A stretch of 64,000 bases of DNA from a virus. Lineage: Duplodnaviria > Caudoviricetes. Shown here piece by piece: positions 1 through 64,000 of the stretch (positions are counted from its first letter, which is position 1; every line of letters begins with the position of its first letter). Both the position numbers and the translations under genes were made by a program. Location: the IMG/VR virus record IMGVR_UViG_3300026159_000398; one strand, given 5' to 3'. The notes beneath the pieces are model-generated. The model saw nothing but the letters and a program-made list of their open reading frames with translations. It did not search any database and was not told the DNA's origin.

Positions 1-1
1 A

Positions 2-94
2 GAAATTTCAGTTCAAATTAAAATTTCACAATACAAAATTAGACGTCTTTTAAAAGAACAAGATATTTACTTCGATTCACGGAATCCGAGATAA
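2..94 (+). CDS. 3' end of a gene entering from the left edge; HTH-like C-terminus, possibly a homing endonuclease
   Basis: Open frame EISVQIKISQYKIRRLLKEQDIYFDSRNPR* ending TAA at 92-94; resembles the C-terminal HTH tails of the HEGs at 28896 and 58853. Confidence 0.35.
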   Translation, partial: EISVQIKISQYKIRRLLKEQDIYFDSRNPR

Positions 95-205
95 ATTTTG
101 ACTTTAAACATGTACAGGAGAAAATTCAAGATGAGATCAATCGCCAAATCAATTAAAGACACCATAATATTTTGTGTAAAAGTGTTTTCTTGGGCTATAA
201 AAAAA

Positions 206-505
206 TCATTTTCCTGATTTTTCATGTTCAATTTCTTTCTCCATTGCTTCAAGTTTGTCGTAATATGAGACTGGCCATGATTCTGCAATATGGTCAAGAG
301 CAATACGTTCTGAAATTTCTTTATTATTTGTGTGCTCAAATTCTACTTTTATACCTTTTTCCAATTCTTTAAGAAATTGTTCTTGTGGTTGAAAATCTTC
401 TTTTGATTTTCCGCTAGCAATAAATTTTCCTGCGGCAACGAAGTCTGCTTTGAAATCGACGTTTAATTCTTTTACGTCTTCAATGTATTCTCTAAATGTC
501 TTCAT
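206..505 (-). CDS. Tagged putative internal head protein with DUF5661-like domain
   Basis: Start reassigned to MKTFREYIED; C-terminal GIKVEFEHT...IALDHIAE...YYDKLEAME matches the DUF5661 pattern as recalled. Confidence 0.7.
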   Translation of the reverse strand: MKTFREYIEDVKELNVDFKADFVAAGKFIASGKSKEDFQPQEQFLKELEKGIKVEFEHTNNKEISERIALDHIAESWPVSYYDKLEAMEKEIEHEKSGK

Positions 506-680
506 TATATTCACCAGTTTCTGGGTTTTTTTGTATAGTTCTTTTAAATCCACATTGAGTACATTTAAATGTTGTTCCAAATGTGTTGTCCATCGTTTTT
601 TTATTTTTAGCACCACATTTTTGGCAAAATTCATTTGAAGATTTTTTTACATCTTCAAGATATTCTTTAAATGTCTTCAT
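492..680 (-). CDS. Tagged small zinc-ribbon protein
   Basis: Starts MKTFKEYLED (ATGA overlap with upstream stop); CQKC...CTQC. Confidence 0.75.
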   Translation of the reverse strand: MKTFKEYLEDVKKSSNEFCQKCGAKNKKTMDNTFGTTFKCTQCGFKRTIQKNPETGEYNEDI

Positions 681-997
681 TTCTTTGGTACCCATTTGGA
701 AAAATGTTCATCGCATTGTTCGCACATTTTTGTCAATGCATTTTCACGTAAACACGTTTTGCAACTCTTTTTAGCTGATTGTGGAATATTAACTTTGGCC
801 TCAAGATAATCCTTTTCCTCGTTTCTTTCTTGAAAAGCTTGTGTCATATAATGACCAAAATTATTTTCTTCTTGGATTGATTTATCCCATCCTTTTTCCC
901 AAATCCATTTCCATTTTTCAGGAGTATTGGCTTTTGTTTTATAAATGCCTCTTTTGGCATAAATCATCTTTTGTTGTTGTCTACTTTTTGGTGGCAT
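677..997 (-). CDS. Hypothetical protein with C-terminal CxxC pairs
   Basis: 106 aa ORF in the coupled array; CKTC, CEQC. Confidence 0.65.
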   Translation of the reverse strand: MPPKSRQQQKMIYAKRGIYKTKANTPEKWKWIWEKGWDKSIQEENNFGHYMTQAFQERNEEKDYLEAKVNIPQSAKKSCKTCLRENALTKMCEQCDEHFSKWVPKK

Positions 998-1009
998 AAT
1001 ATACTTCCG

Positions 1010-1246
1010 TTATTTTAAATAACCTTCAAATTTTCCTGGTTGTCTATGAATTTTATTAGCTTGATCAATTATAGCATCAAGATTATTTTTATTCTTTTTA
1101 ATCCACATTGGAAATGTCTCATCCAATTTTCCATGCGCCATCAAATAGTAATAAAGATTTCGAAGCAATTCATATTCTTCTGTGTCTTCTTGAGAAAGAT
1201 TTTCATCTTTATATGGGTCGCTTGTGTAACGTTCAGATATTTGCAT
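1010..1246 (-). CDS. Hypothetical protein
   Basis: 78 aa ORF, TAATG-coupled to the upstream gene. Confidence 0.65.
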   Translation of the reverse strand: MQISERYTSDPYKDENLSQEDTEEYELLRNLYYYLMAHGKLDETFPMWIKKNKNNLDAIIDQANKIHRQPGKFEGYLK

Positions 1247-2054
1247 TATTTTACTCTTTTAGTAAAGTGTTTTTGCATTCCTTCATGAATATAATCTGCT
1301 GCCCAACCAGCGACGTCTTCAATACCTTCAGATTTCAAAAATGCTTTTTCTTTCTTGGTATCTAGGTCAAAGTCGTGTCTTGACGCATACATGTCATACG
1401 CAACATCCCATGCAGCAGAACCAGCCCATTGGTTGAATTGGTCTTCCATATCTTCTTTGCTGAGTTTTTGTTGTTCAAGTTCGTATAATTGGTCACCAGC
1501 CATGTCAAAACCCATGCTTTCCATGGCTTTTTTGATTTTATCTATTGACATTCCTTTAAATTTTGCTTTGTCTTCTTTTTCTCTGCGTGCTTTGTCACGT
1601 TGCCAAGATCTTTCAAGTTTTTCATCATCTTCAACTTCTTTAAGACGTTTAGATATTTATTTGCAACACCTTCAGTTTTACGTTCTTCTTTGGCAAATTC
1701 TTCCTTATCTTTGGCTTTTTCTTTTGCTCGACGTTCAGGTTTTACAGTGGTCTTACTGAGGTATTTTTTCATCAATGGACTCCAACCTTCACGAGCATCC
1801 ATTGCTTCCCATGCTTCACAAGTACTGACAATGTCTTTAAGTTCTGCAAGAGAATCACCAGCAGAAATAAAAAGATCTTCAGTAACAGGATGGTAGACGT
1901 CATCGCGCGCCACGACAGCATCAAGATCTGCATCTTTGGCTATCTCATCAAGCCATTTGAGCATCTCATCTTTGCTTTCAAATGTCGGGACCTTTATGGT
2001 CTCATTAAGTCCAGAGCTTTTGGCTCGCTCAAAATATTCTTTAAACTTTCCCAT
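1246..2054 (-). CDS. Tagged hypothetical protein split by a -1 frameshift near 1657 (ORFs 1542-2054 and 1246-1551)
   Basis: Starts MGKFKEYFER; the -1 frame after AATAAA reads ISKRLKEVEDDEKLERSWQRDKARREKEDKAKFKG straight into MSIDK of ORF 1246-1551. Confidence 0.6.
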
Positions 2055-2293
2055 TAGTTAACCTCATATTCATGTACTAAACCGGCTATTTTGTTTGCTC
2101 TATATGATTTATATCGCTGATTATTAAATTTTTCATCAATGAGTGTTTCTGCATATTTTAAAGCAGCTTCTTTATTAAAGAAAATTTTATCTATAAAATC
2201 AGAAAGAAATGCATTATCTCTTTCAGCATATTGGTTTTCTACGATATAAATTTTATTTTTTGTTTCTTCTAAATATTCTTTAAATTGTCCCAT
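2054..2293 (-). CDS. Tagged small hypothetical protein
   Basis: Start reassigned to MGQFKEYLEE; TAATG overlaps at both ends. Confidence 0.75.
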   Translation of the reverse strand: MGQFKEYLEETKNKIYIVENQYAERDNAFLSDFIDKIFFNKEAALKYAETLIDEKFNNQRYKSYRANKIAGLVHEYEVN

Positions 2294-2652
2294 TAGGCTC
2301 TCTCCATTGTTCCTTGACGACCACATTCTGGGCACTCTACCCAATCCCAATCTTCTTCGTCTATTTCATCATCAGGAATATTATGTTCTTTTGGGTCAAG
2401 TTCATCAAAATGCCCACATTTACTGCATTTCAATGTTATTTTTTGTGATGCTTCTTCGGTAATTGGCTTCCAATTACCAAGTTTTCCTGGCTTGCATTTC
2501 TCGCATGTAGTTTCGTCTTGCTCATTTTTGTGTGTTGCAGTTTCGCCACAAAACATGCATTTACCTGATGACGCACGATTCGTCATGGTTTTTTCTATTG
2601 CATTATTTTTAGCTTGTCGTGACGCTTCTAAATATTCTTTAAATTTACTCAT
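2293..2652 (-). CDS. Tagged protein with two zinc ribbons
   Basis: MSKFKEYLEA start with AAGGAG RBS at 2652; four CxxC motifs; an in-frame upstream tag copy starts at 2730. Confidence 0.75.
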   Translation of the reverse strand: MSKFKEYLEASRQAKNNAIEKTMTNRASSGKCMFCGETATHKNEQDETTCEKCKPGKLGNWKPITEEASQKITLKCSKCGHFDELDPKEHNIPDDEIDEEDWDWVECPECGRQGTMERA

Positions 2653-2729
2653 ATAATTCTCCTTATTTTTTAAGCCATTCTTCGACTCGATCTTTGACAC
2701 AGACTCTAAATATTCTTTAAATTTACTCA

Positions 2730-3287
2730 TTATTTTTTACCTCTATAAATTCCAGGTATTTCACGTTTCATCATGCCCATACCTTCTTTAATTGACTCAA
2801 TTACTTTATCTGCCCCAGGCTGACCAGCTCCAACAAATATTCCGTCAGGAGTATAATCACGAACTTCGTTTACGCCTTTAATTTTTTTTTGCGTAGCGTA
2901 AGAACCATCAGGATTTTTCATAGTCATTTGTGGGCCGCCTGATGCATGTTCATACTCAAACTTGCCGCCTTTCTTGCGTTTAAGTTTTCGAATTGTACCA
3001 ACATGATTAGGTGCTACAAAATTCGCAGTTGAAATTGTAGAACCACCAGCTGGAGCAGCTTCTTCAACATATTCACCCTTTTGAATTTTATCAAGGCGAT
3101 GTTGCACCGAACGAAGTTCTTGATTATAAAGAGCTTCATCACCACGATGAAATGGATTTCCTTCCCAAATGATTTCAGATTCTTTTTCATCAACAATAGC
3201 CAATTGAATATGATGTTGATCATATTCAAATGTTTTTATTGTTAATTTGTTTTGTGCAATTTCAAGATATTCTTTGAATCTGCTCAT
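2730..3287 (-). CDS. Tagged hypothetical protein
   Basis: MSRFKEYLEI start, 185 aa. Confidence 0.75.
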   Translation of the reverse strand: MSRFKEYLEIAQNKLTIKTFEYDQHHIQLAIVDEKESEIIWEGNPFHRGDEALYNQELRSVQHRLDKIQKGEYVEEAAPAGGSTISTANFVAPNHVGTIRKLKRKKGGKFEYEHASGGPQMTMKNPDGSYATQKKIKGVNEVRDYTPDGIFVGAGQPGADKVIESIKEGMGMMKREIPGIYRGKK

Positions 3288-3288
3288 T

Positions 3289-3504
3289 TTATTGTTCCTT
3301 TATTTCATATGAATCATCGTTTCTCATAGACTGATATTCATATTCATGATCAATCCATTTCTCTGCTTCGTTTTCTGTGTCAAAAGAAATAACAGGAATA
3401 GTGTATACATCATCATAATCTTTTACTTTTCTGACAACTAGAAACTTTTTATCTAGATTATTTTCATTTTTGACACTTTCCATATATTCTTTAAATCTAC
3501 TCAT
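3289..3504 (-). CDS. Tagged small hypothetical protein
   Basis: MSRFKEYMES start, ATGA overlap. Confidence 0.75.
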   Translation of the reverse strand: MSRFKEYMESVKNENNLDKKFLVVRKVKDYDDVYTIPVISFDTENEAEKWIDHEYEYQSMRNDDSYEIKEQ

Positions 3505-3737
3505 TTTTGTTTTCCTTCATGTGTATCGTGCGAATAATTTTTCCAAGCGGGGCATTCTTTACCGTCTTTTGTGCAATACATTTTATTATTCTTTTTGGAA
3601 TGCTTGCAGATGTTCCAGTAAATGTCAGCTTCGTCATCTTTGTTTTTGGCTATTTTGGCACCTTTATCACATTTAGAATAATCAGGCTGAAATTTTGAAA
3701 GTTGAACTGTTTCTAAATATTGATTGAACTTATTCAT
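3501..3737 (-). CDS. Tagged small Cys-containing protein
   Basis: Start reassigned to MNKFNQYLET. Confidence 0.75.
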   Translation of the reverse strand: MNKFNQYLETVQLSKFQPDYSKCDKGAKIAKNKDDEADIYWNICKHSKKNNKMYCTKDGKECPAWKNYSHDTHEGKQK

Positions 3738-3924
3738 GAGCTGCATACTCCATTATTTCATTTGCTGCCTGCTCAATTTTAGCAAGTACTTGAATTCCAG
3801 GAAAGCTTAAATCTTCATTATCACGAAGTGTATTACAATAACGTTGAATGAGGTCTGCAGCTTTGGCAATACTATTAGCCTGCATCTCATCCATTTTTTC
3901 GAAATATTCTTTAAATTTACTCAT
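3730..3924 (-). CDS. Tagged small hypothetical protein
   Basis: MSKFKEYFEK start, TAATG overlap. Confidence 0.75.
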   Translation of the reverse strand: MSKFKEYFEKMDEMQANSIAKAADLIQRYCNTLRDNEDLSFPGIQVLAKIEQAANEIMEYAAHE

Positions 3925-4166
3925 TACTTAATTCCTTTTGATTTTAACCAACGCTTTATGCCATGAGGATATCCATCATTGATTTCGGCGTTTGATTTAC
4001 ACATTGAATGATTGATTTTATTAAACCACTTTTTGCGACTTTCTTCTGACATATCTTTGTACTGAGGAAGCTCACTAAAAAGTTTGAACATTTTTTCCGC
4101 AGACATTCTATTAGCACCGGGTATTCGTTGCTTTGCTGCTTCAAGATATTGGTTAAATTTACTCAT
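3924..4166 (-). CDS. Tagged small hypothetical protein
   Basis: MSKFNQYLEA start. Confidence 0.75.
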   Translation of the reverse strand: MSKFNQYLEAAKQRIPGANRMSAEKMFKLFSELPQYKDMSEESRKKWFNKINHSMCKSNAEINDGYPHGIKRWLKSKGIK

Positions 4167-4168
4167 TG

Positions 4169-4930
4169 TTATTCATCCTCTAATTCGTTGATTTCCATAT
4201 GCAAAAAATTTCTCCAGTAAAAACCAAAGATATCCTTGAGAATTGGATCAATTTTATAACTTAATTCTTCATCTGTTTTTGGGATTGTAAAGTGGAAAAG
4301 AAATTCGTCACCTTCTTTTAATAAAATAACATCAACATTGAATTTCTTAATCATGGCGGCTTTAATTTTGTTTGCGTCGGTTCTAGTCATCTTTTTATTG
4401 CCGGCCCACAATTTTTTCTGACGAATCAACATTTCATAATATTGAGATGGGACTTCAGATTTTTTACCACCCATGTATTTGTCACCACGCATCTGACGTC
4501 CTTCATAACCAGCTTGGTCATGGCGTCCAGTCAATAATTCTTCCATCGCATAGTCAGGTTCCATAGTAAGCCATTCAGCAGCTTCATCAGCATCTTGGAA
4601 CATGTAGTAAGCCATGATATCGAGAAGTTTTCCACGAACTTTGCCACCATCTGAAGTTTCCCAAACTGTGAGGGTTTTATTTGGGTAATATGCGTAACCA
4701 CCGCCACTGAGACCTGCGCCTTTCTTCAATTCAGGAGTAAGTGCAAGAATAACATCATAAAGATCATCAACTGAAAATCCTTCAACAGCGCGTGACATCA
4801 TAATTTCTTTGATGACTCGTGGAGAACCGTAAGCACGCAATTGTTCAATGGCGTCTTTTATTACTTCGGCGTCGTATTCTTGTGGTTGACGCTTTTTAAG
4901 TGCCTCAAGATATGTATGTAATCTTCCCAT
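4169..4930 (-). CDS. Tagged hypothetical protein (~253 aa)
   Basis: Start reassigned to MGRLHTYLEA, 1 nt after the upstream stop. Confidence 0.75.
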   Translation of the reverse strand: MGRLHTYLEALKKRQPQEYDAEVIKDAIEQLRAYGSPRVIKEIMMSRAVEGFSVDDLYDVILALTPELKKGAGLSGGGYAYYPNKTLTVWETSDGGKVRGKLLDIMAYYMFQDADEAAEWLTMEPDYAMEELLTGRHDQAGYEGRQMRGDKYMGGKKSEVPSQYYEMLIRQKKLWAGNKKMTRTDANKIKAAMIKKFNVDVILLKEGDEFLFHFTIPKTDEELSYKIDPILKDIFGFYWRNFLHMEINELEDE

Positions 4931-4931
4931 G

Positions 4932-5144
4932 TTATTTTCCCATTTCACGAACTAATGTGGATATGCGAATCATATCCATTGTTTCAATACCATGTTTCTT
5001 TTGGAATTCTTTAATGACCACGGAAGGCGGTACATCAGCTTTGTCAATTTCTTTATTGAGTTGCTTTGCTAATTTCTTATGTTCTTCTGGAGTCAATCTA
5101 TGCTTTCCAGTTGCCATTCCCATATAATCACTGAATTTGCTCAT
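4932..5144 (-). CDS. Small protein with a degenerate tag
   Basis: MSKFSDYMGM start (lacks the Glu). Confidence 0.65.
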   Translation of the reverse strand: MSKFSDYMGMATGKHRLTPEEHKKLAKQLNKEIDKADVPPSVVIKEFQKKHGIETMDMIRISTLVREMGK

Positions 5145-5835
5145 TTGTTTTTTCCTCATTTAAAAATATATTACTCTTTTCGAACAAAGCAACCTTGTTA
5201 TTTCTGACGAAGTCTTTAAATTCTTCAACGTACCATGTATCACTGAAGCCAATAGACTGAAGTCTTTCTGGCGGGGTGTACTTGACTTTTACCATGGCCA
5301 ATGAATTCAATCCAGGAAAAACTTTCTCGAAATAAGTTTTGTTGTATACAATCCAGTTGCCTTGGTCTGTAATTTTCATGAACAAGAAACTGAGAGGCTC
5401 ACGCATTGGACGAGGATATTTTTCTTTGAAACAAAGGTAGGTCTCTGTGTCATAGCATATTTCATAGAGCCAACGTTCCAATTTTGCAGGTAGTTGTCCT
5501 TTTTCTAATTTCTTAAACGGAAAACCTGCATAATTCTTTGATTCAATGATGTAGCGGAATTTCAATTCGTATGGTGGGTAAATGTCTCCAATCATGCTCT
5601 CGAGTTGTTGTTCATTATACTTGTAGACTCGATCACGATTGGTCATACCAGTTCTGGCACCACTGTTGGGTATTCTTATAAATGAAAGTCCTGATTCTTC
5701 AGTCAAGAAATTCGCACAAAAACGCTCGCCATTTTTTCCTTTACGAATTGCAGAGCGAGCAACATCGCTTCTAGATTTTCCAGACTTTGTAGTCTTTGGC
5801 GCAAGCTTTTCAAATTTCTCGACATTCAAATTCAT
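5128..5835 (-). CDS. PD-(D/E)xK nuclease, Holliday-junction-resolvase-like
   Basis: KGKNGER...RIPNSGA...GDIY...IESKNY, the layout typical of phage Hjc-like resolvases. Confidence 0.7.
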   Translation of the reverse strand: MNLNVEKFEKLAPKTTKSGKSRSDVARSAIRKGKNGERFCANFLTEESGLSFIRIPNSGARTGMTNRDRVYKYNEQQLESMIGDIYPPYELKFRYIIESKNYAGFPFKKLEKGQLPAKLERWLYEICYDTETYLCFKEKYPRPMREPLSFLFMKITDQGNWIVYNKTYFEKVFPGLNSLAMVKVKYTPPERLQSIGFSDTWYVEEFKDFVRNNKVALFEKSNIFLNEEKTNEQIQ

Positions 5836-6056
5836 ACTTTATCCTCTCTCACATTTGGGTCCTTTAGTTGTGGAAACACTCTTGGAGCGTCCATCAACGA
5901 AAGACAATCTTCTGCTTCTTTAATGATTTGTTCTAAATAATAAATAATATCATTACGCTTCATTTTTTCGCCGTCGCGAATGATAATTTCTGCTGATTTA
6001 ATTAAAATTGAAATTCTAGATAAAACTGCCTTCGGTATAGATTGTAGTGCTCTCAT
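5832..6056 (-). CDS. Hypothetical protein
   Basis: 74 aa ORF, ATGA-coupled. Confidence 0.6.
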   Translation of the reverse strand: MRALQSIPKAVLSRISILIKSAEIIIRDGEKMKRNDIIYYLEQIIKEAEDCLSLMDAPRVFPQLKDPNVREDKV

Positions 6057-6313
6057 AGTATTGCTATTGCCTCATTCTCTTTCTGAAACATTGCAAATTT
6101 TCGTGAATCCATCATATCACGAATCCAATCATTCATTCTATTAACAATATCTTCGCGAACCAATAATTCTTGTCTTTTATCAAGAGGTATAAGTCTAAAT
6201 TTATTTATTTCAGTTATGATTTCGGTTGGAGTATCACCTTGAATAAATAAATTCTCATACTCATAATCAATCACGACCTCCATTGATTCAGTTTGAGTTG
6301 TAAAAACTAGCAT
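6053..6313 (-). CDS. Hypothetical protein
   Basis: 86 aa ORF with GGAG RBS. Confidence 0.6.
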   Translation of the reverse strand: MLVFTTQTESMEVVIDYEYENLFIQGDTPTEIITEINKFRLIPLDKRQELLVREDIVNRMNDWIRDMMDSRKFAMFQKENEAIAIL

Positions 6314-6321
6314 GGGGTCTC

Positions 6322-7095
6322 CTACGAAAGTTTATCTTTTGCTTTCTCCGTGATATTTTCAAGCTTATGAACAAATGATTTTGGATTTACGAATGTCTTT
6401 TTGATAATTTCATTTTTAATTTGTTCTTTGACTTCCATAATTTCATTCTTTTCAAGCTCACCACTGAGTTTGAAGCGAATCTGTCTTGGCTGCCAAAGTG
6501 AAGTAACAATTTTGACTGCGGCACGGTCAGTATCAGGAGATTTATCTGCATTGACTGTGTTTAAAATTTTACGGCCAGAAACCGGATTAGAAAGTTCCAA
6601 AACAAAAATAATAGAACCATCTTCTTGACCTTCTTCAAAATAGCCACGAAGCAAATAAAAATTTGCACTATGACCTTTAAAATCAAATTGTTTAAAGTAT
6701 GGATTTTGAATGGTATTATTGATGAGCCACTTTTTTGATTTGGTAAAGTTGCCATCAATCCATTTGTTCCACGGCTTAAATGGGTGATTTAATTTAACAG
6801 AAAAGAATTTAGTTCCAGCTTGATTGCGAAGGTCAAAAAAACCTGTCAGAATTTTTGGTGGCAGGTTTGTATTGGTTAATTCTTCACCATCAACCATGAA
6901 ATATTTTTCAAGAATATTTTCGAATGCGGTCCCAAGTTCTTTGGTGTCTTTTCCTGCTTTCAATTTCATGTAGAGTGAATGATAAATAACCGTATTGGCG
7001 TGCATTTTTTCTTGCTTTGAAAGTGATCGTAAAGACATGGCACCGCCAGATACACCCATTCTGGCGTCTTCAATGTATGTTAAATATTCTTTCAT
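6322..7095 (-). CDS. Tagged protein, possible restriction-endonuclease-like fold
   Basis: MKEYLTYIED start; LGTAFE...FFDL...FFSVK spacing. Confidence 0.55.
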   Translation of the reverse strand: MKEYLTYIEDARMGVSGGAMSLRSLSKQEKMHANTVIYHSLYMKLKAGKDTKELGTAFENILEKYFMVDGEELTNTNLPPKILTGFFDLRNQAGTKFFSVKLNHPFKPWNKWIDGNFTKSKKWLINNTIQNPYFKQFDFKGHSANFYLLRGYFEEGQEDGSIIFVLELSNPVSGRKILNTVNADKSPDTDRAAVKIVTSLWQPRQIRFKLSGELEKNEIMEVKEQIKNEIIKKTFVNPKSFVHKLENITEKAKDKLS

Positions 7096-7349
7096 CTTTC
7101 CATCTCTTGATCAATAAGTTGTTGACGATATGCACGATGACGCTTTTTAATGGCATCACGTTTTGCAAAATGTTCCTTTTCTGCTTCTTTGGGATCTTTT
7201 TGAATTGTTTGTGATGAACCAAACCCAGTACAAGTTGGACATTGATAACGTGTACTATAAATATTATCATGTTCTATTTTCATATCTTGACCACATTTGG
7301 CACATTGTTTTGATTTTACAACTTCAAGATATTGTTCAAATTTATTCAT
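7092..7349 (-). CDS. Tagged small zinc-ribbon protein
   Basis: MNKFEQYLEV; CAKC...CPTC...TIQKDP, paralogous to 492-680. Confidence 0.75.
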   Translation of the reverse strand: MNKFEQYLEVVKSKQCAKCGQDMKIEHDNIYSTRYQCPTCTGFGSSQTIQKDPKEAEKEHFAKRDAIKKRHRAYRQQLIDQEMER

Positions 7350-7687
7350 GACATATTGTCCATTAGGATGATGGTTTTGCCTTGATCTTTTGCTTGTTGA
7401 ATAGCTTCGGTCATTGAGAAACTTTCATTTGGTTTTCCATAATACATTGCGTCTTTATTGTCATGAAGCCAACGTTGCATCAAGAGACTTTTGCGAGTGT
7501 ATTCATCAGAACCAATTTTAGTAGCTGATTTTACAGCAATGTCCACGTCTTTGACGTACTTTGTAGTCTCAATAAACTTATTGAAGTCCCACATGCCAAC
7601 AATTTTGATGCCATCACGCACAGTGTATGGAGGAAAATCAGGCTTCTTGGCTTTTGCAGCCTCAAAATAGTCATTAAAACGTGACAT
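7346..7687 (-). CDS. Tagged hypothetical protein
   Basis: MSRFNDYFEA start. Confidence 0.75.
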   Translation of the reverse strand: MSRFNDYFEAAKAKKPDFPPYTVRDGIKIVGMWDFNKFIETTKYVKDVDIAVKSATKIGSDEYTRKSLLMQRWLHDNKDAMYYGKPNESFSMTEAIQQAKDQGKTIILMDNMS

Positions 7688-7845
7688 TATTTTTTTTCCT
7701 TATTTTCTTTGTTTTCACGAACGAGTTTGGACAGACTTGATTCTTCAACGAAAACTTTGTCACTCATACCAACGAGAACTTCGTTAGTCTTTTTGTCAAG
7801 GTCTTCTTTTTTATGTCCAAAGTATCTTACAGCATTCCACAACAT
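7687..7845 (-). CDS. Small hypothetical protein (52 aa, below the ORF-track cutoff)
   Basis: AAGGAG RBS, MLWNAVRYFGHKKEDL..., TAATG overlap with the next gene. Confidence 0.6.
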   Translation of the reverse strand: MLWNAVRYFGHKKEDLDKKTNEVLVGMSDKVFVEESSLSKLVRENKENKEKK

Positions 7846-7857
7846 AGTCTTTACTCC

Positions 7858-8709
7858 TTAGATAATATCGTCTTCTTTTGCTGCCTTGACGAGGTCTTGC
7901 ATGCTTTTGAATATATTTAATTGTTTAGTTAATAGTTCTTGCTTTTTTTTCTTCTGCGCGCGATCGTATGCAATGATTCCAGCAAACGTGAGAGGCACCC
8001 AGTTCTTTTTGGCTTTGGCTTTTAGCAATCCACCAAAATCATTTATAACCACTTTAATGGTTCTGTCACCTGCCCAGGTAATTTCTTTTTTAAGTGACGT
8101 GACATTCTCAATACCAATTGCATTGCTCAATTGCTTTGAAAGTGCAGAACCTCTGCCCATCATTTCAGAAATAGTTTTTAAGACTTCCTTCTGAATATCA
8201 AATGAACGTTCATATATGAGAATGTATGGCAACGGTTTTTCAAAATAAATCTCTGCTGTTTCTCTAGTAATATTATTTCCTGAATGCTTGACATGAATGT
8301 AACCATTGCTGACATAACGATCAAGAATACTTTTCATTCTGAATCCAACTTCAGCATCAATCAAAAGGAATGGCAATTTATCAGATGACATTTTGCAGCG
8401 CACATCTATTATTTTCCATGAATACAAATCGTATGGAACTTCGAACCACCCTTTGGTATGAAAAATATTGAGGATGTCTTTTTTATCAGAATCAGTCAAA
8501 TTCGATTTGATGTAGGCTTTCATTTTCTGAAGCTGATAAAGTTGGTTGATGTTGAGTTCAGTGTACCACAAAAGTTCATTGAATTCTTTCACACAATGTT
8601 GTTCGATCTTTTTTGAGGTCGTCTGAACTTCCAAAAAAACGGGGTAGGTCACTATCCCGTTCTCAATTCGCTTCGTGGCCGATTTGATGTTGTATTGGTT
8701 TAGCTTCAC
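7858..8709 (-). CDS. Hypothetical protein (283 aa)
   Basis: Long ORF; GTG start overlaps the upstream stop. Confidence 0.7.
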   Translation of the reverse strand: MKLNQYNIKSATKRIENGIVTYPVFLEVQTTSKKIEQHCVKEFNELLWYTELNINQLYQLQKMKAYIKSNLTDSDKKDILNIFHTKGWFEVPYDLYSWKIIDVRCKMSSDKLPFLLIDAEVGFRMKSILDRYVSNGYIHVKHSGNNITRETAEIYFEKPLPYILIYERSFDIQKEVLKTISEMMGRGSALSKQLSNAIGIENVTSLKKEITWAGDRTIKVVINDFGGLLKAKAKKNWVPLTFAGIIAYDRAQKKKKQELLTKQLNIFKSMQDLVKAAKEDDII

Positions 8710-9206
8710 AGCTCAAAGACCTCATAAACTCCTTGTGAATCATGAAGGACGTTGAAGTTCGTGCAGTAATGAACATCAATGTCCCAATCCTCAGTTACTT
8801 CGTCAATCCATTTACAAAAATGGCCATCCACGTCATAATTGTTAAAATTAAAACAATAGTGACATGTATGAGGAAGAGAACCGCTATTAAGCACATAAAG
8901 AACAAGCTCTTTGAGAGCTGCCACAATTTTTGCATATTGAGCATCCCTGATTATATCATCTGCAGTTGTTAATGAAGTTATATTTAAGGTGCCATTTCCG
9001 AGGGTCATGGCGTTTGTAATGACGTTGGTTATACTTGAGGTTGAAGCTCCGACGGTGATCACGAGACCATTGGAAGCTGTGTATGTGGTGCCGCCTGAGA
9101 TGTGAGTGAGCATGTCAGCCCAGAAAGGAGCATCGAACTCGAGCAATTGGAAGACAAGACCCTTAACAAAACGGGTAATTTTGAATTTCAAGTGTACAGT
9201 TAACAT
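8706..9206 (-). CDS. Hypothetical protein with Thr/Ser-rich middle and Cys/His-rich C-terminus
   Basis: GAGG RBS; CHYC...HFC...HYC. Confidence 0.7.
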   Translation of the reverse strand: MLTVHLKFKITRFVKGLVFQLLEFDAPFWADMLTHISGGTTYTASNGLVITVGASTSSITNVITNAMTLGNGTLNITSLTTADDIIRDAQYAKIVAALKELVLYVLNSGSLPHTCHYCFNFNNYDVDGHFCKWIDEVTEDWDIDVHYCTNFNVLHDSQGVYEVFEL

Positions 9207-9250
9207 AGTTGCCTCTTTAAATATATTACACGAATATTAAAAAGAAGGCA

Positions 9251-9808
9251 TTAAATAACCATTATGCCATTCAAAATCAATCCTTCCTCAGGATTGCTGG
9301 CGATAATATAACGCGAAAGATTCTTTAATTCGTTTTGATAAATAAGATTATTGTGTGCTGTGGTCGCGTCAAGTGGAGCATCAGGCGCCTCAACGATCGT
9401 CATGAGCATGCTCGTGTACGCGACAGTTGAATAATAATACCCTTCTGTTTTATTGTCAAAACAAAGAATTTCGGTTTCTTCTGGAATGATGTCAAAGAAG
9501 TCAATTGGTTGAACTTCATCTGTATCTTCGTCGGGTGAGATGAATCTGACTGGCTCCTCATCGAAGCTTTGATAGACTAGAGAAAGGCCATCTTCGGTGG
9601 TAATTATTTTGATGTCTTTTTCCTGAAGGATATGCATCTTGTCCTTCGGAATCATTCGAATACTCAAAGCATCAGTATAAAAATTTACTGCTGAAAAATT
9701 GAGATTGAATTTAGTTACACGGTTTCCTTTGCGACTTGTATTTAAAAAAGAAAACACTTCATAATTGTCGTCGGTTATTTTGACGCTGTCTTTAGTCCTG
9801 ATAAACAT
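9251..9808 (-). CDS. Hypothetical protein, possibly a degenerate Hint fold
   Basis: GAGG RBS; ends ...GLILNGIMVI. Confidence 0.6.
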   Translation of the reverse strand: MFIRTKDSVKITDDNYEVFSFLNTSRKGNRVTKFNLNFSAVNFYTDALSIRMIPKDKMHILQEKDIKIITTEDGLSLVYQSFDEEPVRFISPDEDTDEVQPIDFFDIIPEETEILCFDNKTEGYYYSTVAYTSMLMTIVEAPDAPLDATTAHNNLIYQNELKNLSRYIIASNPEEGLILNGIMVI

Positions 9809-9821
9809 GATATCCTCGAGC

Positions 9822-10187
9822 TCATAATATAGAATCCTCTTTCATCAATTGTTGTAGTTGTTTTGTGAGCTCTGTGTTTATCTGTAATTCTCTTTTTGTT
9901 TGTCGTAATTCTCCTGCTTCAAATAAATCGTTTTTGAAGTCAGGGTCCAGCTTAAAAAAGAATTTATTAAAGGCTTTTGAATTAGCCAAATATTCTTTCG
10001 GTGCTATATATAAAGAAGCGTATGTTTCGCTGACAATTCCATTCCAACCGAAAAAAAGATAATTTTCAAAGGTTGGTTTGATATTTTTTTCTTGGCAGAA
10101 CCGCTTCATCTGACGGTCAAACTTCTGGATTTTCAAAATCCTTAGTTTATTACTCCAACCAAATGTAGGCGCAACGCTTGCATTCAT
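9822..10187 (-). CDS. Hypothetical protein
   Basis: 121 aa ORF; start uncertain. Confidence 0.55.
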   Translation of the reverse strand: MNASVAPTFGWSNKLRILKIQKFDRQMKRFCQEKNIKPTFENYLFFGWNGIVSETYASLYIAPKEYLANSKAFNKFFFKLDPDFKNDLFEAGELRQTKRELQINTELTKQLQQLMKEDSIL

Positions 10188-10398
10188 AGTTAATTATATA
10201 TAACTGCTGCTTTTATGTTTAGGAAAAAGCCGCCCTCTTAAGTATTTAGTATAATGGGCAACTCACCTTTACAGAGTTATTATAGTTTATTTTTGTTGGT
10301 TTCATTTAGGAAAAGTGCGAATTTTTTCTCACTTTTTTTCTAAATAAAATGGCTATGAAAATTATACAATTCTCTATATAAAGAAAGGAGTAAGAACT

Positions 10399-11454
10399 TT
10401 GAAAATTGGCATGATAGCCGACCTCCACATGAATCTTTTCAGGAGGTTTAACCCGTTTTTCGTTCATGTTGAAGCCGCAGTTGATGAGTTTGTTCGCCTT
10501 TGTAAAGAGAAGGAAGTTCAAACGATAGTAATTCCAGGTGATTTTTTCCATACGAAATATCAGCTTTCTACTGAAGCTCTCATCAAAGCAAATAAAATTC
10601 TTCAGAAACTTTTAGACGCCGCTTGGGACCCTCATGTAAAGGTCATTATTATTCGTGGCAATCATGATTCTGCTTCATCAGCCGAACTTGATGTCAACTT
10701 GTGTGAGAATTATCGAAAAGTTCCAGGTGTCATAGTCGTCAATGATTATCAGCGAATTCCAATGGAAGATTGTTTTTTACATTGTATCGCATATTTCGAA
10801 GGTGATGAACTGAAGCAAAAGGTTTTTGACTGTAATTCTGGAAAACCAGCCAGTGATTGGAATAAAAAGAATATTTTGTTCGGCCATTTTGCTGTCGCTG
10901 GTTTTAAGATGAATCAGGATTATGAAGACAAACATGGACTGGACCAAGTTAATTTGCTTGATGCGTTCACAAAAGTCTTTTTGGGACACTTCCACGGCTA
11001 TCAAAATAGAGGGAATACGTATTACATTTCAGCGCCGTTGCAATCAAAACACGGTGATGAGACGTCACAACACGGCTTTTTGTTCTACGACACCTCCAGT
11101 GACATTGTGGAATTTGTTGAAAATAAACTATCACCTTCTTTTATAACATTGCCTCTGGTCAAACAGAGTGTCAAAGACGCTTTAACACTGAAGAACCATT
11201 ATATTCGATTTATTGTCAGCAAGCATGTTTCTCGTGACTTACTCACATCAGTTCGTCAGAAACTGCTCGTTAACAATTATGACGTCGAATATAAGTTCAA
11301 CATAAAGGACGATGTCCTTCAGTTCACATCGATGGAAGGCTTCATAGATTTGAAGCACTATTCGATTGATGAACTCTTCACAGTATACCTACAAGACATA
11401 CAACTACCTACAGATACGACAATTCAAGAATTGCTCAATGCAATTTTGTCGTAG
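10399..11454 (+). CDS. gp47: Recombination endonuclease, Mre11/SbcD-like (T4 gp47-like)
   Basis: Metallophosphoesterase motifs ADLH, GDFFH, GNHD, GHF, GHFH; lies next to gp46. Confidence 0.93.
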   Translation: MKIGMIADLHMNLFRRFNPFFVHVEAAVDEFVRLCKEKEVQTIVIPGDFFHTKYQLSTEALIKANKILQKLLDAAWDPHVKVIIIRGNHDSASSAELDVNLCENYRKVPGVIVVNDYQRIPMEDCFLHCIAYFEGDELKQKVFDCNSGKPASDWNKKNILFGHFAVAGFKMNQDYEDKHGLDQVNLLDAFTKVFLGHFHGYQNRGNTYYISAPLQSKHGDETSQHGFLFYDTSSDIVEFVENKLSPSFITLPLVKQSVKDALTLKNHYIRFIVSKHVSRDLLTSVRQKLLVNNYDVEYKFNIKDDVLQFTSMEGFIDLKHYSIDELFTVYLQDIQLPTDTTIQELLNAILS

Positions 11455-11513
11455 TTTATATTTACAAAAATAACAACAATTATTTCAGAGGTCAATAAAT
11501 ATAATTATATACA

Positions 11514-11591
11514 GGAAGGACAGAGGGTAGCTCCCTTGACTCAGTACCCGAATTACTGAGTCTTACTTCCGATCTTATAATTATATTCGGG
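11514..11591 (+). ncRNA. Structured cis-regulatory RNA leader, copy 1
   Basis: GGAAG/CTTCC outer stem; AGGG-TAGCT-CCCT hairpin; GACTCAGTA/TACTGAGTC stem whose loop CCCGAAT complements ATTCGGG at the RBS. Confidence 0.7.
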
Positions 11592-11600
11592 ATAATTATC

Positions 11601-12134
11601 ATGTCATACGGCTACATTTATCTCATTAGAGACCATTTCACAAATAAAGTTTATGTTGGGCAAAAGAAAGGAGCACCAGAAAGTACTCAAAATTATTTTG
11701 GTTCTGGTCGTATTATTACAAATATTATTGCTCAAAGAAAACATTTATTAGAAAAAATTATTCTTGGTTATTGTGAATCGATGGATGAACTTAATAATGC
11801 TGAAAAATTATGTATTGAGTTTTTTCAAAGCAATAACAGAATTTATGGTTATAATTTAACAAATGGTGGTGAAGGATTTTCTGGATATCATTTTTCAGAT
11901 GAACATAAAAAACATTTGAGAAAAAATAAAAAGATGCCTCCACGATCAATTGAACATCAACGTAAATTAAATGAATCACATACAGGTAAAAAACGAGGAC
12001 CATTATCTGAAGAACATAAGCAAAAATTACGTGATGCTAAAATCAATTATGTTCCATGGAATAATGGAAAACATCTTTCAGAAGAACATAAAAGAAAAAT
12101 TAGTGAGTCAAATAAAAGGAGTAAAAATAAATGA
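11601..12134 (+). CDS. GIY-YIG homing endonuclease with NUMOD3-type repeats
   Basis: GYIY...VYVGQ...YFGSG, GYNLTNGGEG, HLSEEHKRKISES. Confidence 0.9.
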   Translation: MSYGYIYLIRDHFTNKVYVGQKKGAPESTQNYFGSGRIITNIIAQRKHLLEKIILGYCESMDELNNAEKLCIEFFQSNNRIYGYNLTNGGEGFSGYHFSDEHKKHLRKNKKMPPRSIEHQRKLNESHTGKKRGPLSEEHKQKLRDAKINYVPWNNGKHLSEEHKRKISESNKRSKNK

Positions 12135-14053
12135 TCATTCCTCTTCATGTGGAGTTCGAGAACTTTCTTTCGTTCCAGAAATTTCAGAAATTCGATTTTC
12201 AACCACAAGGAATTCACTATATTTATGGTATCAATCACGATGCCGATATAGACCATAATGATTTTACAGCCGATTCGTACAACGTTGGTGTAGGAAAATC
12301 TTCACTGGCGTTGGCACTGCAATACGCTTTTTATGGTGATATCCAGCGAAAAGTCAACAAAGACCAGATAATCAACAAATCTTCCAAAAAGAATTTATAT
12401 GTTGGATTGGAATTTGAAGTCACATCCACTGGTGTCAAATATCAAATAAAGCGCTACAGACGCCATGATGAATTTAAGAATCGATTATTCTTATTTGTTT
12501 GGAATGGAAAGAAATGGGATGACATCTCAGGTGTTGATCTTACTCAAACACAAGAATTCATTGACAAGATTATCATACTGGATATCCGAACTTTTGAGAA
12601 GACTTCATTAATGACTCGCGAAGACAAATTCCAGTTTCTTGAGCTTCCAACTCTGAATCGTGGCCAGATATTCGAGAACATCAGTCAAATAAATAAGTTC
12701 AAAGATTATTGGATTAAAGCCAAAGGACGACTGAAGACGTATGAAGATGCTTTGGTTGACATCAATAACAATATTCTCACAGAGACGACAATCATCAGGC
12801 GTGACAAGCAGTATATTGAAGAGATGAAAGAGAAAGATGAAGAGCGTCGTGATGAACTTCAAAATGAAATTGACGATCTTCAACTGGAATTGGATGAGAT
12901 TATTTCAATTGACATGTCTTTTGACGAAATAATCAGCAATATTGATTCATTTAAAAAGGTATTAAAGGCTCGTGATGAACTTGATGAGAAAATTTCCGCA
13001 TCTGAAGAATACAGAAAAATGTACGAACGAGAGATTAAATCACTCTCGCAAGACGTACAAGATCTTGAAAAAGAATTTGAAGGATGCAAAAATAAAGTTG
13101 ATAACTTTAAACCCAAGAAATGCCATAATTGTGGTGCGGTTCAAGAACAAGCACAATATGAAAAAGAGTACAACGAACTTGTCAACAGACGCGAATCTGT
13201 TTCAAATAAATTGGACTCAAAACGCAAGCTTCTTCAAAACACGCAAGACCGTATGTCTAAAGCCAATGAAATGTATGACCAACTTTATGCTGAAAGAACG
13301 AATAAAACTCATGAATTGGATAAAAGCATTCTTCCTGAATTCATAAAAGTCGCCATCATGGGCGATGATAACGACACAATTACAAATATTAAGACATTAA
13401 ACACAACAATTCAAACTAAAAAATCTGTATTAGCATCAATTGATAGTAAAGATGCGATCAACAAACTTCAAAAGGAAATTAAAGACCATCTGTATATTTT
13501 GAAAGATTGGAATGACAAGAAAAAAGACAATTTGAAGCAGCAATCGATTTACCAATTCTGGCTCAATGTGCTCGACTTCAAATCAGAAAATTCCTTAAAA
13601 CAATTCGTCATCACACAGATCATTCCGTTGTTTAACAATTTCGTGCAGCAAATGATTGATGTAGTTTATAAAGGCAATTTGATTATTTCATTTGATAATT
13701 TCTTTAATGAGACAATCTATTATCAAGGCGAAGAGTGGAAGTATGATGAACTCAGCACAGGCGAAAAGATGAAGTTGAATTTCTGCATCAACCTCGCCAT
13801 CTTCGACCTGACTCGCGTGAATCTTGATAGTTGCAGTGTAATTTTTATGGATGAAATTTTCACGAACGTTGACACACCAACAGTTATTGAATTTTTAGAC
13901 ATCATTCGTGAACGTTATGCTCAAGCGAATGGAATCTACATCATCAGCCATGAGCAGAAAGTCAAAGACAATTTAAAACCGAATTCTACTATTCTCATTG
14001 AGAAGAGAGACAGGGTTTCTGAAATTACTGAAATAAATACATTCAAGGAGTGA
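12131..14053 (+). CDS. gp46: Recombination ATPase, Rad50/SbcC-like (T4 gp46-like)
   Basis: NFLSF, Walker A GVGKSS, coiled coil with CHNC zinc hook, LSTGE signature, IFMDE, ISH. Confidence 0.95.
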   Translation: MIIPLHVEFENFLSFQKFQKFDFQPQGIHYIYGINHDADIDHNDFTADSYNVGVGKSSLALALQYAFYGDIQRKVNKDQIINKSSKKNLYVGLEFEVTSTGVKYQIKRYRRHDEFKNRLFLFVWNGKKWDDISGVDLTQTQEFIDKIIILDIRTFEKTSLMTREDKFQFLELPTLNRGQIFENISQINKFKDYWIKAKGRLKTYEDALVDINNNILTETTIIRRDKQYIEEMKEKDEERRDELQNEIDDLQLELDEIISIDMSFDEIISNIDSFKKVLKARDELDEKISASEEYRKMYEREIKSLSQDVQDLEKEFEGCKNKVDNFKPKKCHNCGAVQEQAQYEKEYNELVNRRESVSNKLDSKRKLLQNTQDRMSKANEMYDQLYAERTNKTHELDKSILPEFIKVAIMGDDNDTITNIKTLNTTIQTKKSVLASIDSKDAINKLQKEIKDHLYILKDWNDKKKDNLKQQSIYQFWLNVLDFKSENSLKQFVITQIIPLFNNFVQQMIDVVYKGNLIISFDNFFNETIYYQGEEWKYDELSTGEKMKLNFCINLAIFDLTRVNLDSCSVIFMDEIFTNVDTPTVIEFLDIIRERYAQANGIYIISHEQKVKDNLKPNSTILIEKRDRVSEITEINTFKE

Positions 14054-14056
14054 GTA

Positions 14057-14383
14057 ATGAAATTAAAAAAGAAAGCAAAGAAAGAACCAACAAAACAAGA
14101 ACTGATGGAAAGACTCTTTCTTGGCAAGAAAGTCATCAACGTCAAAGAAGATTTGAATTGGAGTACCATAAATCTTGAGTTAAATGACGGAACTCTGGTC
14201 ACAATCAAAGGCAGTTCACTCTCAATTTATTGGGGCGTAGCTGAAGATCGCATCGAAGATCTTAAAACAAGAATTGAACATGGCGAACAAGATGTCAACG
14301 AAAAGAAAACCGAAGTTGCAAGAATAGAAGCCATAGTAGGAGAATACAATGCCACGCAACATAGCACCAAAAAGAAAGCATAA
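14057..14383 (+). CDS. Hypothetical protein
   Basis: 108 aa ORF following gp46. Confidence 0.6.
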   Translation: MKLKKKAKKEPTKQELMERLFLGKKVINVKEDLNWSTINLELNDGTLVTIKGSSLSIYWGVAEDRIEDLKTRIEHGEQDVNEKKTEVARIEAIVGEYNATQHSTKKKA

Positions 14384-14741
14384 TGTCTATAATGGCCTTG
14401 ATGCGCGCGTCAAGAAAATTCGCGAAGCTGAAAAGGATTATGCAGAAAAAATTCTTGATGAGATGAGAGAAGCAGGTCGGCCAAAGAAAGGTCAGAGGTA
14501 TATTGAGCTTGAATCGATCATGAAGTTGCCTGTTGGCACGACTGAAAAAGAAATTCTTGGCAAGGTTGTCGTCAATGATGATCATACACCTAATGGTATA
14601 ATTTCATCTGCAAAAAAAGATGGAAGAGCCAAGAAAGGATTCCAGATGTGGCGTGTGACGTCGCAAATTACTGATGAGAAATTCATCAAAGCATTTTCAC
14701 AAATACCAGCATTCAAGAAGAAAATAAAGGTGATGAAGTGA
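14349..14741 (+). CDS. Basic hypothetical protein
   Basis: 130 aa ORF with AGGAG RBS. Confidence 0.65.
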   Translation: MPRNIAPKRKHNVYNGLDARVKKIREAEKDYAEKILDEMREAGRPKKGQRYIELESIMKLPVGTTEKEILGKVVVNDDHTPNGIISSAKKDGRAKKGFQMWRVTSQITDEKFIKAFSQIPAFKKKIKVMK

Positions 14742-14755
14742 GAGAATAAAAGGAT

Positions 14756-14774
14756 GGCCCCGTGTTAGGGGGCC
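14756..14774. terminator. Hairpin between convergent genes
   Basis: GGCCCC-N7-GGGGCC. Confidence 0.4.
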
Positions 14775-14803
14775 TAGAGTTATAGGAGTAAAAACAATGA
14801 GAA

Positions 14804-15583
14804 CTAGCAGGGCAGCAGGTACCCTTCCTTGATATAGTAGCGGAGGTTTTCGATGGACATGTAAGTGTCAGACCACTTGTCCCAATCTATGTTCATATTG
14901 CGTTCCTTCCGATATTCATGCTTGTAGCCGTTAATTACATGCAGATTCTTCCGGCCCATCTTGGTGATCTTGAGACCGGTGTCCTTATTGGCATAGAACC
15001 GGCGGCCTTGGCTGAAACGCTTGAGAACCAGGAATTCAGCACCTTCAAAGATAGCAGCGTCGGCGGCATCCACCTTTTTGGCTTCTTCGGCATCCTTGAG
15101 TGCCCTCTTCAGATCGCTCTCAGTATGAAGAGCTTCTTCCCAACCTAGGTCGTGCTTGTACTGACGAAGGGTCACTATGCGATTCATGATCATATTAACA
15201 ATCAGACCACCATCCTTCATGTCGTTGGCGAGAACGCCGAGCAGTTTGAGATACTCGAGGATTTCGCGGTCTGCGGCCGTGCAGTCAGAAGAGGACCAGC
15301 TTAGCTTGGGTACTATAGTAGGAACTTCATCCCTTGTGTAAGTCGTCCGCTTTTCGTACGTATAGATGTCGATGTCGTAAGTCCAGCTAGAATCAGGCTT
15401 GGGCATCATGAAACGAGTCCGTTCAACTTCCCAGACAACTTGACAATCTTCAAAGCCCATGGCTTTTATAGTGGCAGTCAGATCGGCGGTGGCATCTGCG
15501 TAAAACTTCTTCAGCAACGCCCGCTTTTCTTCAACGATGGCATTTTGCTTTTCAAGTAAATTTTGTATCGTGGCTATTTCCAT
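14804..15583 (-). CDS. Early hypothetical protein (GC-richer than its flanks)
   Basis: 259 aa, AAGGAG RBS, directly downstream of a sigma70-type promoter. Confidence 0.75.
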   Translation of the reverse strand: MEIATIQNLLEKQNAIVEEKRALLKKFYADATADLTATIKAMGFEDCQVVWEVERTRFMMPKPDSSWTYDIDIYTYEKRTTYTRDEVPTIVPKLSWSSSDCTAADREILEYLKLLGVLANDMKDGGLIVNMIMNRIVTLRQYKHDLGWEEALHTESDLKRALKDAEEAKKVDAADAAIFEGAEFLVLKRFSQGRRFYANKDTGLKITKMGRKNLHVINGYKHEYRKERNMNIDWDKWSDTYMSIENLRYYIKEGYLLPC

Positions 15584-15617
15584 TGTTTAACTCCTTTTTA
15601 TTTTTGGTTACAATAAT

Positions 15618-15646
15618 ATCATAACATTAAAAAAGGTTTTTGTAAA
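15618..15646 (-). promoter_or_regulatory. Host sigma70-type early promoter
   Basis: TTTACA-17 nt-TATGAT; near-identical copy at 16241-16269. Confidence 0.75.
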
Positions 15647-15651
15647 TACTT

Positions 15652-15870
15652 TTATTCGTATACTCTTTTCAATTCGATAAATCCGTTCCAACCCAACCCA
15701 TTCAGCTTCCCGCTATTATACTTTGCATGATACTTTTTGCCATTGTCTGCGGTAACATCAGCTTGGCCGCCATTGGTCATCCAAATGTTTTTTAACGTTT
15801 GGTATTCAAGGCTGAAATACTTATTAATTTCTCTCAAGGTATAAAGTCTTCTAGGTACTTTCGAATCCAT
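15652..15870 (-). CDS. Small early hypothetical protein
   Basis: 72 aa, GGAG RBS. Confidence 0.65.
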   Translation of the reverse strand: MDSKVPRRLYTLREINKYFSLEYQTLKNIWMTNGGQADVTADNGKKYHAKYNSGKLNGLGWNGFIELKRVYE

Positions 15871-15873
15871 GAT

Positions 15874-16050
15874 TTACTCCATATCCATGATGAAATACTT
15901 GAGAGCTTCGAATTGAGCGTTGATCGCTTCGTCCTTCGTGACATTGTACGCAGCCATGAAGTCCTTGTCGTCGTGAGTCTTGGCATATTCAACTATCAAC
16001 TGAAGATTCGCAACTCTATCGAGTAAAAAGTTCTTGCTTTTCTTGGTCAT
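15874..16050 (-). CDS. Small early hypothetical protein (58 aa)
   Basis: AAGGAG RBS; MTKKSKNFLLDRVANLQ... Confidence 0.65.
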   Translation of the reverse strand: MTKKSKNFLLDRVANLQLIVEYAKTHDDKDFMAAYNVTKDEAINAQFEALKYFIMDME

Positions 16051-16060
16051 TGTTGGCTCC

Positions 16061-16207
16061 TTATATCATCACGAAATAGTTGAAGCCGTGTTCTTGATAA
16101 TAGGCTTTGAGGCGGCCAAAAAAACGAGCAGTTATATAAGCCTTACCATTTTCAGCGTAAGCTATCACTTGGCCGTTCCGAGTTTTTCTTACTTTTAAGT
16201 TATTCAT
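16061..16207 (-). CDS. Small early hypothetical protein (48 aa)
   Basis: AAGGAG RBS; MNNLKVRKTRNGQVIAYAENG... Confidence 0.6.
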   Translation of the reverse strand: MNNLKVRKTRNGQVIAYAENGKAYITARFFGRLKAYYQEHGFNYFVMI

Positions 16208-16240
16208 TGCTCACTCCTTATTAACTTTGTTTGTAATAAT

Positions 16241-16269
16241 ATCATAACATTAAAAGTGGTTTTTGTAAA
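16241..16269 (-). promoter_or_regulatory. Host sigma70-type early promoter
   Basis: TTTACA-17 nt-TATGAT. Confidence 0.75.
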
Positions 16270-16380
16270 TACTTTTATTATTGAAAAATTGTAAATTTTT
16301 TTTCCTTAAAATAAATATAATTATATAGCCGCACCGCATAGGGCGGCATAACACATCAAACACTCATTGGAGGTTTTATT

Positions 16381-16839
16381 ATGACGTATCTTGATCAACT
16401 TTTTGACGAGGTATTTGATTCTTTTTTTACTTTTCCTGAACGATCAAGACAATTGTTAACTCAAATGTCACGTTCAGAATCACAGCCTCTTGAAAAACGC
16501 TTTCCTTCTCACCCTGTTTCAAACATCTATCTTGAAAAAGATGGAAAAGCCATCTTTGAAATTGCTGTTCCAGGTTTTGACAAAGAAGATATCAAGGTAG
16601 AATTTCTTGATGGGCTTCTTACTGTTAAAGCCCAAAGACAAGAAGAAATGGGCGATAAAGATGAACGTATGTATTTTTGTCAGCGACTGGCTCGTAGAAA
16701 TTTTGAAATTTCATATAAGCTACCAACAGCAGCTGACACAGAAAAGATTGAAAGCGAAATGAAAAATGGAATCTTGAAAATCACGATTCCAGTTAAAGAG
16801 GAAGAAAAGAAAATTCCAAAACAAATTCCAATTCAATAA
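16381..16839 (+). CDS. hsp20: Small heat-shock protein (Hsp20/alpha-crystallin)
   Basis: IAVPGFDKEDIKVE..GLLTV...RRNF...NGILKITIP. Confidence 0.93.
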   Translation: MTYLDQLFDEVFDSFFTFPERSRQLLTQMSRSESQPLEKRFPSHPVSNIYLEKDGKAIFEIAVPGFDKEDIKVEFLDGLLTVKAQRQEEMGDKDERMYFCQRLARRNFEISYKLPTAADTEKIESEMKNGILKITIPVKEEEKKIPKQIPIQ

Positions 16840-16851
16840 TCATGAGAACGA

Positions 16852-16924
16852 GGGCCCTGCAAAACAGGGCCCGACTTATGTTCACATACACACAAAAAAA
16901 GCTCCTCTTTTTTAAGGAGGAGCT
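16852..16924. terminator. Two hairpins between the convergent hsp20 and tail tube genes
   Basis: GGGCCCTG/CAGGGCCC, and AGCTCCTC/GAGGAGCT with a T-tract on the minus strand. Confidence 0.6.
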
Positions 16925-16958
16925 CAGGAAAATATGAGAACTATATGAAATAATCCGC

Positions 16959-17675
16959 TTATGCTGTACCCAAGATGGCCCCTGCATTTTGATAACGTTC
17001 GAGCGGATTAGCTGCTGTGTAATTGTATGTGTAAATTTCAGCAGGATAGATGTTGTCACATGCAAATTCAACATTGACTTTTCTGAATTCACCAGCCGCA
17101 GCATCGTGGTCTGGCATATTGACGTTGACCGGATAGAGGTTTACGATTTCATACTTTTGAAGGTATGGAGGACCACCATGCTCGTCGCAATATTCATCAG
17201 AATATCCAGGAGCGTCAGGTCCATAGACATAAAAGTTTGCAATTGGGAGAACATAGTCTTGTTTGAATCCAATCGCACCAGTTCTCTTATCACCAACGAA
17301 AGCTCTCCAAAGCTGCATGATAGCAGACGTAGAACCATTGACGTAGTCAACGAAGTCTACGTTGAACATATCCATTGGCGCAAATTTTGTGACAGTCTTG
17401 AATTGGTCGTTGAAACGAGGAATTTCAGCGACTTCCAATTTTGGAAGTGGCAAGTTCGATTTGATCAACGAAATTTCGACTGAAGTTGCTGGGTCTCCAC
17501 CAAGAGCGTTCTTGACTGCATTATAAAATGTCTGAACGCCGAACAAAGGGGAGATCGGAGCTTTATTTAACAATAGATCTGTAAGGCCAATGAATCTCAA
17601 CGAGAAACGGTTTGTGTTGATTGTTTGTTCGTTATATACCTTCTTTATCCTGAAGATGTTGCCTTTGCCGGCCAT
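16959..17675 (-). CDS. gp19: Tail tube protein (T4 gp19-like)
   Basis: NRF..., S-x-LP, W...TGAIG..QDY, YEIVNLYP, VEFACD; downstream of the sheath gene. Confidence 0.8.
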   Translation of the reverse strand: MAGKGNIFRIKKVYNEQTINTNRFSLRFIGLTDLLLNKAPISPLFGVQTFYNAVKNALGGDPATSVEISLIKSNLPLPKLEVAEIPRFNDQFKTVTKFAPMDMFNVDFVDYVNGSTSAIMQLWRAFVGDKRTGAIGFKQDYVLPIANFYVYGPDAPGYSDEYCDEHGGPPYLQKYEIVNLYPVNVNMPDHDAAAGEFRKVNVEFACDNIYPAEIYTYNYTAANPLERYQNAGAILGTA

Positions 17676-17783
17676 ACTAAATACCTCTTAATTTTCGAAA
17701 ATAGAGTAATTACTACATTTATTTTACGTTCATAATGAAAAAGATACTATTTTTTTCTCGTTAATTAAATATAATTCTATATA

Positions 17784-17863
17784 CGGAAGGACAAGCAGGC
17801 ATGCCTGATAAGTTGTCACCTCAATTTATCTAACTTCCGCTACATTTTTTATAATTAAGGTGA
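17784..17863 (+). ncRNA. Structured cis-regulatory RNA leader, copy 2
   Basis: CGGAAG/CTTCCG; CAGGCATGCCTG hairpin; GATAAGTTG/CAATTTATC stem whose loop TCACCT complements AGGTGA at the RBS. Confidence 0.7.
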
Positions 17864-17868
17864 TAATT

Positions 17869-18453
17869 ATGAACCAACCGTACGGCTACATTTATTTAAT
17901 TTACGATCATTTTCATAATCATTGTTATATTGGGCAGAAAAAAGGTTTAGTAGAAAAAACAACAGATTATTTTGGTTCAGGAAAAATCATTTTTTCAATT
18001 ATCAAAAAACGTAAACATCATTTAGAAAAACGAATTCTTGGTTATTGTGAAACAAAAGAAGAATTAGATGAGGCAGAAAAAGTATGTGTAGAATTTTATC
18101 AAAGTAATGATAGAAGATATGGTTATAACATTACTACTGGTGGTTCTGGTGGAAGTTTTAAAGGAATAAATAAAGGCAGAAATTTTTCCAACGAACATAA
18201 AAGCAAATTAAGTCAAAAACGCAGATTAAGAATTATTTCTGGAGCAACTAAACACAAAATTAGTGAATCATTAAAAGGTAAACAAAACAATCTTTGGACA
18301 GAAGAAAGTAGAAAAAGAAATAGTAACTCTCATTTAGGCAACCAAAATAAATTAGGTTGTAAATTAAGCCCAGAATCTCGTCAAAGAATTAGTCAATCGC
18401 AACTTGGCAAAAAGCGAGGACCATACAAAAAGAGCCTAGATCAAAAAATCTAG
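17869..18453 (+). CDS. GIY-YIG homing endonuclease, antisense between tail tube and sheath
   Basis: MNQPYGYIY...YIGQ...YFGSG, GYNITTGG; paralog of 11601. Confidence 0.9.
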   Translation: MNQPYGYIYLIYDHFHNHCYIGQKKGLVEKTTDYFGSGKIIFSIIKKRKHHLEKRILGYCETKEELDEAEKVCVEFYQSNDRRYGYNITTGGSGGSFKGINKGRNFSNEHKSKLSQKRRLRIISGATKHKISESLKGKQNNLWTEESRKRNSNSHLGNQNKLGCKLSPESRQRISQSQLGKKRGPYKKSLDQKI

Positions 18454-18460
18454 GCTCTTT
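18429..18460. terminator. Bidirectional intrinsic terminator
   Basis: AAAGAGCCTAGAT-N6-ATCTAGGCTCTTT flanked by A/T tracts. Confidence 0.7.
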
Positions 18461-18481
18461 GTTTTACAATATTTTATTTAG

Positions 18482-21400
18482 CTAAAATTGTACTATAACC
18501 TGTGTATCACGCATCACGCTGATAACTTTGATCTTTTCAATCTTCTTGATTGGTGTCCAAACGATCATTGAGATCATACCGCTACTTGCTTCAATAATTG
18601 CAGGGTCAGCATCAATCATTGCAGGGTCGGTAATAACTGCCCAATCTTTATCAATACCTTCTTCTGGTTTAATCGCTTGAGCGTTAATAAGAGGAGTGAT
18701 AATGTCTTTCTTAATAACAGCTTCAAATTCGTCTCTCGTATCTTTTGTGATAGGGAGGTAGAAGAAGTCAGGAACGATATTCATCAGCATGCGTTTCATG
18801 AACAATGAAACTCTCATGACGCCGATACGATTGTATGCGTTCTTTGTTCTTTGAGTCGTCTTCTGACCGTCAATGAAGAATCCTTGTTTGTTTGTGTAAA
18901 CGATTGGGTTGATATTGTTTCCAATATTGTCATCGTATGCACGACCTTTATCTTCTTCTGTAAGGTAAATTGCTATATCGTTGACATTTGCAAGAGGAGC
19001 AAATTTACCAGCAGCTGGAGTATATTGGTTGAATTCACGGTCAACAGCAACAATCGCAGGAACGGCTACTCGTGAAGGTGGCATCCATTGTTCGCTTGTA
19101 ACTGTAGAAGCTGTGTCAACCAAAACCCATGGGAAGTAAGTAACAAGGTACTTAGAATCCAATGTCATATTAAGAATGCTTGGAAGATCACCATTGTGCC
19201 AGTAAATCATTTGGTCGATAGAACCAAGCAACTTACCTGCTACAGTTTCAGGTGGGTCAACAACACCGAAGCAGTCTTTGCGGTATTCGCAAATTTCTTG
19301 GATTTTTGCAATAACGATTGCTGTGCTGTTTCCAGTTACGCAAAGCATGTCAACATCAAAGATGTCCATGTTTTTGTATTCGTTAAGAGCTGCAGAATAC
19401 TGAGCATCAGTTACTGCGTTGCTGATACCTGAAGTACCACCATTCAATTGATATGTTCCATCAGGAATTGGGTCAATTGTAGTTGGTGAACCAACAGGAA
19501 GAGTATAAGTAACGTAGTTCTGAAGTCTTGTGTCATTGTTGATCAAAGTTCCGAAGAACGTATTAGCTGCAACAGTAGAACTGTAATTCGTGATACGAGC
19601 AATCAAAGATGTGTCATTCCAGAATTCCATGTAAGGAATTCCATTTGAAGAACCTTTGATCATCTTGATGTTGTTGCCATCAGTACCAGTGTACTTAGCA
19701 GTCAGTGTACCCATATTCAGAGAAGCAGCTTCGCCTGCGTAAACGATATCTGTGTAGTCATAAGCTGCATCATTATCTTTTACTGCGAGGAAGTCAAGAA
19801 GATTTCCATTTTGTGCGTAGCGATAAACGCCAACGAACAAGTTGTCGATAGTCATCGCAGTAGCGGCTGCAACTGTACCGACTCTGAAAATCAGTGAGTA
19901 AGTTCCAGCAGCTTTTGAGTAGAATCCAAGTCTTATAGTTCCAGTTGTTGCAGGAACAGCTTGACTTGCGATTGTTACGCCATTATTGTCAACAATGTCA
20001 GCCTTAATGTTTGTAGCTGCGGCTGGAGCAGCTGACAATGTAAAATACATTTCCATGTATGTGTATGCTGGAGCTGTGAAGTGAACACCTGCTCCGCTTG
20101 TTGCGATTGCAGCTGAAGTTGTAGTAACAACCAAGTTTGCAGTTCCAAGAGCTGCAGAAACTCCAACTACTGGGCTAAGAGCAGCAGCAGGAGTTGTAGT
20201 CGTTGGTGTAGTACCTGGAGTAATGAGAATATCTCCACTTCCATTGATTGTAACTGTTGCTGCGCTCCATGTTCCTTCAGCTGCTCTTACTGCTGTTTGC
20301 ATGATTGCAAGTACTTGTGTCCAAGTATAACTTACACCAGCTGCCAAAACAGTAGAAACATCAACTGCTGAAACGTTAGGAGTTCCAGTTGCCAATGAGA
20401 ACTTATAAGTTCCTGCTGGTAGTGGGCAATGATCAGAACCAACGATACCATCACCGCTGAAAACTATTGTACAAGAATCAGTTCCAGCTGTGTAAGTAAT
20501 TGTTTGACCAGAGAAAAAGTCAAGAGAAACTTTCAAATCATCACTGAGAGTTGTGTATGAAGGAGAACCAGCGGCGAAGTCACCACCATTATCTGTACCA
20601 AGAAGGTTTAGAGCGGTTTCCATTCCATCGGTCAGCAAGTTTTGAGTAGGTTGGTCTTTGATTTCAATTGTGTAAGAAGAACCTTGATCGTTAGTTTGTA
20701 TTTCAAATTTACCAGAAGTTCCAAGGAAAGCAGTCGCATTAGCAGTGATTGCTGCATTGATTGCAGTTACAATAGCTTCTGCACTTGTATTAGCAGAAGT
20801 TGAAGTGCTTGGGTTCGTTGCTGTTACACTTGGAAAAACAACTGGGAAGCTCGTAATTCTTATAGAAGAACTTGCACCATATTCGTTGCTATTGATTGAG
20901 ATGGCGTCTGTTCCACTTTTACGAATGATGTTTTTTGGGTCGTAACCAGTCATACCAGTTACAGTACCAATAACTTGTTTCTTAAGAGCGTAAATCAGTT
21001 TGTCGATGTATGACATAACTGTCGCGCCAGTTAATCCACCGTAATTTTCGTCAGTTACTGCACCAACGCCTGTGAGCTTGCACAGAATGTCGCTTGAAGA
21101 ACTGATGATATATTGGTATGCAACACCATCAACAAACAATTCAATGTAGTCGCCTGCTGTAAAATTTGCAGCAGTCAGAGATTCGCTTGTGATTGCAGAA
21201 CAACGTGCACTCTTTGAAAGAGTTACAGTAGTGTCTCCACCACCATTCAATTCAACAACGAAGATATTGTCTGAGTCGTTGACTTTCAGTGATTTACCAG
21301 AAATGGCTTCTGCACCAACAAACTTGGCTGCAACAGCGGCTTTAGCAAGCAGTTTAGAAGCTGCAGTGTCAGAACCGTCTGTGATACGTGTGAAGAAGCA

Positions 21401-21655
21401 AGAAGGAACTACACCAAGAACAGCGGCTGCTGTTATGCCTGAATAATCTTTTGCCTCGACGTCGCGATTGACTTCAGAACCAAAATAGCTCTTGAAGTTT
21501 TTTATGATTTGTGTAGGAACGTTGACTGGTCCCCAGTTTGCAACTCCGACGAATGCAACTTTTGTACCAGTAATTCTGTCTACTAAAGTGGTAACTTCGA
21601 CACGTTCTTCGTATCCAAAGCCTTTACCAATTATATCGTTTACAGTTTCAGACAT
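18482..21655 (-). CDS. gp18: Contractile tail sheath protein with a large internal insertion (T4 gp18-like)
   Basis: AFVGVANWGPVN at the N-terminus; RKDCFGVVD, YFPWV, MPPS, INPI, GQKT, RIGVMR at the C-terminus. Confidence 0.92.
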   Translation of the reverse strand: MSETVNDIIGKGFGYEERVEVTTLVDRITGTKVAFVGVANWGPVNVPTQIIKNFKSYFGSEVNRDVEAKDYSGITAAAVLGVVPSCFFTRITDGSDTAASKLLAKAAVAAKFVGAEAISGKSLKVNDSDNIFVVELNGGGDTTVTLSKSARCSAITSESLTAANFTAGDYIELFVDGVAYQYIISSSSDILCKLTGVGAVTDENYGGLTGATVMSYIDKLIYALKKQVIGTVTGMTGYDPKNIIRKSGTDAISINSNEYGASSSIRITSFPVVFPSVTATNPSTSTSANTSAEAIVTAINAAITANATAFLGTSGKFEIQTNDQGSSYTIEIKDQPTQNLLTDGMETALNLLGTDNGGDFAAGSPSYTTLSDDLKVSLDFFSGQTITYTAGTDSCTIVFSGDGIVGSDHCPLPAGTYKFSLATGTPNVSAVDVSTVLAAGVSYTWTQVLAIMQTAVRAAEGTWSAATVTINGSGDILITPGTTPTTTTPAAALSPVVGVSAALGTANLVVTTTSAAIATSGAGVHFTAPAYTYMEMYFTLSAAPAAATNIKADIVDNNGVTIASQAVPATTGTIRLGFYSKAAGTYSLIFRVGTVAAATAMTIDNLFVGVYRYAQNGNLLDFLAVKDNDAAYDYTDIVYAGEAASLNMGTLTAKYTGTDGNNIKMIKGSSNGIPYMEFWNDTSLIARITNYSSTVAANTFFGTLINNDTRLQNYVTYTLPVGSPTTIDPIPDGTYQLNGGTSGISNAVTDAQYSAALNEYKNMDIFDVDMLCVTGNSTAIVIAKIQEICEYRKDCFGVVDPPETVAGKLLGSIDQMIYWHNGDLPSILNMTLDSKYLVTYFPWVLVDTASTVTSEQWMPPSRVAVPAIVAVDREFNQYTPAAGKFAPLANVNDIAIYLTEEDKGRAYDDNIGNNINPIVYTNKQGFFIDGQKTTQRTKNAYNRIGVMRVSLFMKRMLMNIVPDFFYLPITKDTRDEFEAVIKKDIITPLINAQAIKPEEGIDKDWAVITDPAMIDADPAIIEASSGMISMIVWTPIKKIEKIKVISVMRDTQVIVQF

Positions 21656-21670
21656 GTAAGTTCTCCTTGA

Positions 21671-21847
21671 TTATATTTCTTCAATAGTGATTAGTTTCTT
21701 TGCTTGAAGCGCTTTTAGACTTTGAGGAATTTCATCCATTTGAATTGTGATCGACTGTCCTTTCTTTGGTATGACGACTGATTGCGTAGGGCTTACAGGA
21801 ACAGGAGTCGAAACATACAATTTACTCGTTATTTTAAAAGTTTTCAT
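21671..21847 (-). CDS. Small hypothetical protein (58 aa)
   Basis: GGAGG RBS; MKTFKITSKLYVSTPVP... Confidence 0.6.
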   Translation of the reverse strand: MKTFKITSKLYVSTPVPVSPTQSVVIPKKGQSITIQMDEIPQSLKALQAKKLITIEEI

Positions 21848-21913
21848 TAGTCCTCCGAATATAATGCGTTCGATAATATATTAAAAGATTTGGTTGAATA
21901 ATAACGCAAAAAA

Positions 21914-22648
21914 TTAGTGTCCAGTTGCAATTTCATCTTTGATGACATCAACAACATTATCACCATCATAAACTTGCATTTCTGAGCCAATATAAATTTT
22001 GTCATAAACTGGAACTCTGTATACATTGAAGGGAACAATCGTATGAGCGCTAATTGTAAAAGTAGTTTTGATTGCGTCACGTGTTTCCTTCATTTCCAAA
22101 CCTTCAATATTGGTTTCGTTCGCAATATTGTCAGAAAGTTTCAAAGGCATCAGCAAATAACTAGTTTTGTCGTTAATGACCTTTTGACCATTGACTATCG
22201 ACGTGTCTGGAAAATACACCAATGACATTTCACCCAAAGGAAAACATTGGAGCAATTCATGAATGATACAATCACGTTCACGTAATGTGTTTGTCCAGAG
22301 GTTGAAACTCCATGTGACATCGTAGTGCATTGGTGCACGAGTCATCGCAACAGTCTTTGTTACAGGGTCATAAGAATCAGGGTCCCAAATATGGATGCCA
22401 ATTCTTTCGCGTGTTTTATCACGTTGATTTTCTGCTTCCCAGAAATTCAACATAGGAAGCACGATTTTATTATTAAATTTATTCTGAAGATAACGGAATG
22501 CCGCTCTTGGTGTTCCATAAACGATTTGCAAAGTCAATGGAGTCATTTCATTATTCCATTTGATCGTTTGAAAATGCACCTTGAAGAAGTCATACAGTTC
22601 AAGAACGTATATGCCCCAAAGATATTGTGGAAGTACTTCTTCTATCAT
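21914..22648 (-). CDS. Tail completion/sheath stabiliser (gp15-like)
   Basis: IVYGTP..AF, LPML, P..YDVTWSFNLW; position between neck and sheath genes. Confidence 0.65.
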   Translation of the reverse strand: MIEEVLPQYLWGIYVLELYDFFKVHFQTIKWNNEMTPLTLQIVYGTPRAAFRYLQNKFNNKIVLPMLNFWEAENQRDKTRERIGIHIWDPDSYDPVTKTVAMTRAPMHYDVTWSFNLWTNTLRERDCIIHELLQCFPLGEMSLVYFPDTSIVNGQKVINDKTSYLLMPLKLSDNIANETNIEGLEMKETRDAIKTTFTISAHTIVPFNVYRVPVYDKIYIGSEMQVYDGDNVVDVIKDEIATGH

Positions 22649-23115
22649 TTAATTACGCCTTTCTCAAATCGTTTTTCAAACTTCGTATCGGCATTTGAAG
22701 GGTCGATATAAAAATCACTGAGATCTTTTTTATCTTTCTCTGTTAAATCGGCCCCAGTTTTATCTGCTAATAAAGAAAGAACCTCTTGGCTTATACCCAT
22801 ACCAGTTCCATGACATCCAGCAATGATAGCATTTCGTTCTGCTTTGCTGTTTGTCTGAATCGAAATATTGGTGATGGGTTTCTTTGGGTCGGGCTGCTCA
22901 ATAACCAACTGAGTATCAATTCGAGCAACGATTGGATCTTTTGATTTCGATTCTGATTTGACCACAATCGTTTCAAGTTGATCTTTTAATGACGCATATA
23001 AGTCTTGTGCAAATTGTTTTGTGCGTTCGCTAGCCGCCATTAAAAGTTCGTCACCAAACGCTTTCTTAAACTTCTCTAAATCTTTAGTGACTTGTTTTAG
23101 GTTATTGATTTCCAT
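22645..23115 (-). CDS. Hypothetical virion-module protein
   Basis: 156 aa, translationally coupled. Confidence 0.65.
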   Translation of the reverse strand: MEINNLKQVTKDLEKFKKAFGDELLMAASERTKQFAQDLYASLKDQLETIVVKSESKSKDPIVARIDTQLVIEQPDPKKPITNISIQTNSKAERNAIIAGCHGTGMGISQEVLSLLADKTGADLTEKDKKDLSDFYIDPSNADTKFEKRFEKGVIK

Positions 23116-23417
23116 TATAATTTATTTACGTCAATAGGAAATTGGCCAAACTCCATGACACCTTGTTGATACACGTTCTTAAGTTTATTGGCATTCTCTT
23201 TAACAATTTGAATATTGTTATTGTTGGCTGCATAAACTATTGCATCAATAAGTTTTTCTTGGGCCTCAATAAAAGTCTGAAACTTCGAGAACACTTTTTG
23301 AATGTGTTCTTTTGTATTCTCCTTTTGTTGAGCAGGTGCCTCAGTACCAAATTCATCCTCATCCCAATTGATAGGATTAAAGGCACTGACGCCAAGTTCG
23401 TGTTCTTTAGCTTTCAT
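23115..23417 (-). CDS. Hypothetical protein
   Basis: 100 aa, TAATG-coupled. Confidence 0.65.
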   Translation of the reverse strand: MKAKEHELGVSAFNPINWDEDEFGTEAPAQQKENTKEHIQKVFSKFQTFIEAQEKLIDAIVYAANNNNIQIVKENANKLKNVYQQGVMEFGQFPIDVNKL

Positions 23418-23896
23418 TATTTCTCTGGTTTTTCTTCAGGAAGTTCTTCACCTTCAGGAGCGACTTCGCCACCTTCTTCTTCTTCTTCGCCACCTTCTTC
23501 AGGGTTTTCTTCTTCCTCTTCTTCTTCTTCTTCGCCTTCTTTTTCGAACTTGTAACCGTCAACGATTTCAAGTATCTTATTCATGTAGTCAGAAAACTCA
23601 TCGTCATCTTCTACACTGTCTTGAAGAACTTGAATGATATTAGATATCAGTTCGACTTTGGCGTCGTTGCTCATTGACTTCAGGTCGATATTTTTGAGCG
23701 TGTCGTCAGCTTCGTCCATATCGTCTTTGCCTTTCTCGTCTTTAGGAGCTTTGAAGTCCATAGTAACTTCTTCTTCTTTTTGCGTCTTGCCACCTTTATC
23801 ATCTTTATCTTCAGCAGCTTCCATGATAGGGGCGAGAGCGCCGCGTTTTCCATCCAACATTCCGTTGAATGCATCAAGAATTTGTTTTTCGTTCAT
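23417..23896 (-). CDS. Highly acidic protein, prohead-core-like
   Basis: Start MNEKQILDAF after GGAG; poly-Glu C-terminus. Confidence 0.65.
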   Translation of the reverse strand: MNEKQILDAFNGMLDGKRGALAPIMEAAEDKDDKGGKTQKEEEVTMDFKAPKDEKGKDDMDEADDTLKNIDLKSMSNDAKVELISNIIQVLQDSVEDDDEFSDYMNKILEIVDGYKFEKEGEEEEEEEEENPEEGGEEEEEGGEVAPEGEELPEEKPEK

Positions 23897-23946
23897 GAAT
23901 TTCTCCAATGTAAATTGTTTCTAATGATTATATATTAAACACGACT

Positions 23947-25107
23947 CTATAAAAGTCTATGTTTTCTTCCTAATTTTTGTCTTAATTTTGTGATATGAAA
24001 TACTATTTGGCTAGCCAATTCATCTTGAATTTCAGCATCGGTAGATTCTGCATCGAGACCGTATTCTTTGACGACATACGATTTGAGCCATGGATTTTCT
24101 TTAAGATATTGTTTAGCCAATGATTCGACTTTCTTATCGAACTCTTCGTATTCTGTTGGAACGCCACGTGTTTCTTCTGTGGCGCCATACATAAGTTTGA
24201 GAAAGTCACGATCATAATTCTCTTCTTTCTTGGCTTCCATTTTGCCTTTCTTTTTGTAGCCAATTCCTTTATTCAATTGACCAAGAACCTTTTCGCCACG
24301 TTTCATTTCTTCTGAACTGCGCAGTGTTCTGAAATACTTTTCAAGAGCGGCAATTGATGTTATGTCATGATCGCTTTCTGGCCACAGAATATTTCTATTT
24401 GCCTCAGAAATATTATCAGCGATAGTCCATAAAGTATCTTCAATACGTTTATCGAATTCATATTTATTAAGGGCTTTCTGTAATTCGGTTACAACTTTGC
24501 TGACTAAGCCACTCATAAATTTACTTGTGGATTCTTGTCCTTCGGTTTTAAAATTCAAAAATTGGCTTTCATCAAATTCATATTCAGCATCAGATTCACT
24601 GATTTGTTTTAAAGCATTAAGAGCTTTCAGTATCGCAGTTTCGATATGTGAAGAAGAACCCTTCAGAAATTCAGAAGCAAAAACGAATTTACCTTTACGA
24701 GCACCACTTTCCAGTTGTTTCGTAACTTCGGTTTGTCTTTCACCTTGAGAATGCAGGATGTTCTTCCAGATTTCTTTTGCTTTGGCGATCTTTTGTGCTT
24801 CAGATAATCCTTTGTCGCCGTTTGGTTTTATGAATTTTAAATCTTCTTTTTCAAAGGCATTATCATCTCCAAAGAGATTCAAGATTTCTTCAATGCTCCA
24901 TTTAGGCAGAAGTTCAGTGTTAGCAAGAGCCATAGCGACATATTTGCCAGTTTCACTGACAGTATTGCCAAGCTTATTTACCAAAGTAAGTTCCTTTGGA
25001 GGCTTTCTTGAATATTGTTTCGCTTTTGCAGCCAATTGAGACATAGGAATAATTTTGGCAGCTTTAGACGTTCTTTCGCCTTTTACCATTTCAAGATATT
25101 CTTTCAT
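23947..25107 (-). CDS. Tagged hypothetical protein (386 aa)
   Basis: MKEYLEMVKG start, TAATG-coupled to the gp14-like gene. Confidence 0.75.
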   Translation of the reverse strand: MKEYLEMVKGERTSKAAKIIPMSQLAAKAKQYSRKPPKELTLVNKLGNTVSETGKYVAMALANTELLPKWSIEEILNLFGDDNAFEKEDLKFIKPNGDKGLSEAQKIAKAKEIWKNILHSQGERQTEVTKQLESGARKGKFVFASEFLKGSSSHIETAILKALNALKQISESDAEYEFDESQFLNFKTEGQESTSKFMSGLVSKVVTELQKALNKYEFDKRIEDTLWTIADNISEANRNILWPESDHDITSIAALEKYFRTLRSSEEMKRGEKVLGQLNKGIGYKKKGKMEAKKEENYDRDFLKLMYGATEETRGVPTEYEEFDKKVESLAKQYLKENPWLKSYVVKEYGLDAESTDAEIQDELASQIVFHITKLRQKLGRKHRLL

Positions 25108-25643
25108 TATAGATACCCAATAAAATCCTTAATTGATTGTGGAACTTCAGCCATTGGTGTTTGTTCAGCATAAATGTGCCAGTTGAGATACTTCATATTG
25201 AAGTTGTCAAATGGAACTACAGAACCAATTGTATAAAATACGTTGCGGTAGTTTTGATCATCCACAACATAACTAATTCTAAAAATGTCGCCAGCAACTG
25301 GTTGAGTATGGTTGCAAAGTAGAAAATCATCGACGTTCGTCACGCCAGTTATTTCTTCGATTTGTTCAGCACCTAAGCGAGTCAACTCAACCAGAATTGG
25401 GTTGATTTCAATGAACATATAAACTCTATTAGGGTCTTTGAACGTATGAAGCGCAGTGCCTGATGATTTTTCACCATAAATAGTATCAAGTTGATCTTGA
25501 GAAGCTACAGTCGCCGTTCTATCAAGACTCCAATAATAAATCAATGGAGAGATTGCTCTTATAAAATCCGCGTCGATTGTAGAAGCGAGAGCGTACTCCG
25601 GGGACCTTGGCTCGAACACACGAGCATTATTAGGTCTATACAT
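25107..25643 (-). CDS. Neck/head-closure protein (gp14-like)
   Basis: YY...D..YGE...LTRLG...PVAGDIF pattern and synteny. Confidence 0.65.
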   Translation of the reverse strand: MYRPNNARVFEPRSPEYALASTIDADFIRAISPLIYYWSLDRTATVASQDQLDTIYGEKSSGTALHTFKDPNRVYMFIEINPILVELTRLGAEQIEEITGVTNVDDFLLCNHTQPVAGDIFRISYVVDDQNYRNVFYTIGSVVPFDNFNMKYLNWHIYAEQTPMAEVPQSIKDFIGYL

Positions 25644-26202
25644 GTCGAGCCTCCTTATTTAATTTAATCATGTTTATTTTACTTTGTTGTCTGCCACGCT
25701 CGCTTTTATTGTATGTAATAATTCTATTTTTTAATGATTCTCTTTCTTCATCACTAACAAATCTTTTTTTACCAAGTTTAGCTATAGAAAGTTTGTGTCT
25801 GGTTTCTAAAGATGCTTTAGTGCCTTTGTTGTGTGCCGGTTTTCCTTTTTTTGCTGCAGACATTTTTTGTCTTGCTTCTAATGACATTTTTCTGCCTTTT
25901 AATTTGGAACCATTACCACCATCACCACCAATAGTTTCATTATATCCATTTTTATAAGTATCAAATAATTGAATAAAATGTTTTTCAAGTTGTTTTAAAT
26001 CATCTTTATTATCTGATTCTTTAATAATTTCAAATTTTATATTCTCAATTCCATATTTTCTTAGAACGTTGACAATTGAACGTTTACAATTTGGAGTGTT
26101 GATTTCTCTTACATATCGAGAATGTAATCGTACTAAAGATGAAGTCCATTTTCCAATATAAACTTTATTATTATTTGGGTTAGTGTATTTATAAATAAAC
26201 AT
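25636..26202 (-). CDS. GIY-YIG homing endonuclease
   Basis: MFIYKYTN...VYIGK, GYNETIGGDG, NUMOD3-like repeats. Confidence 0.9.
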   Translation of the reverse strand: MFIYKYTNPNNNKVYIGKWTSSLVRLHSRYVREINTPNCKRSIVNVLRKYGIENIKFEIIKESDNKDDLKQLEKHFIQLFDTYKNGYNETIGGDGGNGSKLKGRKMSLEARQKMSAAKKGKPAHNKGTKASLETRHKLSIAKLGKKRFVSDEERESLKNRIITYNKSERGRQQSKINMIKLNKEARHV

Positions 26203-28127
26203 TACACACCTTGCATTTTAGTTTTGAATTTGTCGATCGCTCCCGCTACTTTATATGCTGCTTTGACTCCTTTTCCAGCAGAACTTAAATAAGCATTCTG
26301 CATAATTTTATGTAACGAGGTTTCATTAAATTGATTCAATGCTCTTTCTGTGTCGGCTTTGGCTTTGATTATCGCTTCGTTAATTTTGGTAGCATTTTTA
26401 TTTAATACAGTGGCGTTAAAAATTTCACTACTAAAATCAGTAGATTGTTTGCTGACATTAAACTGATTAAGTATATTTTTGAATTCATCGTTCTTTGCTT
26501 GTTTCAAAAGAACATCAACAATTTTATTAAATTTAGCCTGATCAGACAACTCGTTTAAATTGGTTGGAATTGCTGATGTAAAATTTTGTAGTAATTTGCC
26601 AAGTGATTTGAATTGACCACCAATACCCTTGGCTATTGTGTCAAGAACACCTTCTTCAAACACCTCTTCATTAAAGGTTTTATTAGAAACAACCAGCGAT
26701 TTGAAATGTTGGGCGAATGATGACAAGAAAGACATAACTGTTGCCATCGTAATCATTGCTACTGCCTGACGCATTGCATTGTTTTTTGCTACTGAGAGAG
26801 CATTAACATCTGGTTTTGTTTGTTGCTGCACCGGTTGTTGAGGTTGATCTTTTGGAGCAGCCTCTTTTTGTGATTGTTTTGTTGATGTTGTTGCCGGTTT
26901 TGCTGGTGCGCCAAGTTGTTGTTTTTGAGCTGATGGTAAATTTTTATTTAGTGCATCAGTTACAGCATCCAATTCACCCATTTCACGATAAAATTTGTGA
27001 TTTGGTAATCTTATTTTTGAAACATCTCCAAAGAAAACATGGTCATTAACCGTATCCATAAGTGTGCGTTCTTCTAGAGCTGGTTTAACAGAACCAATTG
27101 TTTGTCCTTGAAAGACTTTGTTTGCTGCTACATTAAGCATTTCAGTCAAAGAAGAAATTTTGCCGGATAATGTTTTATAAGCACCACCCATAATTTCATC
27201 TAATTTTCCAGTTTGTTTAAGAACATCCACAACATCAGAAGCTGATAAATCACCAGTAAAATTATTCGCTACCGTAGAACCAAATATTTTGGAGAATGTT
27301 TTTTCTTTATCATTCAGTACGCCATCAATCAATTTGGCAAATGTTTTAAATTTATCTGGACCATATCCAAGTTCAGCTAATTGATTGAAAAGAACTCCAT
27401 GAATTATTCTTCCGCCTCTATCAGAATCAAAGAATGTTTTTAGTGCGGTTTGTGGGTCATGAAAATCCTGCTTTACTCGTTCCTGAATATTTGAATAAGT
27501 ATCAGAAACGAATTTTTCTGCATCTTGCGCATCGGCAAGAGAATTTTTAAATTCTTGGCTACCAGTATTCATAGCGACAAGAATTTTATTTACTACACCA
27601 GCTTTAGAGGCACTCTTTGGAGTAGCTTCTTTTAATGCAGCCACAGAAAGAGGTTTTTCGCCATCACTGGTTTGAATTGATTTATCATAATCTGCAAGAA
27701 GTGTTGATTTCAGTTGAGGCGTTTCTTGCATTTGTTTAATGATGTCTTCATCTTTGACTGTCTTGCGCTTTTCAGCAAGTCCGTTTACAAGATAACTAAA
27801 CATTGCGGCACGAGAAAAATTATTTATTTCTCTTTTTAATGCAACGCCAACTTCATCTTTTGTTTTTGTTTCAGTTGGAGTTTCTGTTGGTTGTGTACCT
27901 TGCTCTAGACCTTGAATAATTGGATCTGCACCTCCAGCTGGGTCTGTTGGGTCTCCAGCAGGTTTTTCTGCTTCCATGAAGATTTTGAATGGGCGTTCGA
28001 AAGCAACATCCAAAAGTAGTTCATTGAACGTTTTGGTGTTCTTTTCAAGCTCCTCACGATACGGCTTGATTTGTTCTGCTTGCTTGAGGTGTTGTTCAAG
28101 AATCTCGTAATAGAATTTTTCAACCAT
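26202..28127 (-). CDS. Large helical hypothetical protein, candidate internal head protein (641 aa)
   Basis: N-terminus MVEKFYYEILEQ; low-complexity linkers. Confidence 0.7.
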   Translation of the reverse strand: MVEKFYYEILEQHLKQAEQIKPYREELEKNTKTFNELLLDVAFERPFKIFMEAEKPAGDPTDPAGGADPIIQGLEQGTQPTETPTETKTKDEVGVALKREINNFSRAAMFSYLVNGLAEKRKTVKDEDIIKQMQETPQLKSTLLADYDKSIQTSDGEKPLSVAALKEATPKSASKAGVVNKILVAMNTGSQEFKNSLADAQDAEKFVSDTYSNIQERVKQDFHDPQTALKTFFDSDRGGRIIHGVLFNQLAELGYGPDKFKTFAKLIDGVLNDKEKTFSKIFGSTVANNFTGDLSASDVVDVLKQTGKLDEIMGGAYKTLSGKISSLTEMLNVAANKVFQGQTIGSVKPALEERTLMDTVNDHVFFGDVSKIRLPNHKFYREMGELDAVTDALNKNLPSAQKQQLGAPAKPATTSTKQSQKEAAPKDQPQQPVQQQTKPDVNALSVAKNNAMRQAVAMITMATVMSFLSSFAQHFKSLVVSNKTFNEEVFEEGVLDTIAKGIGGQFKSLGKLLQNFTSAIPTNLNELSDQAKFNKIVDVLLKQAKNDEFKNILNQFNVSKQSTDFSSEIFNATVLNKNATKINEAIIKAKADTERALNQFNETSLHKIMQNAYLSSAGKGVKAAYKVAGAIDKFKTKMQGV

Positions 28128-28137
28128 GGGAAATTCC

Positions 28138-28905
28138 TTAATTTTGTAATAGAGGCAGAGGTCTTTGCATTCCTTTTAATTCAGTCTCAAGTTTTTCTAT
28201 TGAGGCTGCTGCTTCTGTTTTTAAAGCTTCACCGTCTGCGGCCAAGTTTGTTCCTGTTGCATTGACACCACTAAACTTGCTTCTAATAGTACCAAGCATC
28301 ATCTTAGCACAAGCTAGAGCATATTTCTTTATCCAAATTTGCTCTTCAGCTTCAGACTCTGTTAATGTGCCTTTGTATAAAATGCCAACATCTGTGACTG
28401 GTTGATTGATAGGAAAGAGATAAATCTTGTTGTCCAAGATTTCCCACATCTTGTCAATGCCAACAATCTTCTTGATATCTTCAAGGCGTTGTAAATATGT
28501 ATAGTATAAAGGCAAATTAAACTGTGAAAAAATATTAAGAATACCCTGTTGGTTGAAAACAGGTATGACAGTTCCTTCGAATTCTCCGATAAAACCACCA
28601 GCTGCGATACCAGAACCAAGGCTATCAAAAAAGCTGGATGGAAATAGAATATCAACAATCATTTCTTTATTCAATCCAGTTGGAATATCAAATGGATTTG
28701 AAACAATCGTTTGATGAATAAGACGATAATCTACAGTTGCGTATCTATGATACATTGTCAAGGCGTCGATGATGGCAGTTCTGATATGTTCTTCTGTCAA
28801 TTCAACGCGTACAAGTGGATATCCTAAAGAATATAAAATATAATTCTTAAGATTGACGTAGTGATTGGTGTATTCAGCGGCGTTTACATCTTGATTTATA
28901 TACAT
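28138..28905 (-). CDS. gp13: Neck/head-tail adaptor (gp13-like)
   Basis: LKNYILYSLGYPLVRVEL...WIKKYALA..K..LG.IRSKF. Confidence 0.85.
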   Translation of the reverse strand: MYINQDVNAAEYTNHYVNLKNYILYSLGYPLVRVELTEEHIRTAIIDALTMYHRYATVDYRLIHQTIVSNPFDIPTGLNKEMIVDILFPSSFFDSLGSGIAAGGFIGEFEGTVIPVFNQQGILNIFSQFNLPLYYTYLQRLEDIKKIVGIDKMWEILDNKIYLFPINQPVTDVGILYKGTLTESEAEEQIWIKKYALACAKMMLGTIRSKFSGVNATGTNLAADGEALKTEAAASIEKLETELKGMQRPLPLLQN

Positions 28906-29570
28906 TTTAATCTCTCAGAAATAGTGCGATGTGAAGTATCAAATAATACGGCGATCTTTCTTAAACTATAACCTTCTTCACGAAGTTGTTTTATTTGATT
29001 GTTATTGATATCATTTCTAAATGCTGGATTTTTGTTTCCTTTGGCAACGCCTCTTTCTTTTCGTGTTTTACTAATTGCCTCACGCATTGTTTGATCATAT
29101 CCTCTATGGTTTTGTTTTCTCGATAAAGATCTTTTTTGTAACGATTCTTTAGATAAAACAACCGTTTTTCCTAAACGTGCTTTACTTAATTTTTGTTTGT
29201 GAGCTTCAGTTTTTGGACCAGTATATCCTTCGCCACCATTTGTTAAATTAGTTAACGGTCCTAAAACCAAGTCATTTCTGCCTATTTGAGAAATAAGTTG
29301 TTTTTCTAATTCTAAAGCATCTTGAAACAATAAATTTTCTTTAATATGAACAACAATAGGTCTCATTTCGCATGATAAGATTTTTTTTATTTTATTTGTT
29401 TTATGTTTATTTGGGTCGTTTTTTAAATTTGATTTTCTGAGATGTGCTGTATCTCGTGAACCACTTCCGACGCCAACATAAAATGGTTCAAAATCAAAAT
29501 AGTTTTCTTGATAACAAAAATTTCCGGGTTTTCGTGGGTCAAGATAAATGTAAATGTAGTGTTTATTCAT
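28896..29570 (-). CDS. GIY-YIG-family homing endonuclease with C-terminal HTH
   Basis: YIYIYLDPRKP...PFYVGVG..R, GPLTNLTNGGEG, GYSLRKIA. Confidence 0.85.
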   Translation of the reverse strand: MNKHYIYIYLDPRKPGNFCYQENYFDFEPFYVGVGSGSRDTAHLRKSNLKNDPNKHKTNKIKKILSCEMRPIVVHIKENLLFQDALELEKQLISQIGRNDLVLGPLTNLTNGGEGYTGPKTEAHKQKLSKARLGKTVVLSKESLQKRSLSRKQNHRGYDQTMREAISKTRKERGVAKGNKNPAFRNDINNNQIKQLREEGYSLRKIAVLFDTSHRTISERLKCI

Positions 29571-29576
29571 TTTCCC

Positions 29577-30221
29577 TTATTGAGGTTGAATTTGCAGGCA
29601 CCAGCCTGATTTGTCTTTGTTTTTTGCAAAGAACGTGTCCCATGAATAGCGAACATTGAAGCCTGATGCTTCATATCCTGGAGATAATGCGTATCCGTAT
29701 GGGTCAAGAACAAAAACATCACGCGTTTCGTCATCGTAACCAACGCAGCAATTGATGTGACCAGCAACTTTATGACCATATTTGGCGTTTGCGCTGCTGA
29801 AGTTTCCACAAATGACTTGAGGAATATTGGCATTGTCAATCAATGCACAAACTTCTTCAAAAGAGATATGATCTGAAAATTCTGAATCATATCCAATCTT
29901 ATTCATTAAATCATCGAACATTTTTTCTTCTACTTTACCAACGAGCCATGATTTTTCAAAATAGTCTTTTGTCCATGGTCCAACAGCTTTCAGCATCCAT
30001 TGTTTTATGGAACTGGTTTTTGCCATTTTTGTCAAGTAGTCTTCTATTTGTTCTTCATCAATTCCAAGATCTCTTGTAGTTTTACCAGTCATAGTGAGAA
30101 TATAATCAATACACATTGCTACTGAGGTAGGAAAGCATGTAACAAATGGATTATATTTATTGTTTCTTTGCGTGTGGTAAAAATCGCTTAAAGCAACTTT
30201 AGTTACGTAGTGTGCACTCAT
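29577..30221 (-). CDS. Papain-like peptidase (C39-like family)
   Basis: Q..., TCFPTS (Cys), GHINCCVGYD (His), VLDPYG (Asp). Confidence 0.8.
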   Translation of the reverse strand: MSAHYVTKVALSDFYHTQRNNKYNPFVTCFPTSVAMCIDYILTMTGKTTRDLGIDEEQIEDYLTKMAKTSSIKQWMLKAVGPWTKDYFEKSWLVGKVEEKMFDDLMNKIGYDSEFSDHISFEEVCALIDNANIPQVICGNFSSANAKYGHKVAGHINCCVGYDDETRDVFVLDPYGYALSPGYEASGFNVRYSWDTFFAKNKDKSGWCLQIQPQ

Positions 30222-30304
30222 ATTGATTCTCCTGTAGATATATTTAATGAATTATAGAAAATGAGCATAAAAATTTACGTGTGTCTTTAATATAATTCTA
30301 TATC

Positions 30305-30380
30305 GGAAGGACAAGAACTGATCATTCTGACTCGGTACCTCGAATACCGAGTCTTACTTCCAACTTTTAATTATTCGAGG
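30305..30380 (+). ncRNA. Structured cis-regulatory RNA leader, copy 3
   Basis: GGAAG/CTTCC; AGAA-CTGATCA-TTCT; GACTCGGTA/TACCGAGTC stem whose loop CCTCGAA complements TTCGAGG at the RBS. Confidence 0.7.
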
Positions 30381-30385
30381 TAATT

Positions 30386-30925
30386 ATGGGTCTCATCTAC
30401 GAAGCCACCAATCTCATCAATCATAAGCGCTATATTGGCCAAACAATTCAGACACTTGAGGAGCGTAAAGGAACTCATGAATATGATGCTGTTAATAGAC
30501 AACGTGATTTTGTTTTCTATAGAGCAATAAGAAAATATGGTTTCAATAATTTTCAATGGCGAATTATAGGATATTGCAAAACCAAAAAACAATTAGATAA
30601 AGCTGAAATTGCTTGCATTGAATTTTACCAAAGCAATAATCCGATTTATGGCTACAATAGTACTATTGGTGGTACTGGCGGAGCTATCAGGAGCGGAATG
30701 AAATGTTCAGATTCTATGAAAAGGAAAATTGGTGAGGCAAATAGAGGAAGAATAGTTGGAGAAGCAGAACGAGAAATGAAACGACAACAAATGTTAGGAA
30801 CTAAATTATCTGAAGAAACTAAAAGACGAATGAGTGAAGCGAGAAAAGGCCAAAAACGTTCTGAAGAATCAAAACAAAAAATGAGAGAAGCACAAAGACT
30901 TAGACGCCTTCGAGAACAACAGTAA
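30386..30925 (+). CDS. GIY-YIG homing endonuclease, antisense, downstream of the capsid gene
   Basis: GLIY.ATN...RYIGQT, GYNSTIGG, LSEETKRRMSEA. Confidence 0.9.
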   Translation: MGLIYEATNLINHKRYIGQTIQTLEERKGTHEYDAVNRQRDFVFYRAIRKYGFNNFQWRIIGYCKTKKQLDKAEIACIEFYQSNNPIYGYNSTIGGTGGAIRSGMKCSDSMKRKIGEANRGRIVGEAEREMKRQQMLGTKLSEETKRRMSEARKGQKRSEESKQKMREAQRLRRLREQQ

Positions 30926-30928
30926 AAA

Positions 30929-30958
30929 AAAAACCTCCAAGAAAACTTGGAGGTTTTT
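30929..30958. terminator. Bidirectional intrinsic terminator (capsid gene / HEG)
   Basis: AAAAACCTCCAAG-AAAA-CTTGGAGGTTTTT. Confidence 0.8.
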
Positions 30959-30981
30959 AATTTCAAATATCAACTTAAATA

Positions 30982-32601
30982 TTACTGGAAGATAGTAGGC
31001 AGACCGTTGATTATCAGTCTCGCATACTGATATTCCCCCATGAGGATGTAGTTTTTAGCTTTTCCGCTATCGCCACGATCTTTGAAAGTTTTACCATAAC
31101 GAGTATAGTAAAGTTTCTTTGGGTTACCAGTATTTGGGTCAATCAAAGTAGGAGTTGCAGTGATTGGCAGATATGGGCAATACAGATATCCGCTATCAAT
31201 TGCGCTCGTTCCTTTGTAACCGATCAGAAGTTCGTTTTTAGGGAACTGTGGGTCTGAGTAAAACTTAATCTTTCCACCGAGTGAACCTTGGAATGCAAGG
31301 TCGCGGCCAGAGTAAGTAACGCCGGAGCCGACGAAACCAGGTACGCGATCAAGGAAAGAAAGTGTTGCTGGGTTACCAACAACGAAGTTACCAAATCCAC
31401 GACGACCAATGTTCCAAATTTCAGCACAAACTTTCTCGATCGCGTCGAGGATAGCTTTTTGTGCGTCATCGTAGTTAGCTACGATAGAAACTTGTGTACC
31501 ACCAGCTGTTGGCAGCTTTGTGAGGTCGATAGTCTTGGTAATTCCAGCCATCATACGAAGGTCGTTGATGATTTCGCGGTTGATTTCAGCCATGAGTTCT
31601 TGCTTCATCATATCCATGATTGCAGACTCAAGGTCGATACCATGCAACTTTTTGAGGTCGTAAGCAGCATCAAGAGTGAAGCTACCACGAAGTTGACGAC
31701 GAGTAAGACCAATGCTTTCTTGCGCGATTTCGAATTCAATTTCAGGAATCATTGATTCGTCTTCTGGCTTGTAGTCATAGTCCAAAGTCATCGTTGCAAC
31801 TGCTGTTCCACCAACTGTGAAAGCGTTGAGGTTAGTTATAGTTGCTGTCAGTGTACGAACGATTTGAGTTCCAGATGCGCTCATAACGATTGTCAGCGTA
31901 CCAGCATCAACTGCAGCCAGCGTATAAGTAGTTCCGTTGTAAACAACGTCACCAGTAATAGCTGTACCACTTGCTGTTCCAGCAGTGTTAAAGTCAGTTG
32001 TGCCAAATTTATATCTTGCCAAAAGAGCACCAGCGGCGCTGAAGAGGTTCAGATATACTGTGCCTGTGTAAATAAGAGGCGTGTAACCGCGAGGGTTAAC
32101 TGCGTTGAGCCAACCAGCACATGCCAGTGTGAGGCCTGCTGGAAGAGTACCAACGCTCTCACCACGAACTTCAGATGAAGTGTAGTAAGGATCTATACCA
32201 ACAGGGTATTTTGCAGGTATAGGTGAAACCCACATTTCTTCGTTAGCTGCAGTTTGGCCTTTAAGATTGCTCTTATACCAACGCAGTGTAAAGATTGGAG
32301 ATGTAGGAGTAGGCATTGCTTGTGTACCAACAAGTTCCAAACCAACCATTTGTGGAATGGCACGTGCGATCAAGCCAAGCAGAGCCAGGTTAACACCAGT
32401 GAAGGCTGATGTTTGCACTTGGTCTTCAGCGATCAGCGATGGGTTTTCTTGAAGGTGAGTCATGTAGTTTTCAAGAAGAATCGCGGTCGTGCGAGCCATG
32501 TGCTCGTCAGAAATACCGTTAACTTTGAGAGCTTTCTCCCATTTCTTAACGAGTGCTTCTTCCATCTGACGACGGGCTTCATAAGCTTCGTTATAAATCA
32601 T
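30982..32601 (-). CDS. gp23: Major capsid protein (T4 gp23-like)
   Basis: TAILLEN, GTQAMPTP, RQLR..FT, DLKKLHGIDLE, EINREII, GYKG...G.LYCPY.P, TRYG. Confidence 0.97.
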   Translation of the reverse strand: MIYNEAYEARRQMEEALVKKWEKALKVNGISDEHMARTTAILLENYMTHLQENPSLIAEDQVQTSAFTGVNLALLGLIARAIPQMVGLELVGTQAMPTPTSPIFTLRWYKSNLKGQTAANEEMWVSPIPAKYPVGIDPYYTSSEVRGESVGTLPAGLTLACAGWLNAVNPRGYTPLIYTGTVYLNLFSAAGALLARYKFGTTDFNTAGTASGTAITGDVVYNGTTYTLAAVDAGTLTIVMSASGTQIVRTLTATITNLNAFTVGGTAVATMTLDYDYKPEDESMIPEIEFEIAQESIGLTRRQLRGSFTLDAAYDLKKLHGIDLESAIMDMMKQELMAEINREIINDLRMMAGITKTIDLTKLPTAGGTQVSIVANYDDAQKAILDAIEKVCAEIWNIGRRGFGNFVVGNPATLSFLDRVPGFVGSGVTYSGRDLAFQGSLGGKIKFYSDPQFPKNELLIGYKGTSAIDSGYLYCPYLPITATPTLIDPNTGNPKKLYYTRYGKTFKDRGDSGKAKNYILMGEYQYARLIINGLPTIFQ

Positions 32602-32630
32602 TGATGATTCCTCCGTTTAAATTTAAACGC

Positions 32631-33554
32631 TTATTTAAAAATTTTATCTATAATAGCAGCTGTCTTTTGGTCGATTGGCGCTATTTCACGCTTTCCATCG
32701 ACTTCTTCCAAGATGGAACGAAATACAGGTTTGCCATCTTCAGATTTCTTAGTTTGTGTTTCTTCTGTGATTGGGGTTTGTTCTTCTTTTGTTGCTCCAG
32801 CTTCTTCAGTTACGGGTTTCGTTTCTTCGGCTGGTTTTGTTTTTCTTGCGAAACGTTTTTCACCATCTTCACTTTTGGTTCCAACAGCAAGTTTAGTTTC
32901 AAGCATTTCAACGATAGTATTGAATCTTTCAATAACTTCGTCTTCATCTTTTCCAGCTGAAATAAATTCTTCAACAGTTTCAACATAGTCAGCTGGTATA
33001 TCTTTTAACAGAGTGGTAATAGCATTCTGTTTAGCAAGCAATTTGATTTCTTCATCTTTCTTTTCAGTTTCTTCACTGAGTGATTTGATCTTTGCTACGA
33101 GATCATGATCGGTGTCTTCAAGCAACGGCAGAACAAGATTCTTAAGTTGTTGAATGGTTTTATATTCTTTAGATTCCATGAAGTCTTTTTTAACTCTATC
33201 AGAAACTTCATCATAAATTTCTTGAAGAGCAACTGCCATGTTTTCTGTGTATGTCTTTTGAACATCATCAATTCCGAGTTTGAAAGCTTCTTCAGCATCT
33301 TCTTCGAAAAGACCAAATGCTTTTTCAGCATCGTTTTCAAAAAGATCAAAAGCAGCTTCACAATCAGATTCAAAAAGTGCGAATGCTTTTTCAGCATCAG
33401 CTTTAAGAATATATTTTTCGGTGTCAACACCTTCCATGTATTTCTTTTCAATAGCGGCGACTGTAGTTGTCTTCCAATCTTCAAAGAACTTGTCAAGTGC
33501 TTTAACTTGATCTTCGGTAAGTTCTATACCTTTAAGGGCTTCAAGAATTTCCAT
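32631..33554 (-). CDS. gp22: Prohead core scaffolding protein (gp22-like)
   Basis: Acidic coiled-coil immediately upstream of the capsid gene; start MEILEALK after GGAGG. Confidence 0.75.
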   Translation of the reverse strand: MEILEALKGIELTEDQVKALDKFFEDWKTTTVAAIEKKYMEGVDTEKYILKADAEKAFALFESDCEAAFDLFENDAEKAFGLFEEDAEEAFKLGIDDVQKTYTENMAVALQEIYDEVSDRVKKDFMESKEYKTIQQLKNLVLPLLEDTDHDLVAKIKSLSEETEKKDEEIKLLAKQNAITTLLKDIPADYVETVEEFISAGKDEDEVIERFNTIVEMLETKLAVGTKSEDGEKRFARKTKPAEETKPVTEEAGATKEEQTPITEETQTKKSEDGKPVFRSILEEVDGKREIAPIDQKTAAIIDKIFK

Positions 33555-33620
33555 TCTTATTCCTCCATTAATGTCGTCATTTATATATTTGCATAAATGC
33601 AATTTCTATATCAAAAAAAA

Positions 33621-34178
33621 TTAAATACAATCGCTTTTCTTTAGATTTTCTTCAGCCCACAATGGTTGAAGATTGGTGAAATGGAAGCATGATTTTTGTT
33701 GATTAAAATCTTCTAAATCAAAACTAGCACATGGTTTTATATGATCAACGTGCCATTTTCCATAATTTTCTTTTGTCATACCTGGTTGAAATTGAGATTC
33801 AAGATGTTGCCATAATTCTTCAACAGAACAACCGAGTAAATCTAGAGTTTGAGAAGCTTTAGTTTTTCCTTTTAAAGCTGAGTAAAGTCTATTTCGTAAA
33901 TAACACGAAATTTTAAAATTAGGATTATTGTTTCTTTTTGCTTTATTATATACTTTTTGGTAACAATTATTACTACAAAATTTTTGATATGATTTTGTGG
34001 CGACAAATTCTTTATCGCAAACAATACATTTTGTTTTTGGTTTCAAAGATTTAAGTTGTAGTTTTTTATCTAAGTGTAATTTTTTATAACCTGCTATACT
34101 GCAGTCTGTGCCACAATATTTTTGGTATGATTTATTAGTGGTAAAATCTTTACCACAAATTAAGCACCGTTTGACCAT
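33621..34178 (-). CDS. HNH homing endonuclease with N-terminal zinc fingers
   Basis: Two CxxC...YC/FC repeats; WHVDHIKP...NLQPLWAEENLKK. Confidence 0.88.
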   Translation of the reverse strand: MVKRCLICGKDFTTNKSYQKYCGTDCSIAGYKKLHLDKKLQLKSLKPKTKCIVCDKEFVATKSYQKFCSNNCYQKVYNKAKRNNNPNFKISCYLRNRLYSALKGKTKASQTLDLLGCSVEELWQHLESQFQPGMTKENYGKWHVDHIKPCASFDLEDFNQQKSCFHFTNLQPLWAEENLKKSDCI

Positions 34179-34481
34179 TTACTTTTTTTTGCCTTTCGCT
34201 TTGTCTGCTTCGACGCCCTTATCTTCAGGCTTTACTTTGGCATTAAGCTTCTGTTGTTCAACAGCTGCCTTACGATCATCATCACTGTTGAATTCTCCAC
34301 GTCCTTTGCAAACTGGACAAACTGCGTTGTCTTCTTTTTCAAGTTTGCCATAGCCCTTGCAGTTAGGGCAAGGAAATGCTGTATGACTTGCATTGCCGTC
34401 AAGTTTTTCTTCTTTTTTGGCAGCTTTCTTTGCGGCCTTTTTCTTTTTTGCTTCTTCAAGATAAAAATTAAAGTCTTTCAT
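34179..34481 (-). CDS. Tagged basic protein with DnaJ-type CxxCxGxG zinc finger
   Basis: MKDFNFYLEE; CPNCKGYG, CPVCKGRG. Confidence 0.75.
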   Translation of the reverse strand: MKDFNFYLEEAKKKKAAKKAAKKEEKLDGNASHTAFPCPNCKGYGKLEKEDNAVCPVCKGRGEFNSDDDRKAAVEQQKLNAKVKPEDKGVEADKAKGKKK

Positions 34482-34843
34482 TATTTTATGTCCTCATCTC
34501 CTTCGGTTTGAGCGGCTTTTTTAGCAGCTTGAATTATTTCTTCGCGTTTATTGGTTAAAAATGTTCTTGCGGTTACTTCAAGTTGATCTGTCAATTGGTC
34601 CATCATTTCACGACCAGCAATAGAGATCAAATATTCACCAAGTTCTTTTGGTGATATGTGTCCTTTACCATCAAGAAAAATGTTTTCCATAATGAGGTCG
34701 AGTTGTGCAAAGCGACCTTCATGACCAAGATAACCACCGACATTATCACCACGAAGATATGTAGCAATTCCTTTCTGTACTCTTTCAGACAGAAAACCTT
34801 TGCCAATATGCACTTGTTCAAGATATTGTTTGAATGTTCTCAT
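34481..34843 (-). CDS. Tagged hypothetical protein
   Basis: MRTFKQYLEQ start. Confidence 0.75.
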   Translation of the reverse strand: MRTFKQYLEQVHIGKGFLSERVQKGIATYLRGDNVGGYLGHEGRFAQLDLIMENIFLDGKGHISPKELGEYLISIAGREMMDQLTDQLEVTARTFLTNKREEIIQAAKKAAQTEGDEDIK

Positions 34844-34855
34844 AAATAATCCTTC

Positions 34856-35353
34856 TTAGAATTCTTGCTGTTCGGCTGTGTCGCGTTTTTCTTTTGCCAT
34901 CTTTTGGATTGGTTGTTCTTCAGATTCAGGTTCTCCTGTAGTTTCAGTCTCTTCAGGAACTTCAGAATTCTCTTCTCCTCCAAAAGACTTGTTCATATCT
35001 GCATCAACATTTACCGGTCCTTGCATTTTAAAACCACTTTCTTTGACTTGGTCCATAGCCGCTTTCATGATAGATTTAATCATGAAATCGCGTTGCTCAT
35101 TGTCCATTGGTTCATCAAAGTAGTCATTATATTTTTCAATAACTTCTTGAAGGTTCTTACCAGACAATTTAAGAAAAACTTTCTTGCCGTCTTTCTTACC
35201 ACTGAGTTCAAGGGAAATGCCAGCATCACCAGACATAACCATATTCATAAAGTCTTCAATATTCTTGAATTTAACTGTACGAACTTGATTGCCTTCACAA
35301 AAACTTTTCAATTCAGAAGGCATAACATCTTCTAAGTATTTGCCGAAACCCAT
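34856..35353 (-). CDS. Tagged acidic hypothetical protein
   Basis: MGFGKYLEDV start. Confidence 0.75.
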   Translation of the reverse strand: MGFGKYLEDVMPSELKSFCEGNQVRTVKFKNIEDFMNMVMSGDAGISLELSGKKDGKKVFLKLSGKNLQEVIEKYNDYFDEPMDNEQRDFMIKSIMKAAMDQVKESGFKMQGPVNVDADMNKSFGGEENSEVPEETETTGEPESEEQPIQKMAKEKRDTAEQQEF

Positions 35354-35607
35354 TATTTGACTCCTTTAAAATGAGCATTAACATAATTCACTGCAGCTTT
35401 CTCAGCTTCATCAGGGTCTTTATGTTGTTTCAGCATCGCAGCTCGCGCGGCATTTATAAGATCATTTCTTGATTTTCCGGCTTTTACCATTCCATCAAGA
35501 GTGGTTTTTAAATTGCCACCTTGAACAGCTGCATTTGTCTTTTCTTGTGTTGGCGCAGCCTTCATTTCTTGAGAAGACATTGCTTCGAGATATTCTTTCA
35601 AATTCAT
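35353..35607 (-). CDS. Tagged small hypothetical protein
   Basis: MNLKEYLEAM start. Confidence 0.75.
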   Translation of the reverse strand: MNLKEYLEAMSSQEMKAAPTQEKTNAAVQGGNLKTTLDGMVKAGKSRNDLINAARAAMLKQHKDPDEAEKAAVNYVNAHFKGVK

Positions 35608-35825
35608 TATTTGTCGCCTCTCATATAACGTTCTTTAACATGCGCATCATCAATCAAAAGGTTGAGTTCTTTGCGAATTGTCGCCATTATTTGATCGATT
35701 TGTTCTTCATAATCTTCATGATCAATTTCATTAGCTGAATCAAAAATTATTTCAGCTAAATCTTTTTCATCAAAATCAAACTTCTTTTTTCCTGCCATTT
35801 CAAGATAATCATTAAATGCTTTCAT
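35607..35825 (-). CDS. Tagged small acidic protein
   Basis: MKAFNDYLEM start. Confidence 0.75.
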   Translation of the reverse strand: MKAFNDYLEMAGKKKFDFDEKDLAEIIFDSANEIDHEDYEEQIDQIMATIRKELNLLIDDAHVKERYMRGDK

Positions 35826-36394
35826 TATTCAGCTCCATGCTTTTTCATTGCTTGTCTAGCTAAACTAATTTTTCTTTTTGCTTCTTCAGAATGTTTTCTT
35901 CCAAACATACCATTTTTAGAACCTTTAATATCTCGTTTAGCCATTCCATCTTTATATCGTGTTTGATAATTTTCATCATCAATTCGTTTAGAACATGCTA
36001 TTTTTATATTTAATCTTGTTTCTGATGAGCGTTTTTTACCTTTATTACCACGACGAATTTTTTCTTTATGTTCATCGGTTAAAGTTTTTCCAGTAAAAGT
36101 ATCACCACCATCTCCACCGGGAGTCATATTATAACCACTATTTTTAGAATTAAAAAATTTAATAAAATGTTTTTCTAAATTTGCTAATGTGACTTTATCA
36201 TTTATTTGGTCTTTGATAATTTCAAATCTAAAATTATCAATTCCATGTTTTCTTAAAGCACGAATAATATGTCTTTGACTATTTGTTTCATCAACTTCAT
36301 GTTGATATCTTTTAAATAATTGTCTTTCAGAACCAACATATTTTCCTATATATTTATTATTGGTTTCTGGATTAGTAAAACAATAAATAAACAT
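35825..36394 (-). CDS. GIY-YIG homing endonuclease
   Basis: MFIYCFTN...YIGK, GYNMTPGGDG, NGMFGRKHSEEAKRKIS; paralog of 25636. Confidence 0.9.
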   Translation of the reverse strand: MFIYCFTNPETNNKYIGKYVGSERQLFKRYQHEVDETNSQRHIIRALRKHGIDNFRFEIIKDQINDKVTLANLEKHFIKFFNSKNSGYNMTPGGDGGDTFTGKTLTDEHKEKIRRGNKGKKRSSETRLNIKIACSKRIDDENYQTRYKDGMAKRDIKGSKNGMFGRKHSEEAKRKISLARQAMKKHGAE

Positions 36395-37068
36395 TATATT
36401 TTCGAATGTTTCTCACTTAAAGAAATTAACACTTCCCAAAGTTGACGTTTAGGATGCTTCAACGATTCAAGGAACATGACTTCTTCGTGGAATGCTTGTT
36501 CGAGAATAGCGTTGTGTGTGCTAGGGTCAGTTACAAAGTCGTAGCAAATCATTTGGTAGCTTTCAGGCACATAGAGATAATTGCCTTGCATGATTGGGTC
36601 GCCGCCCATTCCGCGTGAAGAAACAGCAGGACGGAATCCTTTGCGAACGAAAGCAGCGAGTTTGTCGCCTGTGCCGTAGTCGCCAGTAATAACTATTGCT
36701 TTACCATAAACAACTCCACCATTCATTTCAAGTGCCGTTGTAAGAGCACATGCGTTCTCAAGGCCAATGCGTTTGATTTGCTGCATTTGAATTTGAGGAG
36801 GGTCAGTTGGTTTTGGCATTGGGTGGTCCATTCCCATTGGGTGACCGTTTCTCATCTTAATAGAATCACGAAGTTTGTTGGTTTCGCGTTGCAGCAATGC
36901 TTCACTGTAAATTCTATTATTCTTATTTGGCTTTTCGGCTCTTTGGAATTCGCCCTCAAGAGTAATCAGCTGAGCAGGCTTTCCTTTGACTTCAATTGTT
37001 TCTTCATTAAAGCCAAACTTATCAGATACCCAAGCATCCGAAATATATGGTCTCATTATTGCTTCCAT
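36394..37068 (-). CDS. gp21: Prohead protease (T4 gp21-like)
   Basis: NKNNRIY, MDHP (His), VSSRGMG (Ser), DFVTDPS (Asp). Confidence 0.95.
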   Translation of the reverse strand: MEAIMRPYISDAWVSDKFGFNEETIEVKGKPAQLITLEGEFQRAEKPNKNNRIYSEALLQRETNKLRDSIKMRNGHPMGMDHPMPKPTDPPQIQMQQIKRIGLENACALTTALEMNGGVVYGKAIVITGDYGTGDKLAAFVRKGFRPAVSSRGMGGDPIMQGNYLYVPESYQMICYDFVTDPSTHNAILEQAFHEEVMFLESLKHPKRQLWEVLISLSEKHSKI

Positions 37069-37406
37069 TACTTTTTACCTTCTTCTTCTGACTTAAGAAC
37101 TTGAGGAACTACTTTTCTGAGAACATCAATAATATGCTTTGGTGTATCGACGTCAGGAGTTACCAATTCATCATTGATATAAACCAAATCATTCTCAAGA
37201 TCGATGTCAACTTTATCATCACCAATTTTAATTGATTTATAGTTTGGTGTTTTTTCTTCAGTTGGAGATGCATCCATTTCTTCTGGTGTCTGTGGTAATC
37301 CTTCTTTTGGAGGAGGAGTGGTTGTGCCAGCTTCTAAGAAAGCATGGATGCCGCTCGTCTTACGATCAAAAACGCCGGCTATTTGTTCTTCGGTATATTG
37401 TTTCAT
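37068..37406 (-). CDS. Prohead-core-like protein
   Basis: N-terminus MKQYTEEQIAGVFDRKTSGIHAFLEA, paralogous to the upstream gene. Confidence 0.7.
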   Translation of the reverse strand: MKQYTEEQIAGVFDRKTSGIHAFLEAGTTTPPPKEGLPQTPEEMDASPTEEKTPNYKSIKIGDDKVDIDLENDLVYINDELVTPDVDTPKHIIDVLRKVVPQVLKSEEEGKK

Positions 37407-37674
37407 TTGTCTTCCACTTCTTCATCAGCAGCTATGGCTTCATCAACAGCTTGCATAATAACACGCACAAGTTCTTCTTTACCAGGACGTTCGCCTTTAT
37501 ATTGAGGGCCGAAAACACCCGTGATAATATCAGCAACTTCAGTTCTTACTTGTTCCCAAAGTTCTGCTTGCCAATCTTCTTTTTTTCTTCTTCAGCAGCT
37601 TCAAGATACTTTTGAACGCCACTAGTTTTGTGGCCAAAGATTTGAGCTATTTGTTCGTCAGTATATGTTTTCAT
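37403..37674 (-). CDS. Prohead-core-like protein interrupted by a -1 frameshift at A_AAA_AAG (not in the ORF track)
   Basis: The zero frame gives 42 aa (stop 37546-37548); the -1 frame continues EDWQAELWEQVRTEV...EEVEDK to a TGA overlapping the next ATG. Confidence 0.65.
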
Positions 37675-37747
37675 TTATAATATCCAAAAATAAATTTTTA
37701 ATAAAAGAACTAAACTATGCCAGAAACTCCAAAGGAACTTCCAGATG

Positions 37748-38959
37748 TTATTCTTTTGCTGGTCCTGCACTAACCTCGAAACCTTGCTTGTGACCAACTT
37801 TTTGTTGTGCGCGATCTTTCCAAGCCAATTGTTTTGTAGCATCGTCAAAATCCTTTTGAAGATCTTTTGCAAATCTTGTGTTGAAGCTTTCGACAATCTC
37901 AGCAATTAAGTGGTCATTGATTTGCTGGCTATTATACATGTATTCGAGTTTCATTTTAATATCAGACATGAACATCATATCTTCTTCGTTATAATCACCA
38001 ACGCGACTCCATGCTTCATTAACTTCATTGATCATGGTACGAACATCATCAAGAGAGAAGACGCCCATTTTGAAGCGAAGGAATTTTGGAGTGTATTTAT
38101 TATCTTTTGCAAGATTGTAAATAGCAGGCATTGGGGCGCCGCCGATAGGAAGCATGTTGTTTTCAAATAGAGAAACAAGCTTGCTGCTGGCGTCTTTAAG
38201 ATCAAAGTCTTCGTTCATTTGTTTAAGGCTAACCAGAGTTTTTGTAACTCCAACTTTGATATTCTTTGAGAAGTCGATGCTTTCAAAGAATTTTGCTGCG
38301 AGCTTTTCGTCACCAAGAATCATGAGTGCTTCTTTTTGAACTTTATCAAAGATCGCTGCATCAGCGGAGAATTTCTCGTATGCTTCGTCAGTTTGTTTCA
38401 GCATCTCAAGAATCTCACCTCTTTCAAGAATTTCACCTTCAATAAGGTCATCATTCTCGTCGAAGAGATTGATTGCTTTTTTGAATTCAGCTTCTTCTTG
38501 GTAATATGCTTGCATCTTTTTGCCGAAGTTTTTAACCAAAGAGACAACATATTTATCAGAATCACGATTATCTATAATCGCGGTTACTTCTTCATTGATT
38601 GCAGTAACATCAACAGTTGGAAGATTGCGAATAGTGTCTTTCAGAGCGTCGATTGCATCATCAAGATTTTCTTCTGCGAAGATATTTTTGATGTTGGTTT
38701 GAAGAACATCACAATTCTCTTTGAATTCTTCAATTTTTTGTTGGCCTTTTTTGGCTTTCTTTTTCTTTTCTGTTAAAGCCTTTTTGCCTTTGGTTTTGAA
38801 GACCATTCCACAATCGCTTTCTTCATATTCGATTTCGAACATTTGTTCGGTTTCGGTGTTCTGAATGCAGACTTTGCCGTCTTCAAGAATAGAAACGAAC
38901 TTTGTCTTTGGGAAAGCTTCGACTGCAGATTTTATTTTTTCAAGTTGTTCAAAAGTCAT
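37748..38959 (-). CDS. Large acidic helical protein, candidate prohead core protein
   Basis: Start MTFEQLEK after GAGGAG; head-module location. Confidence 0.7.
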   Translation of the reverse strand: MTFEQLEKIKSAVEAFPKTKFVSILEDGKVCIQNTETEQMFEIEYEESDCGMVFKTKGKKALTEKKKKAKKGQQKIEEFKENCDVLQTNIKNIFAEENLDDAIDALKDTIRNLPTVDVTAINEEVTAIIDNRDSDKYVVSLVKNFGKKMQAYYQEEAEFKKAINLFDENDDLIEGEILERGEILEMLKQTDEAYEKFSADAAIFDKVQKEALMILGDEKLAAKFFESIDFSKNIKVGVTKTLVSLKQMNEDFDLKDASSKLVSLFENNMLPIGGAPMPAIYNLAKDNKYTPKFLRFKMGVFSLDDVRTMINEVNEAWSRVGDYNEEDMMFMSDIKMKLEYMYNSQQINDHLIAEIVESFNTRFAKDLQKDFDDATKQLAWKDRAQQKVGHKQGFEVSAGPAKE

Positions 38960-38996
38960 TTGAGTTCTCCTCTGGTTATTTACCTTATTGATTGAA

Positions 38997-39578
38997 TTAT
39001 ATTCCACCTAAGAAATATAATGAAACGATATCCATATCTTCTTTATCAACATCATGATATATAAATTCACCCATCATATCAACTAATTCCTCATAGTCAA
39101 TTTTGTTGCTTTTACAAAATTGTTTTAAAGCAGATGTTGCGGCTGCATGAATTTTTTTTCTAGGAATTAGTTTTTCAATTGCGTCTTGCACTACCTGTAC
39201 TGCATCGTATGCATAATTTTCAATAGGTTCAGGTTCATCTTCTTCATCATCTTCTGATGGTTCAATCATTTTACCTTTGAAAGGCTCAAAAAGCTTTTTG
39301 TCTTTTTTGGGCTTAGTTTTCTTAACTTCATCTTCATCATCATCATCATCATCTTTTGACATTTTAACAACATCAAAATTATGTTGACGTGATTTTTCTA
39401 TAAAATTTTTACGTTGTTCTATTGTATTAAATACATATTTACGGCCATTGATTGATACACCATAACCAGAAGGATTTTTAAAATATTTTATTTCTGGCTC
39501 AGTTTTTTTAGCTTCAAGAATTGCTTTGAAACTTTTATCATCGAACTGTTTAAGAACATCTTCCATTAAAATTTTCAT
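38997..39578 (-). CDS. Acidic hypothetical protein
   Basis: 193 aa; FKAILEA near the N-terminus; poly-Asp tract. Confidence 0.7.
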   Translation of the reverse strand: MKILMEDVLKQFDDKSFKAILEAKKTEPEIKYFKNPSGYGVSINGRKYVFNTIEQRKNFIEKSRQHNFDVVKMSKDDDDDDEDEVKKTKPKKDKKLFEPFKGKMIEPSEDDEEDEPEPIENYAYDAVQVVQDAIEKLIPRKKIHAAATSALKQFCKSNKIDYEELVDMMGEFIYHDVDKEDMDIVSLYFLGGI

Positions 39579-39584
39579 TTTTAC

Positions 39585-40154
39585 CTACCAACTGTATGTT
39601 AAAGATAATTGGGCTCCAGCATTCCACAACGATTTGTCCATACTTGTAAAATAAAATGGACCACCACCAAATCCCAAGAAAGGAGTAAAGTGATGAATGT
39701 AGAATATTGAGCCACCAAATATTGGAACGACTTTTCCATCGTATCCGCCCACTCCAACGCCGGGATTAAACATCAAAGTGTGTTTGTAATACAAAACAGG
39801 AACTTGATATTTGTCTTCTTTATATTTGCACATGTTCCACGCTCTGATAGTTGCAAAATTGTTTTGGAGCGTGAACTTCGTAAAAATTTCTGATTGAGCA
39901 CATTTCTTAAAATCGTCGCAATTTTTAGGAACAGGAGGAATATCACCAGCTTTTCCTTTTCCTTTTTTGGGAATTTCTTGTTTTTCACTGCTAACAGCTT
40001 TGGTTATTTTCTTTGTTCCATAAAAACAACCACCAACAAAACTTCCACTTGAAATTGCAATAACTATAATGGCCACAATAAAGTACCATTTGTAGTTTAT
40101 AAGAACTTCTTTTAATCTAACTCCTACACTCTTCTTTTCAGTAATCTCATCCAT
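39585..40154 (-). CDS. Membrane protein with an N-terminal TM and C-terminal amphipathic beta strands (spanin-like candidate)
   Basis: WYFIVAIIVIAIS TM; Gly/aromatic strands ending QLSLTYSW. Confidence 0.6.
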   Translation of the reverse strand: MDEITEKKSVGVRLKEVLINYKWYFIVAIIVIAISSGSFVGGCFYGTKKITKAVSSEKQEIPKKGKGKAGDIPPVPKNCDDFKKCAQSEIFTKFTLQNNFATIRAWNMCKYKEDKYQVPVLYYKHTLMFNPGVGVGGYDGKVVPIFGGSIFYIHHFTPFLGFGGGPFYFTSMDKSLWNAGAQLSLTYSW

Positions 40155-40166
40155 GATAGTCTCCTA

Positions 40167-40658
40167 TTATTTTCCTACCGGAGGAGTACCAGCAGGAGGT
40201 GGAGGAGGGCCTTGTTTTCCGGCACCCAACACACTATCAATATAAGATTTGGCTTGATCGACCATTCCCTTGCTCAGTACTTCTCCTTTCTCGTCTGAAC
40301 CAACTTTGTTTTGGCGTTGACGATAAAATGTCGTAATAACAACTGATAACGAAATGATCAAAGACAAAAATGTGACAGAGAATCCTGCAAGATGTTTACC
40401 AATAAGAGCGCCCGCAGAATATACATACACCCAAGAAAGGGCTACTTGACATTCCACAAACGTTACAATTGCAACAAGCACCATAACAAAAAAGAGAATG
40501 GTGATAGTAAGTGATGGTGTTCCTTTAGAGTCTGTGAGATAAAATTGTCTAAGAATGTATTGAACCACATTCTCATTAGTTCCTTTTCTAGGAAAAAAAC
40601 TAAAGAACCCATTCACAATTAGGTCTCTGAACTTTTTGATGATAGTTGATATTTTCAT
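40167..40658 (-). CDS. Two-TM membrane protein, holin candidate
   Basis: Two hydrophobic segments, DSKGTPSLT motif, charged C-tail. Confidence 0.55.
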   Translation of the reverse strand: MKISTIIKKFRDLIVNGFFSFFPRKGTNENVVQYILRQFYLTDSKGTPSLTITILFFVMVLVAIVTFVECQVALSWVYVYSAGALIGKHLAGFSVTFLSLIISLSVVITTFYRQRQNKVGSDEKGEVLSKGMVDQAKSYIDSVLGAGKQGPPPPPAGTPPVGK

Positions 40659-40716
40659 AGGCTTTCAGTTAATATATTTAATAAGACACTTAAAAATGTG
40701 TATCTTTTTTTGTCTT

Positions 40717-41124
40717 CTATATCGATTTCGCAACCACTGGTACTTTTAATGATGCAATTGATGCAAAGTGTTTTTTGATATCAGTGGCATTTTGTTTCGT
40801 TTTATCAATGCTTTCACCTACATAAAGCTTTCCATTGAACTTCTGAACCGGTAGAAAACCAGCGACGCTTTTATTGTAATTGACATTTGCTAATTGTGAG
40901 TTCATTTCACCTGTTTTTATAAGCCATCTGCGAATTTCATTATGAAGAACTCCTGCGCCTGCGCTTCTTGTCATAAACAATTTGCCATTGGTAATAATAC
41001 CACGACATTCATCAGGAGTATCAAAAAACTCTTGTTGTGAATCTATTCGTTGCATGAGGCTTTTGCCAAAATTACCTTGAATTTGGCCTTCAAGAATTTC
41101 TTCAATATATTTTTTAAAAATCAT
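40717..41124 (-). CDS. Tagged protein, RG-H-ES paralog 1
   Basis: MIFKKYIEEILEG; CRGII..KLFM...LHNEI...LYVGESI. Confidence 0.75.
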   Translation of the reverse strand: MIFKKYIEEILEGQIQGNFGKSLMQRIDSQQEFFDTPDECRGIITNGKLFMTRSAGAGVLHNEIRRWLIKTGEMNSQLANVNYNKSVAGFLPVQKFNGKLYVGESIDKTKQNATDIKKHFASIASLKVPVVAKSI

Positions 41125-41441
41125 AATGGCTCCGTTTTTTGTGTCATGGTCACATGAAATACCATGCCACGAATTACACTTTTATCTTTATTGAGCCATA
41201 AGACATAAATCTTATCTTGTTCTTCTGGAAACATCTTCAGTATGGCACGTCCTTCGTTCTCGGCTTGAATGCATTGACGATACTTCATTATCTCAAGCAT
41301 CTCTTCTGCTGTGAATTCTTCAATGACATGATCGCCACATTTCAATTGAAGCTTATCACATTTGGATTTTTCTAGTGAGTTAGAAGGCTTAAATACAAAT
41401 AGCATACAAATAGTTGCAAATAATACAAATAGTTTTTTCAT
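41121..41441 (-). CDS. Secreted/periplasmic hypothetical protein
   Basis: Signal-peptide-like MKKLFVLFATICMLFVFKPSNS. Confidence 0.65.
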   Translation of the reverse strand: MKKLFVLFATICMLFVFKPSNSLEKSKCDKLQLKCGDHVIEEFTAEEMLEIMKYRQCIQAENEGRAILKMFPEEQDKIYVLWLNKDKSVIRGMVFHVTMTQKTEPL

Positions 41442-41965
41442 GAGTCTATTTTCTCCAATATAATTTTGAGTCCTTTGCCACGTAATTTATTAAAACTCGT
41501 TTTGAACATTTTTGCAATTTTAGCTTTATTTTGTGGTCCTTTAAAATGACGCAGCGCATCATAACCATAACTTTCAGAGAGTTTTATTTCATCATTAAAG
41601 TCAACTTGCATCGCCAAGAACTTAACGAACGAAGGGTCCATTTCTGACCATAAATTTAAGAAGTTTTGTTCTCGTTTTATGATGTTGTCTATCATGAGTT
41701 TGCCAATCATTATATAATGAATTGTAGTATCATCACAGACATAATAATCATTTGGCATTATAATGAGGCGATCATTTACTACAACATTACTATTCTTTTT
41801 AACAATCTCTTTTCCAAAACGATTGCGTGAAATAATGTTATTCGCCATCTTGAGCCATTCTGGTAACTCATCTTTTTGAGATGGCTTCACATCAAGAGTA
41901 CCTTTAGCTCTTTCTTCTTTGAATTTCTCAGGCATCCATTCAAGATAGGATTGAAATTTATTCAT
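41438..41965 (-). CDS. Tagged protein, RG-H-ES paralog 2
   Basis: MNKFQSYLEW; RLII...IHYIM...IKLSESY. Confidence 0.75.
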   Translation of the reverse strand: MNKFQSYLEWMPEKFKEERAKGTLDVKPSQKDELPEWLKMANNIISRNRFGKEIVKKNSNVVVNDRLIIMPNDYYVCDDTTIHYIMIGKLMIDNIIKREQNFLNLWSEMDPSFVKFLAMQVDFNDEIKLSESYGYDALRHFKGPQNKAKIAKMFKTSFNKLRGKGLKIILEKIDS

Positions 41966-42383
41966 AAAAACCTTCTTTTGGTTTGGCGACGCAAATAATA
42001 TTAAATTTGGTCTTTAATATTGTTTTCATTTTTAAATAAACGTCTTCAATTGCATAAAAATCATCTCTGTCATAGGATTCTGCTAAGTATAATTTATTAT
42101 TAAATTTAAAAACTCCAATAGCGTTATCATATAAAAACAATTCTTTGAATCCTAGTCGTATTAGTTCACGTATTATATCATCATGCACAATTAGTGCTTT
42201 AGGGTTGCTTAACATAAATAATTTAGTTTTAGAGCCATCAACAACTGCTATTCCTCGTGCATCATTTGGAATTGTTTTAAATTCTTGCGCAGATTTAATA
42301 TCAACTAGTTGTGTTGATGGTGAATTGATGGTGTATTTGTCGCGCATAGAACTTATGACTGCTTCTAAATATGTTTTTACCAT
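41958..42383 (-). CDS. Tagged protein, RG-H-ES paralog 3
   Basis: MVKTYLEA; ARGIA..KLFM...VHDDI...LYLAESY. Confidence 0.75.
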   Translation of the reverse strand: MVKTYLEAVISSMRDKYTINSPSTQLVDIKSAQEFKTIPNDARGIAVVDGSKTKLFMLSNPKALIVHDDIIRELIRLGFKELFLYDNAIGVFKFNNKLYLAESYDRDDFYAIEDVYLKMKTILKTKFNIICVAKPKEGFYE

Positions 42384-42871
42384 GCAGCCTCCAATTCCAA
42401 TTCAAATCCACGTTTCTTCATTTTAGCTTGATATTCTTTTAACATGCCTTCTTGTTTATCATTCATTTCTTTGAGCTCTTCACTATAACTTTCAGACATC
42501 ATGAATTTGTTTGTTTTCCCGTGACGAGTAACAAGAATGAAGTCATTCATAAGAGATAATAAATCAAGATCAGGCATGTTAACATAATTAAAATATCTGA
42601 ACTTTTTTGGCAAATAACCATTCTCTACCATGACATTTATCATATCGGAATGAATTAATGTTCCACGTTTTGCTGGTTTTAATTCTTTATCTAGATTTTC
42701 CATAATAAAAAGATCACCTTTAAAAGTCATAAGACCACGAACATCAGCAGTAAAATTGCTTAAATGAGATGGATTTTTATAAATCTCTGCTACGGCTTGA
42801 TTGTCATACATTGGATAGCGTCCAAGAAGCACTTCGAGGTATTCTCTCATAAAAATTGTCCTAATTTTCAT
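42377..42871 (-). CDS. Tagged protein, RG-H-ES paralog 4
   Basis: FMREYLEV; VRGLM..DLFIM...IHSDM...FMMSESY. Confidence 0.75.
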   Translation of the reverse strand: MKIRTIFMREYLEVLLGRYPMYDNQAVAEIYKNPSHLSNFTADVRGLMTFKGDLFIMENLDKELKPAKRGTLIHSDMINVMVENGYLPKKFRYFNYVNMPDLDLLSLMNDFILVTRHGKTNKFMMSESYSEELKEMNDKQEGMLKEYQAKMKKRGFELELEAAW

Positions 42872-42939
42872 CCACGGCTTAATATAATCTAATAGTATAT
42901 TAAGACTTCACGTCCAAATCTAACAAATAAAAGGCGTAT

Positions 42940-44982
42940 ATGGAAAATCCACATGATCTTATTGCTCCTCGCAGTAAATTAACCAGAGACGAAATTAAGT
43001 TGGCGCTCAAACGTGTTGACCGTCGACTCAAACTCTCTTCAACAGATACAGAAGTTGCTGGTATTCCCAACGCGTTAGTTCAATCTTTTGATGACCTCCC
43101 ATTAACTCTTTATCAAGCTGGTGAATACAACGCTCTTGGTGCAGTTACAGCAAATGAATTGCTTGGTCACTTATATCAAAAAGAAGAACTCATCGGTGAA
43201 AGACGTCTGCGTTACAGTCGTCTTAAAGAAGCACAAAATCATCCTGAAATCGTTGGTGCATTAAATATTCATGCAGACGAAGCTACCACAGAAGATGAAG
43301 ATGGAGACATTCTTCATGTTGTGCACCCAAAAGAAGAAGTAATAGAAATTCTTGAAGAGCTGTATCAACGCCTCGGCATGAAAGATAAAGCATGGCAAAT
43401 AATTCGTGATATGAGTGGCTTTGGTGATACATTCTATGAAGTTGTTGTTTCACAAAATCTCAAACGTATTCTTAAACTTATTCCTATTCCACGTGAATAT
43501 ATAAAAAGACTTGAAGAATTCGGTGACCTTAAAGGCTTTGAAATAAGCGACATTGAAATAAAAGATGCAAACTCATTGCAATATTTCTCATACTCGGTCA
43601 ATTATAACACCGAGAAAGAGGCGCAAGACAAACGACTTTATCCATTCCGAATATTACACTTCAGAATTCCATCTTCTAAATATGGAATTTATGGTGAATC
43701 TGTTATTGATTCGGTTCTCTCTTCTATAGAACAATTATCAATCATGGAAAAAGCTCTCTTGATTGCACGCGTTACTCGTGCTCCTGAGCGCCGTATTTTC
43801 AACATTAATGTTGGAACTCTTCAAGGCGACTCTGCAATTAAGTACGTCAAAGATGTCATGAACAACTTTCGCAATAAAAGAAAGTTAGATGTCTTTTCTC
43901 GTGATAAAGTCGACTGGCAAAAAGACATCTTTGGAACCGTTGAAGACATTGTTATTCCTCACCGTTCTGGAGAAGAAGGCCATAAGGTTGATGTATTGCA
44001 ACAGTTGAATAATCCTGGAGATATTGGTGATCTTGAATTCATGAGAGACAAGATCTTCCCTGGTCTTGGTATTCCTCGTCAATATTTATTCGACGACCAA
44101 TTTGCCAGCGCAAATACAAATTTATCAAGTAAATCAAAACCATTTGCTAAGAAAATACGCCGCATTCAACGTTGTTTCTTGTATCAAATGTACAAATTAG
44201 CTTACATTGAATTGAAGCTTCAAGGTTATAGTGATCGTGATTTTAAAGAACTTGTATTGTTGATGAATAACCCATCAAATATAGATGAAAAAGAAAATCT
44301 TGAAATTGAAACGACTCGTTGGGGTCTCATTTCAACAATGAAACAAAATAACGCTGAGCGTGTATTCGTTCCTGATTATGTTATTTATCGTGATGTTTTG
44401 AAACTAAGTGATGAAGAAATAGTTGAATGGATGAAGCTTGCCGAATTGCAAGCAGCTCGCAAGAATATTTTTGAGGCTCTCCCAGAAGAAGAAAGACCCG
44501 AGGGTGCTGAAGATCTTACTGGACAACAAGAACCTCAAATGGGCGGAGAAGCCGGAGGCGGTGCTCCAGGCGGAGGCGCGCCTCCTCCAGAGGGTGGCGA
44601 AGGTGCGCCTCCAGAAGAAGGAGAAGCTCCAGCGGAAGGCGAGGAAGAGGGCGTGCCAAAAGACGCTATTAAGGCACTCGGTCCACCTCCTGCAAAAGCA
44701 GAAGTTGCTGAGTATGTTCCAATATTCAAAAACAAAGAAAAGTATCTGGAAGCGAAGCAGAAGAAAGAAGCATTCCTTAAAATGATTTCTGAAAGCATGA
44801 GCGCTCAGATAATTGAAATGGAAAAAGTTCATCAAGAAGAAGTCGAAAGAAAACGCAAGAAAACAAATGTAGCGTATCAAGAGATGGAACTTGCTGGTGA
44901 ATTTGAAGGATTGGATATTATACTCAACAAAATCTATACTGAAGAAAATCAATCCAAAAGGAATAAAAAAACCCGCCAATAG
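42940..44982 (+). CDS. gp20: Portal protein (T4 gp20-like)
   Basis: HPEI..AL, QL..ME.A..I.R..RAPERRIF.I.VG.L, ED..IP.R...G. Confidence 0.95.
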   Translation: MENPHDLIAPRSKLTRDEIKLALKRVDRRLKLSSTDTEVAGIPNALVQSFDDLPLTLYQAGEYNALGAVTANELLGHLYQKEELIGERRLRYSRLKEAQNHPEIVGALNIHADEATTEDEDGDILHVVHPKEEVIEILEELYQRLGMKDKAWQIIRDMSGFGDTFYEVVVSQNLKRILKLIPIPREYIKRLEEFGDLKGFEISDIEIKDANSLQYFSYSVNYNTEKEAQDKRLYPFRILHFRIPSSKYGIYGESVIDSVLSSIEQLSIMEKALLIARVTRAPERRIFNINVGTLQGDSAIKYVKDVMNNFRNKRKLDVFSRDKVDWQKDIFGTVEDIVIPHRSGEEGHKVDVLQQLNNPGDIGDLEFMRDKIFPGLGIPRQYLFDDQFASANTNLSSKSKPFAKKIRRIQRCFLYQMYKLAYIELKLQGYSDRDFKELVLLMNNPSNIDEKENLEIETTRWGLISTMKQNNAERVFVPDYVIYRDVLKLSDEEIVEWMKLAELQAARKNIFEALPEEERPEGAEDLTGQQEPQMGGEAGGGAPGGGAPPPEGGEGAPPEEGEAPAEGEEEGVPKDAIKALGPPPAKAEVAEYVPIFKNKEKYLEAKQKKEAFLKMISESMSAQIIEMEKVHQEEVERKRKKTNVAYQEMELAGEFEGLDIILNKIYTEENQSKRNKKTRQ

Positions 44983-44994
44983 TTGGCGGGTTTT
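44968..44994. terminator. Bidirectional intrinsic terminator
   Basis: AAAACCCGCCAA-TAG-TTGGCGGGTTTT. Confidence 0.8.
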
Positions 44995-45019
44995 AATCAC
45001 AACATGAAAATCTGCTTGC

Positions 45020-45196
45020 TTAGGAGTAGGAACCTACACTGTAGCTGGCGAGATTTTCGGATTCCAGAAAGGACATTACCTGACGTCGAGGGGTTCCGGT
45101 CAGCATGGCGATTTTGCGCGCATCCTTGATGCCTTTCTGTTTCTTCGTACCTTCATAAATCTTGAGGATACGGTTTTGGGTTGAAGCTTTGAGCAT
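45020..45196 (-). CDS. Small basic hypothetical protein
   Basis: AGGAG RBS; MLKASTQNRILKIYEG... Confidence 0.55.
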   Translation of the reverse strand: MLKASTQNRILKIYEGTKKQKGIKDARKIAMLTGTPRRQVMSFLESENLASYSVGSYS

Positions 45197-45307
45197 ATAC
45201 ACTCTCTCCTGAAGTTATTAAATTTAACAACAACAAAATTTGTTGATTGAACTATATATAATTATATATCGGGAAACATATATTCATTTAGAAAAAAGTG
45301 GGAAAAA

Positions 45308-47119
45308 ATGGCATTCCAGGCACGAAAAGATGGACTTACGGAATCACAAATTGCTGATGAACTTGATAAATTGACTAAGGTTGATGACAAATCTGGATTT
45401 CTGTATTTCCTTGAAAATTATGTCTACGTTGAGCACCCAAAGGGTTACGCTTTCTTGGGAGATGAAATATTTAATTGGCAAAAAAATGCTGCGCCGACCT
45501 TCTTATCCTCACGTTACATTATCGCGAAAAAGCGTCGTCAGGTTGGTTATTCAACTGTCGTTGGCGCTTATTGTCTCTATCGCGCTTTGTTGTTTGATTC
45601 TCAAATCATTAACGTTGTATCTATTAAGTTAAAAGATTCTACAACGTTCCTTCGCCGTACAAAATTCATCTACAATAAACTGCCCGTTTGGATGAAGCAA
45701 AAACGAATTGAAGATGCGAAGACCGTTATGGTTTTTGAACATAACGGTTCTTCAATCTCCAGTTTGCCATTGACTGATGACCCTGCTCGTGGTGATACTC
45801 TTTCATTGTTGGTTCTCGACGAATTTGCTGCAATGAGAAATGCCGCACAAGTTCTTGCTGCTGGTGTTCCTTCTCTTGCAGCTGGTGCTTTCATTCCATG
45901 GACAAGTACAACTCTTCCATCACAATTGTTCATCATTTCAACGTATCCAGAAAATCCAGTTGACAATGAGTATGTTCGTCTTTTGAATATTGCTCGTGAA
46001 GATCGTGATAGTGGTTATGCTGTAGTTGATGTCGACCCAAGTGATATTCCATATTACAACAACCCACAATGGATTAAAGAGCAAGTTGACTTGCTTGGCC
46101 ATAAGAGAGCAGCAGTTGAAATTTTTGGTGAAGAGCCAATTGATTCTGAAAATGCTCTACTTCCAGCTCACGTATTAAAAGAACTCAAAGATGTACCACC
46201 AATTCGCTGTGACTTCTTGTTGCCTGATGATATTGACGAAGAAGGTTACTACAAAGATCTTAATGTACTTGGACAAGCCGAAGATAATTTCGATGAGTCA
46301 ATCAACTATATCAAAGGACTTTGGATTTGGGAAAATCCAGACCCAAATGCAGAATATTGTATTACGTGCGACGTTGCAAAAGGTATTGGCGGTTCTGCTT
46401 CTACTTTTGTAGTGTTCAATTTGCATACGATGGAGCAAGCCGCTGAATATGAGAATGACAAAATAGATATCGAAGGTTTCAAAAAGATAATTGAGATAGT
46501 GACCAACTATTACAATAAAGCCAAACTTTCAATTGAAAATAACGGTCTTGGTATTGGTGTAGTTGCTTATTTCTCTGAAACAAAAATGTACGACAATCTT
46601 TATTATCATCGAATGGCTAAAAAGAGATATGAGCCAGGATTTCCGATGGGTGTCAATACTCGTGGTCCTTCGATTGTTCACATGCAATCAATGCTTTCCA
46701 ATAAAGAATACACCATCAAATCAATTCGCCTAATCAATCAACTTCGAAACTTTGGCTACACGAATCATGGCAAGATTAAAGCATTGGGTTCTGGAAGAGA
46801 TGACATCGTTCTGGCTCTTTGCCAATTCTCATACCTCTTGAATATTGGCTGGGCGGTTTCCCTGAAACAAACTCGAGATGAAAGACCTCTTGGCATTATT
46901 AGCAGCCAAGAAATTGAAGCGATGAATCAGAAAGAAGAAGAAGAAAGATTGTTGAGTTCAAATAAACCCAAGTCACAAGTGTTTAAATATTGGGAAGATA
47001 TGGGGATTGATTTTGATTCGTTGGATGATAGAACAAAAGAGGCCATTGAAATGATCAAGGCCTCTGGTATGTCAATATCTCGTGAAGAAATAGAAAATAT
47101 TCTGAAAGGAAATTATTGA
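45308..47119 (+). CDS. gp17: Terminase large subunit (T4 gp17-like)
   Basis: RQVGYST Walker A variant, RGDTLSLLVLDEFA Walker B, IIST, DVAKGIG, IENNG.G, DDIVLAL. Confidence 0.95.
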   Translation: MAFQARKDGLTESQIADELDKLTKVDDKSGFLYFLENYVYVEHPKGYAFLGDEIFNWQKNAAPTFLSSRYIIAKKRRQVGYSTVVGAYCLYRALLFDSQIINVVSIKLKDSTTFLRRTKFIYNKLPVWMKQKRIEDAKTVMVFEHNGSSISSLPLTDDPARGDTLSLLVLDEFAAMRNAAQVLAAGVPSLAAGAFIPWTSTTLPSQLFIISTYPENPVDNEYVRLLNIAREDRDSGYAVVDVDPSDIPYYNNPQWIKEQVDLLGHKRAAVEIFGEEPIDSENALLPAHVLKELKDVPPIRCDFLLPDDIDEEGYYKDLNVLGQAEDNFDESINYIKGLWIWENPDPNAEYCITCDVAKGIGGSASTFVVFNLHTMEQAAEYENDKIDIEGFKKIIEIVTNYYNKAKLSIENNGLGIGVVAYFSETKMYDNLYYHRMAKKRYEPGFPMGVNTRGPSIVHMQSMLSNKEYTIKSIRLINQLRNFGYTNHGKIKALGSGRDDIVLALCQFSYLLNIGWAVSLKQTRDERPLGIISSQEIEAMNQKEEEERLLSSNKPKSQVFKYWEDMGIDFDSLDDRTKEAIEMIKASGMSISREEIENILKGNY

Positions 47120-47523
47120 TCTTCATCTTCCTCATAAGAAAGTTCTTGTTGTTTGCGTTGTTGAATCTCTCTAAAGTTGACAGCACCTTTAGGAATAAGA
47201 TTTCCTGTACCGCCTTGACTAAATGTTTGAGCAATCTTTTCACGGCTCTCATTAGTCATTTGTATCTTTATGATTCCTGATACTTGCGAAATAACTTTAT
47301 CAAGCTTTGCAGAAGCCGCAAAAACCAACTTCAGAGCATCATTAACTTTGGCTTCAAGAATTCCATCTTGACTCATCTCAAAATCTTGATCAAGAACACT
47401 TTGTAATTGACTTTTCATGTCTTTATAGTTTTGAATTGCCAAATCACGATCAGCTTCATAGACGGCAAGAGCGTCTTTTAGAAGTTTTGAAAGTTCTTCA
47501 AATTTTTCATTTTGAAAGTTCAT
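47113..47523 (-). CDS. Coiled-coil hypothetical protein
   Basis: 136 aa ORF. Confidence 0.65.
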   Translation of the reverse strand: MNFQNEKFEELSKLLKDALAVYEADRDLAIQNYKDMKSQLQSVLDQDFEMSQDGILEAKVNDALKLVFAASAKLDKVISQVSGIIKIQMTNESREKIAQTFSQGGTGNLIPKGAVNFREIQQRKQQELSYEEDEDQ

Positions 47524-47855
47524 TTCTTTAACAACCTTTTTAAGAGTATTCCCATACCTGTCAACAAATAATAGGCTGGTTCATTTCCTTTGCAATATTC
47601 TTCCATTTGTTTTTCAAGTTGACTTTGTGGTATATAAAACCATTTACCAAATATATTTGCCGAGAAACACCATTCAACGTGATCTGTTTCATGGCAATCC
47701 CATTCTTTACATTTATCACTGTCTTGAACAACGCATTTATGTTTTTGGCACCATTCAACTTCATAGCCATAATAGAATGTTAATTTACTGGTGATTTCCA
47801 ATGTAGCATAATCATCATTGATTCCAATGCTAATCATTTTCTTCCTCCATCTCAA
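47520..47855 (-). CDS. Hypothetical protein
   Basis: ORF between coupled genes; start uncertain. Confidence 0.55.
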   Translation of the reverse strand: MRWRKKMISIGINDDYATLEITSKLTFYYGYEVEWCQKHKCVVQDSDKCKEWDCHETDHVEWCFSANIFGKWFYIPQSQLEKQMEEYCKGNEPAYYLLTGMGILLKRLLKK

Positions 47856-48513
47856 GTAAAACTTTAATTTCCTTCTTTAAAGAAAGCTTTTTTGCATACG
47901 AAAAGAAATTGTTGACACTCGCCGGTGAATAATTATGGGCCTTGGCAAATGCAATGAATTTCTTTTTAACAAAATCTTTACCAGAGTGAATTTGATAATA
48001 ATGGTACAATAAATCCGTCAGCTCCTCAAACTTCTTTTTACCTTCAAAGAATTTCTTGAGAGCTTCAAAAGCATCGTCAACCATCAAATTATCATTAAAG
48101 TTTTGATAATATTTTACATTCTGGTTGTTAAAAACATCATTTATATCGATCCCGATATTGCGATACAAATATTTATTTTGTTTTTTCGTATAGTTCATGA
48201 GATTTTTGGCAACAACAGTGGAAAAGAAATTGAAGATTGAACCACGATCAGGATTGAATTGTTTTTTATGGATAGAAGAAATAATAGCAAGGCGACCCTC
48301 TTGAAAGAGTTCATCAATATCGCCAAATCTCCAGAAGCGATACTTCTGGTTATAAATCATACCATAAATTAACTTATCGAAGTATTGCGCGAACAACACT
48401 GTCATGATTTGTTCGGTACGTTTTGTGTTCTCTGTCGTGCTCTCGAATATTGCCAAATACTCGTCGATCAGAACTTTCATTTTCTCCTGATCTTCGCGTG
48501 TTATGTAATGCAT
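47830..48513 (-). CDS. Late-transcription sigma factor (gp55-like)
   Basis: DELFQEG...FNPDRGSIFNFFSTV region-2 pattern without a clear region 4. Confidence 0.7.
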   Translation of the reverse strand: MHYITREDQEKMKVLIDEYLAIFESTTENTKRTEQIMTVLFAQYFDKLIYGMIYNQKYRFWRFGDIDELFQEGRLAIISSIHKKQFNPDRGSIFNFFSTVVAKNLMNYTKKQNKYLYRNIGIDINDVFNNQNVKYYQNFNDNLMVDDAFEALKKFFEGKKKFEELTDLLYHYYQIHSGKDFVKKKFIAFAKAHNYSPASVNNFFSYAKKLSLKKEIKVLLEMEEEND

Positions 48514-48928
48514 GATTGGTCCTCAGTGTCCCAAAGTCTTCTGTCCAATATGGGCACTTGAAGTGGCTATGCTTTCCATTGGCCACACCACGCATCAAAC
48601 AGATAGACTTTTGATTTATAGTTTTCTCGTAACAACACACTCGACACTTCTTTTCACCAAGAATAGGTGAATATTGTATTTTGATCTGTTTGGTTTGTGG
48701 CACGTTAATATTTTTAAAGTCGTAAACATAAACTGTATTATCTTTGTTATGAATTATACGTCGCAGTGGCAGAATATCTGCCAGCGAGTTTTTATTTCGA
48801 TAGTACCAAAGAGCAAAATAAATCGCTCGATGTTTGTCTACTATCAAAGAGTTCTTTGGAAAGGTCGTAAAGATCTCCCAAAGTTCGTTGCCATGTTTTA
48901 TTCTATTGATGTTCAGTGTTATTATCAT
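48374..48928 (-). CDS. Hypothetical Cys-containing protein
   Basis: CRVC...C...CPYW; its tail overlaps the sigma gene by 140 nt. Confidence 0.55.
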   Translation of the reverse strand: MIITLNINRIKHGNELWEIFTTFPKNSLIVDKHRAIYFALWYYRNKNSLADILPLRRIIHNKDNTVYVYDFKNINVPQTKQIKIQYSPILGEKKCRVCCYEKTINQKSICLMRGVANGKHSHFKCPYWTEDFGTLRTNHALHNTRRSGENESSDRRVFGNIREHDREHKTYRTNHDSVVRAILR

Positions 48929-49836
48929 ATCATTGGTGTGAATTCCATTCTATCGATGACATTCTTCATAATTTTTGAATATTTGATTGGCATTTTTTCC
49001 ATGTACTCATTGAAGTTCAATAACTTATAACGAGCCATGTGCAATGCGTCATCCATCACATTCTCTTGGAACATTGTCATTTTCTTCATATCTGAAGAAG
49101 TGATAATTGAATTCATGATATTGTCGTAAAGAACTGTTGATTGCGGTTTGTTGCAATGTTGACAATAATAATGAACTCGACTATCGATACCAAATTGTCC
49201 GTCAAACGTTCTTGCGACCGAATAAGCCTCAAGAATTTCACTGTAGTGCATATTAAATAGAAGCACATCCAAGTAATGTTCAGGTGGAATCACAGTGTCC
49301 ATAAATTTCAGTTCTGATAATTGTGTAGAAATAAACAACGCCAACAAAAACCAGTCCTGCTCACCGTGTTCCGAATTCAAAAGAAGATTGCCAAAGAAGA
49401 TGTTGTCTTCCACCAATCTGATTCTGAACGTAAGTTCCATATTACGAGACGAATACGAGACTGTAGGCGATAATCGGCTCTGGAACTTATTCATGATATT
49501 GACATTGAACTTGTCGACATCCATGTAAATTTGATTTTCTTTTTTACAGTCTGAACACACTCCATTCAGATACACTCCTGTTCCTTCTTCTAATTCATTG
49601 ACATATAAATACATCCACAAATAAAAAAAATCTTGTGTTGCCATTTTCATAATGTGGACGTCTGAATCTGTGTATCGTCTTAAAACAGCGAGCTGATAAT
49701 CGAACACAGAGTCAAATAAATTATTGTCACTTTGGAATAACAAGAAGTCGTTCGTAATTTGTCGAACGAGAACAAACGGCGAATATAATAATCCGCCGCT
49801 TGGTAAAAATATAAGCTTTTCGAAAGAATTCTTCAT
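48925..49836 (-). CDS. Baseplate hub assembly protein (gp26-like paralog)
   Basis: LPSGG..Y, D..YL, CSDC, CQHC. Confidence 0.6.
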   Translation of the reverse strand: MKNSFEKLIFLPSGGLLYSPFVLVRQITNDFLLFQSDNNLFDSVFDYQLAVLRRYTDSDVHIMKMATQDFFYLWMYLYVNELEEGTGVYLNGVCSDCKKENQIYMDVDKFNVNIMNKFQSRLSPTVSYSSRNMELTFRIRLVEDNIFFGNLLLNSEHGEQDWFLLALFISTQLSELKFMDTVIPPEHYLDVLLFNMHYSEILEAYSVARTFDGQFGIDSRVHYYCQHCNKPQSTVLYDNIMNSIITSSDMKKMTMFQENVMDDALHMARYKLLNFNEYMEKMPIKYSKIMKNVIDRMEFTPMI

Positions 49837-49839
49837 TGG

Positions 49840-50802
49840 TTATTTTTTAGTTTGAAGCCTGATAATTCGATCGAAGATACTTTCAATTGGAAGTTCTTTA
49901 ACAACTTCTTTGTTGTTAAGTGTACAACTCTTATTGGTGCAAAGACGAATCTTCATATCCAATTCGACTGAATAAGAACCAAATTCATTCTCGAATTTAG
50001 AGAACGCTTTGAGGTCGTCTTCGTTGAGGTTGTTGATGATTTCTTGATAATCGTCTTCAGTAATTTCACGAGCTTCTCCGTTCTCAACAACGGTACCTTC
50101 AAATTTGACGGTAACCATCTTCAGTGTTTCAATAGAAGTTGCATCCATGTAGTCGCTTGATTGTTGAATGGTTGGGTACATGACATACCAATCAATCTTT
50201 GCTCCAGGAAAACTGGTGAGCTTGATTTTATGTGGGAGAACTATTGAAGCAGGCAGGTACTTTGTTTTCAGATCTTTGACAAGATCTACCATGAAATGAT
50301 ATTCAGTACCACACTCATCACACTGAAAGACCACATCAATAGGACCATAAGTCAAATCCAATATCTTGAAAAAGATTGGCAATTTATCGATGAGGCTGAG
50401 ATCGTAGACATTGATGTTCGATTTAACGCAACTTGCAATGACAGCGTCCATGGTCGTGTTGATTGCTTTGAAGTTGTTATTGGAAAGCAATTGGTAGAAA
50501 AGACTTTCTTCTGCAGCACCCATACGACGAACATAGATTTCGTTATTTGGAACACTGATGAATTTGTTTCCGCTGACCAATTTCATTGGCTTGGGGTCTG
50601 GTTCAAATACAGAAGATTTTGGTTTTAAGTCACCAGCTACAGCGGCCTTAGGTTTTGGTTTTTGTTGTGGTTGAACTTCTTCTTTTTCTGCCATCTCTTC
50701 AGCAGTCATGCCATCAGTAGCTTTACTTCTTTTAAGTTGTTCGATTTCCTCAAGCGATGGGTTACGAATTACTCGAGCTTTACCGTTTTTTTCTTCGGCC
50801 AT
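49840..50802 (-). CDS. Baseplate hub assembly protein (gp26-like)
   Basis: VRRM.A.EE, DL...D......I..LTYG, CDECG, KIKL. Confidence 0.7.
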   Translation of the reverse strand: MAEEKNGKARVIRNPSLEEIEQLKRSKATDGMTAEEMAEKEEVQPQQKPKPKAAVAGDLKPKSSVFEPDPKPMKLVSGNKFISVPNNEIYVRRMGAAEESLFYQLLSNNNFKAINTTMDAVIASCVKSNINVYDLSLIDKLPIFFKILDLTYGPIDVVFQCDECGTEYHFMVDLVKDLKTKYLPASIVLPHKIKLTSFPGAKIDWYVMYPTIQQSSDYMDATSIETLKMVTVKFEGTVVENGEAREITEDDYQEIINNLNEDDLKAFSKFENEFGSYSVELDMKIRLCTNKSCTLNNKEVVKELPIESIFDRIIRLQTKK

Positions 50803-50950
50803 TTATTTTACTCCTATTGGATTCTCATAGAATTATATTCCAGAACTCGAAAAAAAATTAAAAAAAGTCACCAATTTTGGAATATAATTTAATAGGGCAA
50901 TCCCACCATAAAAGTTGGAACACCTGGTCAATCTCACTTAATATAATTTC

Positions 50951-51562
50951 ATGAAACAATTAGATCATTATCTTTTAGCGGTTCTTGAAGCAAAGCAAAT
51001 GAGCTCATTGAATGCTTTAATAGCTAAGATTAACTCTGGAAAGCCTGTGTATATTTTACTATCTGGTGGATTTGGCGCAGGCAAATCTCATGTAATCGAG
51101 AAAGTCCTTGGTATTCCTAAAACTGACATCGTAGATATCGATGAGATTAAAGTGTCACAGAATCTTAGTGTGCCAAAAGCAATCAATGAAATGAGAAAAA
51201 TTCTGCAAGAGCGCATGACAAAGAAGCAAAACATCATTCAACAAGGAACCAGCGCCAATCTGCAATTAACTAAAAATAAAATTATCCTTGCCAAAAAAGC
51301 TGGTTATGTGACTATTTTGTTTCGAATCGAACGTGATGTTGATGAGCAAGTTACCTCTTTATTTAAAAGAGGTGAAGAGACTGGTCGTGGTTATGAAAAG
51401 GACGATCCTTCGAAGCCAATGGAAGAGCGCATTAAAGCAGCAAAAAGTACTGTTGAATTTAAAAATCAAAAATCTCTTGAGGTTTTTGAAGCATTGAAAG
51501 ATTTGCCAGAATTGGATTATGTTCTCACATATAATACGACCACTGGTAAGGTAAGTGTATGA
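50951..51562 (+). CDS. P-loop kinase (zeta-toxin/PNK-like)
   Basis: LSGGFGAGKS, VDIDEI, IIQQGT, GY..., R..RG. Confidence 0.75.
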   Translation: MKQLDHYLLAVLEAKQMSSLNALIAKINSGKPVYILLSGGFGAGKSHVIEKVLGIPKTDIVDIDEIKVSQNLSVPKAINEMRKILQERMTKKQNIIQQGTSANLQLTKNKIILAKKAGYVTILFRIERDVDEQVTSLFKRGEETGRGYEKDDPSKPMEERIKAAKSTVEFKNQKSLEVFEALKDLPELDYVLTYNTTTGKVSV

Positions 51563-52188
51563 GTCAACCATCTAATTTTTTAGGTAAAAAACATTCTGAA
51601 GAATCAAAAAAGAAATTGAGTGATTCACATCTAGGAAAGATTCCATGGAATAAAGATAAAAAGTGGTCAGAAAATACAAAAAATAAAATAAGTAAAGCTT
51701 GTGAAGGCCGCATACCATGGAACAAAGGATTAAAAGGAGTACAAAAACATTCTAAGGCCACTAAATTAAAAATGAGTAAAATACATACTGGCCAAAAGCA
51801 CACAATCCAATCAAAACAAAAAATAAGTGAATCTTGGACTCCACGAATGATAGGAAGAGGCATAAAAGGACATCATAATGGAATTTATTATGATTCATCT
51901 TATGAGCTTCATTTCATGCAATTACTTGATGAATATAAAATTCCTTATGAAAGAGCAGATAATAAGAAATTTAGAGTGAAATATACTTTTGAAAACCAAG
52001 AAAGATTTTATTATCCTGATTTTTATTTACCAAGAGAAGGAAGTATTGTTGAAATTAAATCTTCATTTGGTTTAAATAATTTAGTAGTCCAATTAAAATT
52101 AGAAGCAGCTCAAAAACAGTACGGAACAAAGTTTATTGTTATAACAGAACAAGAAATTCCAGAATTAAAAAATAATCATTATGTTTAA
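51559..52188 (+). CDS. Homing endonuclease: NUMOD3 repeats plus TnsA-like PD-(D/E)xK domain
   Basis: KKHSEESKKK, IPWNK repeats; DSSYE...YYPDF...VEIK. Confidence 0.85.
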   Translation: MSQPSNFLGKKHSEESKKKLSDSHLGKIPWNKDKKWSENTKNKISKACEGRIPWNKGLKGVQKHSKATKLKMSKIHTGQKHTIQSKQKISESWTPRMIGRGIKGHHNGIYYDSSYELHFMQLLDEYKIPYERADNKKFRVKYTFENQERFYYPDFYLPREGSIVEIKSSFGLNNLVVQLKLEAAQKQYGTKFIVITEQEIPELKNNHYV

Positions 52189-53812
52189 ATTATATTGTGA
52201 AGCCATATCCAGTTCCAACGTGAACGTATTTGTGGTATTCCCGGGTAGATTTCAACCATTTACCAAAGGGCATTTTGATGGTGTTAAAACCGCTCTAGAT
52301 ATTGCTGGACCATATTTGAACAAACTGATTGTTTTGACGAGTGATATTCGAGGCGAAAAAAGCTTTCTGTCATTTGAAGAAAGAAAGTATTTAATAGAAG
52401 AAGGTGTAAATCACGATGCTAGAGTAGTTGTACGTCAGTTAAAAGAAGGAACTCCGTACAACTACAAAAGCATTCTGAATAGCATTCCTGAAATTGATTC
52501 ATCCAAACACCATTTAATTCTTTTAGTCACATCTGCAGATGACGCCAATAGAATTAAGAATGCGTTTCCAATTAACTCTCTTGAAGACATTGAGAACCTT
52601 GCAGGAAAAGCAGGATTCGAAAGACGCGTCAAAATGGTCAAGGATAAAATTGGTGATAAATTCAATCCAAAGACATTTGTCTTTTCAGCCATGGGCAAAA
52701 TTGTAATGCCTCGCATGAAAGAAGGCGGCCAAAAGATTTCTGGAACAAGAGCACGCGAAGCAATCAAAAACAATGATTGGAAAACCGTGCAGCAATTAGT
52801 TCCATACACCATAAACGAACACATAAAGACTATTTTAAAGAAACTAATTTCCATGGAAAATGCCGTAACACCACCTGAAATGAAAGCAGATAAAGGTCTC
52901 CATTTGGAACACCTTGAAAAAGCAATTACTCGACCATCACGTAAAGAAGCTGCTCTTGATATTCTGCAGAAACTCATAAATGCCAATAAGAATCTTGTTG
53001 TAACTCAAAAGATCGATGGCCGCCCAGTAATCATATTTGGTCGTGACATGGACAATAAATTCTTTATTGGCATGAAAGATGAAGTTCTCAAAGGACGATT
53101 CATGAAGTCGTACGACGACATTGAAAGCTTTCATTCATTTGACGAAAAGAAAGCTGGTGACAAAGCAGAAATGGTCAAAGGAAAACTTGGTGGCAAAATC
53201 AAAATGTTCACCACTTTATTTCAGACTCTTTCAGGCATGAAGATTCCTGCTGGAGTCGCGTACGCAGCTGATGTTTTGTTTTACCCAGGTTTTGGCAATA
53301 AATCAATGAAGAATAATATGTACGCCGTAAAGCCTAATACGACGTGGTACATTGCAACTAATAAAGACATTTCAGAAAGAATCAAAGCTGCAGAAATTGG
53401 GCTCGCTGTTCATACTCGTTTCAAAATGGATGGTGGAGTTTCTAATCCTGTGGCAGTCACGACCGCAACAAGCGGACTTCAACAGATTCCTCAAGTATTT
53501 ATTCCACGAACACAATTCAATCTTGAACCGTTGCGTGGTGTAGAATCAGACCTGGCTAAGTTCAAAAGAACTGGTGATGTTGAAGCAATAAAGAAAATAA
53601 GAAATAAACTTCTTGATAAATATCAACAATTGGATTTACGAGCAGAAGTAACCACAAGTGATACAAGTGATGAAGTTTCTTCAGACAAAGGTGAAGGACT
53701 TGTCGTGCACGATTCAACCAACGGCAACACATTCAAAATTGTAGATCTTGAGGGATTCACCAAACATGCTCGTGAAATTCATGCAACAAGAAAACAAAAT
53801 ATGTGGAGTTAA
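52181..53812 (+). CDS. Fusion of an HxGH (cytidylyltransferase-like) nucleotidyltransferase and an ATP-dependent ligase-like domain
   Basis: FPGRFQPFTKGH and ISGTRAR at the N-terminus; HLEH, TQKIDG, EGLVV, FKIV at the C-terminus. Confidence 0.75.
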   Translation: MFKLYCEAISSSNVNVFVVFPGRFQPFTKGHFDGVKTALDIAGPYLNKLIVLTSDIRGEKSFLSFEERKYLIEEGVNHDARVVVRQLKEGTPYNYKSILNSIPEIDSSKHHLILLVTSADDANRIKNAFPINSLEDIENLAGKAGFERRVKMVKDKIGDKFNPKTFVFSAMGKIVMPRMKEGGQKISGTRAREAIKNNDWKTVQQLVPYTINEHIKTILKKLISMENAVTPPEMKADKGLHLEHLEKAITRPSRKEAALDILQKLINANKNLVVTQKIDGRPVIIFGRDMDNKFFIGMKDEVLKGRFMKSYDDIESFHSFDEKKAGDKAEMVKGKLGGKIKMFTTLFQTLSGMKIPAGVAYAADVLFYPGFGNKSMKNNMYAVKPNTTWYIATNKDISERIKAAEIGLAVHTRFKMDGGVSNPVAVTTATSGLQQIPQVFIPRTQFNLEPLRGVESDLAKFKRTGDVEAIKKIRNKLLDKYQQLDLRAEVTTSDTSDEVSSDKGEGLVVHDSTNGNTFKIVDLEGFTKHAREIHATRKQNMWS

Positions 53813-53814
53813 AA

Positions 53815-54492
53815 ATGCCACCTAGAGGTTTTAAATGTTCTAAAGAAACTAAAGAAAAAATGAGTAAAAGTAAAAAAGGAAAAGTTTCTAATCGTAAAGG
53901 ACAAAAAGATTCTGAAATTACTCGATTAAATAAAAGTAATGCACATTTAGGAAAACAATGTTCTGAAGAAGCTAAATTAAAATTGCATAATATTCATGTT
54001 GGTAAAGTATTATCAGAAGAAACAAAACAAAAGATGCGCAAGCCAAAATCGGATATTCATAAACAAAAAATAAGTCAATCATTAAAAGGAAAAAAATTCT
54101 CAGAACAACGCAAAAATAGATTAAAAGAAAATTGGTCTCCAAACCCAAAAAGAAATTATGGTAAAGGAGGTATTTATAATGGAATTCCATTTGATTCTTC
54201 TTACGAACTCAAATTCATGCAACTTCTTGACGAATACAAAATTCCTTATGAAAGAGCAGACAATAAGAATTTCAGAGTAAAATATATTTTTGAAAATCAA
54301 GAACATTATTATTATCCTGATTTTTATTTGCCTAGAGAAGGAAGTGTTGTGGAAATTAAACCATTTTATAAATTAACTGAAATTGGTACATTAACTAAAT
54401 TAAATGCAGCTAAAGAAGTATATGGCAATAATTTTATTATTATTACTGAAAAAGAACTGCCAGAACTTATGAAAGGAAAAAACAATGTTTAA
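53815..54492 (+). CDS. Homing endonuclease, paralog of 51559
   Basis: SKETKEKMS/SEETKQKM repeats; DSSYE...YYPDF...VEIK. Confidence 0.85.
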   Translation: MPPRGFKCSKETKEKMSKSKKGKVSNRKGQKDSEITRLNKSNAHLGKQCSEEAKLKLHNIHVGKVLSEETKQKMRKPKSDIHKQKISQSLKGKKFSEQRKNRLKENWSPNPKRNYGKGGIYNGIPFDSSYELKFMQLLDEYKIPYERADNKNFRVKYIFENQEHYYYPDFYLPREGSVVEIKPFYKLTEIGTLTKLNAAKEVYGNNFIIITEKELPELMKGKNNV

Positions 54493-55744
54493 TCAATATC
54501 TTGAAAATATACTTTCCAATGCGTTTCTCGAAGGTGGCAACGTTGCCGTTCGCAGCGGAGATAAATGGATTGGCGCGCAAAAGATTGACGTCAAAACTTA
54601 TGGTCGTGAAGCTTCAAGAGACGCTATCAAAGAAGTTCTGCACGCTCTTAATAAGAAACTACAACTGTGGAATGCTAAAGACATCGACAATGGTTTGATG
54701 CTTGCTGGTTCTGGCAAAGCATTATTCAATACCTCTATTAGTGATGAAGAGTTTCTTACTCATAAACCTCTTGTTGGTGATGTTGACGTCCAGATTCCCC
54801 TTGAAGCCAAACCTGCACTTGAAAAGATCTTAAAGCCGGGCGCCAGATTCGGCAAAGCAATTTATATTGGTGCTGGCGAAAAAGCTCAAGGTGGCGATCA
54901 AGAAGGTGCTCAAATAAATACGCTCTTTAAACTGCCTCTCGGTGATGGCGTAAATGCGCAATTTGACTTCGAATTCGTTGGATATGAAAAGAAAACGAAG
55001 CTGCCATCTGAATGGAGCCAATTTTCACACGGTTCATCATGGCGTGACACTTCTGTACAAATTAAAGGTGTACTGCATAAATACTTGCTTCGTGCTGTGG
55101 CTGCTGGTAAAATCAAAATAGCAAAAGTCACGACTCCTGCTGGAACCAAAATCAAAGAAGAACCAATAAAAGAACTTGCATTCTCTGTCGCTAAAGGTCT
55201 TCGCGTAAAAATGGTGCCTCTGGCAGATTATCTCGCTAACAAGCGAGTTCCTGATGAAAACAAAATCAAGCTTCTCAAGAATCTTGAAAAAGTAACTGGT
55301 AAAACTTCATTGCAACTCAAACGTGAAAAAGATATCATGATTGAAATGCCAACCGCAAGTTCAGAATACGTTACTGATGTTCAGCAAATCATGACTGATA
55401 TTGGATTGAAGTATAATAAAGCAGATGTGGATTCATTTGTTGGTGTGATTCAGATGCTCAAGGAAATGCCTGCAGCAAACATCACGAATATCTTCAATAA
55501 TTTTGTTGATTTATTATTTGAGCAGGAAATAGAAAACCCTGCAAATTATGCAGGGTCTGAAAAAGAAAAGATTCGTAAAGCTGCTGAAGTTGATGTCGCT
55601 GTGAAAAAAGCAGGAATAGACTACTTCATGCAAGAATTCCCTGCTTTGAAAGGACTTTCTCAATCGGTAAATCAACGACTCGTCGATTGGCAAAAAAATT
55701 ATGGCAAGCGTTATCAAGCTCGAAAAGAGGTTGGTACGGAATAG
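54485..55744 (+). CDS. Tagged Pol-beta-superfamily nucleotidyltransferase-like protein
   Basis: MFNQYLEN start; LAGSG...GDVDVQ...AQFDFE. Confidence 0.7.
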   Translation: MFNQYLENILSNAFLEGGNVAVRSGDKWIGAQKIDVKTYGREASRDAIKEVLHALNKKLQLWNAKDIDNGLMLAGSGKALFNTSISDEEFLTHKPLVGDVDVQIPLEAKPALEKILKPGARFGKAIYIGAGEKAQGGDQEGAQINTLFKLPLGDGVNAQFDFEFVGYEKKTKLPSEWSQFSHGSSWRDTSVQIKGVLHKYLLRAVAAGKIKIAKVTTPAGTKIKEEPIKELAFSVAKGLRVKMVPLADYLANKRVPDENKIKLLKNLEKVTGKTSLQLKREKDIMIEMPTASSEYVTDVQQIMTDIGLKYNKADVDSFVGVIQMLKEMPAANITNIFNNFVDLLFEQEIENPANYAGSEKEKIRKAAEVDVAVKKAGIDYFMQEFPALKGLSQSVNQRLVDWQKNYGKRYQARKEVGTE

Positions 55745-55746
55745 AG

Positions 55747-55947
55747 TTAACCAATCCCTCTGCCATATCTTGCCGTATAAAGAGTATTACGAACGAGTCT
55801 TCGGATGTAGCACAATTCTTCTCGCTTTTGTTTTTTCGTGAGAACCAGCGTATCCATAAACTCGTCAACCAATTTATCAAGATCATATCCTGAATTCCTT
55901 GCTACCCAAAGTATGTTTTCAACTTTCAAAAAATCTTCAAATGTCAT
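55747..55947 (-). CDS. Small hypothetical protein
   Basis: 66 aa, ATGA-coupled to the helicase gene. Confidence 0.55.
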   Translation of the reverse strand: MTFEDFLKVENILWVARNSGYDLDKLVDEFMDTLVLTKKQKREELCYIRRLVRNTLYTARYGRGIG

Positions 55948-57278
55948 TCTCCGTTGTCCTCATCATCTAGTATAGGACTATCAAAGCTGTCGTAAATTCG
56001 TAAGCATGGATAGTCTACGTTCATTGGAAGGATGATATCCTTTTGTCCTTCGCGATCTTTTAGAATCTTAAAATTGATTCTGCCTCTTGAACGCTCTTCT
56101 GGAGTATTGATCATTGCAAGCATCCAGTCGGCAATTTTGTATTTTATGAATGACTCGCCCATTGTTGCTTCATTCAATTCTTCAACGGTCATATTGTACT
56201 GAACTACCGATTTCGACAATTGTCCTGCGGTGAGTACTGGAACGTTAATTTCCTGAGCGAGAGAGCGGAGACTTTCGAATGCTCCACCTGTGTCTTTGTA
56301 CATATTACCAAAGACTTTGGAGGGTTTGAGGATATCACCGTAATCGACGACGATGAGATCAATGTCCCGTAGATGAAGCCCAGCGTAAAGCTCAAGGTTG
56401 TAAAGATAACCCATAATGTGATGCTCAACAGTGGCTTTTCCAGTAGGAAACTCTTTGACGAACAATCTGTTTTCACATTTTTCATCTTCATAGAATTTTA
56501 TTACCTTTTCTTTTTGACCAACCAACTCCTTAAGAGGAATTTTCATTCCGTAAGCGTCCATTCGCTGGCATTTCTTTACTTCAGAAACTTCCAGTGTGAT
56601 AGAGACTACATTTTTTTTGAGATTCTTCCATGTATGGAATGACACGTTGTCCAGGAAAATTGTCTTTCCTACAGAACTGGAAGCAACATTCACATACAAT
56701 TGTTTACGGAACATGCCTTCTGAAATAGCATTGAGACGTTCCCATGGCCATCGTATGAGACCTTCGTATGCCGCTTCAATTTGTTTATAACGTTCGCGAG
56801 CCTCAGTGATTTGCATACCAAGATCGATATCATTATTCCACTGAACGGCCTCACGCATTACTTGCGTAATTTCAGGATATTTTTTCTGTTCTTTGAGGTC
56901 AATAATTTTAATGACGGCGTCTTCAATTTTCTTTTCGTGTATGAATTCATTGCATTCGTCGTACAAAAAGTCAATTTCATGTTTTGGCATTGATTTGACA
57001 TTTTTGTAAATGAGTTTAATTTGCTTGACGACTGAATCTTCGTAGCCTTTCTTTTCTGCCATACTGATGGCGGTTTCTTCAGTAGGAAACTCTTTGTATT
57101 TGTTGAAATAGACGCGAAGTATTTGGAACACGCGATTATTATCCCCATTTTTGAAATACATGGGATTGATGTGTTGGTACATGCGTATCCAAAGCTTTCT
57201 TTCTTGCATGAAAGCAGACAGTAAGTCTGTCTCCATGTCTTGAATAAAAGGAAATGTGTCTTGATTTATTTCGTTCAT
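55944..57278 (-). CDS. gp41: Replicative DnaB-like helicase (T4 gp41-like)
   Basis: SSVGKT, ITLE, VKEFP, VVDYGD, TAGQ, ES...AD, K.R.G. Confidence 0.93.
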   Translation of the reverse strand: MNEINQDTFPFIQDMETDLLSAFMQERKLWIRMYQHINPMYFKNGDNNRVFQILRVYFNKYKEFPTEETAISMAEKKGYEDSVVKQIKLIYKNVKSMPKHEIDFLYDECNEFIHEKKIEDAVIKIIDLKEQKKYPEITQVMREAVQWNNDIDLGMQITEARERYKQIEAAYEGLIRWPWERLNAISEGMFRKQLYVNVASSSVGKTIFLDNVSFHTWKNLKKNVVSITLEVSEVKKCQRMDAYGMKIPLKELVGQKEKVIKFYEDEKCENRLFVKEFPTGKATVEHHIMGYLYNLELYAGLHLRDIDLIVVDYGDILKPSKVFGNMYKDTGGAFESLRSLAQEINVPVLTAGQLSKSVVQYNMTVEELNEATMGESFIKYKIADWMLAMINTPEERSRGRINFKILKDREGQKDIILPMNVDYPCLRIYDSFDSPILDDEDNGE

Positions 57279-57451
57279 TAAACCCTCTTGATAATTTTTA
57301 CACGATGATCGAGCAGAAATAAGGCGAGTTTGTCAAGAAGTTGTTCTTCGGCTGTGGTTTTGAACTTACCGTTCTTTTCACGCATTATGATTTTGATGTC
57401 TTCCATCATGCCCATAACTTCTTTGTTTATCACTTTGTATTTCTGTTTCAT
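57278..57451 (-). CDS. Small hypothetical protein
   Basis: Start MKQKYKVINK after GAGG; TAATG-coupled to the helicase gene. Confidence 0.55.
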   Translation of the reverse strand: MKQKYKVINKEVMGMMEDIKIIMREKNGKFKTTAEEQLLDKLALFLLDHRVKIIKRV

Positions 57452-57541
57452 TTCGTACCTCTGATATATAATTATATTCCGGAAAAAGGCGCCACGATAA
57501 AAATTTGTGGACAAATATATAATTTAATAAAGGAGATAATT

Positions 57542-57790
57542 ATGGCAGAGCCAACCGTTAAAATAAACCCTGACGAATTATTCAATACCGTGATGGACAC
57601 TGTTTTCACTCCTACATTGGAGCGTCATAGTCAACCGGTCACTGAAGAGGCATTAGGAACCAAAATAGCTTCTATGAAGTTCAATCTCGAACGAGAAATT
57701 TTTGAAGTGCTTTCTCACTTTGATATTCCTCGTGAGAAAGCGATTGGAGCTGTCGCAAATTTTATCCAGAATTTAGCACGCATTAAATAG
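57542..57790 (+). CDS. Small protein antisense within the replication cluster
   Basis: AAGGAG RBS and AAATATA upstream; MAEPTVKINPDELF... Confidence 0.6.
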   Translation: MAEPTVKINPDELFNTVMDTVFTPTLERHSQPVTEEALGTKIASMKFNLEREIFEVLSHFDIPREKAIGAVANFIQNLARIK

Positions 57791-58328
57791 GTTTTAAATG
57801 ACCAGTAACTTGGTCAATGATGGCTGATTCAGCCGGTCCAATAGCCATACAAGTGGTAGTTGGCTTGCTGACTTTGCCATCACCATCACATCTTATGCAT
57901 TTAAGTTCCATTGTGCTAGTGGCGCAAGAAACGCCAGTACCAAGGCAAACAGGACAAGTGTCAAAGAATTCGGTTTTGCCTGCATCCTCAATGACTGCAA
58001 AAGGAAGATCGAGAAAAGCCGCTTTATTGCGTAATTCGTAAAGTTCTTCCAGCGAACCAACACCTAAAACAATTTTAGTAAAAAGTCCATCAAGCCATTT
58101 ATCCCAATCAGAATTGGGGTCGTACATGAGTGACTTGATTTTGATGTCTTTTTGGTATGTTGGACCTATTTTATTTGATTGTTCATTGACCAAAAACACA
58201 GGAACAACTTTGCATTCAGTACTCATACGGTCAAGAAGTACTTTCATTGATGCGTGAGCTACTTGTGCACCTATTTTGCCTTTACGCATATTCAAATCGG
58301 TTCTTACGACTATAACTTGCTTTACCAT
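57783..58328 (-). CDS. pth2: Peptidyl-tRNA hydrolase, Pth2 family, with a zinc-finger insertion
   Basis: KQVIVVRTDLNMRKGKIGAQVAHAS, W...KIVL, DAGKTE, T.C.AIGP, IDQVTGHLK. Confidence 0.92.
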   Translation of the reverse strand: MVKQVIVVRTDLNMRKGKIGAQVAHASMKVLLDRMSTECKVVPVFLVNEQSNKIGPTYQKDIKIKSLMYDPNSDWDKWLDGLFTKIVLGVGSLEELYELRNKAAFLDLPFAVIEDAGKTEFFDTCPVCLGTGVSCATSTMELKCIRCDGDGKVSKPTTTCMAIGPAESAIIDQVTGHLKPI

Positions 58329-58645
58329 GGAAAAACACTCCCGCAATAATTACATTTTGATTTTCGTTCTGTTGGAGCACCACAACCAGGACATTTTTCA
58401 GGTCTTTTTTCTTTTTGTATTTGCCCGCGTTTATAGAATGGATTTACTTGTAATTCACTATTGAATTTTCTTCCACCTAAATCCATCGGCTCATAACCTG
58501 CTTCTTTCATACGTTTATCTGTATCAGCTGAAGACATATTGTTGACCCATTGTGTAGCCAAATGTCTAGCAACTGCTTCACGTTGAGCCATTGGTCCTAT
58601 GAGTGGTTTTGGTGTTGTTGGTTTTTTGTTACTGAAGAATCTCAT
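58322..58645 (-). CDS. Hypothetical protein with a C-terminal zinc ribbon
   Basis: CPGCGA...CNYCGS. Confidence 0.65.
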   Translation of the reverse strand: MRFFSNKKPTTPKPLIGPMAQREAVARHLATQWVNNMSSADTDKRMKEAGYEPMDLGGRKFNSELQVNPFYKRGQIQKEKRPEKCPGCGAPTERKSKCNYCGSVFPW

Positions 58646-58839
58646 ATCACTCCGCTACGCAATAAATTATTCGTCCATTGATCAAAACGAATAAAAACTT
58701 CGCTTTGATTATTTGGACATCTATGATACCGTAAAACTTCTGTTATGTAAATATCAGGTTCACAATTTGAGAATCCATAATATTCGACATTCTGAAAGCA
58801 ACCAGTCAATAATAGACAAATGAAAATTATTTTCTTCAT
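58642..58839 (-). CDS. Putative lipoprotein
   Basis: MKKIIFICLLLTG-C lipobox. Confidence 0.6.
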   Translation of the reverse strand: MKKIIFICLLLTGCFQNVEYYGFSNCEPDIYITEVLRYHRCPNNQSEVFIRFDQWTNNLLRSGVI

Positions 58840-58852
58840 TACCAAAGTTCTT

Positions 58853-59515
58853 TTAAATTAGTTTATTGATTCTATTTTGAATTAGTCCGCGTGAACATCC
58901 CAGTTGATCAGCAATTTGTCTTTGTGTTTTACCACAATCTAATAATTTTAAAATCATTTCATCTTTAATGTTTTTTTTGCGATATATTGAAGCAATTGTT
59001 TTCATTTTTTCTTTTTCTATTGGATTTGAAAATCTTTTTTGTTGTGCTATTTTCATATTAACTGTATTGGCTTTTTTTACTTTTAATGATTTTCGCCATT
59101 TTAGATAATCTTTTTTAGATAATTTGTTAATTCTATCTTTTTGAGCAATTTTTTGTGAATTGCTCATTTTAAGCAAGCTTTCTGTTGAATGTTTATGACC
59201 AAAATTTCCTGATTTAGCCTTTGGAGTTAAATTATAACCATAAATTTCATCATAGTTTTGGCCATCACTTCCATAAGCACGATAAAAATATATACATTCT
59301 GTTTCAGCTTTATCTAATTCTTTTTTATTTTTACACAATCCAATAATTCTTTTTTCTAAATGATGATGACGAGTTTTTATTATTTCTTTTATTTGTTTGC
59401 CTGAACCAAAATATTTAGTAGTTTTAATAGGGTCTCCAAGTTTTTGTCCTACATAAACTTTGTGTGTATAATGATCAAGTATTAAATAAATATAACCAAA
59501 AGATTTTTTAGACAT
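58853..59515 (-). CDS. GIY-YIG homing endonuclease with C-terminal HTH
   Basis: GYIYLI...VYVGQ...YFGSG, GYNLT, TQRQIADQLGCS. Confidence 0.9.
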   Translation of the reverse strand: MSKKSFGYIYLILDHYTHKVYVGQKLGDPIKTTKYFGSGKQIKEIIKTRHHHLEKRIIGLCKNKKELDKAETECIYFYRAYGSDGQNYDEIYGYNLTPKAKSGNFGHKHSTESLLKMSNSQKIAQKDRINKLSKKDYLKWRKSLKVKKANTVNMKIAQQKRFSNPIEKEKMKTIASIYRKKNIKDEMILKLLDCGKTQRQIADQLGCSRGLIQNRINKLI

Positions 59516-59561
59516 AATGATTGTTTCTCCAATATGATTATATTATCTTTTGGTAAATATA

Positions 59562-60581
59562 TTAAATAATTTTTTTTAGTTTCCATAGTAATTTGGCTTT
59601 ATAGTCCCAAAAATGAATTCTTTCTTTAAAATCAAATTTTATTCCTTTTTCGGCTAATGTGCCAAAATCTTTTTCATTTAAACCTTTATAATCGAATACA
59701 TAGACTCCGGGTTGATTATGTTCGGTCAACCATTCGGCCCATTTCCATCGAGCATTACGGCCGGCGTCATCATTGTCGAAAACAAGAATTACTTTATTAA
59801 GTTTCTTAGCAAGAATCTTTTTAAATTGTTCTTCAGTTCCGACACCGAACATCGCAACGCCATTAGGACGTTGGATTGCATCAAAACAAGCTTCAAATAC
59901 TGCGCAAGTGGTGCTGAGATTGTCAAGATTCCAGATCGGAAAAACATTTTCACCTCTACTTTTCTTCCATAATAATGGACTTTTGTTTTTAATATCTCGT
60001 CCTGCATAGAAGATTAAATTGCCATCTTCATACACAGGAAAAATTATTCTGTTCTCTTCTTTATTGACAAATAGAACCGTCTTTTTGATGCGATCTTCTG
60101 GAACTTTTCTAGCTCGCAAATAATCAGCATATTCAGTATGGACTTTAGCGTTAAATTTCTCAAACGTATCTGGAATATTTATGTCGCTGACTTCTGCACG
60201 TTCAGAAACAAATAGACAACGAGGTTTGCTGTTACCAAGCATCTCTTTGATGTCAACGCCAACCATGTAGCGTCCAATAAACCATTGCTTGGCTTCTTTA
60301 ACTGAATTAAGGTGCATTACCATTTTAACGAATTTGAAAAATTCTCCATGGTAATCTGAGCCATAAAGAGCTGCAGCCTTGAAGCCATTAAAGACTACAA
60401 TCTTTTTGTCGTCTACTTGCTTGACGCCAATGCCACACCTCCATTTTCGGTCATTTGTACCCCATGAAGGTGGTTCATTGATTTGAATTCTCCAAGCCTC
60501 AGGGTCGCTCTTTGCGATTTTATAAGGCCCGAGATTTTCGTCAGCAATAAAATTTACAACCGCATCTAGTGGTATAAACAT
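59562..60581 (-). CDS. gp61: DNA primase (T4 gp61-like TOPRIM)
   Basis: YLRAR, RIIFP, GR, FEACFDA, VFDND.AG, KD. Confidence 0.85.
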   Translation of the reverse strand: MFIPLDAVVNFIADENLGPYKIAKSDPEAWRIQINEPPSWGTNDRKWRCGIGVKQVDDKKIVVFNGFKAAALYGSDYHGEFFKFVKMVMHLNSVKEAKQWFIGRYMVGVDIKEMLGNSKPRCLFVSERAEVSDINIPDTFEKFNAKVHTEYADYLRARKVPEDRIKKTVLFVNKEENRIIFPVYEDGNLIFYAGRDIKNKSPLLWKKSRGENVFPIWNLDNLSTTCAVFEACFDAIQRPNGVAMFGVGTEEQFKKILAKKLNKVILVFDNDDAGRNARWKWAEWLTEHNQPGVYVFDYKGLNEKDFGTLAEKGIKFDFKERIHFWDYKAKLLWKLKKII

Positions 60582-60582
60582 A

Positions 60583-61050
60583 TTACTTTGTCGTGTCTTT
60601 TGCTTCCTTTGTTATTTCAACCAGATTGTCCATTGAGATCAAAAGTTCGCCATAAAGTTGCTCATGTGCCGTCTTGATATCAATACCTTCAGGCAGCGGA
60701 CGAGTTGCTCCAAGCGAATAACGTTTGTTGTCAACGAGCCAATCGATTTTCAAATCAACTACAGGTCTCTGTTGAATCTCAATTTTTTGAATGATTGCAG
60801 GGGGAACAGTGGATTGTGGTGCCACAGTTTTGGCTGCTGCGAGAGCTTCTCTTTCTGCTTGAACTTCTGCAGAAGATCTGCGTCTACGTACAGGCGGAGC
60901 CAGTGTTTCACCAATTTCTTTGAGGGATTTCCCACTCTTTATTAAGCTAGCGATCTTGTCAATTTCTTCTTGACTTAATACTACACTCTCTTGCACTTCT
61001 TGCGTTTCTTGAACCTCTTCAGCAGGGCTCACTACTTTCTTTCGTCTCAT
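60583..61050 (-). CDS. Hypothetical protein
   Basis: 155 aa ORF. Confidence 0.65.
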   Translation of the reverse strand: MRRKKVVSPAEEVQETQEVQESVVLSQEEIDKIASLIKSGKSLKEIGETLAPPVRRRRSSAEVQAEREALAAAKTVAPQSTVPPAIIQKIEIQQRPVVDLKIDWLVDNKRYSLGATRPLPEGIDIKTAHEQLYGELLISMDNLVEITKEAKDTTK

Positions 61051-61051
61051 G

Positions 61052-61606
61052 TTACTTCAATCCTGTATATTTTTTCGTGTCAATCTTTGGTTTTATGATT
61101 GACTTGATTTTGCTGAAATAATCTTCTACACTGTCGACTATTTGAAAACTCGGAACAGCGAGCATAAATTCCTCAGGAGATTCTGCCGTCTCCTTGACTG
61201 CGTCAATCTCCTTCTGGACACTCCGCTTAATCTTTTCTTCGGAAGCCGATGCGGTCGATTTAAGCGTTTCAATAAACCTCCTCGACGTTTCAAAGCCGTA
61301 TGAAACGATCACTGCATTTTGGATGTGTGGCGTCTTATACACTCGATAACATTTTTGAATAACGTGAGGCAATTTAGGCTTTAAAAAATTGTGGTAGAAA
61401 CGATAGGCGTCTCGCGCATCAAGTCTTTTCAAAGCGACACGCGCTATCATTTCTACCAGTTCATCTGTAAGATCTTTAGACAGATAGTGGATATTGAGGC
61501 AATGAAGTACTTTATCGTCGGCATAAAGGACCAAAGCAAGGGGGTATGGGTCCTTATGGTAACGAGAGTACTTGAAGTACGCGATATATCCACGTTTCAG
61601 CTGCAT
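61052..61606 (-). CDS. DNA end-protector-like protein (gp2-like)
   Basis: YFKY...D.YPL.L.....LNIHYL pattern. Confidence 0.6.
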   Translation of the reverse strand: MQLKRGYIAYFKYSRYHKDPYPLALVLYADDKVLHCLNIHYLSKDLTDELVEMIARVALKRLDARDAYRFYHNFLKPKLPHVIQKCYRVYKTPHIQNAVIVSYGFETSRRFIETLKSTASASEEKIKRSVQKEIDAVKETAESPEEFMLAVPSFQIVDSVEDYFSKIKSIIKPKIDTKKYTGLK

Positions 61607-62238
61607 TACATTTCCATCGAGAGTTGTTTGAACTCAGGTTTCTTAGTAGCATAGAAATACATTGAACGAATAGTGTGGATGTTCTTTTTGAGCATCTTGG
61701 CTATTTCATCCATTTTGTAGCCTTGCTGCTTTAGTATAATTATATTCTTTTCAGTGGGAGAAAATTTATTCAACATTTGCTCTTTAGAGATTTTGTTGAT
61801 AATTTGATCTTCCATTGAAAGAGAAGCACGCATAGGTTTCCATTTGGCTTCATAGTATTCACTTGAAGCTTCAACAGATTCTCCATGCTCTACCGATTTC
61901 CAGTTTTCCATGGAATGCTCATGAGCATTTTTCTTATTCATCTTTTTGCATTCTTGGATTAAATCGTTCTTGATTATCTCCCATGCCCATGTTGAAAGTT
62001 TGGCGGCTTTCTTGCTCTTTTCGTTGAAAGTATCAAGCGCCTTGAAAAGACCGATGCACGCTATTTGATACATATCGTCATAGTGGCTATCGGATTTTTT
62101 CGCAAACTTCAGAGTTATTTCGTTCAAAAATCCTTTATTGCGATTCATGAACAAATTGAACTTGCGAGGGTCTGCTTTGATTTCAAGAATACGCTCATTA
62201 GTCATGTCCGCTATTTTGTAGCTTTCCTTTTTGCTCAT
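61606..62238 (-). CDS. Sigma70-family RNA polymerase sigma factor
   Basis: DDMYQIACIGLFKALDTF..LSTWA (region 2); GYKMDEIAKML....TIRS (region 4 HTH). Confidence 0.85.
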   Translation of the reverse strand: MSKKESYKIADMTNERILEIKADPRKFNLFMNRNKGFLNEITLKFAKKSDSHYDDMYQIACIGLFKALDTFNEKSKKAAKLSTWAWEIIKNDLIQECKKMNKKNAHEHSMENWKSVEHGESVEASSEYYEAKWKPMRASLSMEDQIINKISKEQMLNKFSPTEKNIIILKQQGYKMDEIAKMLKKNIHTIRSMYFYATKKPEFKQLSMEM

Positions 62239-62270
62239 ACACTCTCCTGAAAATTTGTTGTGATATATTA

Positions 62271-62299
62271 AATATAATAAAATTTTATCAAAAAGTAAA
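62271..62299 (-). promoter_or_regulatory. Sigma70-type promoter for the sigma gene
   Basis: TTTACT-17 nt-TATATT. Confidence 0.55.
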
Positions 62300-62334
62300 C
62301 TAAAAATTTACATTCTAATAAAATTTTAAACTTC

Positions 62335-63072
62335 TTACATTAAAATCGAATATGCATACTTTTTCCAATCATGCGAAACTGCGTCGGGGTCTTTGCTTGC
62401 TGCTACCCATAACATAACATCCTCGAACACACGAAAATCCAGTCTCTTGACTTTGTTTACACCAATTTCTTTGGTGATGTAATGCCATGCTTCGTGTTTC
62501 CATTCAACTGGAACTTTAGCAGGCGGAGCATCTTCGAGATGTTCTTCGATGTACGGCGCGATTTCTGACGGACTCACGATTATTTCTATTGGACTTGTTC
62601 GACTTACTATTGCTGGGTCGATCTTGTTTTTAGGAATATTCGTGATCAGAATAACTTTGCTCTGAAAATCAAGAGTCGGCTTGAATGATTTCGTACCTTG
62701 AACAATGAGCATTGTCTGATCGAAATAAGTAATTCGTCTGACGGGTTCATTGGTAACCGCAGCACGAAGAATTTCGACATTTAATTTTTTGCGAATAATG
62801 TCATTAACATCATCGAAAACAATGATCATATTAGGGTCATTGTATTTATGCAATGTGACATACAAAGCTTGGGCGTCTTTAATACCACCTGTTATGTGAG
62901 TGAAAGGAACTCCTTCTTTTTCGAGTTCATCAACAACAGCGAATGATTTGCCGATACCTACACTGCCCATTATCAGTCGAGAAGTTTTATAACCTCTCGT
63001 AACTGCTCTCACTCCCATCCTCAACATCTCCATTTTCTCATTCAGAGACATTGTGTAGTCTTGTTTTTTCAT
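62335..63072 (-). CDS. AAA+ ATPase
   Basis: GSVGIGKS Walker A, IVFDD Walker B, LITN sensor, AIVSR arginine finger. Confidence 0.85.
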   Translation of the reverse strand: MKKQDYTMSLNEKMEMLRMGVRAVTRGYKTSRLIMGSVGIGKSFAVVDELEKEGVPFTHITGGIKDAQALYVTLHKYNDPNMIIVFDDVNDIIRKKLNVEILRAAVTNEPVRRITYFDQTMLIVQGTKSFKPTLDFQSKVILITNIPKNKIDPAIVSRTSPIEIIVSPSEIAPYIEEHLEDAPPAKVPVEWKHEAWHYITKEIGVNKVKRLDFRVFEDVMLWVAASKDPDAVSHDWKKYAYSILM

Positions 63073-63084
63073 TGTAACTTTGTC

Positions 63085-63414
63085 CTATTTGAAGAGCTTC
63101 AACTGTCCAGCTTTTGTTAGCTCTTCATCTTTTTGGTATTGTAGTTGATCATTGTACATTTTTATTGCTTCACTCAAATTCGGTGCGCTCCAACTACGAC
63201 CTTTGTCGTCTCTCACATAAATTGTCACTTCATGATTTGAATCATCATAGACTTCATCGCCATTTTCGACAATAAAATCATACAAATCATCTTTGTCAAT
63301 TGTTTCAAGAGCATCTATTCTTAGCATTTCACGCAATTGATCTGGAGAATCTACTTCCAGTTCATGTTCTATTTCAAGTGTATGGGCACTTTGAAAAACA
63401 ATTTTCATACTCAC
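63085..63414 (-). CDS. Acidic hypothetical protein
   Basis: 109 aa, AGGAG RBS. Confidence 0.65.
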   Translation of the reverse strand: MSMKIVFQSAHTLEIEHELEVDSPDQLREMLRIDALETIDKDDLYDFIVENGDEVYDDSNHEVTIYVRDDKGRSWSAPNLSEAIKMYNDQLQYQKDEELTKAGQLKLFK

Positions 63415-63498
63415 TCCTACGCCTTTTCGTCAAATTTCTGTCCTTTAAGAATTATATTCCGGGACCAATCCGTTTGTTTAGAATTATAGGGACATGGC

Positions 63499-63666
63499 TC
63501 ACTTATTTTTTCGATTGGTTTTACTTTTAGATTCTTTTTTACCGGAAACTGAATCACCACTGTTTGATTCGGCGCTGTCGGTTTTAACATCTTTTTTGCT
63601 CCCTAGTTTTAATATGATGCACATCAGTGTCGTGGCACCAATAATTACCCAATCATAGAATCCCAT
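63499..63666 (-). CDS. Small membrane protein (55 aa)
   Basis: MGFYDWVIIGATTLMCIILKL TM followed by a charged tail. Confidence 0.5.
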   Translation of the reverse strand: MGFYDWVIIGATTLMCIILKLGSKKDVKTDSAESNSGDSVSGKKESKSKTNRKNK

Positions 63667-63756
63667 GTTATCCCTTCAGTTGTTTAAAAATGTAGTTGCC
63701 AAAAACTGCGGCAGCTATTAGAATCATCAACACTATCAGAATTACGGCCAATGTTT

Positions 63757-63993
63757 TCATTTCTTTTTTCCTATTTTCGCTATGTACTTTTGTAACAAAT
63801 TATTTTTTGGACCATCAATCATTGTTGAGTGGCTCCAAACAAGATTCTCAAAAAATGCATTGACTCGACTTACATCAATGTCAGCGTATTTATTGAACTT
63901 GCTCAACTTCAATGAGTTATCCAAAAGATACGCGGCCCATTCATCTTCAATACGGTCGGCAGTGTTGTATCTATTGGTCAACTGGGTTTGCAT
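63757..63993 (-). CDS. Hypothetical protein
   Basis: 78 aa ORF at the right edge. Confidence 0.55.
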   Translation of the reverse strand: MQTQLTNRYNTADRIEDEWAAYLLDNSLKLSKFNKYADIDVSRVNAFFENLVWSHSTMIDGPKNNLLQKYIAKIGKKK

Positions 63994-64000
63994 AATTTCT

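Follow-up and report, generated by a model that had tools for sequence, protein, structure and literature searches.

Tagged genes of the window

The window analyzed here is a 64,000-nt part of the 205-kb genome (G000) of an uncultured phage from biogas reactors and anaerobic digesters. It is a distant T4 relative that encodes an S77 protease of the gp21 type, a portal of the gp20 type and a capsid protein of the gp23 type. The capsid protein is only about 23 to 27% identical to that of any listed phage, and a megablast search with two parts of the window against 50,697 phage records gave zero matches; a cultured near relative is absent. The window contains 24 ORFs, all on the minus strand and coding for proteins of 62 to 386 aa, whose first residues are M-x-x-[FLY]-x-x-Y-[LIFM]-E or a shortened form of it (MKEYLE, MREYLE, MVKTYLE, MNLKEYLE, MGFGKYLE or MIFKKYIE), here called the tag. 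Immediately beyond the window are five more tagged genes, bringing the genome total to 29, and all 29 are located within its 52.5-100 kb interval on the strand of the head genes. Every tag begins at the start Met of its ORF and is preceded by a ribosome-binding site.

The main array (206-7687, minus strand) adjoins SbcCD-like genes and lies about 25 kb from the head genes. From left to right it includes MKTFREYIE (206-505, 99 aa, with a DUF5661 body), MKTFKEYLE (492-680, 62 aa, with a zinc-ribbon-like body), MGKFKEYFE (1542-2054, 170 aa), whose orthologue in a sister strain (L058, about 90% identical) retains the tag, and MGQFKEYLE (2054-2293, 79 aa), missing in that strain. Also missing there is ORF 2293-2730 (145 aa), which shows MSKFKEYLE twice in frame, at residues 1 and 27; its two tag codings, 27 nt each (at 2730 and 2652), are one base apart. 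The protein starting with MSRFKEYLE (2730-3287, 185 aa) has tagged relatives both in L058 (MSRFKEYME) and in G001, a 69%-related phage with a 69% identical protease (MNKFHSYLE). Next come MSRFKEYME (3289-3504, 71 aa), MNKFNQYLE (3501-3737, 78 aa), MSKFKEYFE (3730-3924, 64 aa), MSKFNQYLE (3924-4166, 80 aa) and MGRLHTYLE (4169-4930, 253 aa; 81% identical to its L058 orthologue). The following ORF (4932-5144, 70 aa) bears a degenerate tag, MSKFSDYMG, with Gly in place of Glu, and does so likewise in the sister strain. The remaining members are MKEYLTYIE (6322-7095, 257 aa), MNKFEQYLE (7092-7349, 85 aa, zinc-ribbon-like) and MSRFNDYFE (7346-7687, 113 aa). Differences between the strains within this array are whole-gene swaps, and the indel breaks fall at the start codon or directly past the tag. 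In 3730-3924, for instance, the sister strain has another body, and the break is the first base past the Glu codon of the tag.

Nine tagged genes of the minus strand share a gene run, the head operon, with the protease, scaffold and capsid genes. Those of MKDFNFYLE (34179-34481, 100 aa, CxxC-rich), MRTFKQYLE (34481-34843, 120 aa), MGFGKYLE (34856-35353, 165 aa), MNLKEYLE (35353-35607, 84 aa) and MKAFNDYLE (35607-35825, 72 aa) stand together, the first of them lying between the protease and scaffold genes. The others are MIFKKYIE (40717-41124, 135 aa), MNKFQSYLE (41438-41965, 175 aa), MVKTYLE (41958-42383, 141 aa) and MREYLE (42377-42850, 157 aa), the last being the first gene of the operon and divergent from the portal gene. 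The short form MKEYLE begins a 386-aa protein (23947-25107, minus strand) encoded within the neck/tail gene run, and no capsid protein paralogy was detectable for it.

A sequence-only reading of the same DNA had listed 27 such N-termini, all of which we recovered at the places given. Its count of about 30 genes compares with 24 ORFs in the window and 29 in the genome; two plus-strand members are doubtful, as their starts are present yet match more weakly: MFKLYCE (52181-53812), on a cytidylyltransferase and DUF6267 fusion, and MFNQYLE (54485-55744, 419 aa). Marine relatives of both families of the fusion carry the full tag. Likewise, the two copies of MSKFKEYLE in that list are both present, but they belong to one frame of the single ORF 2293-2730. 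The tag is absent from the SbcCD-like, sheath, portal, terminase and homing-endonuclease proteins; the reading had said this of replication, tail and homing-endonuclease proteins. The motif is also enriched at N-termini over internal positions, a point on which the earlier proposal hinged: when genes were roughly called over the entire 205 kb, Y[LIFM]E started within the first 10 residues 24 times, against 2.4 expected from the internal rate (Poisson P = 2.6e-16). At the DNA level, all 19 matches to the strict pattern ATG-N6-TTY-N6-TWY-NTN-GAR fell on a single strand, and the reversed pattern, taken as a control, gave 0. The same pattern matched 3 to 6 times in marine records and 0 times in T4, HTVC008M and P-HM2.

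Conservation of the tag and diversity of its carriers

The tags conform to the consensus M-[SKGN]-[KRT]-F-x-x-Y-[LIFM]-E. Among the 22 nine-residue tags, F4 occurs in 18 (82%; L or Y in the others), Y7 in all and E9 is invariant, whereas position 8 is L (68%), I, F or M; the six shortened tags are devoid of position 4. The F4/Y7 pattern is found likewise in G001 and L058. Conservation extends beyond the Glu, with [VA] at position 11 and K or H at position 12, and this is not predicted for a leader that is purely cut off.

The common start could be a nucleic-acid feature, either a translation-start enhancer or homology for swapping, whose peptide has no function. Consistent with this, neighboring tags can be near-identical in DNA (26 of 27 bases in the pair at 2730 and 2652), BLASTN detected short cross-matches among the tag codings of different genes, the strain breaks coincide with tags and the tag codons are A/T-rich. 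However, the tags use synonymous codons, even from non-adjacent families (Ser AGT/AGC/TCA, Arg AGA/CGT, Leu TTA/CTT/CTC), at frequencies near the genome average; positions 2, 3, 5 and 6 change freely while 4, 7 and 9 are held; and the peptide is kept across phages whose proteases are only 25 to 69% identical. The product of 7346-7687 and its L058 orthologue are near-identical in body, and the latter starts with MKNFQDYLE: 6 of the first 14 residues differ, with M1, F4, Y7 and E9 kept. Judged by these sequence comparisons, selection is on the peptide and not on the DNA, and we consider a functionless peptide quite improbable.

The bodies following the Glu had been described as largely unrelated, and all-against-all BLASTP and phmmer comparisons bore this out, joining only one pair of paralogues (40717-41124 and 41958-42383) and a zinc-ribbon-like trio. 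Pfam and PHROGs searches with 25 tagged genes of the window returned almost nothing beyond DUF5661 and weak zinc-ribbon matches, while the doubtful plus-strand genes matched cytidylyltransferase/DUF6267 and phrog_19290, respectively. ESM Atlas look-ups for the 386-aa and 253-aa proteins yielded low-confidence models only and no usable neighbor. Membrane-like segments were predicted in 0 of the 29 tagged proteins and in 31 of 236 others, and the isoelectric points of the tagged proteins are about those of other small proteins; they are not basic, unlike the T4 internal proteins. Overall, the tag is borne by DUF5661, NUDIX, DUF6267, cytidylyltransferase-like and zinc-ribbon proteins, with lengths from 61 to 507 aa.

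Such a collection might descend from one old paralogous family in which the bodies diverged past recognition and the start was conserved. Ten array members of G001 do have a longer common leader (to about residue 17) and a faint body pattern, and there are the two small paralogue groups of G000. Yet the range of lengths and the different Pfam families found under the tag argue against this, and an HMM of the G001 array family matched none of the G000 tagged proteins. Even if such an ancestry were true, retention of only the first 9 to 12 residues would need a reason, and we regard it as very improbable.

The tag is reused in other phages. G001 has 11 strict tags plus looser ones adjoining its protease, L058 has about 19, one of them on a NUDIX enzyme, and a marine record (G002, 81% complete) has six strict-pattern matches with at least three typical tags. 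G001, L058 and a marine T4-like group put the same tag on other proteins; homologues of the marine tagged enzyme families (cytidylyltransferase/NMNAT-like and DUF6267) in cultured phages are untagged. In IMG/VR, exact MKTFKEY[LF]E was found in 35 contigs, in clusters of 2 to 4. Nearly all of these contigs are small fragments of phages of roughly 170-200 kb, and an S77 protease is present on four of the five largest. A scan for MSKFKEYLE retrieved zero IMG/VR contigs, and a looser one for MKTF-x-x-Y-L-E gave 113 stretches, mostly single genes that belong to a few recurring small families.

Head genes and putative processing sites

Several genes of the minus strand point to a T4-type head. The major capsid protein (30982-32601) was recognized by its Pfam Gp23 match, and its L-I-A-E|D sequence (about residues 56-60) aligns with the known maturation site of T4 gp23, L-T-E|A. 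The protein encoded at 32631-33554, considered scaffold-like by position and composition, contains K-K-Y-M-E|G at residues 37-42, and its G001 homologue shows T-K-Y-L-E|E in the same place. Two small genes in the positions of T4 gp68 (37068-37406) and gp67 (37546-37674) have internal A-F-L-E|A and K-Y-L-E|A sequences, respectively, each at about residue 24. The gp20-type portal protein is encoded at 42940-44982 on the plus strand. The protease that the earlier reading had placed at 36394-37068 (minus strand) is indeed of the gp21-type S77 class (Peptidase_S77, PF03420, 7e-14). Its His and Ser motifs line up with those of T4 gp21 (33% identity) and are invariant in six homologues, and it is the candidate enzyme for tag removal. 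The other head matches were PF07068 (2e-54) and PF07230 (1e-53). Modelling the protease in complex with residues 1-45 of one tagged protein gave a score of 0.00 against a mark of 0.32, a result that is neutral on binding.

As a side observation, the frame of 37546-37674 stops after an A7 run, and another frame runs on to 37420.

Taken together, the tag probably represents an expanded T4-type capsid-targeting system. The S77 protease, the agreement at tag positions 4, 7, 8 and Glu, the tag-like sites in the scaffold-like and core-position proteins, the place of tagged genes in the head operon and the reuse in relatives all favor the T4-like targeting proposed earlier. The spacing does not fit as well: the tag has Y at P3 and L at P2 (Y-L-E), as opposed to I-A-E in the phage's own capsid protein. 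Under this reading, the consensus peptide would be the lineage's version of the T4 capsid targeting sequence, the F4/Y7 pair corresponding to Y4/F7 of T4 IPIII. A newly made tagged protein would use its tag to attach to the scaffolding core while the prohead assembles. Once the shell is closed, the S77 protease would cut after the invariant Glu, as well as in the capsid protein, the scaffold and the core proteins, and the liberated bodies would remain alongside the DNA inside the head and could exit with it at infection. Core binding, cleavage, packaging, injection and any anti-defence role are steps that we infer. The phage probably packs, and perhaps injects, about ten times as many kinds of protein as T4, as far as can be told from its genes.

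The peptide might also be a general N-terminal module that has another job at the protein level and does not direct entry into heads. It could, for example, be a helix that docks onto a chaperone or host factor, a signal for degradation or stability, or a propeptide keeping toxic proteins inactive until cut. Four of six near-complete 35-68 kb records devoid of an S77 protease (complete records of 35-41 kb and 68 kb among them) have single MKTFxxYLE starts, so that the peptide is not exclusive to T4-type heads and, taken bare, is unusable as a marker. The conserved residues past the Glu, the marine tagged enzymes that function untagged in cultured relatives and the separation of the main array from the head genes also agree with such a module. 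On the other hand, every multi-copy array found was in a record with T4-type head genes or in a fragment of a genome of such size, the conserved positions are those important in the T4 tag, the scaffold-like and core-position proteins contain [YF]-[LM]-E as well, and nine tagged genes lie inside the head operon. We therefore hold a general module to be unlikely.

A recognition leader for a modifying enzyme, notably that of the radical-SAM/SPASM and YcaO operon of this genome, would account for a common start as well, and G000 and G001 have one radical-SAM gene each. The G000 gene, however, is at 145.4 kb, so that 45 kb separate it from the closest tagged gene, the tag-bearing G002 (81% complete) showed no radical-SAM match, and the tag does not show the pattern of Cys, Ser or Thr that substrates of this kind typically have, all of which makes a modification leader extremely improbable.

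Related packaging systems and expression of the array

Internal proteins are the first phage proteins acting in the infected cell. The closest precedent for the proposed targeting is the capsid targeting sequence of T4 IPI, IPII and IPIII, which the gp21 prohead protease removes (Mullaney and Black 1996; see the reviews PMC9026906 and PMC3012670). In IPII and IPIII this sequence is MKTYQEFIAE, where residues 4 and 7 (Y4 and F7 in IPIII) govern targeting and residues 8 and 10 processing (PMC9026906). Both systems show a leader of about ten residues at Met1 of otherwise unrelated proteins. In each, residues 4 and 7 are aromatic, residue 8 is aliphatic and a Glu closes the leader, and the genome encodes an S77 protease of the gp21 type, a portal of the gp20 type and a capsid protein of the gp23 type whose maturation site aligns. 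They differ in that the aromatics are exchanged (F4/Y7 here, Y4/F7 in T4) and the Glu comes one residue earlier, which places the aliphatic residue at P2 and not at P3 as in the classic T4 L/I-x-E. There are also about 29 tagged genes per genome instead of three, known here from sequence alone. Our literature search on capsid-targeting or CTS-like sequences retrieved HIV papers only.

The contrast with T4, said earlier to have only three such genes, holds for the scale. The T-even ip loci, however, jointly comprise at least ten Ip families that have only the leader in common, and Ip1 to Ip3 inhibit distinct GmrSD type IV restriction enzymes (PMC12373910, PMC9391042), so that what is new here is only the scale, the principle being known already. 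Those loci are, as here, fast-changing arrays with strain-to-strain gene replacement and the leader alone in common, and in our phage the breaks fall at the tag borders. The T-even diversity, nevertheless, is spread over many phages with few genes each, while about 30 are gathered here in one genome. According to our proposal the tag alone would do the addressing, and hence any gene acquiring it would become cargo. The tag coding would act as a break and join point for whole-gene swaps, leading to fast-changing arrays and some 30 cargo genes. That one portable T4-type tag flanking swap-prone units loads about 30 proteins per head, delivered with the DNA, is a tentative reading that we put at somewhat less than an even chance; swapping at the tag borders would explain the self-renewal of the cargo set.

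Two other systems are comparable in part. In phiKZ-like giant phages (201phi2-1, phiKZ, SPN3US), a diverged gp21-like protease processes head-internal and ejection proteins, cutting them after Glu (PMC9026906, PMC5694885, PMC7411985). The resemblance lies in the many head proteins (19 cleaved in 201phi2-1), the related protease and the ejection of some of them into the cell, but their propeptides are longer and dissimilar, with a minimal x-x-E motif in place of a single portable start of nine residues, and their genes do not form swap-prone arrays. Phage P1 packages its Dar anti-restriction proteins in the head (PMC9024508, PMC12810830), another case of capsid-loaded proteins delivered with the DNA, in Dar for its protection. 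Dar loading, in contrast, depends on protein-protein interactions in a set order (Hdf, DarA and others) with no common short cleavable tag, and the head type is unrelated.

If the tag works like that of T4, about 30 candidate delivered proteins here, and more in relatives, can be listed from sequence. This would give direct access to new counter-defence or takeover functions of uncultured phages, both marine and from anaerobic digesters, and would indicate many new families for host takeover or anti-defence in the first minutes of infection. T4-type heads could then hold a far wider variety of proteins than is apparent from the model phage, and the tag might serve to load foreign proteins into heads of phages that do not infect E. 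coli.

Concerning expression, the contigs in the RNA runs covered only small parts of the sequence and were uninformative. A sigma-70 promoter and terminator scan of the array gave the same result as shuffled sequences, with no terminators or extra promoters inside the array. A AATATAAT-like box was located upstream of the sheath, portal, terminase and baseplate-hub genes, and it is also present upstream of the first gene of the run that holds the main array.

The tag and the genes that bear it

The 64-kb window corresponds to positions 31408-95407 of a 205,232-bp virus record, read on the reverse strand. It encodes a major capsid protein of the Gp23 family (30982-32601, minus strand), a prohead protease of the Peptidase_S77, T4 gp21 type (36394-37068, minus strand) and a T4-type portal (42940-44982, plus strand), along with the large terminase, a sheath-like protein, baseplate-hub-like proteins and SbcCD-like nucleases. 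A megablast comparison with 50,697 phage records gave no match to the window, and in the same collection the capsid protein reached only 23-27% identity to any listed phage. Its sequence places the phage, which is uncultured, in the T4 superfamily as a distant member. DNA nearly identical to it is present in metagenomes from biogas fermenters and anaerobic digesters.

Each of the tagged N-termini listed in the sequence-only reading was confirmed. In the window, M-x-x-[FLY]-x-x-Y-[LIFM]-E or a shortened form of it begins 24 minus-strand ORFs of 62 to 386 amino acids; ORF 2293-2730 has two in-frame copies and one ORF contains a degenerate copy, MSKFSDYMG. Two plus-strand genes, at 52181 and 54485, match the tag less well. 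Five further tagged genes just outside the window start bring the number to 29 genome-wide; all of these lie between 52.5 and 100 kb of the genome, on the same strand as the head genes. The tag is enriched at N-termini: Y[LIFM]E starts in the first ten residues of a protein 24 times, where 2.4 would be expected (P = 2.6e-16), and a strict DNA pattern of the tag gave 19 matches on one strand, none on the opposite strand and none in a reversed control. All nine-residue tags have Y at position 7 and E at position 9, and F4 is kept in 82% of them and L8 in 68%; past the Glu, a weaker conservation ([VA] at 11, K at 12) extends for two or three residues. What follows is largely unrelated, as had been proposed, since BLASTP and phmmer linked only one pair and one zinc-ribbon trio. 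Pfam and PHROGs searches of the tagged proteins gave almost no matches. None of these proteins has a membrane-like segment, compared with 13% of the other proteins.

The tag could be conserved as a peptide or as a DNA signal. Synonymous codons vary within the tags, even across codon families (Ser AGT/AGC/TCA; Arg AGA/CGT; Leu TTA/CTT/CTC), and codon usage within them is about the genome average. In an orthologue pair between this genome and a strain about 90% identical to it, the bodies are almost identical and six of the first 14 residues differ, yet M1, F4, Y7 and E9 are kept. Because the codons vary while these residues persist, selection, to judge from the sequences, acts on the tag at the peptide level.

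Relation to the T4 head system

Internal proteins that have only a capsid targeting leader in common are established in T4 and the T-even phages. T4 has three of them and its relatives together at least ten families, and each of Ip1-3 blocks a different GmrSD enzyme (PMC3012670, PMC9026906, PMC12373910, PMC9391042). In T4 the leader residues that govern capsid targeting are 4 and 7, and those that govern processing by gp21 are 8 and 10 (PMC9026906). The leader of T4 IPII and IPIII is MKTYQEFIAE. The tag described here follows the same plan: positions 4 and 7 are aromatic, position 8 is aliphatic, and Glu comes next; F and Y are exchanged, and one residue less stands ahead of the Glu. Its site, Y-L-E, has the aliphatic residue at P2, whereas the T4 site is L/I-x-E, and it also differs from the site in the capsid protein of the same phage.

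The protease is 33% identical to T4 gp21; its His and Ser motifs align with those of the T4 enzyme and are invariant in six homologues. With a slash placed after the Glu of each site, L-I-A-E/D of the capsid protein aligns exactly with the T4 gp23 maturation site L-T-E/A. The scaffold-like protein (32631-33554, minus strand) contains K-K-Y-M-E/G; at the same position the homologue from a related phage reads T-K-Y-L-E/E. Two small genes directly upstream of the protease gene, at the T4 gp67 and gp68 positions (37546-37674 and 37068-37406, minus strand), contain K-Y-L-E/A and A-F-L-E/A about 24 residues in. The interval from the protease gene to the scaffold gene holds five tagged genes, and another four stand at the start of this gene run; the main array (206-7687) is about 25 kb away from the head genes.

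The first of these small genes belongs to a stretch (37420-37674, minus strand) in which the reading frame ends after 42 codons, just beyond an A7 run, and another frame runs for about 50 codons to 37420; the break is due either to a sequencing error in the homopolymer or to a frameshift. The first 27 residues encoded by this small gene are paralogous to the N-terminus of the next gene (37068-37406). A baseplate-hub-like protein (48925-49836, minus strand) shows a tag-like N-F-N-E-Y-M-E about 25 residues ahead of its C-terminus.

Gene exchange at tag borders and distribution of the tag

The contig of this about 90%-identical sister strain (L058) was placed on window positions 1-10500 and aligned pairwise. 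The flanks of the array are collinear, with 86-89% identity, and the differences within it are whole genes. Segment 2052-2727 is cleanly missing in the strain, which joins the start codons of two genes, and 3288-3896 is represented by 195 bases, with breaks at the first base after a tag Glu codon and at a start codon. The strain also contains an additional stretch of about 4 kb that holds five more tagged genes and two endonuclease genes. BLASTN gave short cross-matches among the tag codings of different genes. Since whole-gene differences break at tags and the tags cross-match, the array behaves like the variable ip loci of T-even phages, the tag coding being the joint. The extra 4 kb, absent from this genome, encodes a 326-residue NUDIX protein (L058 9763-10743) that starts with MKAYLE and has an endonuclease gene on each side. 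At 5128-5835 (minus strand) a PDDEXK_15 nuclease-like gene and three untagged small genes break up the array, and this block is kept in the sister strain.

On the strain's 93-kb contig, which comes from a biogas fermenter, about 19 tags were found in 17 kb, one of them on a NUDIX enzyme. G001, a 191-kb IMG/VR contig with a 69%-identical protease, has 11 strict tags, mostly MKTF-x-x-YLE, and looser ones beside the protease; the bodies of its tagged genes do not match those of the present genome. Ten array genes of G001 (stretch L154, 2055-10682) have in common a longer leader, MKTF-x-x-YLEAVH-x-x-P, and a faint pattern in their bodies, so these cargoes may be diverged paralogues and not wholly unrelated to each other. 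Thirty-five IMG/VR contigs contain exact MKTFKEY[LF]E, clustered in groups of two to four. Completeness is rated at 2-31% for nearly all of these contigs, corresponding to source genomes of about 170-200 kb, and an S77 protease is present on four of the five largest and on two of the remainder. These marine-type records have three to six strict tags each, and strict tags of this spacing are absent from T4, HTVC008M and P-HM2, so the tag number in this genome and its two close relatives is unusual. In the marine group, proteins of the cytidylyltransferase/NMNAT-like and DUF6267 kinds bear the tag; their homologues from cultured phages are untagged. A looser database scan found single genes starting with MKTFxxYLE, one per genome, in complete phage records of 35-68 kb without S77 protease. 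Taken alone, the peptide has no diagnostic value; the informative feature is its occurrence as multi-copy arrays in T4-type genomes.

The gene at 52181-53812 (plus strand) encodes a cytidylyltransferase-like domain and DUF6267 fused in one protein. Their counterparts are separate and clustered in Pelagibacter phage HTVC008M, and separate and adjacent in Prochlorococcus phage P-HM2; in the uncultured marine T4-like group the DUF6267 and NMNAT-like (cytidylyltransferase-type) proteins bear the full tag.

A radical-SAM gene, the candidate enzyme if the tag were instead the leader of such a system, is present in this genome but 45 kb away from the tags, and none was found in one tag-bearing marine record. 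Giant phiKZ-like phages cut many head proteins after Glu, but these proteins share no short leader. The sequence-only reading had proposed expanded capsid targeting, and this interpretation is supported in part. The T4-type head genes, the matching sites and the reuse of the tag in relatives argue for it, while the departure of Y-L-E from the T4 site counts against it; an expanded T4-type capsid-targeting and processing system appears the likeliest explanation, and a reasonably probable one. The anti-defence role also suggested for the tagged proteins is plausible by analogy alone. Compared with T4 and T-even internal proteins, the consensus is F-x-x-Y-L-E, the lineage is far from T4, tagged genes per genome are about ten-fold more numerous and breakpoints are demonstrated at tag borders. 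The papers searched yielded no account of a comparable tag expansion.

Upstream box and neighbouring genes

A AATATAAT-like box is located ahead of several structural genes and of the first gene in the run holding the main array. The AATATAAT / TATATAAT box recurs upstream of structural and endonuclease genes (for example at 10199, 21677, 39003, 42881, 45256 and 50839), and ATATAATT is present in 23 of 116 upstream regions genome-wide. This box is probably the phage's own promoter element.

At least nine homing-endonuclease genes are present in the window. Those of the GIY-YIG/NUMOD3 type are found at 11601-12134, 17869-18453, 25636-26202, 28896-29570, 30386-30925 (plus strand), 35825-36394, 51559-52188, 53815-54492 and 58853-59515. 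Several sit among head and neck genes: one, for example, separates the protease gene from the tagged genes, and another directly follows the capsid gene. A Cys-rich, HNH-like gene is found at 33621-34178. A Peptidase_C39-like protein is encoded at 29577-30221 (minus strand), downstream of the capsid gene, with the plus-strand endonuclease gene 30386-30925 in between. The head operon also includes, in its middle part (39585-40658 and 41121-41441, minus strand), genes for two membrane-spanning proteins and one protein with a signal-peptide-like start; both membrane proteins have homologues in the related contig L001 (7268-8457).

Follow-up and report, generated by a model that had tools for sequence, protein, structure and literature searches.

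Homing endonucleases must be produced sparingly, and how the free-standing ones are restrained is, to our knowledge, largely open outside T4. Sequestration of the ribosome-binding site is the documented form of control for I-TevI, I-TevII, I-TevIII and segB of T4 and for mobE of Aeh1, and a review of T4 names translational control an area of ignorance (PMC2988022). The leader RNA described here, from an uncultured T4-like phage, resembles these T-even and mobE hairpins in being a cis RNA that lies upstream of a phage homing-endonuclease gene and beside a late-type promoter (PMC2988022), with occlusion of the Shine-Dalgarno sequence (SD) predicted in our case. Its architecture, however, is different. 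The described elements are single local hairpins that hold the SD in the stem, whereas the leader carries it in the loop of a weak hairpin, P4 (-1 to -5 kcal/mol on its own), where it is predicted to pair with a distant loop of a three-way junction. In the described elements the late promoter lies inside the hairpin and gives an unlocked transcript, whereas the conserved promoter of the leader is upstream of the whole structure, and there is no sequence similarity between the two. The leader is an uncatalogued structured RNA family and most likely a new architecture of the ribosome-binding-site sequestration known for T4 homing endonucleases.

Three copies of the leader, all on the plus strand, are present in the window (the whole stretch of 64,000 nucleotides of DNA that was analysed), as the initial annotation had reported, save that the second begins at 17785 and not at 17784. 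Covariance-model searches, which covered the loci that we fetched, placed eight copies across the 205-kb phage record, three of them inside the window and all eight preceding homing-endonuclease genes. Together with other viral and metagenomic contigs, 23 distinct copies were parsed; L037 (4452-4516), a junction-like match with no downstream gene on that strand, and the weak match L276 were omitted from the statistics. Loose DNA patterns matched 118 stretches of viral sequence, mostly by chance, and 106 stretches of metagenomes, about 10 of them genuine, and none of the 50 stretches matched in prokaryote genomes passed the covariance model. The major capsid protein of the phage is at most 27% identical to those of named T4-like phages, and the nearest phage by capsid protein (66% identity, 191 kb) lacks the leader despite having two GIY-YIG genes.

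That the RNA had not been recognised as a named family agrees with Rfam 15, which gave zero matches at the gathering threshold over the whole window; at permissive E-values the best matches to copy 1 reached 12-18 bits (E 0.8-5), far under that threshold. Searching the GenBank phage collection by megablast and blastn with the leader plus gene start returned no match, and the literature searched did not describe control of homing endonucleases, or of the SD in phages, through kissing or loop-loop pairing. Self-cleaving ribozymes with a three-way junction were also considered, among them the hammerhead, whose conserved catalytic core reads CUGANGA...GAAA, and were rejected because the junction strands differ and no Rfam ribozyme model matches.

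The first 54-57 nt of the leader make up a 5'-terminal three-way junction in the order P1, invariant GACA, P2, P3 (7-9 bp) and U-W-A, with junction strands GACA(N), U/UU and UWA. In copy 1 the junction (11514-11570) is indicated by the parse, the minimum-free-energy fold and covariation, and consists of P1 (11514-11518/11566-11570), GACA (11519-11522), P2 (11523-11537), P3 (11538-11546/11554-11562) with its loop L3, CCCGAAT (11547-11553), and J3/1, TTA (11563-11565). The junction of copy 2 occupies 17785-17838 (P1 17785-17789/17834-17838; P3, with G.U pairs, 17807-17815/17822-17830; L3 TCACCT, 17816-17821) and that of copy 3 occupies 30305-30361 (P1 30305-30309/30357-30361; P3 30329-30337/30345-30353; L3 CCTCGAA, 30338-30344). 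A short linker (about 5-15 nt, the shortest 4 nt) then leads into P4, an A/U hairpin that had not been described before, whose loop L4 (6-7 nt) contains the SD and whose 3' arm finishes at the AUG or 1-4 nt upstream of it. P4 spans 11577-11599 in copy 1 (arms ATAATTAT, 11577-11584 and 11592-11599), where L4, ATTCGGG (11585-11591), is the exact complement of L3; 17850-17871 in copy 2 (5' arm TATAATTA, 17850-17857; L4 AGGTGA, 17858-17863; 3' arm 17864-17871, overlapping the ATG at 17869); and 30368-30386 in copy 3 (arms TAATTA, 30368-30373 and 30381-30386; L4 TTCGAGG, 30374-30380).

Folding of single copies with RNAfold recovered the junction in about 20 of the 23 copies; the hairpin with the SD in its loop was returned for 16 copies. 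By the stem parse, L3 and L4 are both 6-7 nt long and complementary throughout in 19 of the 23 copies, and RNAfold alone gives L4 this loop size in 14. Since the SD sits inside the P4 loop, the long-range pairing is predicted to be a loop-loop kissing complex of L3 with L4 rather than a loop paired to a single strand; of the ribosome-binding-site-sequestering pseudoknot proposed in the initial annotation, the L3:SD pairing is retained and the loop-to-single-strand form is not.

Compensatory change had already been taken as a sign of selected structure, and in the enlarged set of 23 copies it is found in P1, P2, P3 and P4 and in the loop:SD pair. Across the nested helices 91% of cells pair, compared with 70% in shuffles and 32-53% when the partners are slid, and 20 of 25 nested-helix pairs have changed on both sides (0 of 500 shuffles). 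Such two-sided changes affect eight of the nine P3 pairs and three of the five P1 pairs, with P1 variants such as GGAAG/CTTCC, AGAAG/CTTCT and GAGAG/CTCTC all keeping their pairing, and P3 contains G.U pairs, which assign the RNA to the sense strand. In the main group the sequence of P4 is nearly invariant whereas P3 varies freely, and P4 may therefore carry a second function; outside that group P4 covaries, in that L266 has an additional, compensated base pair, L267 has ATAATG/CATTAT, L268 has TTCTA/TAGAA and L206 has G.U pairs. Identity among the nuclease proteins is only 34-48%, yet the unpaired leader bases are invariant. These patterns support the view that a three-way-junction RNA whose P3 loop is predicted to pair with the SD of the downstream gene is a selected structure.

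The exact complementarity of the P3 loop to the SD, first noticed in the three window copies, extends to 22 of the 23 distinct copies, in which L3 perfectly complements at least 6 nt of the SD region and takes 19 different sequences. The complement ends 1-10 nt upstream of the AUG (5-9 nt in 19 of the 22). The kissing pair was assessed with our own script comparing cognate and non-cognate combinations, because MAFFT and covariance-model alignments leave L3 and L4 out of register. Cognate complements average 6.83 nt against 3.25 nt for non-cognate ones, and none of 100,000 permutations of loops over targets gave a sum as large as the observed one. Cognate L3:SD duplexes have a mean energy of -9.0 kcal/mol, compared with -3.4 for non-cognate pairs and -5.9 for anti-SD:SD, and L3 is the stronger partner in 20 of 23 copies; these are nearest-neighbour duplex values without loop geometry, and the kissing geometry is tight at the 4-nt linker. 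The lone copy that lacks a loop:SD match (L231:8104) precedes a NUDIX gene rather than a nuclease gene.

In ColE1 RNA I/RNA II and HIV TAR/TAR*, two hairpins have loops of 6-7 nt that are complementary to each other along their entire length. The leader shares this full-loop complementarity and loop size as a structural analogy only, as those complexes act in trans (antisense replication control or model complexes) and the leader's would be intramolecular and aimed at the SD. The preQ1-II, SAM-II and guanidine-II riboswitches, the last with two kissing hairpins, are similar in that tertiary pairing of a hairpin loop decides access to the SD. Ligand pockets and loops of defined, conserved sequence (ACGR in guanidine-II) characterise these riboswitches, in contrast to the leader, whose loops vary freely as long as they match and which has no evident ligand, pocket or Rfam match.

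All leaders in the window precede open reading frames for GIY-YIG/NUMOD3 proteins: gene 1 (11601-12134, ATG at 11601; 177 aa) has a NUMOD3 match and the GIY-YIG-type N terminus MSYGYIYLI, gene 2 (17869-18453; 194 aa) has NUMOD3 and a GIY-YIG-type N terminus, and gene 3 (30386-30925, ATG at 30386; 179 aa) has GIY-YIG plus NUMOD3. The description of the downstream genes as GIY-YIG endonucleases is thus right for the window but too narrow for the family, which also includes TnsA-like/NUMOD3 and C2H2 zinc-finger types, and our data show that recombination has placed this one leader before three nuclease types that are unrelated to one another. Nuclease gene 1 is inserted between gp47-like (Mre11/SbcD) and gp46-like (SbcC/Rad50) genes, and a second contig (L123) has a cassette at the identical site. 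Moreover, a strain contig with flanks about 98% identical covers window positions 14342-17675 and then 18495-22504, joining 17675 to 18495, and lacks the whole of cassette 2 (17676-18494; promoter, leader and gene), the site being filled by 69 other nucleotides. Promoter, lock and nuclease gene therefore move as one cassette, gained and lost together, in accordance with the suggestion that the leader travels with the nuclease gene.

The promoter-like motif AATATAATTNTATA lies 1-3 nt upstream of each GGAAGG, with nine matches in the window against 0.28 expected. Before copy 1 it reads AATATAATTATATA (11498-11511), and its spacing puts the predicted transcript start at or 1-2 nt before P1; the motifs of copies 2 and 3 are at 17768-17781 and 30289-30302. 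The presence of a promoter-like site ahead of each copy is as the initial annotation had it, but the site is not specific to the leader: it is also found ahead of genes for terminase, the baseplate hub and Hsp20 and of helicase-region genes, and appears to be a general promoter of the phage. At one nuclease gene (G000:19024) the SD is paired in a 10-bp hairpin that encloses the promoter motif.

We consider it probable that the leader acts in cis, at the 5' end of homing-endonuclease mRNAs, to lock the ribosome-binding site, and its most likely effect would be to keep nuclease synthesis low. The cassette's own promoter would start the transcript, probably at P1 to judge by the spacing, and the first 54-57 nt would fold into the junction and present L3. 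The SD would then emerge about 5-15 nt downstream, within L4, and the two loops may form an intramolecular kissing complex. The predicted stability of this complex exceeds that of the SD:16S rRNA pairing, and the 30S subunit would therefore be excluded and the nuclease made at a trickle. Release by spontaneous breathing, which would make the lock a constitutive throttle, has close to an even chance of being correct; release through a factor or an RNase cut in the A/U linker is possible but more doubtful, and release via shorter transcripts is unlikely. Autoregulation appears less likely, in that a single conserved core stands ahead of nuclease families that are unrelated, which speaks against each endonuclease controlling its own leader, while a shared factor could still act. 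A plain hairpin would suffice as a lock, and a lock by itself accounts neither for the lock-free copies nor for the conservation of the junction (GACA, UWA).

One alternative, which we regard as unlikely, is a two-transcript switch in the manner of T4, in which the 5' arm of P4 supplies a further promoter, TATAATTA, inside the leader. Transcripts begun at the upstream promoter, or arriving by read-through, would be longer and locked, and internal transcripts would start at the SD without L3 and the 5' arm and so be translated. Such a switch is documented for I-TevI, segB and mobE (PMC2988022), and the same logic is used at G000:19024. Several genuine copies of the motif are placed so that the predicted start is the SD, the linker of L268 contains the promoter-like AATATAATTAAAA, and a near-invariant P4 beside a drifting P3 in the main group would fit a constraint on primary sequence. 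However, on a matrix of the phage's promoters, which themselves score 18-27 bits, the internal sites reach only -15 to +6 bits, a test that is somewhat circular because the matrix was built from regex-selected sites; the predicted starts fall within or past the SD in several copies, such as copy 2; the divergent L267 and L268 retain the P4 stem with unrelated sequences; and both promoters would be of the same class, leaving no temporal switch. An interpretation on which the repeats act as DNA, serving protein binding or recombination with an incidental RNA fold, could draw on the fact that every helix is also a DNA inverted repeat and on the often palindromic P2 apices (AGCT, GGCC, TGATCA), but it is very improbable: the G.U pairs found in P1, P3 and P4 function only in sense-strand RNA, helix sequences vary among copies of one genome with pairing kept, and the complement is always aimed at the SD, at a spacing from the AUG suited to ribosome binding.

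The junction itself invites two further readings. Six junction sites that lack the lock follow TTGACA-type promoters in a related 204-kb phage, and with the NUDIX copy at L231:8104 they indicate that the junction, occurring as it does without the lock, seems to have a function of its own. It may sense a phage or host protein or a small molecule, whose binding would alter the display of L3 and open or close the lock; the invariant GACA and UWA, the first P3 pairs (G-C and A-U) and the conserved P2 apex exceed the needs of an anti-SD hairpin. We think this improbable nonetheless, as the unpaired conserved core of about 10 nt is small for a ligand pocket, inspection by eye noted no conserved alternative pairing or terminator, no Rfam riboswitch or protein-binding leader matches, and the occurrence of one core ahead of unrelated nucleases, which a shared factor could still accommodate, speaks against cognate autoregulation. 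A base-paired 5' end protects against 5'-end-dependent decay, and the junction could instead be mainly a 5'-terminal stabiliser or insulator of transcripts, with L3:SD pairing a secondary add-on in nuclease cassettes. This account, slightly better placed but still doubtful, would suit both the lock-free junctions and the position of P1, which begins no more than 1-3 nt from the predicted transcript start in every copy and behind two promoter types. It leaves the cognate L3:SD covariation (22 of 23) unexplained and in need of its own selective reason, and in the 205-kb genome the junction is found only before nuclease genes, with 14 other promoters of the same motif lacking it.

A broader proposal, to which we give only a small chance, is that the junction serves this phage group as an autonomous 5'-terminal RNA module, either as the binding site of a common phage or host factor or as a dimerisation element acting through its often palindromic P2 apex. 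In nuclease cassettes L3 would have been re-programmed in each copy as a private anti-SD, so that binding or dimerisation would gate nuclease translation, perhaps restricting it to late infection or to mixed infection. If true, the leader would amount to a kissing-loop riboregulator of natural origin that is both modular and programmable. As a lock of the ribosome-binding site, which remains our preferred reading, the leader also resembles engineered cis-repressed riboregulators and toehold switches, in which a programmable upstream sequence pairs with the ribosome-binding site of its own mRNA, and its 19 natural loop:SD pairs behave like orthogonal variants of them. The synthetic devices, in contrast, have a linear stem that is opened by a trans RNA, and the phage genome encodes no such activator for the leader: elsewhere in the genome no 12-mer complement to any P3/L3 exists, save the element's opposite strand and two chance matches, and a trans-activator RNA was rejected.

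Our findings present the leader as a family of structured RNA that is not yet catalogued and whose covariation is unusually clean. A phage nuclease SD held by an intramolecular loop-loop kiss, as predicted here, is described neither in Rfam 15 nor in the literature searched, and the 19 natural, mutually non-matching lock and key loop pairs could become orthogonal translation dampers in synthetic biology.

Direct reading of the three leaders in the window (11514, 17785, and 30305, ahead of ATGs at 11601, 17869, and 30386) matched the initial annotation almost to the base. At each site the motif AATATAATTNTATA is followed after 1 to 3 nt by GGAAGGACA, a short P2 hairpin (11523-11537, 17794-17806, and 30314-30328), a 9-bp P3 that opens with GA and closes with TC, U-W-A, and CUUCC; the last of these pairs with the GGAAG at the start to form P1 of a three-way junction. 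The P3 loop (L3) is, as claimed, the exact complement of the Shine-Dalgarno (SD) region (CCCGAAT, TCACCT, and CCTCGAA against ATTCGGG, AGGTGA, and TTCGAGG in copies 1, 2, and 3). The proposed ribosome-binding site (RBS) pseudoknot was right about this long-range pairing but not about a single-stranded SD, which lies in the 6- to 7-nt loop (L4) of a further hairpin, P4, which makes the pairing a kissing complex between two loops, L3:L4. The P4 arms contain A and U only (ATAATTAT/ATAATTAT and variants), and the AUG is reached by, or lies 1 to 4 nt past, the end of the 3' arm.

Beyond the window, which is part of a 205-kb IMG/VR virus record, a fourth copy was found by exact pattern, and a covariance model trained on 15 copies, a check of the kind that had been suggested, brought the genome to 8 copies; those newly found have compensatory P1 changes (AGAAG/CUUCU and GAGAG/CUCUC). 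At least 10 other contigs add copies, found by pattern scans of IMG/VR and metagenomes with structure and model filters; one of them, on another phage fragment (L123), occupies the same gp47|gp46 site. Among 185,579 prokaryote genomes there were 50 pattern matches, none of which passed the model. Metagenomes of biogas fermenters and anaerobic digesters were the source of the DNA runs that contain at least about half of the record's sampled words.

A perfect Watson-Crick complement of at least 6 nt (usually 7) joins L3 to the SD region in 22 of 23 distinct copies, with 19 different loop sequences among the 22, and ends 1 to 10 nt before the AUG (5 to 9 nt in 19/22); the sole exception precedes a NUDIX gene (locus L231:8104). 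The mean complement is 6.83 nt to a copy's own SD versus 3.25 nt to the SD regions of other copies, cognate duplexes have an energy of -9.0 kcal/mol and noncognate ones -3.4 kcal/mol, and none of 100,000 random loop-target assignments reached the observed complement sum. Compensatory covariation, already suspected from three copies, extends to the larger set: in an alignment fitted to the covariance model, which favors structure, nested helices pair in 91% of cells versus 70% when shuffled and 32 to 53% with slid partners, and both sides change in 20 of 25 pairs. Within P3, 8/9 pairs covary, with pairing in 96% of cells. An independent MAFFT alignment and single-sequence folds give the same helices; RNAfold, given each copy alone, returned the junction in about 20/23 and the SD-loop hairpin in 16/23. 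P4 hardly varies within the main group, but divergent members show covariation there: L266 has an extra pair with compensatory changes, L267 has ATAATG/CAUUAU, and L268 has UUCUA/UAGAA. G.U pairs in P3 and P4 assign the RNA to the sense strand. Proteins encoded after the leaders share only 34 to 48% identity while unpaired leader bases are invariant, which argues that the leader is under purifying selection and not just recently copied.

The simplest reading, and a fairly likely one, is a pre-positioned intramolecular RBS lock that would keep nuclease synthesis low from an otherwise strongly transcribed cassette. L3 would already be transcribed and folded when the SD emerges, and L4 would be presented in a loop whose size matches. 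By prediction, L3:L4 (-9.0 kcal/mol) is more stable than the duplex between the SD and the 3' end of 16S rRNA (-5.9 kcal/mol), and L3 wins in 20/23 copies. No conserved alternative pairing was noted by eye in the leader, and no trans partner was found in the genome. Alternatively, TATAATTA in the 5' arm of P4 could act as an internal promoter from which transcripts arise unlocked, as in T4; the sequence of P4 is oddly invariant and the phage does exactly this at another nuclease gene (G000:19024, in the whole 205-kb record), but scores at the internal sites lie between -15 and +6 bits versus 18 to 27 bits for genuine sites, and divergent members keep the P4 stem rather than the motif. An intramolecular lock would be in line with the control of phage homing endonucleases by hiding the SD, known from the hairpins at the RBS of I-TevI, segB, and mobE (PMC2988022), and would reach the same end by a different architecture.

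The 13-nt promoter motif ATATAATTNTATA has 19 genome sites versus 2.65 expected; others in the window are at 16314-16327, 45255-45268 (both strands), 50826-50839 (minus strand), and 57465-57478 (minus strand), and those elsewhere include G000:9266, 96482, and 157772. The motif is also found upstream of the terminase large subunit, the baseplate hub, Hsp20, and the helicase region, and its sites have no conserved -35 element. It is thus a general phage promoter, probably of the late class by analogy with T4 TATAAATA and from the structural genes downstream. With T4-like spacing, transcripts would start at, or 1 to 2 nt before, P1. At several genes the motif lies so near the SD that the predicted mRNA starts there, with a very short leader.

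All three window genes encode GIY-YIG/NUMOD3 endonucleases, as annotated, and so do most genes behind leaders, but other nuclease types are also preceded by one: NUMOD3 with a TnsA-like nuclease (G000:18062), a C2H2 zinc finger with a TnsA-like nuclease (L267), and a C2H2 protein (L268). Recombination has placed the leader in front of unrelated nuclease genes. About 20 genes in the genome match the GIY-YIG/NUMOD3 family (window examples are 25636-26202, 35837-36394, and 58967-59515, all minus strand), an unusually heavy homing-endonuclease load, and only 8 have the leader. Nuclease genes without a leader have a promoter abutting the SD, direct juxtaposition to an upstream ORF, or a T4-like hairpin. 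The GIY-YIG gene starting at 19024 (G000:C1:18975-19026, plus strand, outside the window) has the classical T4-type arrangement, its SD paired in a 10-bp hairpin, CCTCTTAATA/TATTAAGAGG, with the promoter motif AATATAATTTAT inside, so that promoter-proximal transcripts would lack the 5' arm.

The setting is T4-like, with a Gp23-type capsid protein, portal, terminase, baseplate hub, and tail sheath genes, and gp47/gp46-like nuclease genes flanking copy 1. The stop codon of nuclease gene 1 overlaps the start (12131) of the gp46-like SbcC/Rad50 gene at 12131-12134, so this essential gene may be translated in coupling with the inserted cassette or be protected from its influence. A metagenomic strain contig with about 98% identical flanks runs from window position 17675 on to 18495, with promoter, leader, and gene 2 all missing, which bears out the idea that the leader travels with its gene: the nuclease gene, its promoter, and the lock act like a single mobile cassette. 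The phage with the closest capsid protein (66% identity) has two GIY-YIG genes, but no leader was found in it.

A lock does not require the invariant GACA and UWA or the conserved P2 apex. The junction occurs without a lock before the NUDIX gene and six times in a related 204-kb phage (G001, IMGVR_UViG_3300041402_000314; L271, L275, L279, L280, L281, and L282, each from position 1501), where all six fold as P1/GACA/P2/P3/UWA with covarying P1 and none has an L3 complement downstream. These six stand directly after TTGACA-N17-TAnAAT promoters, carry conserved, anti-SD-like GCUCC/ACUCC in P2 loops, and have a conserved TATTTATA 3' of P1; L281 looks like a short noncoding transcript ending in a terminator. 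Since lock-free junctions exist, the junction probably has its own function, such as 5'-end protection, binding of a shared factor, or kiss scaffolding. Control of each leader by its own endonuclease is unlikely, given that one core is common to unrelated nucleases.

The P2 apex is self-complementary (AGCU, GGCC, UGAUCA, or UUGCAA) in 18/23 copies and 8/11 loop types (2.7 expected), and broken by GGCA, UUGCU, or UAGU; it could reflect RNA dimerization via P2 or a remnant of perfect DNA palindromes. An orphan junction-like sequence (L037:4452-4516, IMGVR_UViG_3300011005_000049) with P1, GACA, a 7- to 8-bp P2, a 7-bp P3, and TTA has no gene 3' on its own strand and abuts the 3' end of an opposite-strand 352-aa HNH-like ORF; it may be what is left of a cassette that was replaced. 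The lock takes an extreme form at L272:1501-1605 (minus strand) in G002, where a 22-nt L3 with 14 nt complementary to the SD region precedes a 37-codon ORF.

The RNA family itself, its three-way junction, the SD-in-loop hairpin, and the copy-specific kissing pair are new: none appears in Rfam 15, in keeping with the initial annotation, which recognized no named family, nor in the literature searched, and the GenBank phages searched hold nothing similar to the leader. The family is noteworthy for its very clean covariation, for a natural set of orthogonal lock/key pairs, and for a junction that is probably autonomous.

Follow-up and report, generated by a model that had tools for sequence, protein, structure and literature searches.

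A candidate break-repair operon with capsid-targeting-like leaders in a T4-like phage

An operon in a ~205-kb T4-like phage genome (83% complete) may encode a set of enzymes for heal-fill-seal break repair that the phage loads into its head, a reading to which we give a probability of about one in two. Its three enzymes are a putative Zeta-toxin/PNK-type kinase (ORF A), a fusion of an NMN adenylyltransferase (NMNAT)-like domain with a predicted RNA-ligase fold (ORF B) and a Pol-beta-fold nucleotidyltransferase (ORF C). Many other phages have the domains of ORF B and ORF C in fusions or in adjacent genes, which points to a functional linkage of the genes, and both proteins carry leaders that resemble the T4 capsid-targeting sequence (CTS).

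Organization of the operon

The window, i.e. the whole 64,000-nucleotide stretch of DNA that was analyzed, carries five ORFs on the plus strand between positions 50951 and 55744 (Table 1), exactly where the preliminary description had placed an operon of three enzymes and two homing endonuclease genes (HEGs). Neighboring ORFs overlap by 4–10 nt and minus-strand genes flank both sides; the five ORFs are a single, translationally coupled gene chain. A DNA search of phage records gave no match to the operon.

Table 1. Features of the operon and of the region upstream (positions in the window).
Feature	Position	Strand	Basis
Candidate operon promoter region, GGAATATAAT element at about 50880-50889	50877..50950	+	Sequence reading
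ORF A, Zeta-toxin/PNK-type P-loop kinase, 203 aa	50951..51562	+	Pfam, Walker A
HEG1, NUMOD3 repeats + TnsA/EndoI-like nuclease domain, 209 aa	51559..52188	+	Pfam
ORF B, NMNAT-like HIGH nucleotidyltransferase + DUF6267, 543 aa	52181..53812	+	Pfam, motifs
HEG2, HEG1 paralogue, 229 aa from GTG (225 aa from ATG at 53815)	53803..54492	+	Pfam NUMOD3
ORF C, Pol-beta-fold NTase + helical C-terminal domain, 419 aa	54485..55744	+	Motifs, fold

Within the candidate promoter region, a second AATATAAT copy lies immediately ahead of the ORF A ATG, and the 9-mer of the upstream element recurs ahead of two further genes, the divergent baseplate gene and a head-region gene encoding 403 aa. As read from the DNA, the GAATATAAT element ahead of ORF A is indistinguishable from a sigma-70 -10 box, and the T4 late-promoter motif TATAAATA showed no enrichment in the window (5 matches against 4.1 expected).

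Both HEGs combine NUMOD3 repeats (Pfam E-values of 1.1e-15 for HEG1 and 1.7e-11 for HEG2) with a TnsA/EndoI-like nuclease domain, HEG1 also matching DUF7487, TnsA-like and Phage_endo_I models. They share 51% identity and are paralogues that interrupt the gene chain at gene junctions. A relative (L004) with an 86% identical ORF B lacks HEG1, so that its kinase gene directly abuts ORF B, and carries at the HEG2 position a HEG with 61% identity to HEG2; the lack of HEG1 in this relative supports the earlier view of the two genes as mobile parasites of the operon.

Three enzymes and the linkage of their domains

ORF A scored 36.4 bits against the Pfam Zeta_toxin model (cut-off 22.3, E 4.6e-9), with weaker matches to KAP_NTPase and AAA_33. 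This score and the Walker A motif GGFGAGKS bear out the P-loop kinase proposed earlier and, with the catalytic Asp downstream (IVDIDEI), suggest a kinase of the Zeta-toxin/PNK type. Against PDB sequences only marginal adenylate-kinase matches were obtained. Four homologues were found, all of them close (54–91% identical), whereas tblastn against phage records and a scan of viral contigs returned nothing; being restricted to close relatives, the kinase may be a lineage-specific addition.

ORF B consists of the leader MFKLYCEA (residues 1–12, disordered in the structure model), a HIGH domain (about 13–225), a linker (226–239) and a DUF6267 domain (about 240–543). The N-terminal domain exceeded the cut-offs of CTP_transf_like (PF01467; 23.6 bits against 21) and TIGR00125 (30.8 against 27.7). 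The HxGH-type domain of the preliminary description was retained in modified form: the motif GRFQPFTKGH reads TKGH, with Thr in place of the first His of HxGH, but this variant together with ISGT and the CTP_transf_like score is that of a HIGH-signature nucleotidyltransferase. In comparisons with the structure model, the best fold matches of the domain were NMNATs, including NadM and NadR, and Foldseek with the entire ORF B model gave matches confined to this domain.

The remainder of ORF B matched Pfam DUF6267 (PF19782) with 64.5 bits (cut-off 27; residues 241–481 on profile positions 3–234 of 376) and with 61.1 bits in the search of its own genome. The motifs QKIDG, EGLVV and FKIV, from which a ligase-superfamily domain had been proposed, fall on invariant or near-invariant columns in an alignment of 113 sequences, in agreement with that proposal: K277 (the Lys of QKIDG), D279, G280 and G506 show no variation, E505 and K519 are conserved to at least 90%, and motifs I (KxDG), IV (EG) and V (K) of covalent nucleotidyltransferases are thus conserved family-wide. 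The modeled domain had the fold of an adenylyltransferase domain, and the ligase folds closest to it were RNA ligases. This RNA-ligase fold appeared solely with VIA-align. Neither RNA_ligase (PF09414) nor RNA_lig_T4_1 (PF09511) matched ORF B at E <= 0.1, the own-genome searches with these models matching other loci only, and the DUF6267 profile found no ligase among PDB sequences, only noise. Judged on the model, DUF6267 has an RNA-ligase fold with conserved KxDG, EG and K motifs. This assignment is new here, no paper on DUF6267 having been found, and gives the family a testable function as a ligase-type adenylyltransferase.

In ORF C, the leader MFNQYLENILSNAFLE is followed by an invariant GGN. 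Residues G75, S76, D99, D101 and D161 do not vary among 41 homologues, as expected from the GS...DxD...D pattern on which a Pol-beta nucleotidyltransferase had been proposed; the motifs hG[GS] and [DE]x[DE], the third carboxylate and the palm fold are those of the Pol-beta superfamily. In the structure model, the palm and thumb regions of family-X polymerases, whose full-length members also have fingers and 8-kDa HhH domains, were the best match to ORF C, and a helical domain makes up its C-terminus. ORF C had no Pfam match at E <= 0.1 and its 41 relatives had none at E <= 0.01, RlaP (PF10127) included; ORF C defines a PolX-like nucleotidyltransferase family absent from catalogues. For a complex of ORF C with the ligase domain of ORF B, the prediction scored 0.00, a value that counts neither for nor against binding.

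The predicted HIGH, DUF6267 and Pol-beta-like domains are found elsewhere as pairwise fusions in several orders or as adjacent genes, an arrangement that is new here. Fusions of the nucleotidyltransferase of the ORF C family (EGGN) with DUF6267 were present in P0084, P0115, P0127, P0164, P0193 and P0220, and of EGGN, DUF6267 and HIGH in P0121 and P0141. HIGH preceded DUF6267 in P0074, P0159, P0184, P0197, P0217, P0219 and P0222 and followed it in P0006, P0102 and P0125, and P0073 combined EGGN with HIGH. By hhalign, the N-terminal domain of the fusions and the ORF C family are homologues (probability 95.9%, E 5.4e-9). Phage records with a DUF6267 match numbered 461, for the most part T4-like cyanophages, and in several of those listed the match extends into an annotated “cytidyltransferase”. 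In cyanophage Syn1 the DUF6267 and “cytidyltransferase” genes are adjacent, the latter matching the ORF B N-terminal domain with E 1e-6; in neither Syn1 nor phage Melnitz did BLASTP identify the genes ahead of DUF6267 as ORF C homologues. In a T4-like contig (L007), an ORF C homologue is flanked by a HAD phosphatase with a match to phrog_415 “polynucleotide kinase” (E 3.9e-9) and by a 304-aa ligase-like protein with KVDG and EGLV motifs, and all three proteins start with MxSF..F..E. Many independent gene fusions tie DUF6267 and the PolX-like nucleotidyltransferase to an NMNAT-like enzyme, and the functional linkage of the genes is stronger than could be known from the window. The co-occurrence expected of all three genes holds for the domains of ORF B and ORF C and not for the kinase, which is confined to close relatives.

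Leaders, proposed function and alternatives

The CTS of T4 is MKTYQEFIAE (PMC8442874). Leaders like it were found on 28 of the 269 ORFs of the genome, ORF B and ORF C included, against about 2 expected, and all 28 lie at 39.6–100.3 kb of the genome, in the surroundings of the genes for the major head protein and the prohead protease. The protease is of the gp21 type (window 36394–37068, minus strand; phrog_207 head maturation protease, E 2.4e-26). As far as their sequences tell, ORF B and ORF C are unrelated proteins of one phage that share a T4-like leader of ~10 residues ending in Glu, which agrees with the packaging-type N-termini noted earlier; the ORF A leader, MKQLDHYLLAVLEA, fits the pattern only loosely. 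Relatives of ORF C start, for example, with MKTFKTFIAE-GGN or MITFKQFIAE-GGN and showed the strict tag pattern in 31 of 60 cases, as did 29 of 106 stand-alone DUF6267 proteins; ORF B relatives start with MSF.AYLE. Among cultured phages, Methylophilales phage Melnitz has a tagged DUF6267 protein, and gp100 of Campylobacter phage CP220 carries the leader MKLSELMFILE-GGN. The leader is absent from many homologues of other lineages, as expected for an add-on address label, and from the annotated cyanophage DUF6267 protein Syn1_160. Prohead cleavage sites of T4 have the form (I/L)-x-E, unlike the leader ends in this phage, which read Y-L-E, Y-C-E or F-L-E. The Glu ahead of GGN is nearly invariant and could be part of the enzyme itself rather than of the tag.

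The observed folds, motifs, genetic linkage and tag enrichment are the ground from which we infer activities, their order, an RNA or DNA substrate, packaging and injection. In the proposed scheme, the ORF A kinase would phosphorylate the 5'-OH end of a break, PolX-like ORF C would add the lost nucleotide(s) at the 3'-OH, and the DUF6267 domain of ORF B, adenylylated at K277, would seal the break. The NMNAT-like domain, which is needed by no ordinary repair scheme, would serve the fused ligase by making or regenerating an adenylyl donor, e.g. NAD+ from NMN and ATP, or alternatively by adenylylating the phosphate end. Short, poorly structured, Glu-ending and T4-CTS-like leaders suggest that the proteins probably become part of the prohead core, are trimmed by the phage's own gp21-type protease and are delivered with the DNA. 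Among the roles considered in the preliminary description, end-healing and sealing fits best, since a HAD phosphatase with a PNK match takes the place of the kinase in L007 and since RNA ligases pair with RlaP-family Pol-beta nucleotidyltransferases that add 1–2 NMP to damaged RNA 3' ends (PMC12776372, PMC7824862). The window adds a dedicated kinase that completes the heal-fill-seal logic. That T4-like phages from many environments pack such a kit through a T4-type tag and deliver it along with their genome is a tentative and somewhat doubtful generalization; the kit would consist of an end-healing kinase or phosphatase, a mini PolX-like polymerase and a new ligase family coupled to an NMNAT-like enzyme. 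On this view, breaks acquired extracellularly or during entry, or host RNAs cleaved by defence nucleases, could be mended ahead of any phage gene expression. Should the leaders prove to be genuine capsid-targeting signals, sequence could reveal which proteins uncultured T4-like phages package and inject, and these would include repair enzymes, a cargo type not described for T4.

The same enzymes might act in the cytoplasm only, like T4 Pnkp and Rnl1, on tRNAs or other RNAs that host nucleases have cut, and the leader could be, e.g., a recombination-prone or translation-related gene start. To our knowledge the repair enzymes of T4 itself are not packaged; the ligase folds nearest to the DUF6267 model being RNA ligases also speaks for this alternative, as does the RlaP-ligase precedent, which is one of cytoplasmic RNA repair (PMC12776372, PMC7824862). 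It is nevertheless unlikely given the leader, which reaches 7/10 identity to the T4 CTS, occurs on unrelated families in many phages, is modeled with low confidence in both ORF B and ORF C, as if disordered, and places its Glu just ahead of the first conserved motif; the confinement of all tagged ORFs to the head-gene part of the genome argues in the same direction.

Less probable still is a NadR-like nicotinamide-riboside (NR) salvage pair, formed by the kinase and the NMNAT-like domain, that restores NAD+ after attack by host NADase defences, with the ligase-like domain using or sensing NAD+. The NMNAT folds matched by the N-terminal domain, its GRFQPF(T/H)xGH and SGT motifs and the NAD+-salvage enzymes of jumbo phages that join a HIGH nucleotidyltransferase to a P-loop kinase or Nudix domain (PMC7824862) are consistent with such a pair, and the NAD+ restoration suggested earlier is conceivable for these two components only. 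Against it, ORF B fell far under the cut-offs of all NMN/NaMN adenylyltransferase equivalog models (NadM, NadD, NadR and archaeal NMNAT), the generic domain model alone being passed, and ORF A matched Zeta/PNK-type models and no NR-kinase model in the Pfam search. Nampt was not found in the 83%-complete genome, nor were RtcB, NAD-dependent ligase or the phrog_415 PNK. Salvage also leaves unexplained the recurrent fusion to a ligase fold and a PolX-like nucleotidyltransferase, and the HAD phosphatase of L007.

A replication set that seals and fills Okazaki fragments, in place of the DNA ligase said to be missing from T4-like cyanophages, is very improbable. The operon does adjoin gp41-type helicase and primase genes, and DUF6267 lies within the replication module of Syn1 and Melnitz, but a canonical, OB-domain-containing ATP-dependent DNA ligase (PF01068, 60–62 bits) is encoded elsewhere in the genome, so that DUF6267 is not just a replicative ligase otherwise missing. 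A third RNA-ligase-like ORF with a weak match is also present, and a leader for head targeting would be unexpected on an enzyme of replication. Least probable of all, the nucleotidyltransferases would make or destroy small signaling nucleotides and so jam host immune signaling: nothing supported the immune-nucleotide decoy proposed earlier, family-X polymerases match ORF C better, over palm and thumb, and the fused partners are ligase-fold, HIGH-nucleotidyltransferase and end-healing enzymes, with no effectors or sponges.

Comparison with known systems

The closest overall parallel to the proposed heal-fill-seal set is the T4 tRNA repair pair of Pnkp (kinase/HAD phosphatase) and RNA ligase 1, along with bacterial and phage RNA ligases that work with RlaP. 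The predicted chemistry is the same, namely a 5' kinase (a HAD phosphatase in L007), a ligase-superfamily enzyme forming Lys-AMP and a Pol-beta nucleotidyltransferase. By sequence, however, none of the three operon proteins belongs to those families, ORF B matching no RNA_ligase model and ORF C no RlaP; the operon ligase is moreover fused to an NMNAT-like domain, and the proteins carry head-targeting-like leaders.

For the individual domains, DUF6267 is closest to the nick-sealing RNA ligases NgrRnl of Naegleria (Rnl5, PDB 5cot), T4 Rnl2 (1s68) and the ligase domain of fungal Trl1 (9r3w). It differs from them in having no detectable sequence similarity and a long insert of helices that separates motifs III and IV, and none of their usual accessory domains was identified in ORF B. 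The nearest systems to ORF C include the repair polymerases of family X, above all minimal forms like ASFV Pol X, which acts with the ASFV ligase. Compared with NadM, NadR and archaeal-type NMNATs, the ORF B domain has Thr for the first His of HxGH, scores under every NMNAT equivalog cut-off and is joined to a ligase fold, not to a Nudix or kinase domain.

The leaders compare with those of T4 IPI–III, where MKTYQEFIAE is removed by gp21. Common to both phages are the hydrophobic pattern and the terminal Glu on otherwise unrelated proteins, the leaders here being 7–16 residues long with the local consensus (F)xxY(L/I/F)E, unlike the T4 CTS. Unlike IPI–III, the candidate cargo includes large enzymes and extends to 28 tagged ORFs. 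Like T4, this phage encodes a gp21-type protease and clusters its tagged genes with head genes.

Operon layout and its enzymes

The operon at 50951-55744 on the plus strand is probably a variation on known kinds, namely phage heal-and-seal repair and T4 capsid targeting. It comprises five ORFs, with neighbours overlapping by 4-10 nt and minus-strand genes on both sides, in a virus record of 205,232 bp (completeness estimate 83%) whose T4-type genes include those for the portal, a baseplate protein, the major head protein and the prohead protease. The operon noted in the preliminary description was confirmed and all motifs quoted there were found in its ORFs, including the one called "HxGH" in ORF B, although the actual letters are TKGH; its interpretation as a virion-delivered nucleotide-chemistry module acting at injection was supported in part.

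Features of the plus-strand operon and its two homing endonuclease genes (HEG1, HEG2)
Feature	Length	Location	Strand
ORF A	203 aa	operon 50951-55744	+
HEG1	209 aa	window 51559-52188	+
ORF B	543 aa	operon 50951-55744	+
HEG2	229 aa	window 53803-54492	+
ORF C	419 aa	operon 50951-55744	+

ORF A, by sequence a Zeta/PNK-type P-loop kinase, matched Pfam Zeta_toxin at 36.4 bits (cut-off 22.3), with KAP_NTPase and AAA_33 as weaker matches, and carries a Walker A motif, GGFGAGKS, followed by IVDIDEI. A search of a large protein collection gave only four close homologues and none was found in phage records; ORF A appears restricted to the present lineage. ORF B passed generic HIGH-nucleotidyltransferase models at residues about 13-225, with scores far under the cut-offs of all NMNAT, NadD and PPAT equivalog models, and matched Pfam DUF6267 at residues 241-481 (64.5 bits), a domain for which a literature search found no paper. 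Across 113 ORF B homologues, K277, D279 and G280 (KxDG) and G506 were invariant, and E505 and K519 almost invariant. The DUF6267 domain probably belongs to the ligase superfamily, an assignment based on modelled fold and motifs, not sequence similarity.

HEG1 and HEG2 are paralogues (51% identity). In a relative with 86% identity in ORF B, a HEG2 orthologue occupies the same junction and HEG1 is absent, the kinase gene directly abutting ORF B. In both HEGs, NUMOD3 DNA-binding repeats are combined with a nuclease domain that is TnsA/endonuclease-I-like (PD-(D/E)xK-type), neither GIY-YIG nor HNH; Pfam DUF7487 also matches them, at or under cut-off.

N-terminal leaders

In phage T4, MKTYQEFIAE serves as the capsid-targeting sequence (PMC8442874). 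Relatives of ORF C, a Pol-beta-fold nucleotidyltransferase, start with MKTFKTFIAE-GGN, MITFKQFIAE-GGN and similar (strict pattern in 31/60), stand-alone DUF6267 proteins show the same strict pattern in 29/106, immediately ahead of the first conserved motif, and ORF B relatives start with MSF.AYLE. Such a leader was also present on 3/3 proteins of the corresponding gene trio in L007, a metagenomic T4-like contig. Within the genome, the pattern M.{2,5}[YF][LIFMC]E close to the ORF start was found in 28 of 269 ORFs against about 2 expected, all 28 lying at 39.6-100.3 kb, surrounding the head genes. Both predicted structures show little order in the leaders, which are absent from many homologues elsewhere. 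This picture fits a modular address label for putative packaging; a less likely alternative is a wholly cytoplasmic repair role.

Leader-bearing ORFs form arrays at window 1542-7687, 34179-35825 and 40717-42871 (all minus strand) and at genome 97176-100349. Most are small (61-257 aa, one of 507 aa) with near-identical leaders (e.g. MSKFKEYLE, MSRFKEYLE, MNKFNQYLE, MKDFNFYLE), and ORF 2293-2730 has two copies about 26 residues apart. GGN directly after the leader Glu was invariant in 41/41 ORF C homologues (window 54485-54545; alignment A1). Cleavage behind this Glu, should it occur, would leave GGN at the start of the mature enzyme, whose free N-terminal glycine might count for catalysis or folding.

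Linkage of the domains in other phages

A full scan of protein representatives gave 194 DUF6267 matches, and a survey of these together with ORF C homologues revealed the fusion orders EGGN-NTase (the ORF C-family domain) + DUF6267, EGGN + DUF6267 + HIGH, HIGH + DUF6267, DUF6267 + HIGH and EGGN + HIGH. The ORF C family is homologous to the N-domain of the EGGN fusions (hhalign 95.9%, E 5.4e-9). DUF6267 matched 461 phage records, for the most part T4-like cyanophages. In Syn1, downstream of the gp41 helicase, the DUF6267 gene adjoins a "cytidyltransferase", and because the latter matches the N-domain of ORF B (E 1e-6), ORF B unites two genes that elsewhere lie side by side. In one protein (P0073, 478 aa, from a 39-kb metagenomic contig) an ORF C-family domain is followed immediately by a HIGH-type NTase at the C-terminus (GFSPISHMGH ... 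SGTNLRK), and there is no ligase domain; RecA/UvsX-like and DnaB-like genes stand upstream.

NAD+ salvage could account for the presence of a kinase together with an NMNAT-like domain; it leaves their partners unexplained, however, and Nampt was not found in this 83% complete genome. A replicative ligase role for the DUF6267 set is unlikely in this phage because the genome already encodes a canonical ATP-dependent DNA ligase and an additional weak RNA-ligase-like ORF. Counting ORF B, there are three ligase-superfamily genes, two of them outside the window at C1:988-2121 (+) and C1:171631-172830 (+) of the genome contig; the DNA ligase matches PF01068 (60 bits) and has an OB domain, and the other, of 399 aa, gave below-threshold matches to RNA_ligase and RNA_lig_T4_1.

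A phosphatase version and parallels with known repair systems

In L007 the ORF C homologue is flanked by a HAD phosphatase matching phrog_415 "polynucleotide kinase" and by a 304-aa protein with ligase-like KVDG and EGLV...K motifs. The trio is a form of the module with a phosphatase instead of the kinase. In both phages a predicted end-healing enzyme (kinase here, phosphatase in L007) thus stands beside polymerase-like and ligase-like enzymes. The L007 genes for the PNK-type HAD phosphatase, EGGN Pol-beta NTase and ligase-motif protein are consecutive (L007:7394-10012), 3/3 sharing the start MxSF..F..E; the match of the 304-aa protein to the DUF6267 profile is confined to the first 76 columns (hhalign 77%). 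The grouping in the present phage and L007 resembles T4 Pnkp/Rnl1 and RlaP-RNA ligase pairs (PMC7824862, PMC12776372).
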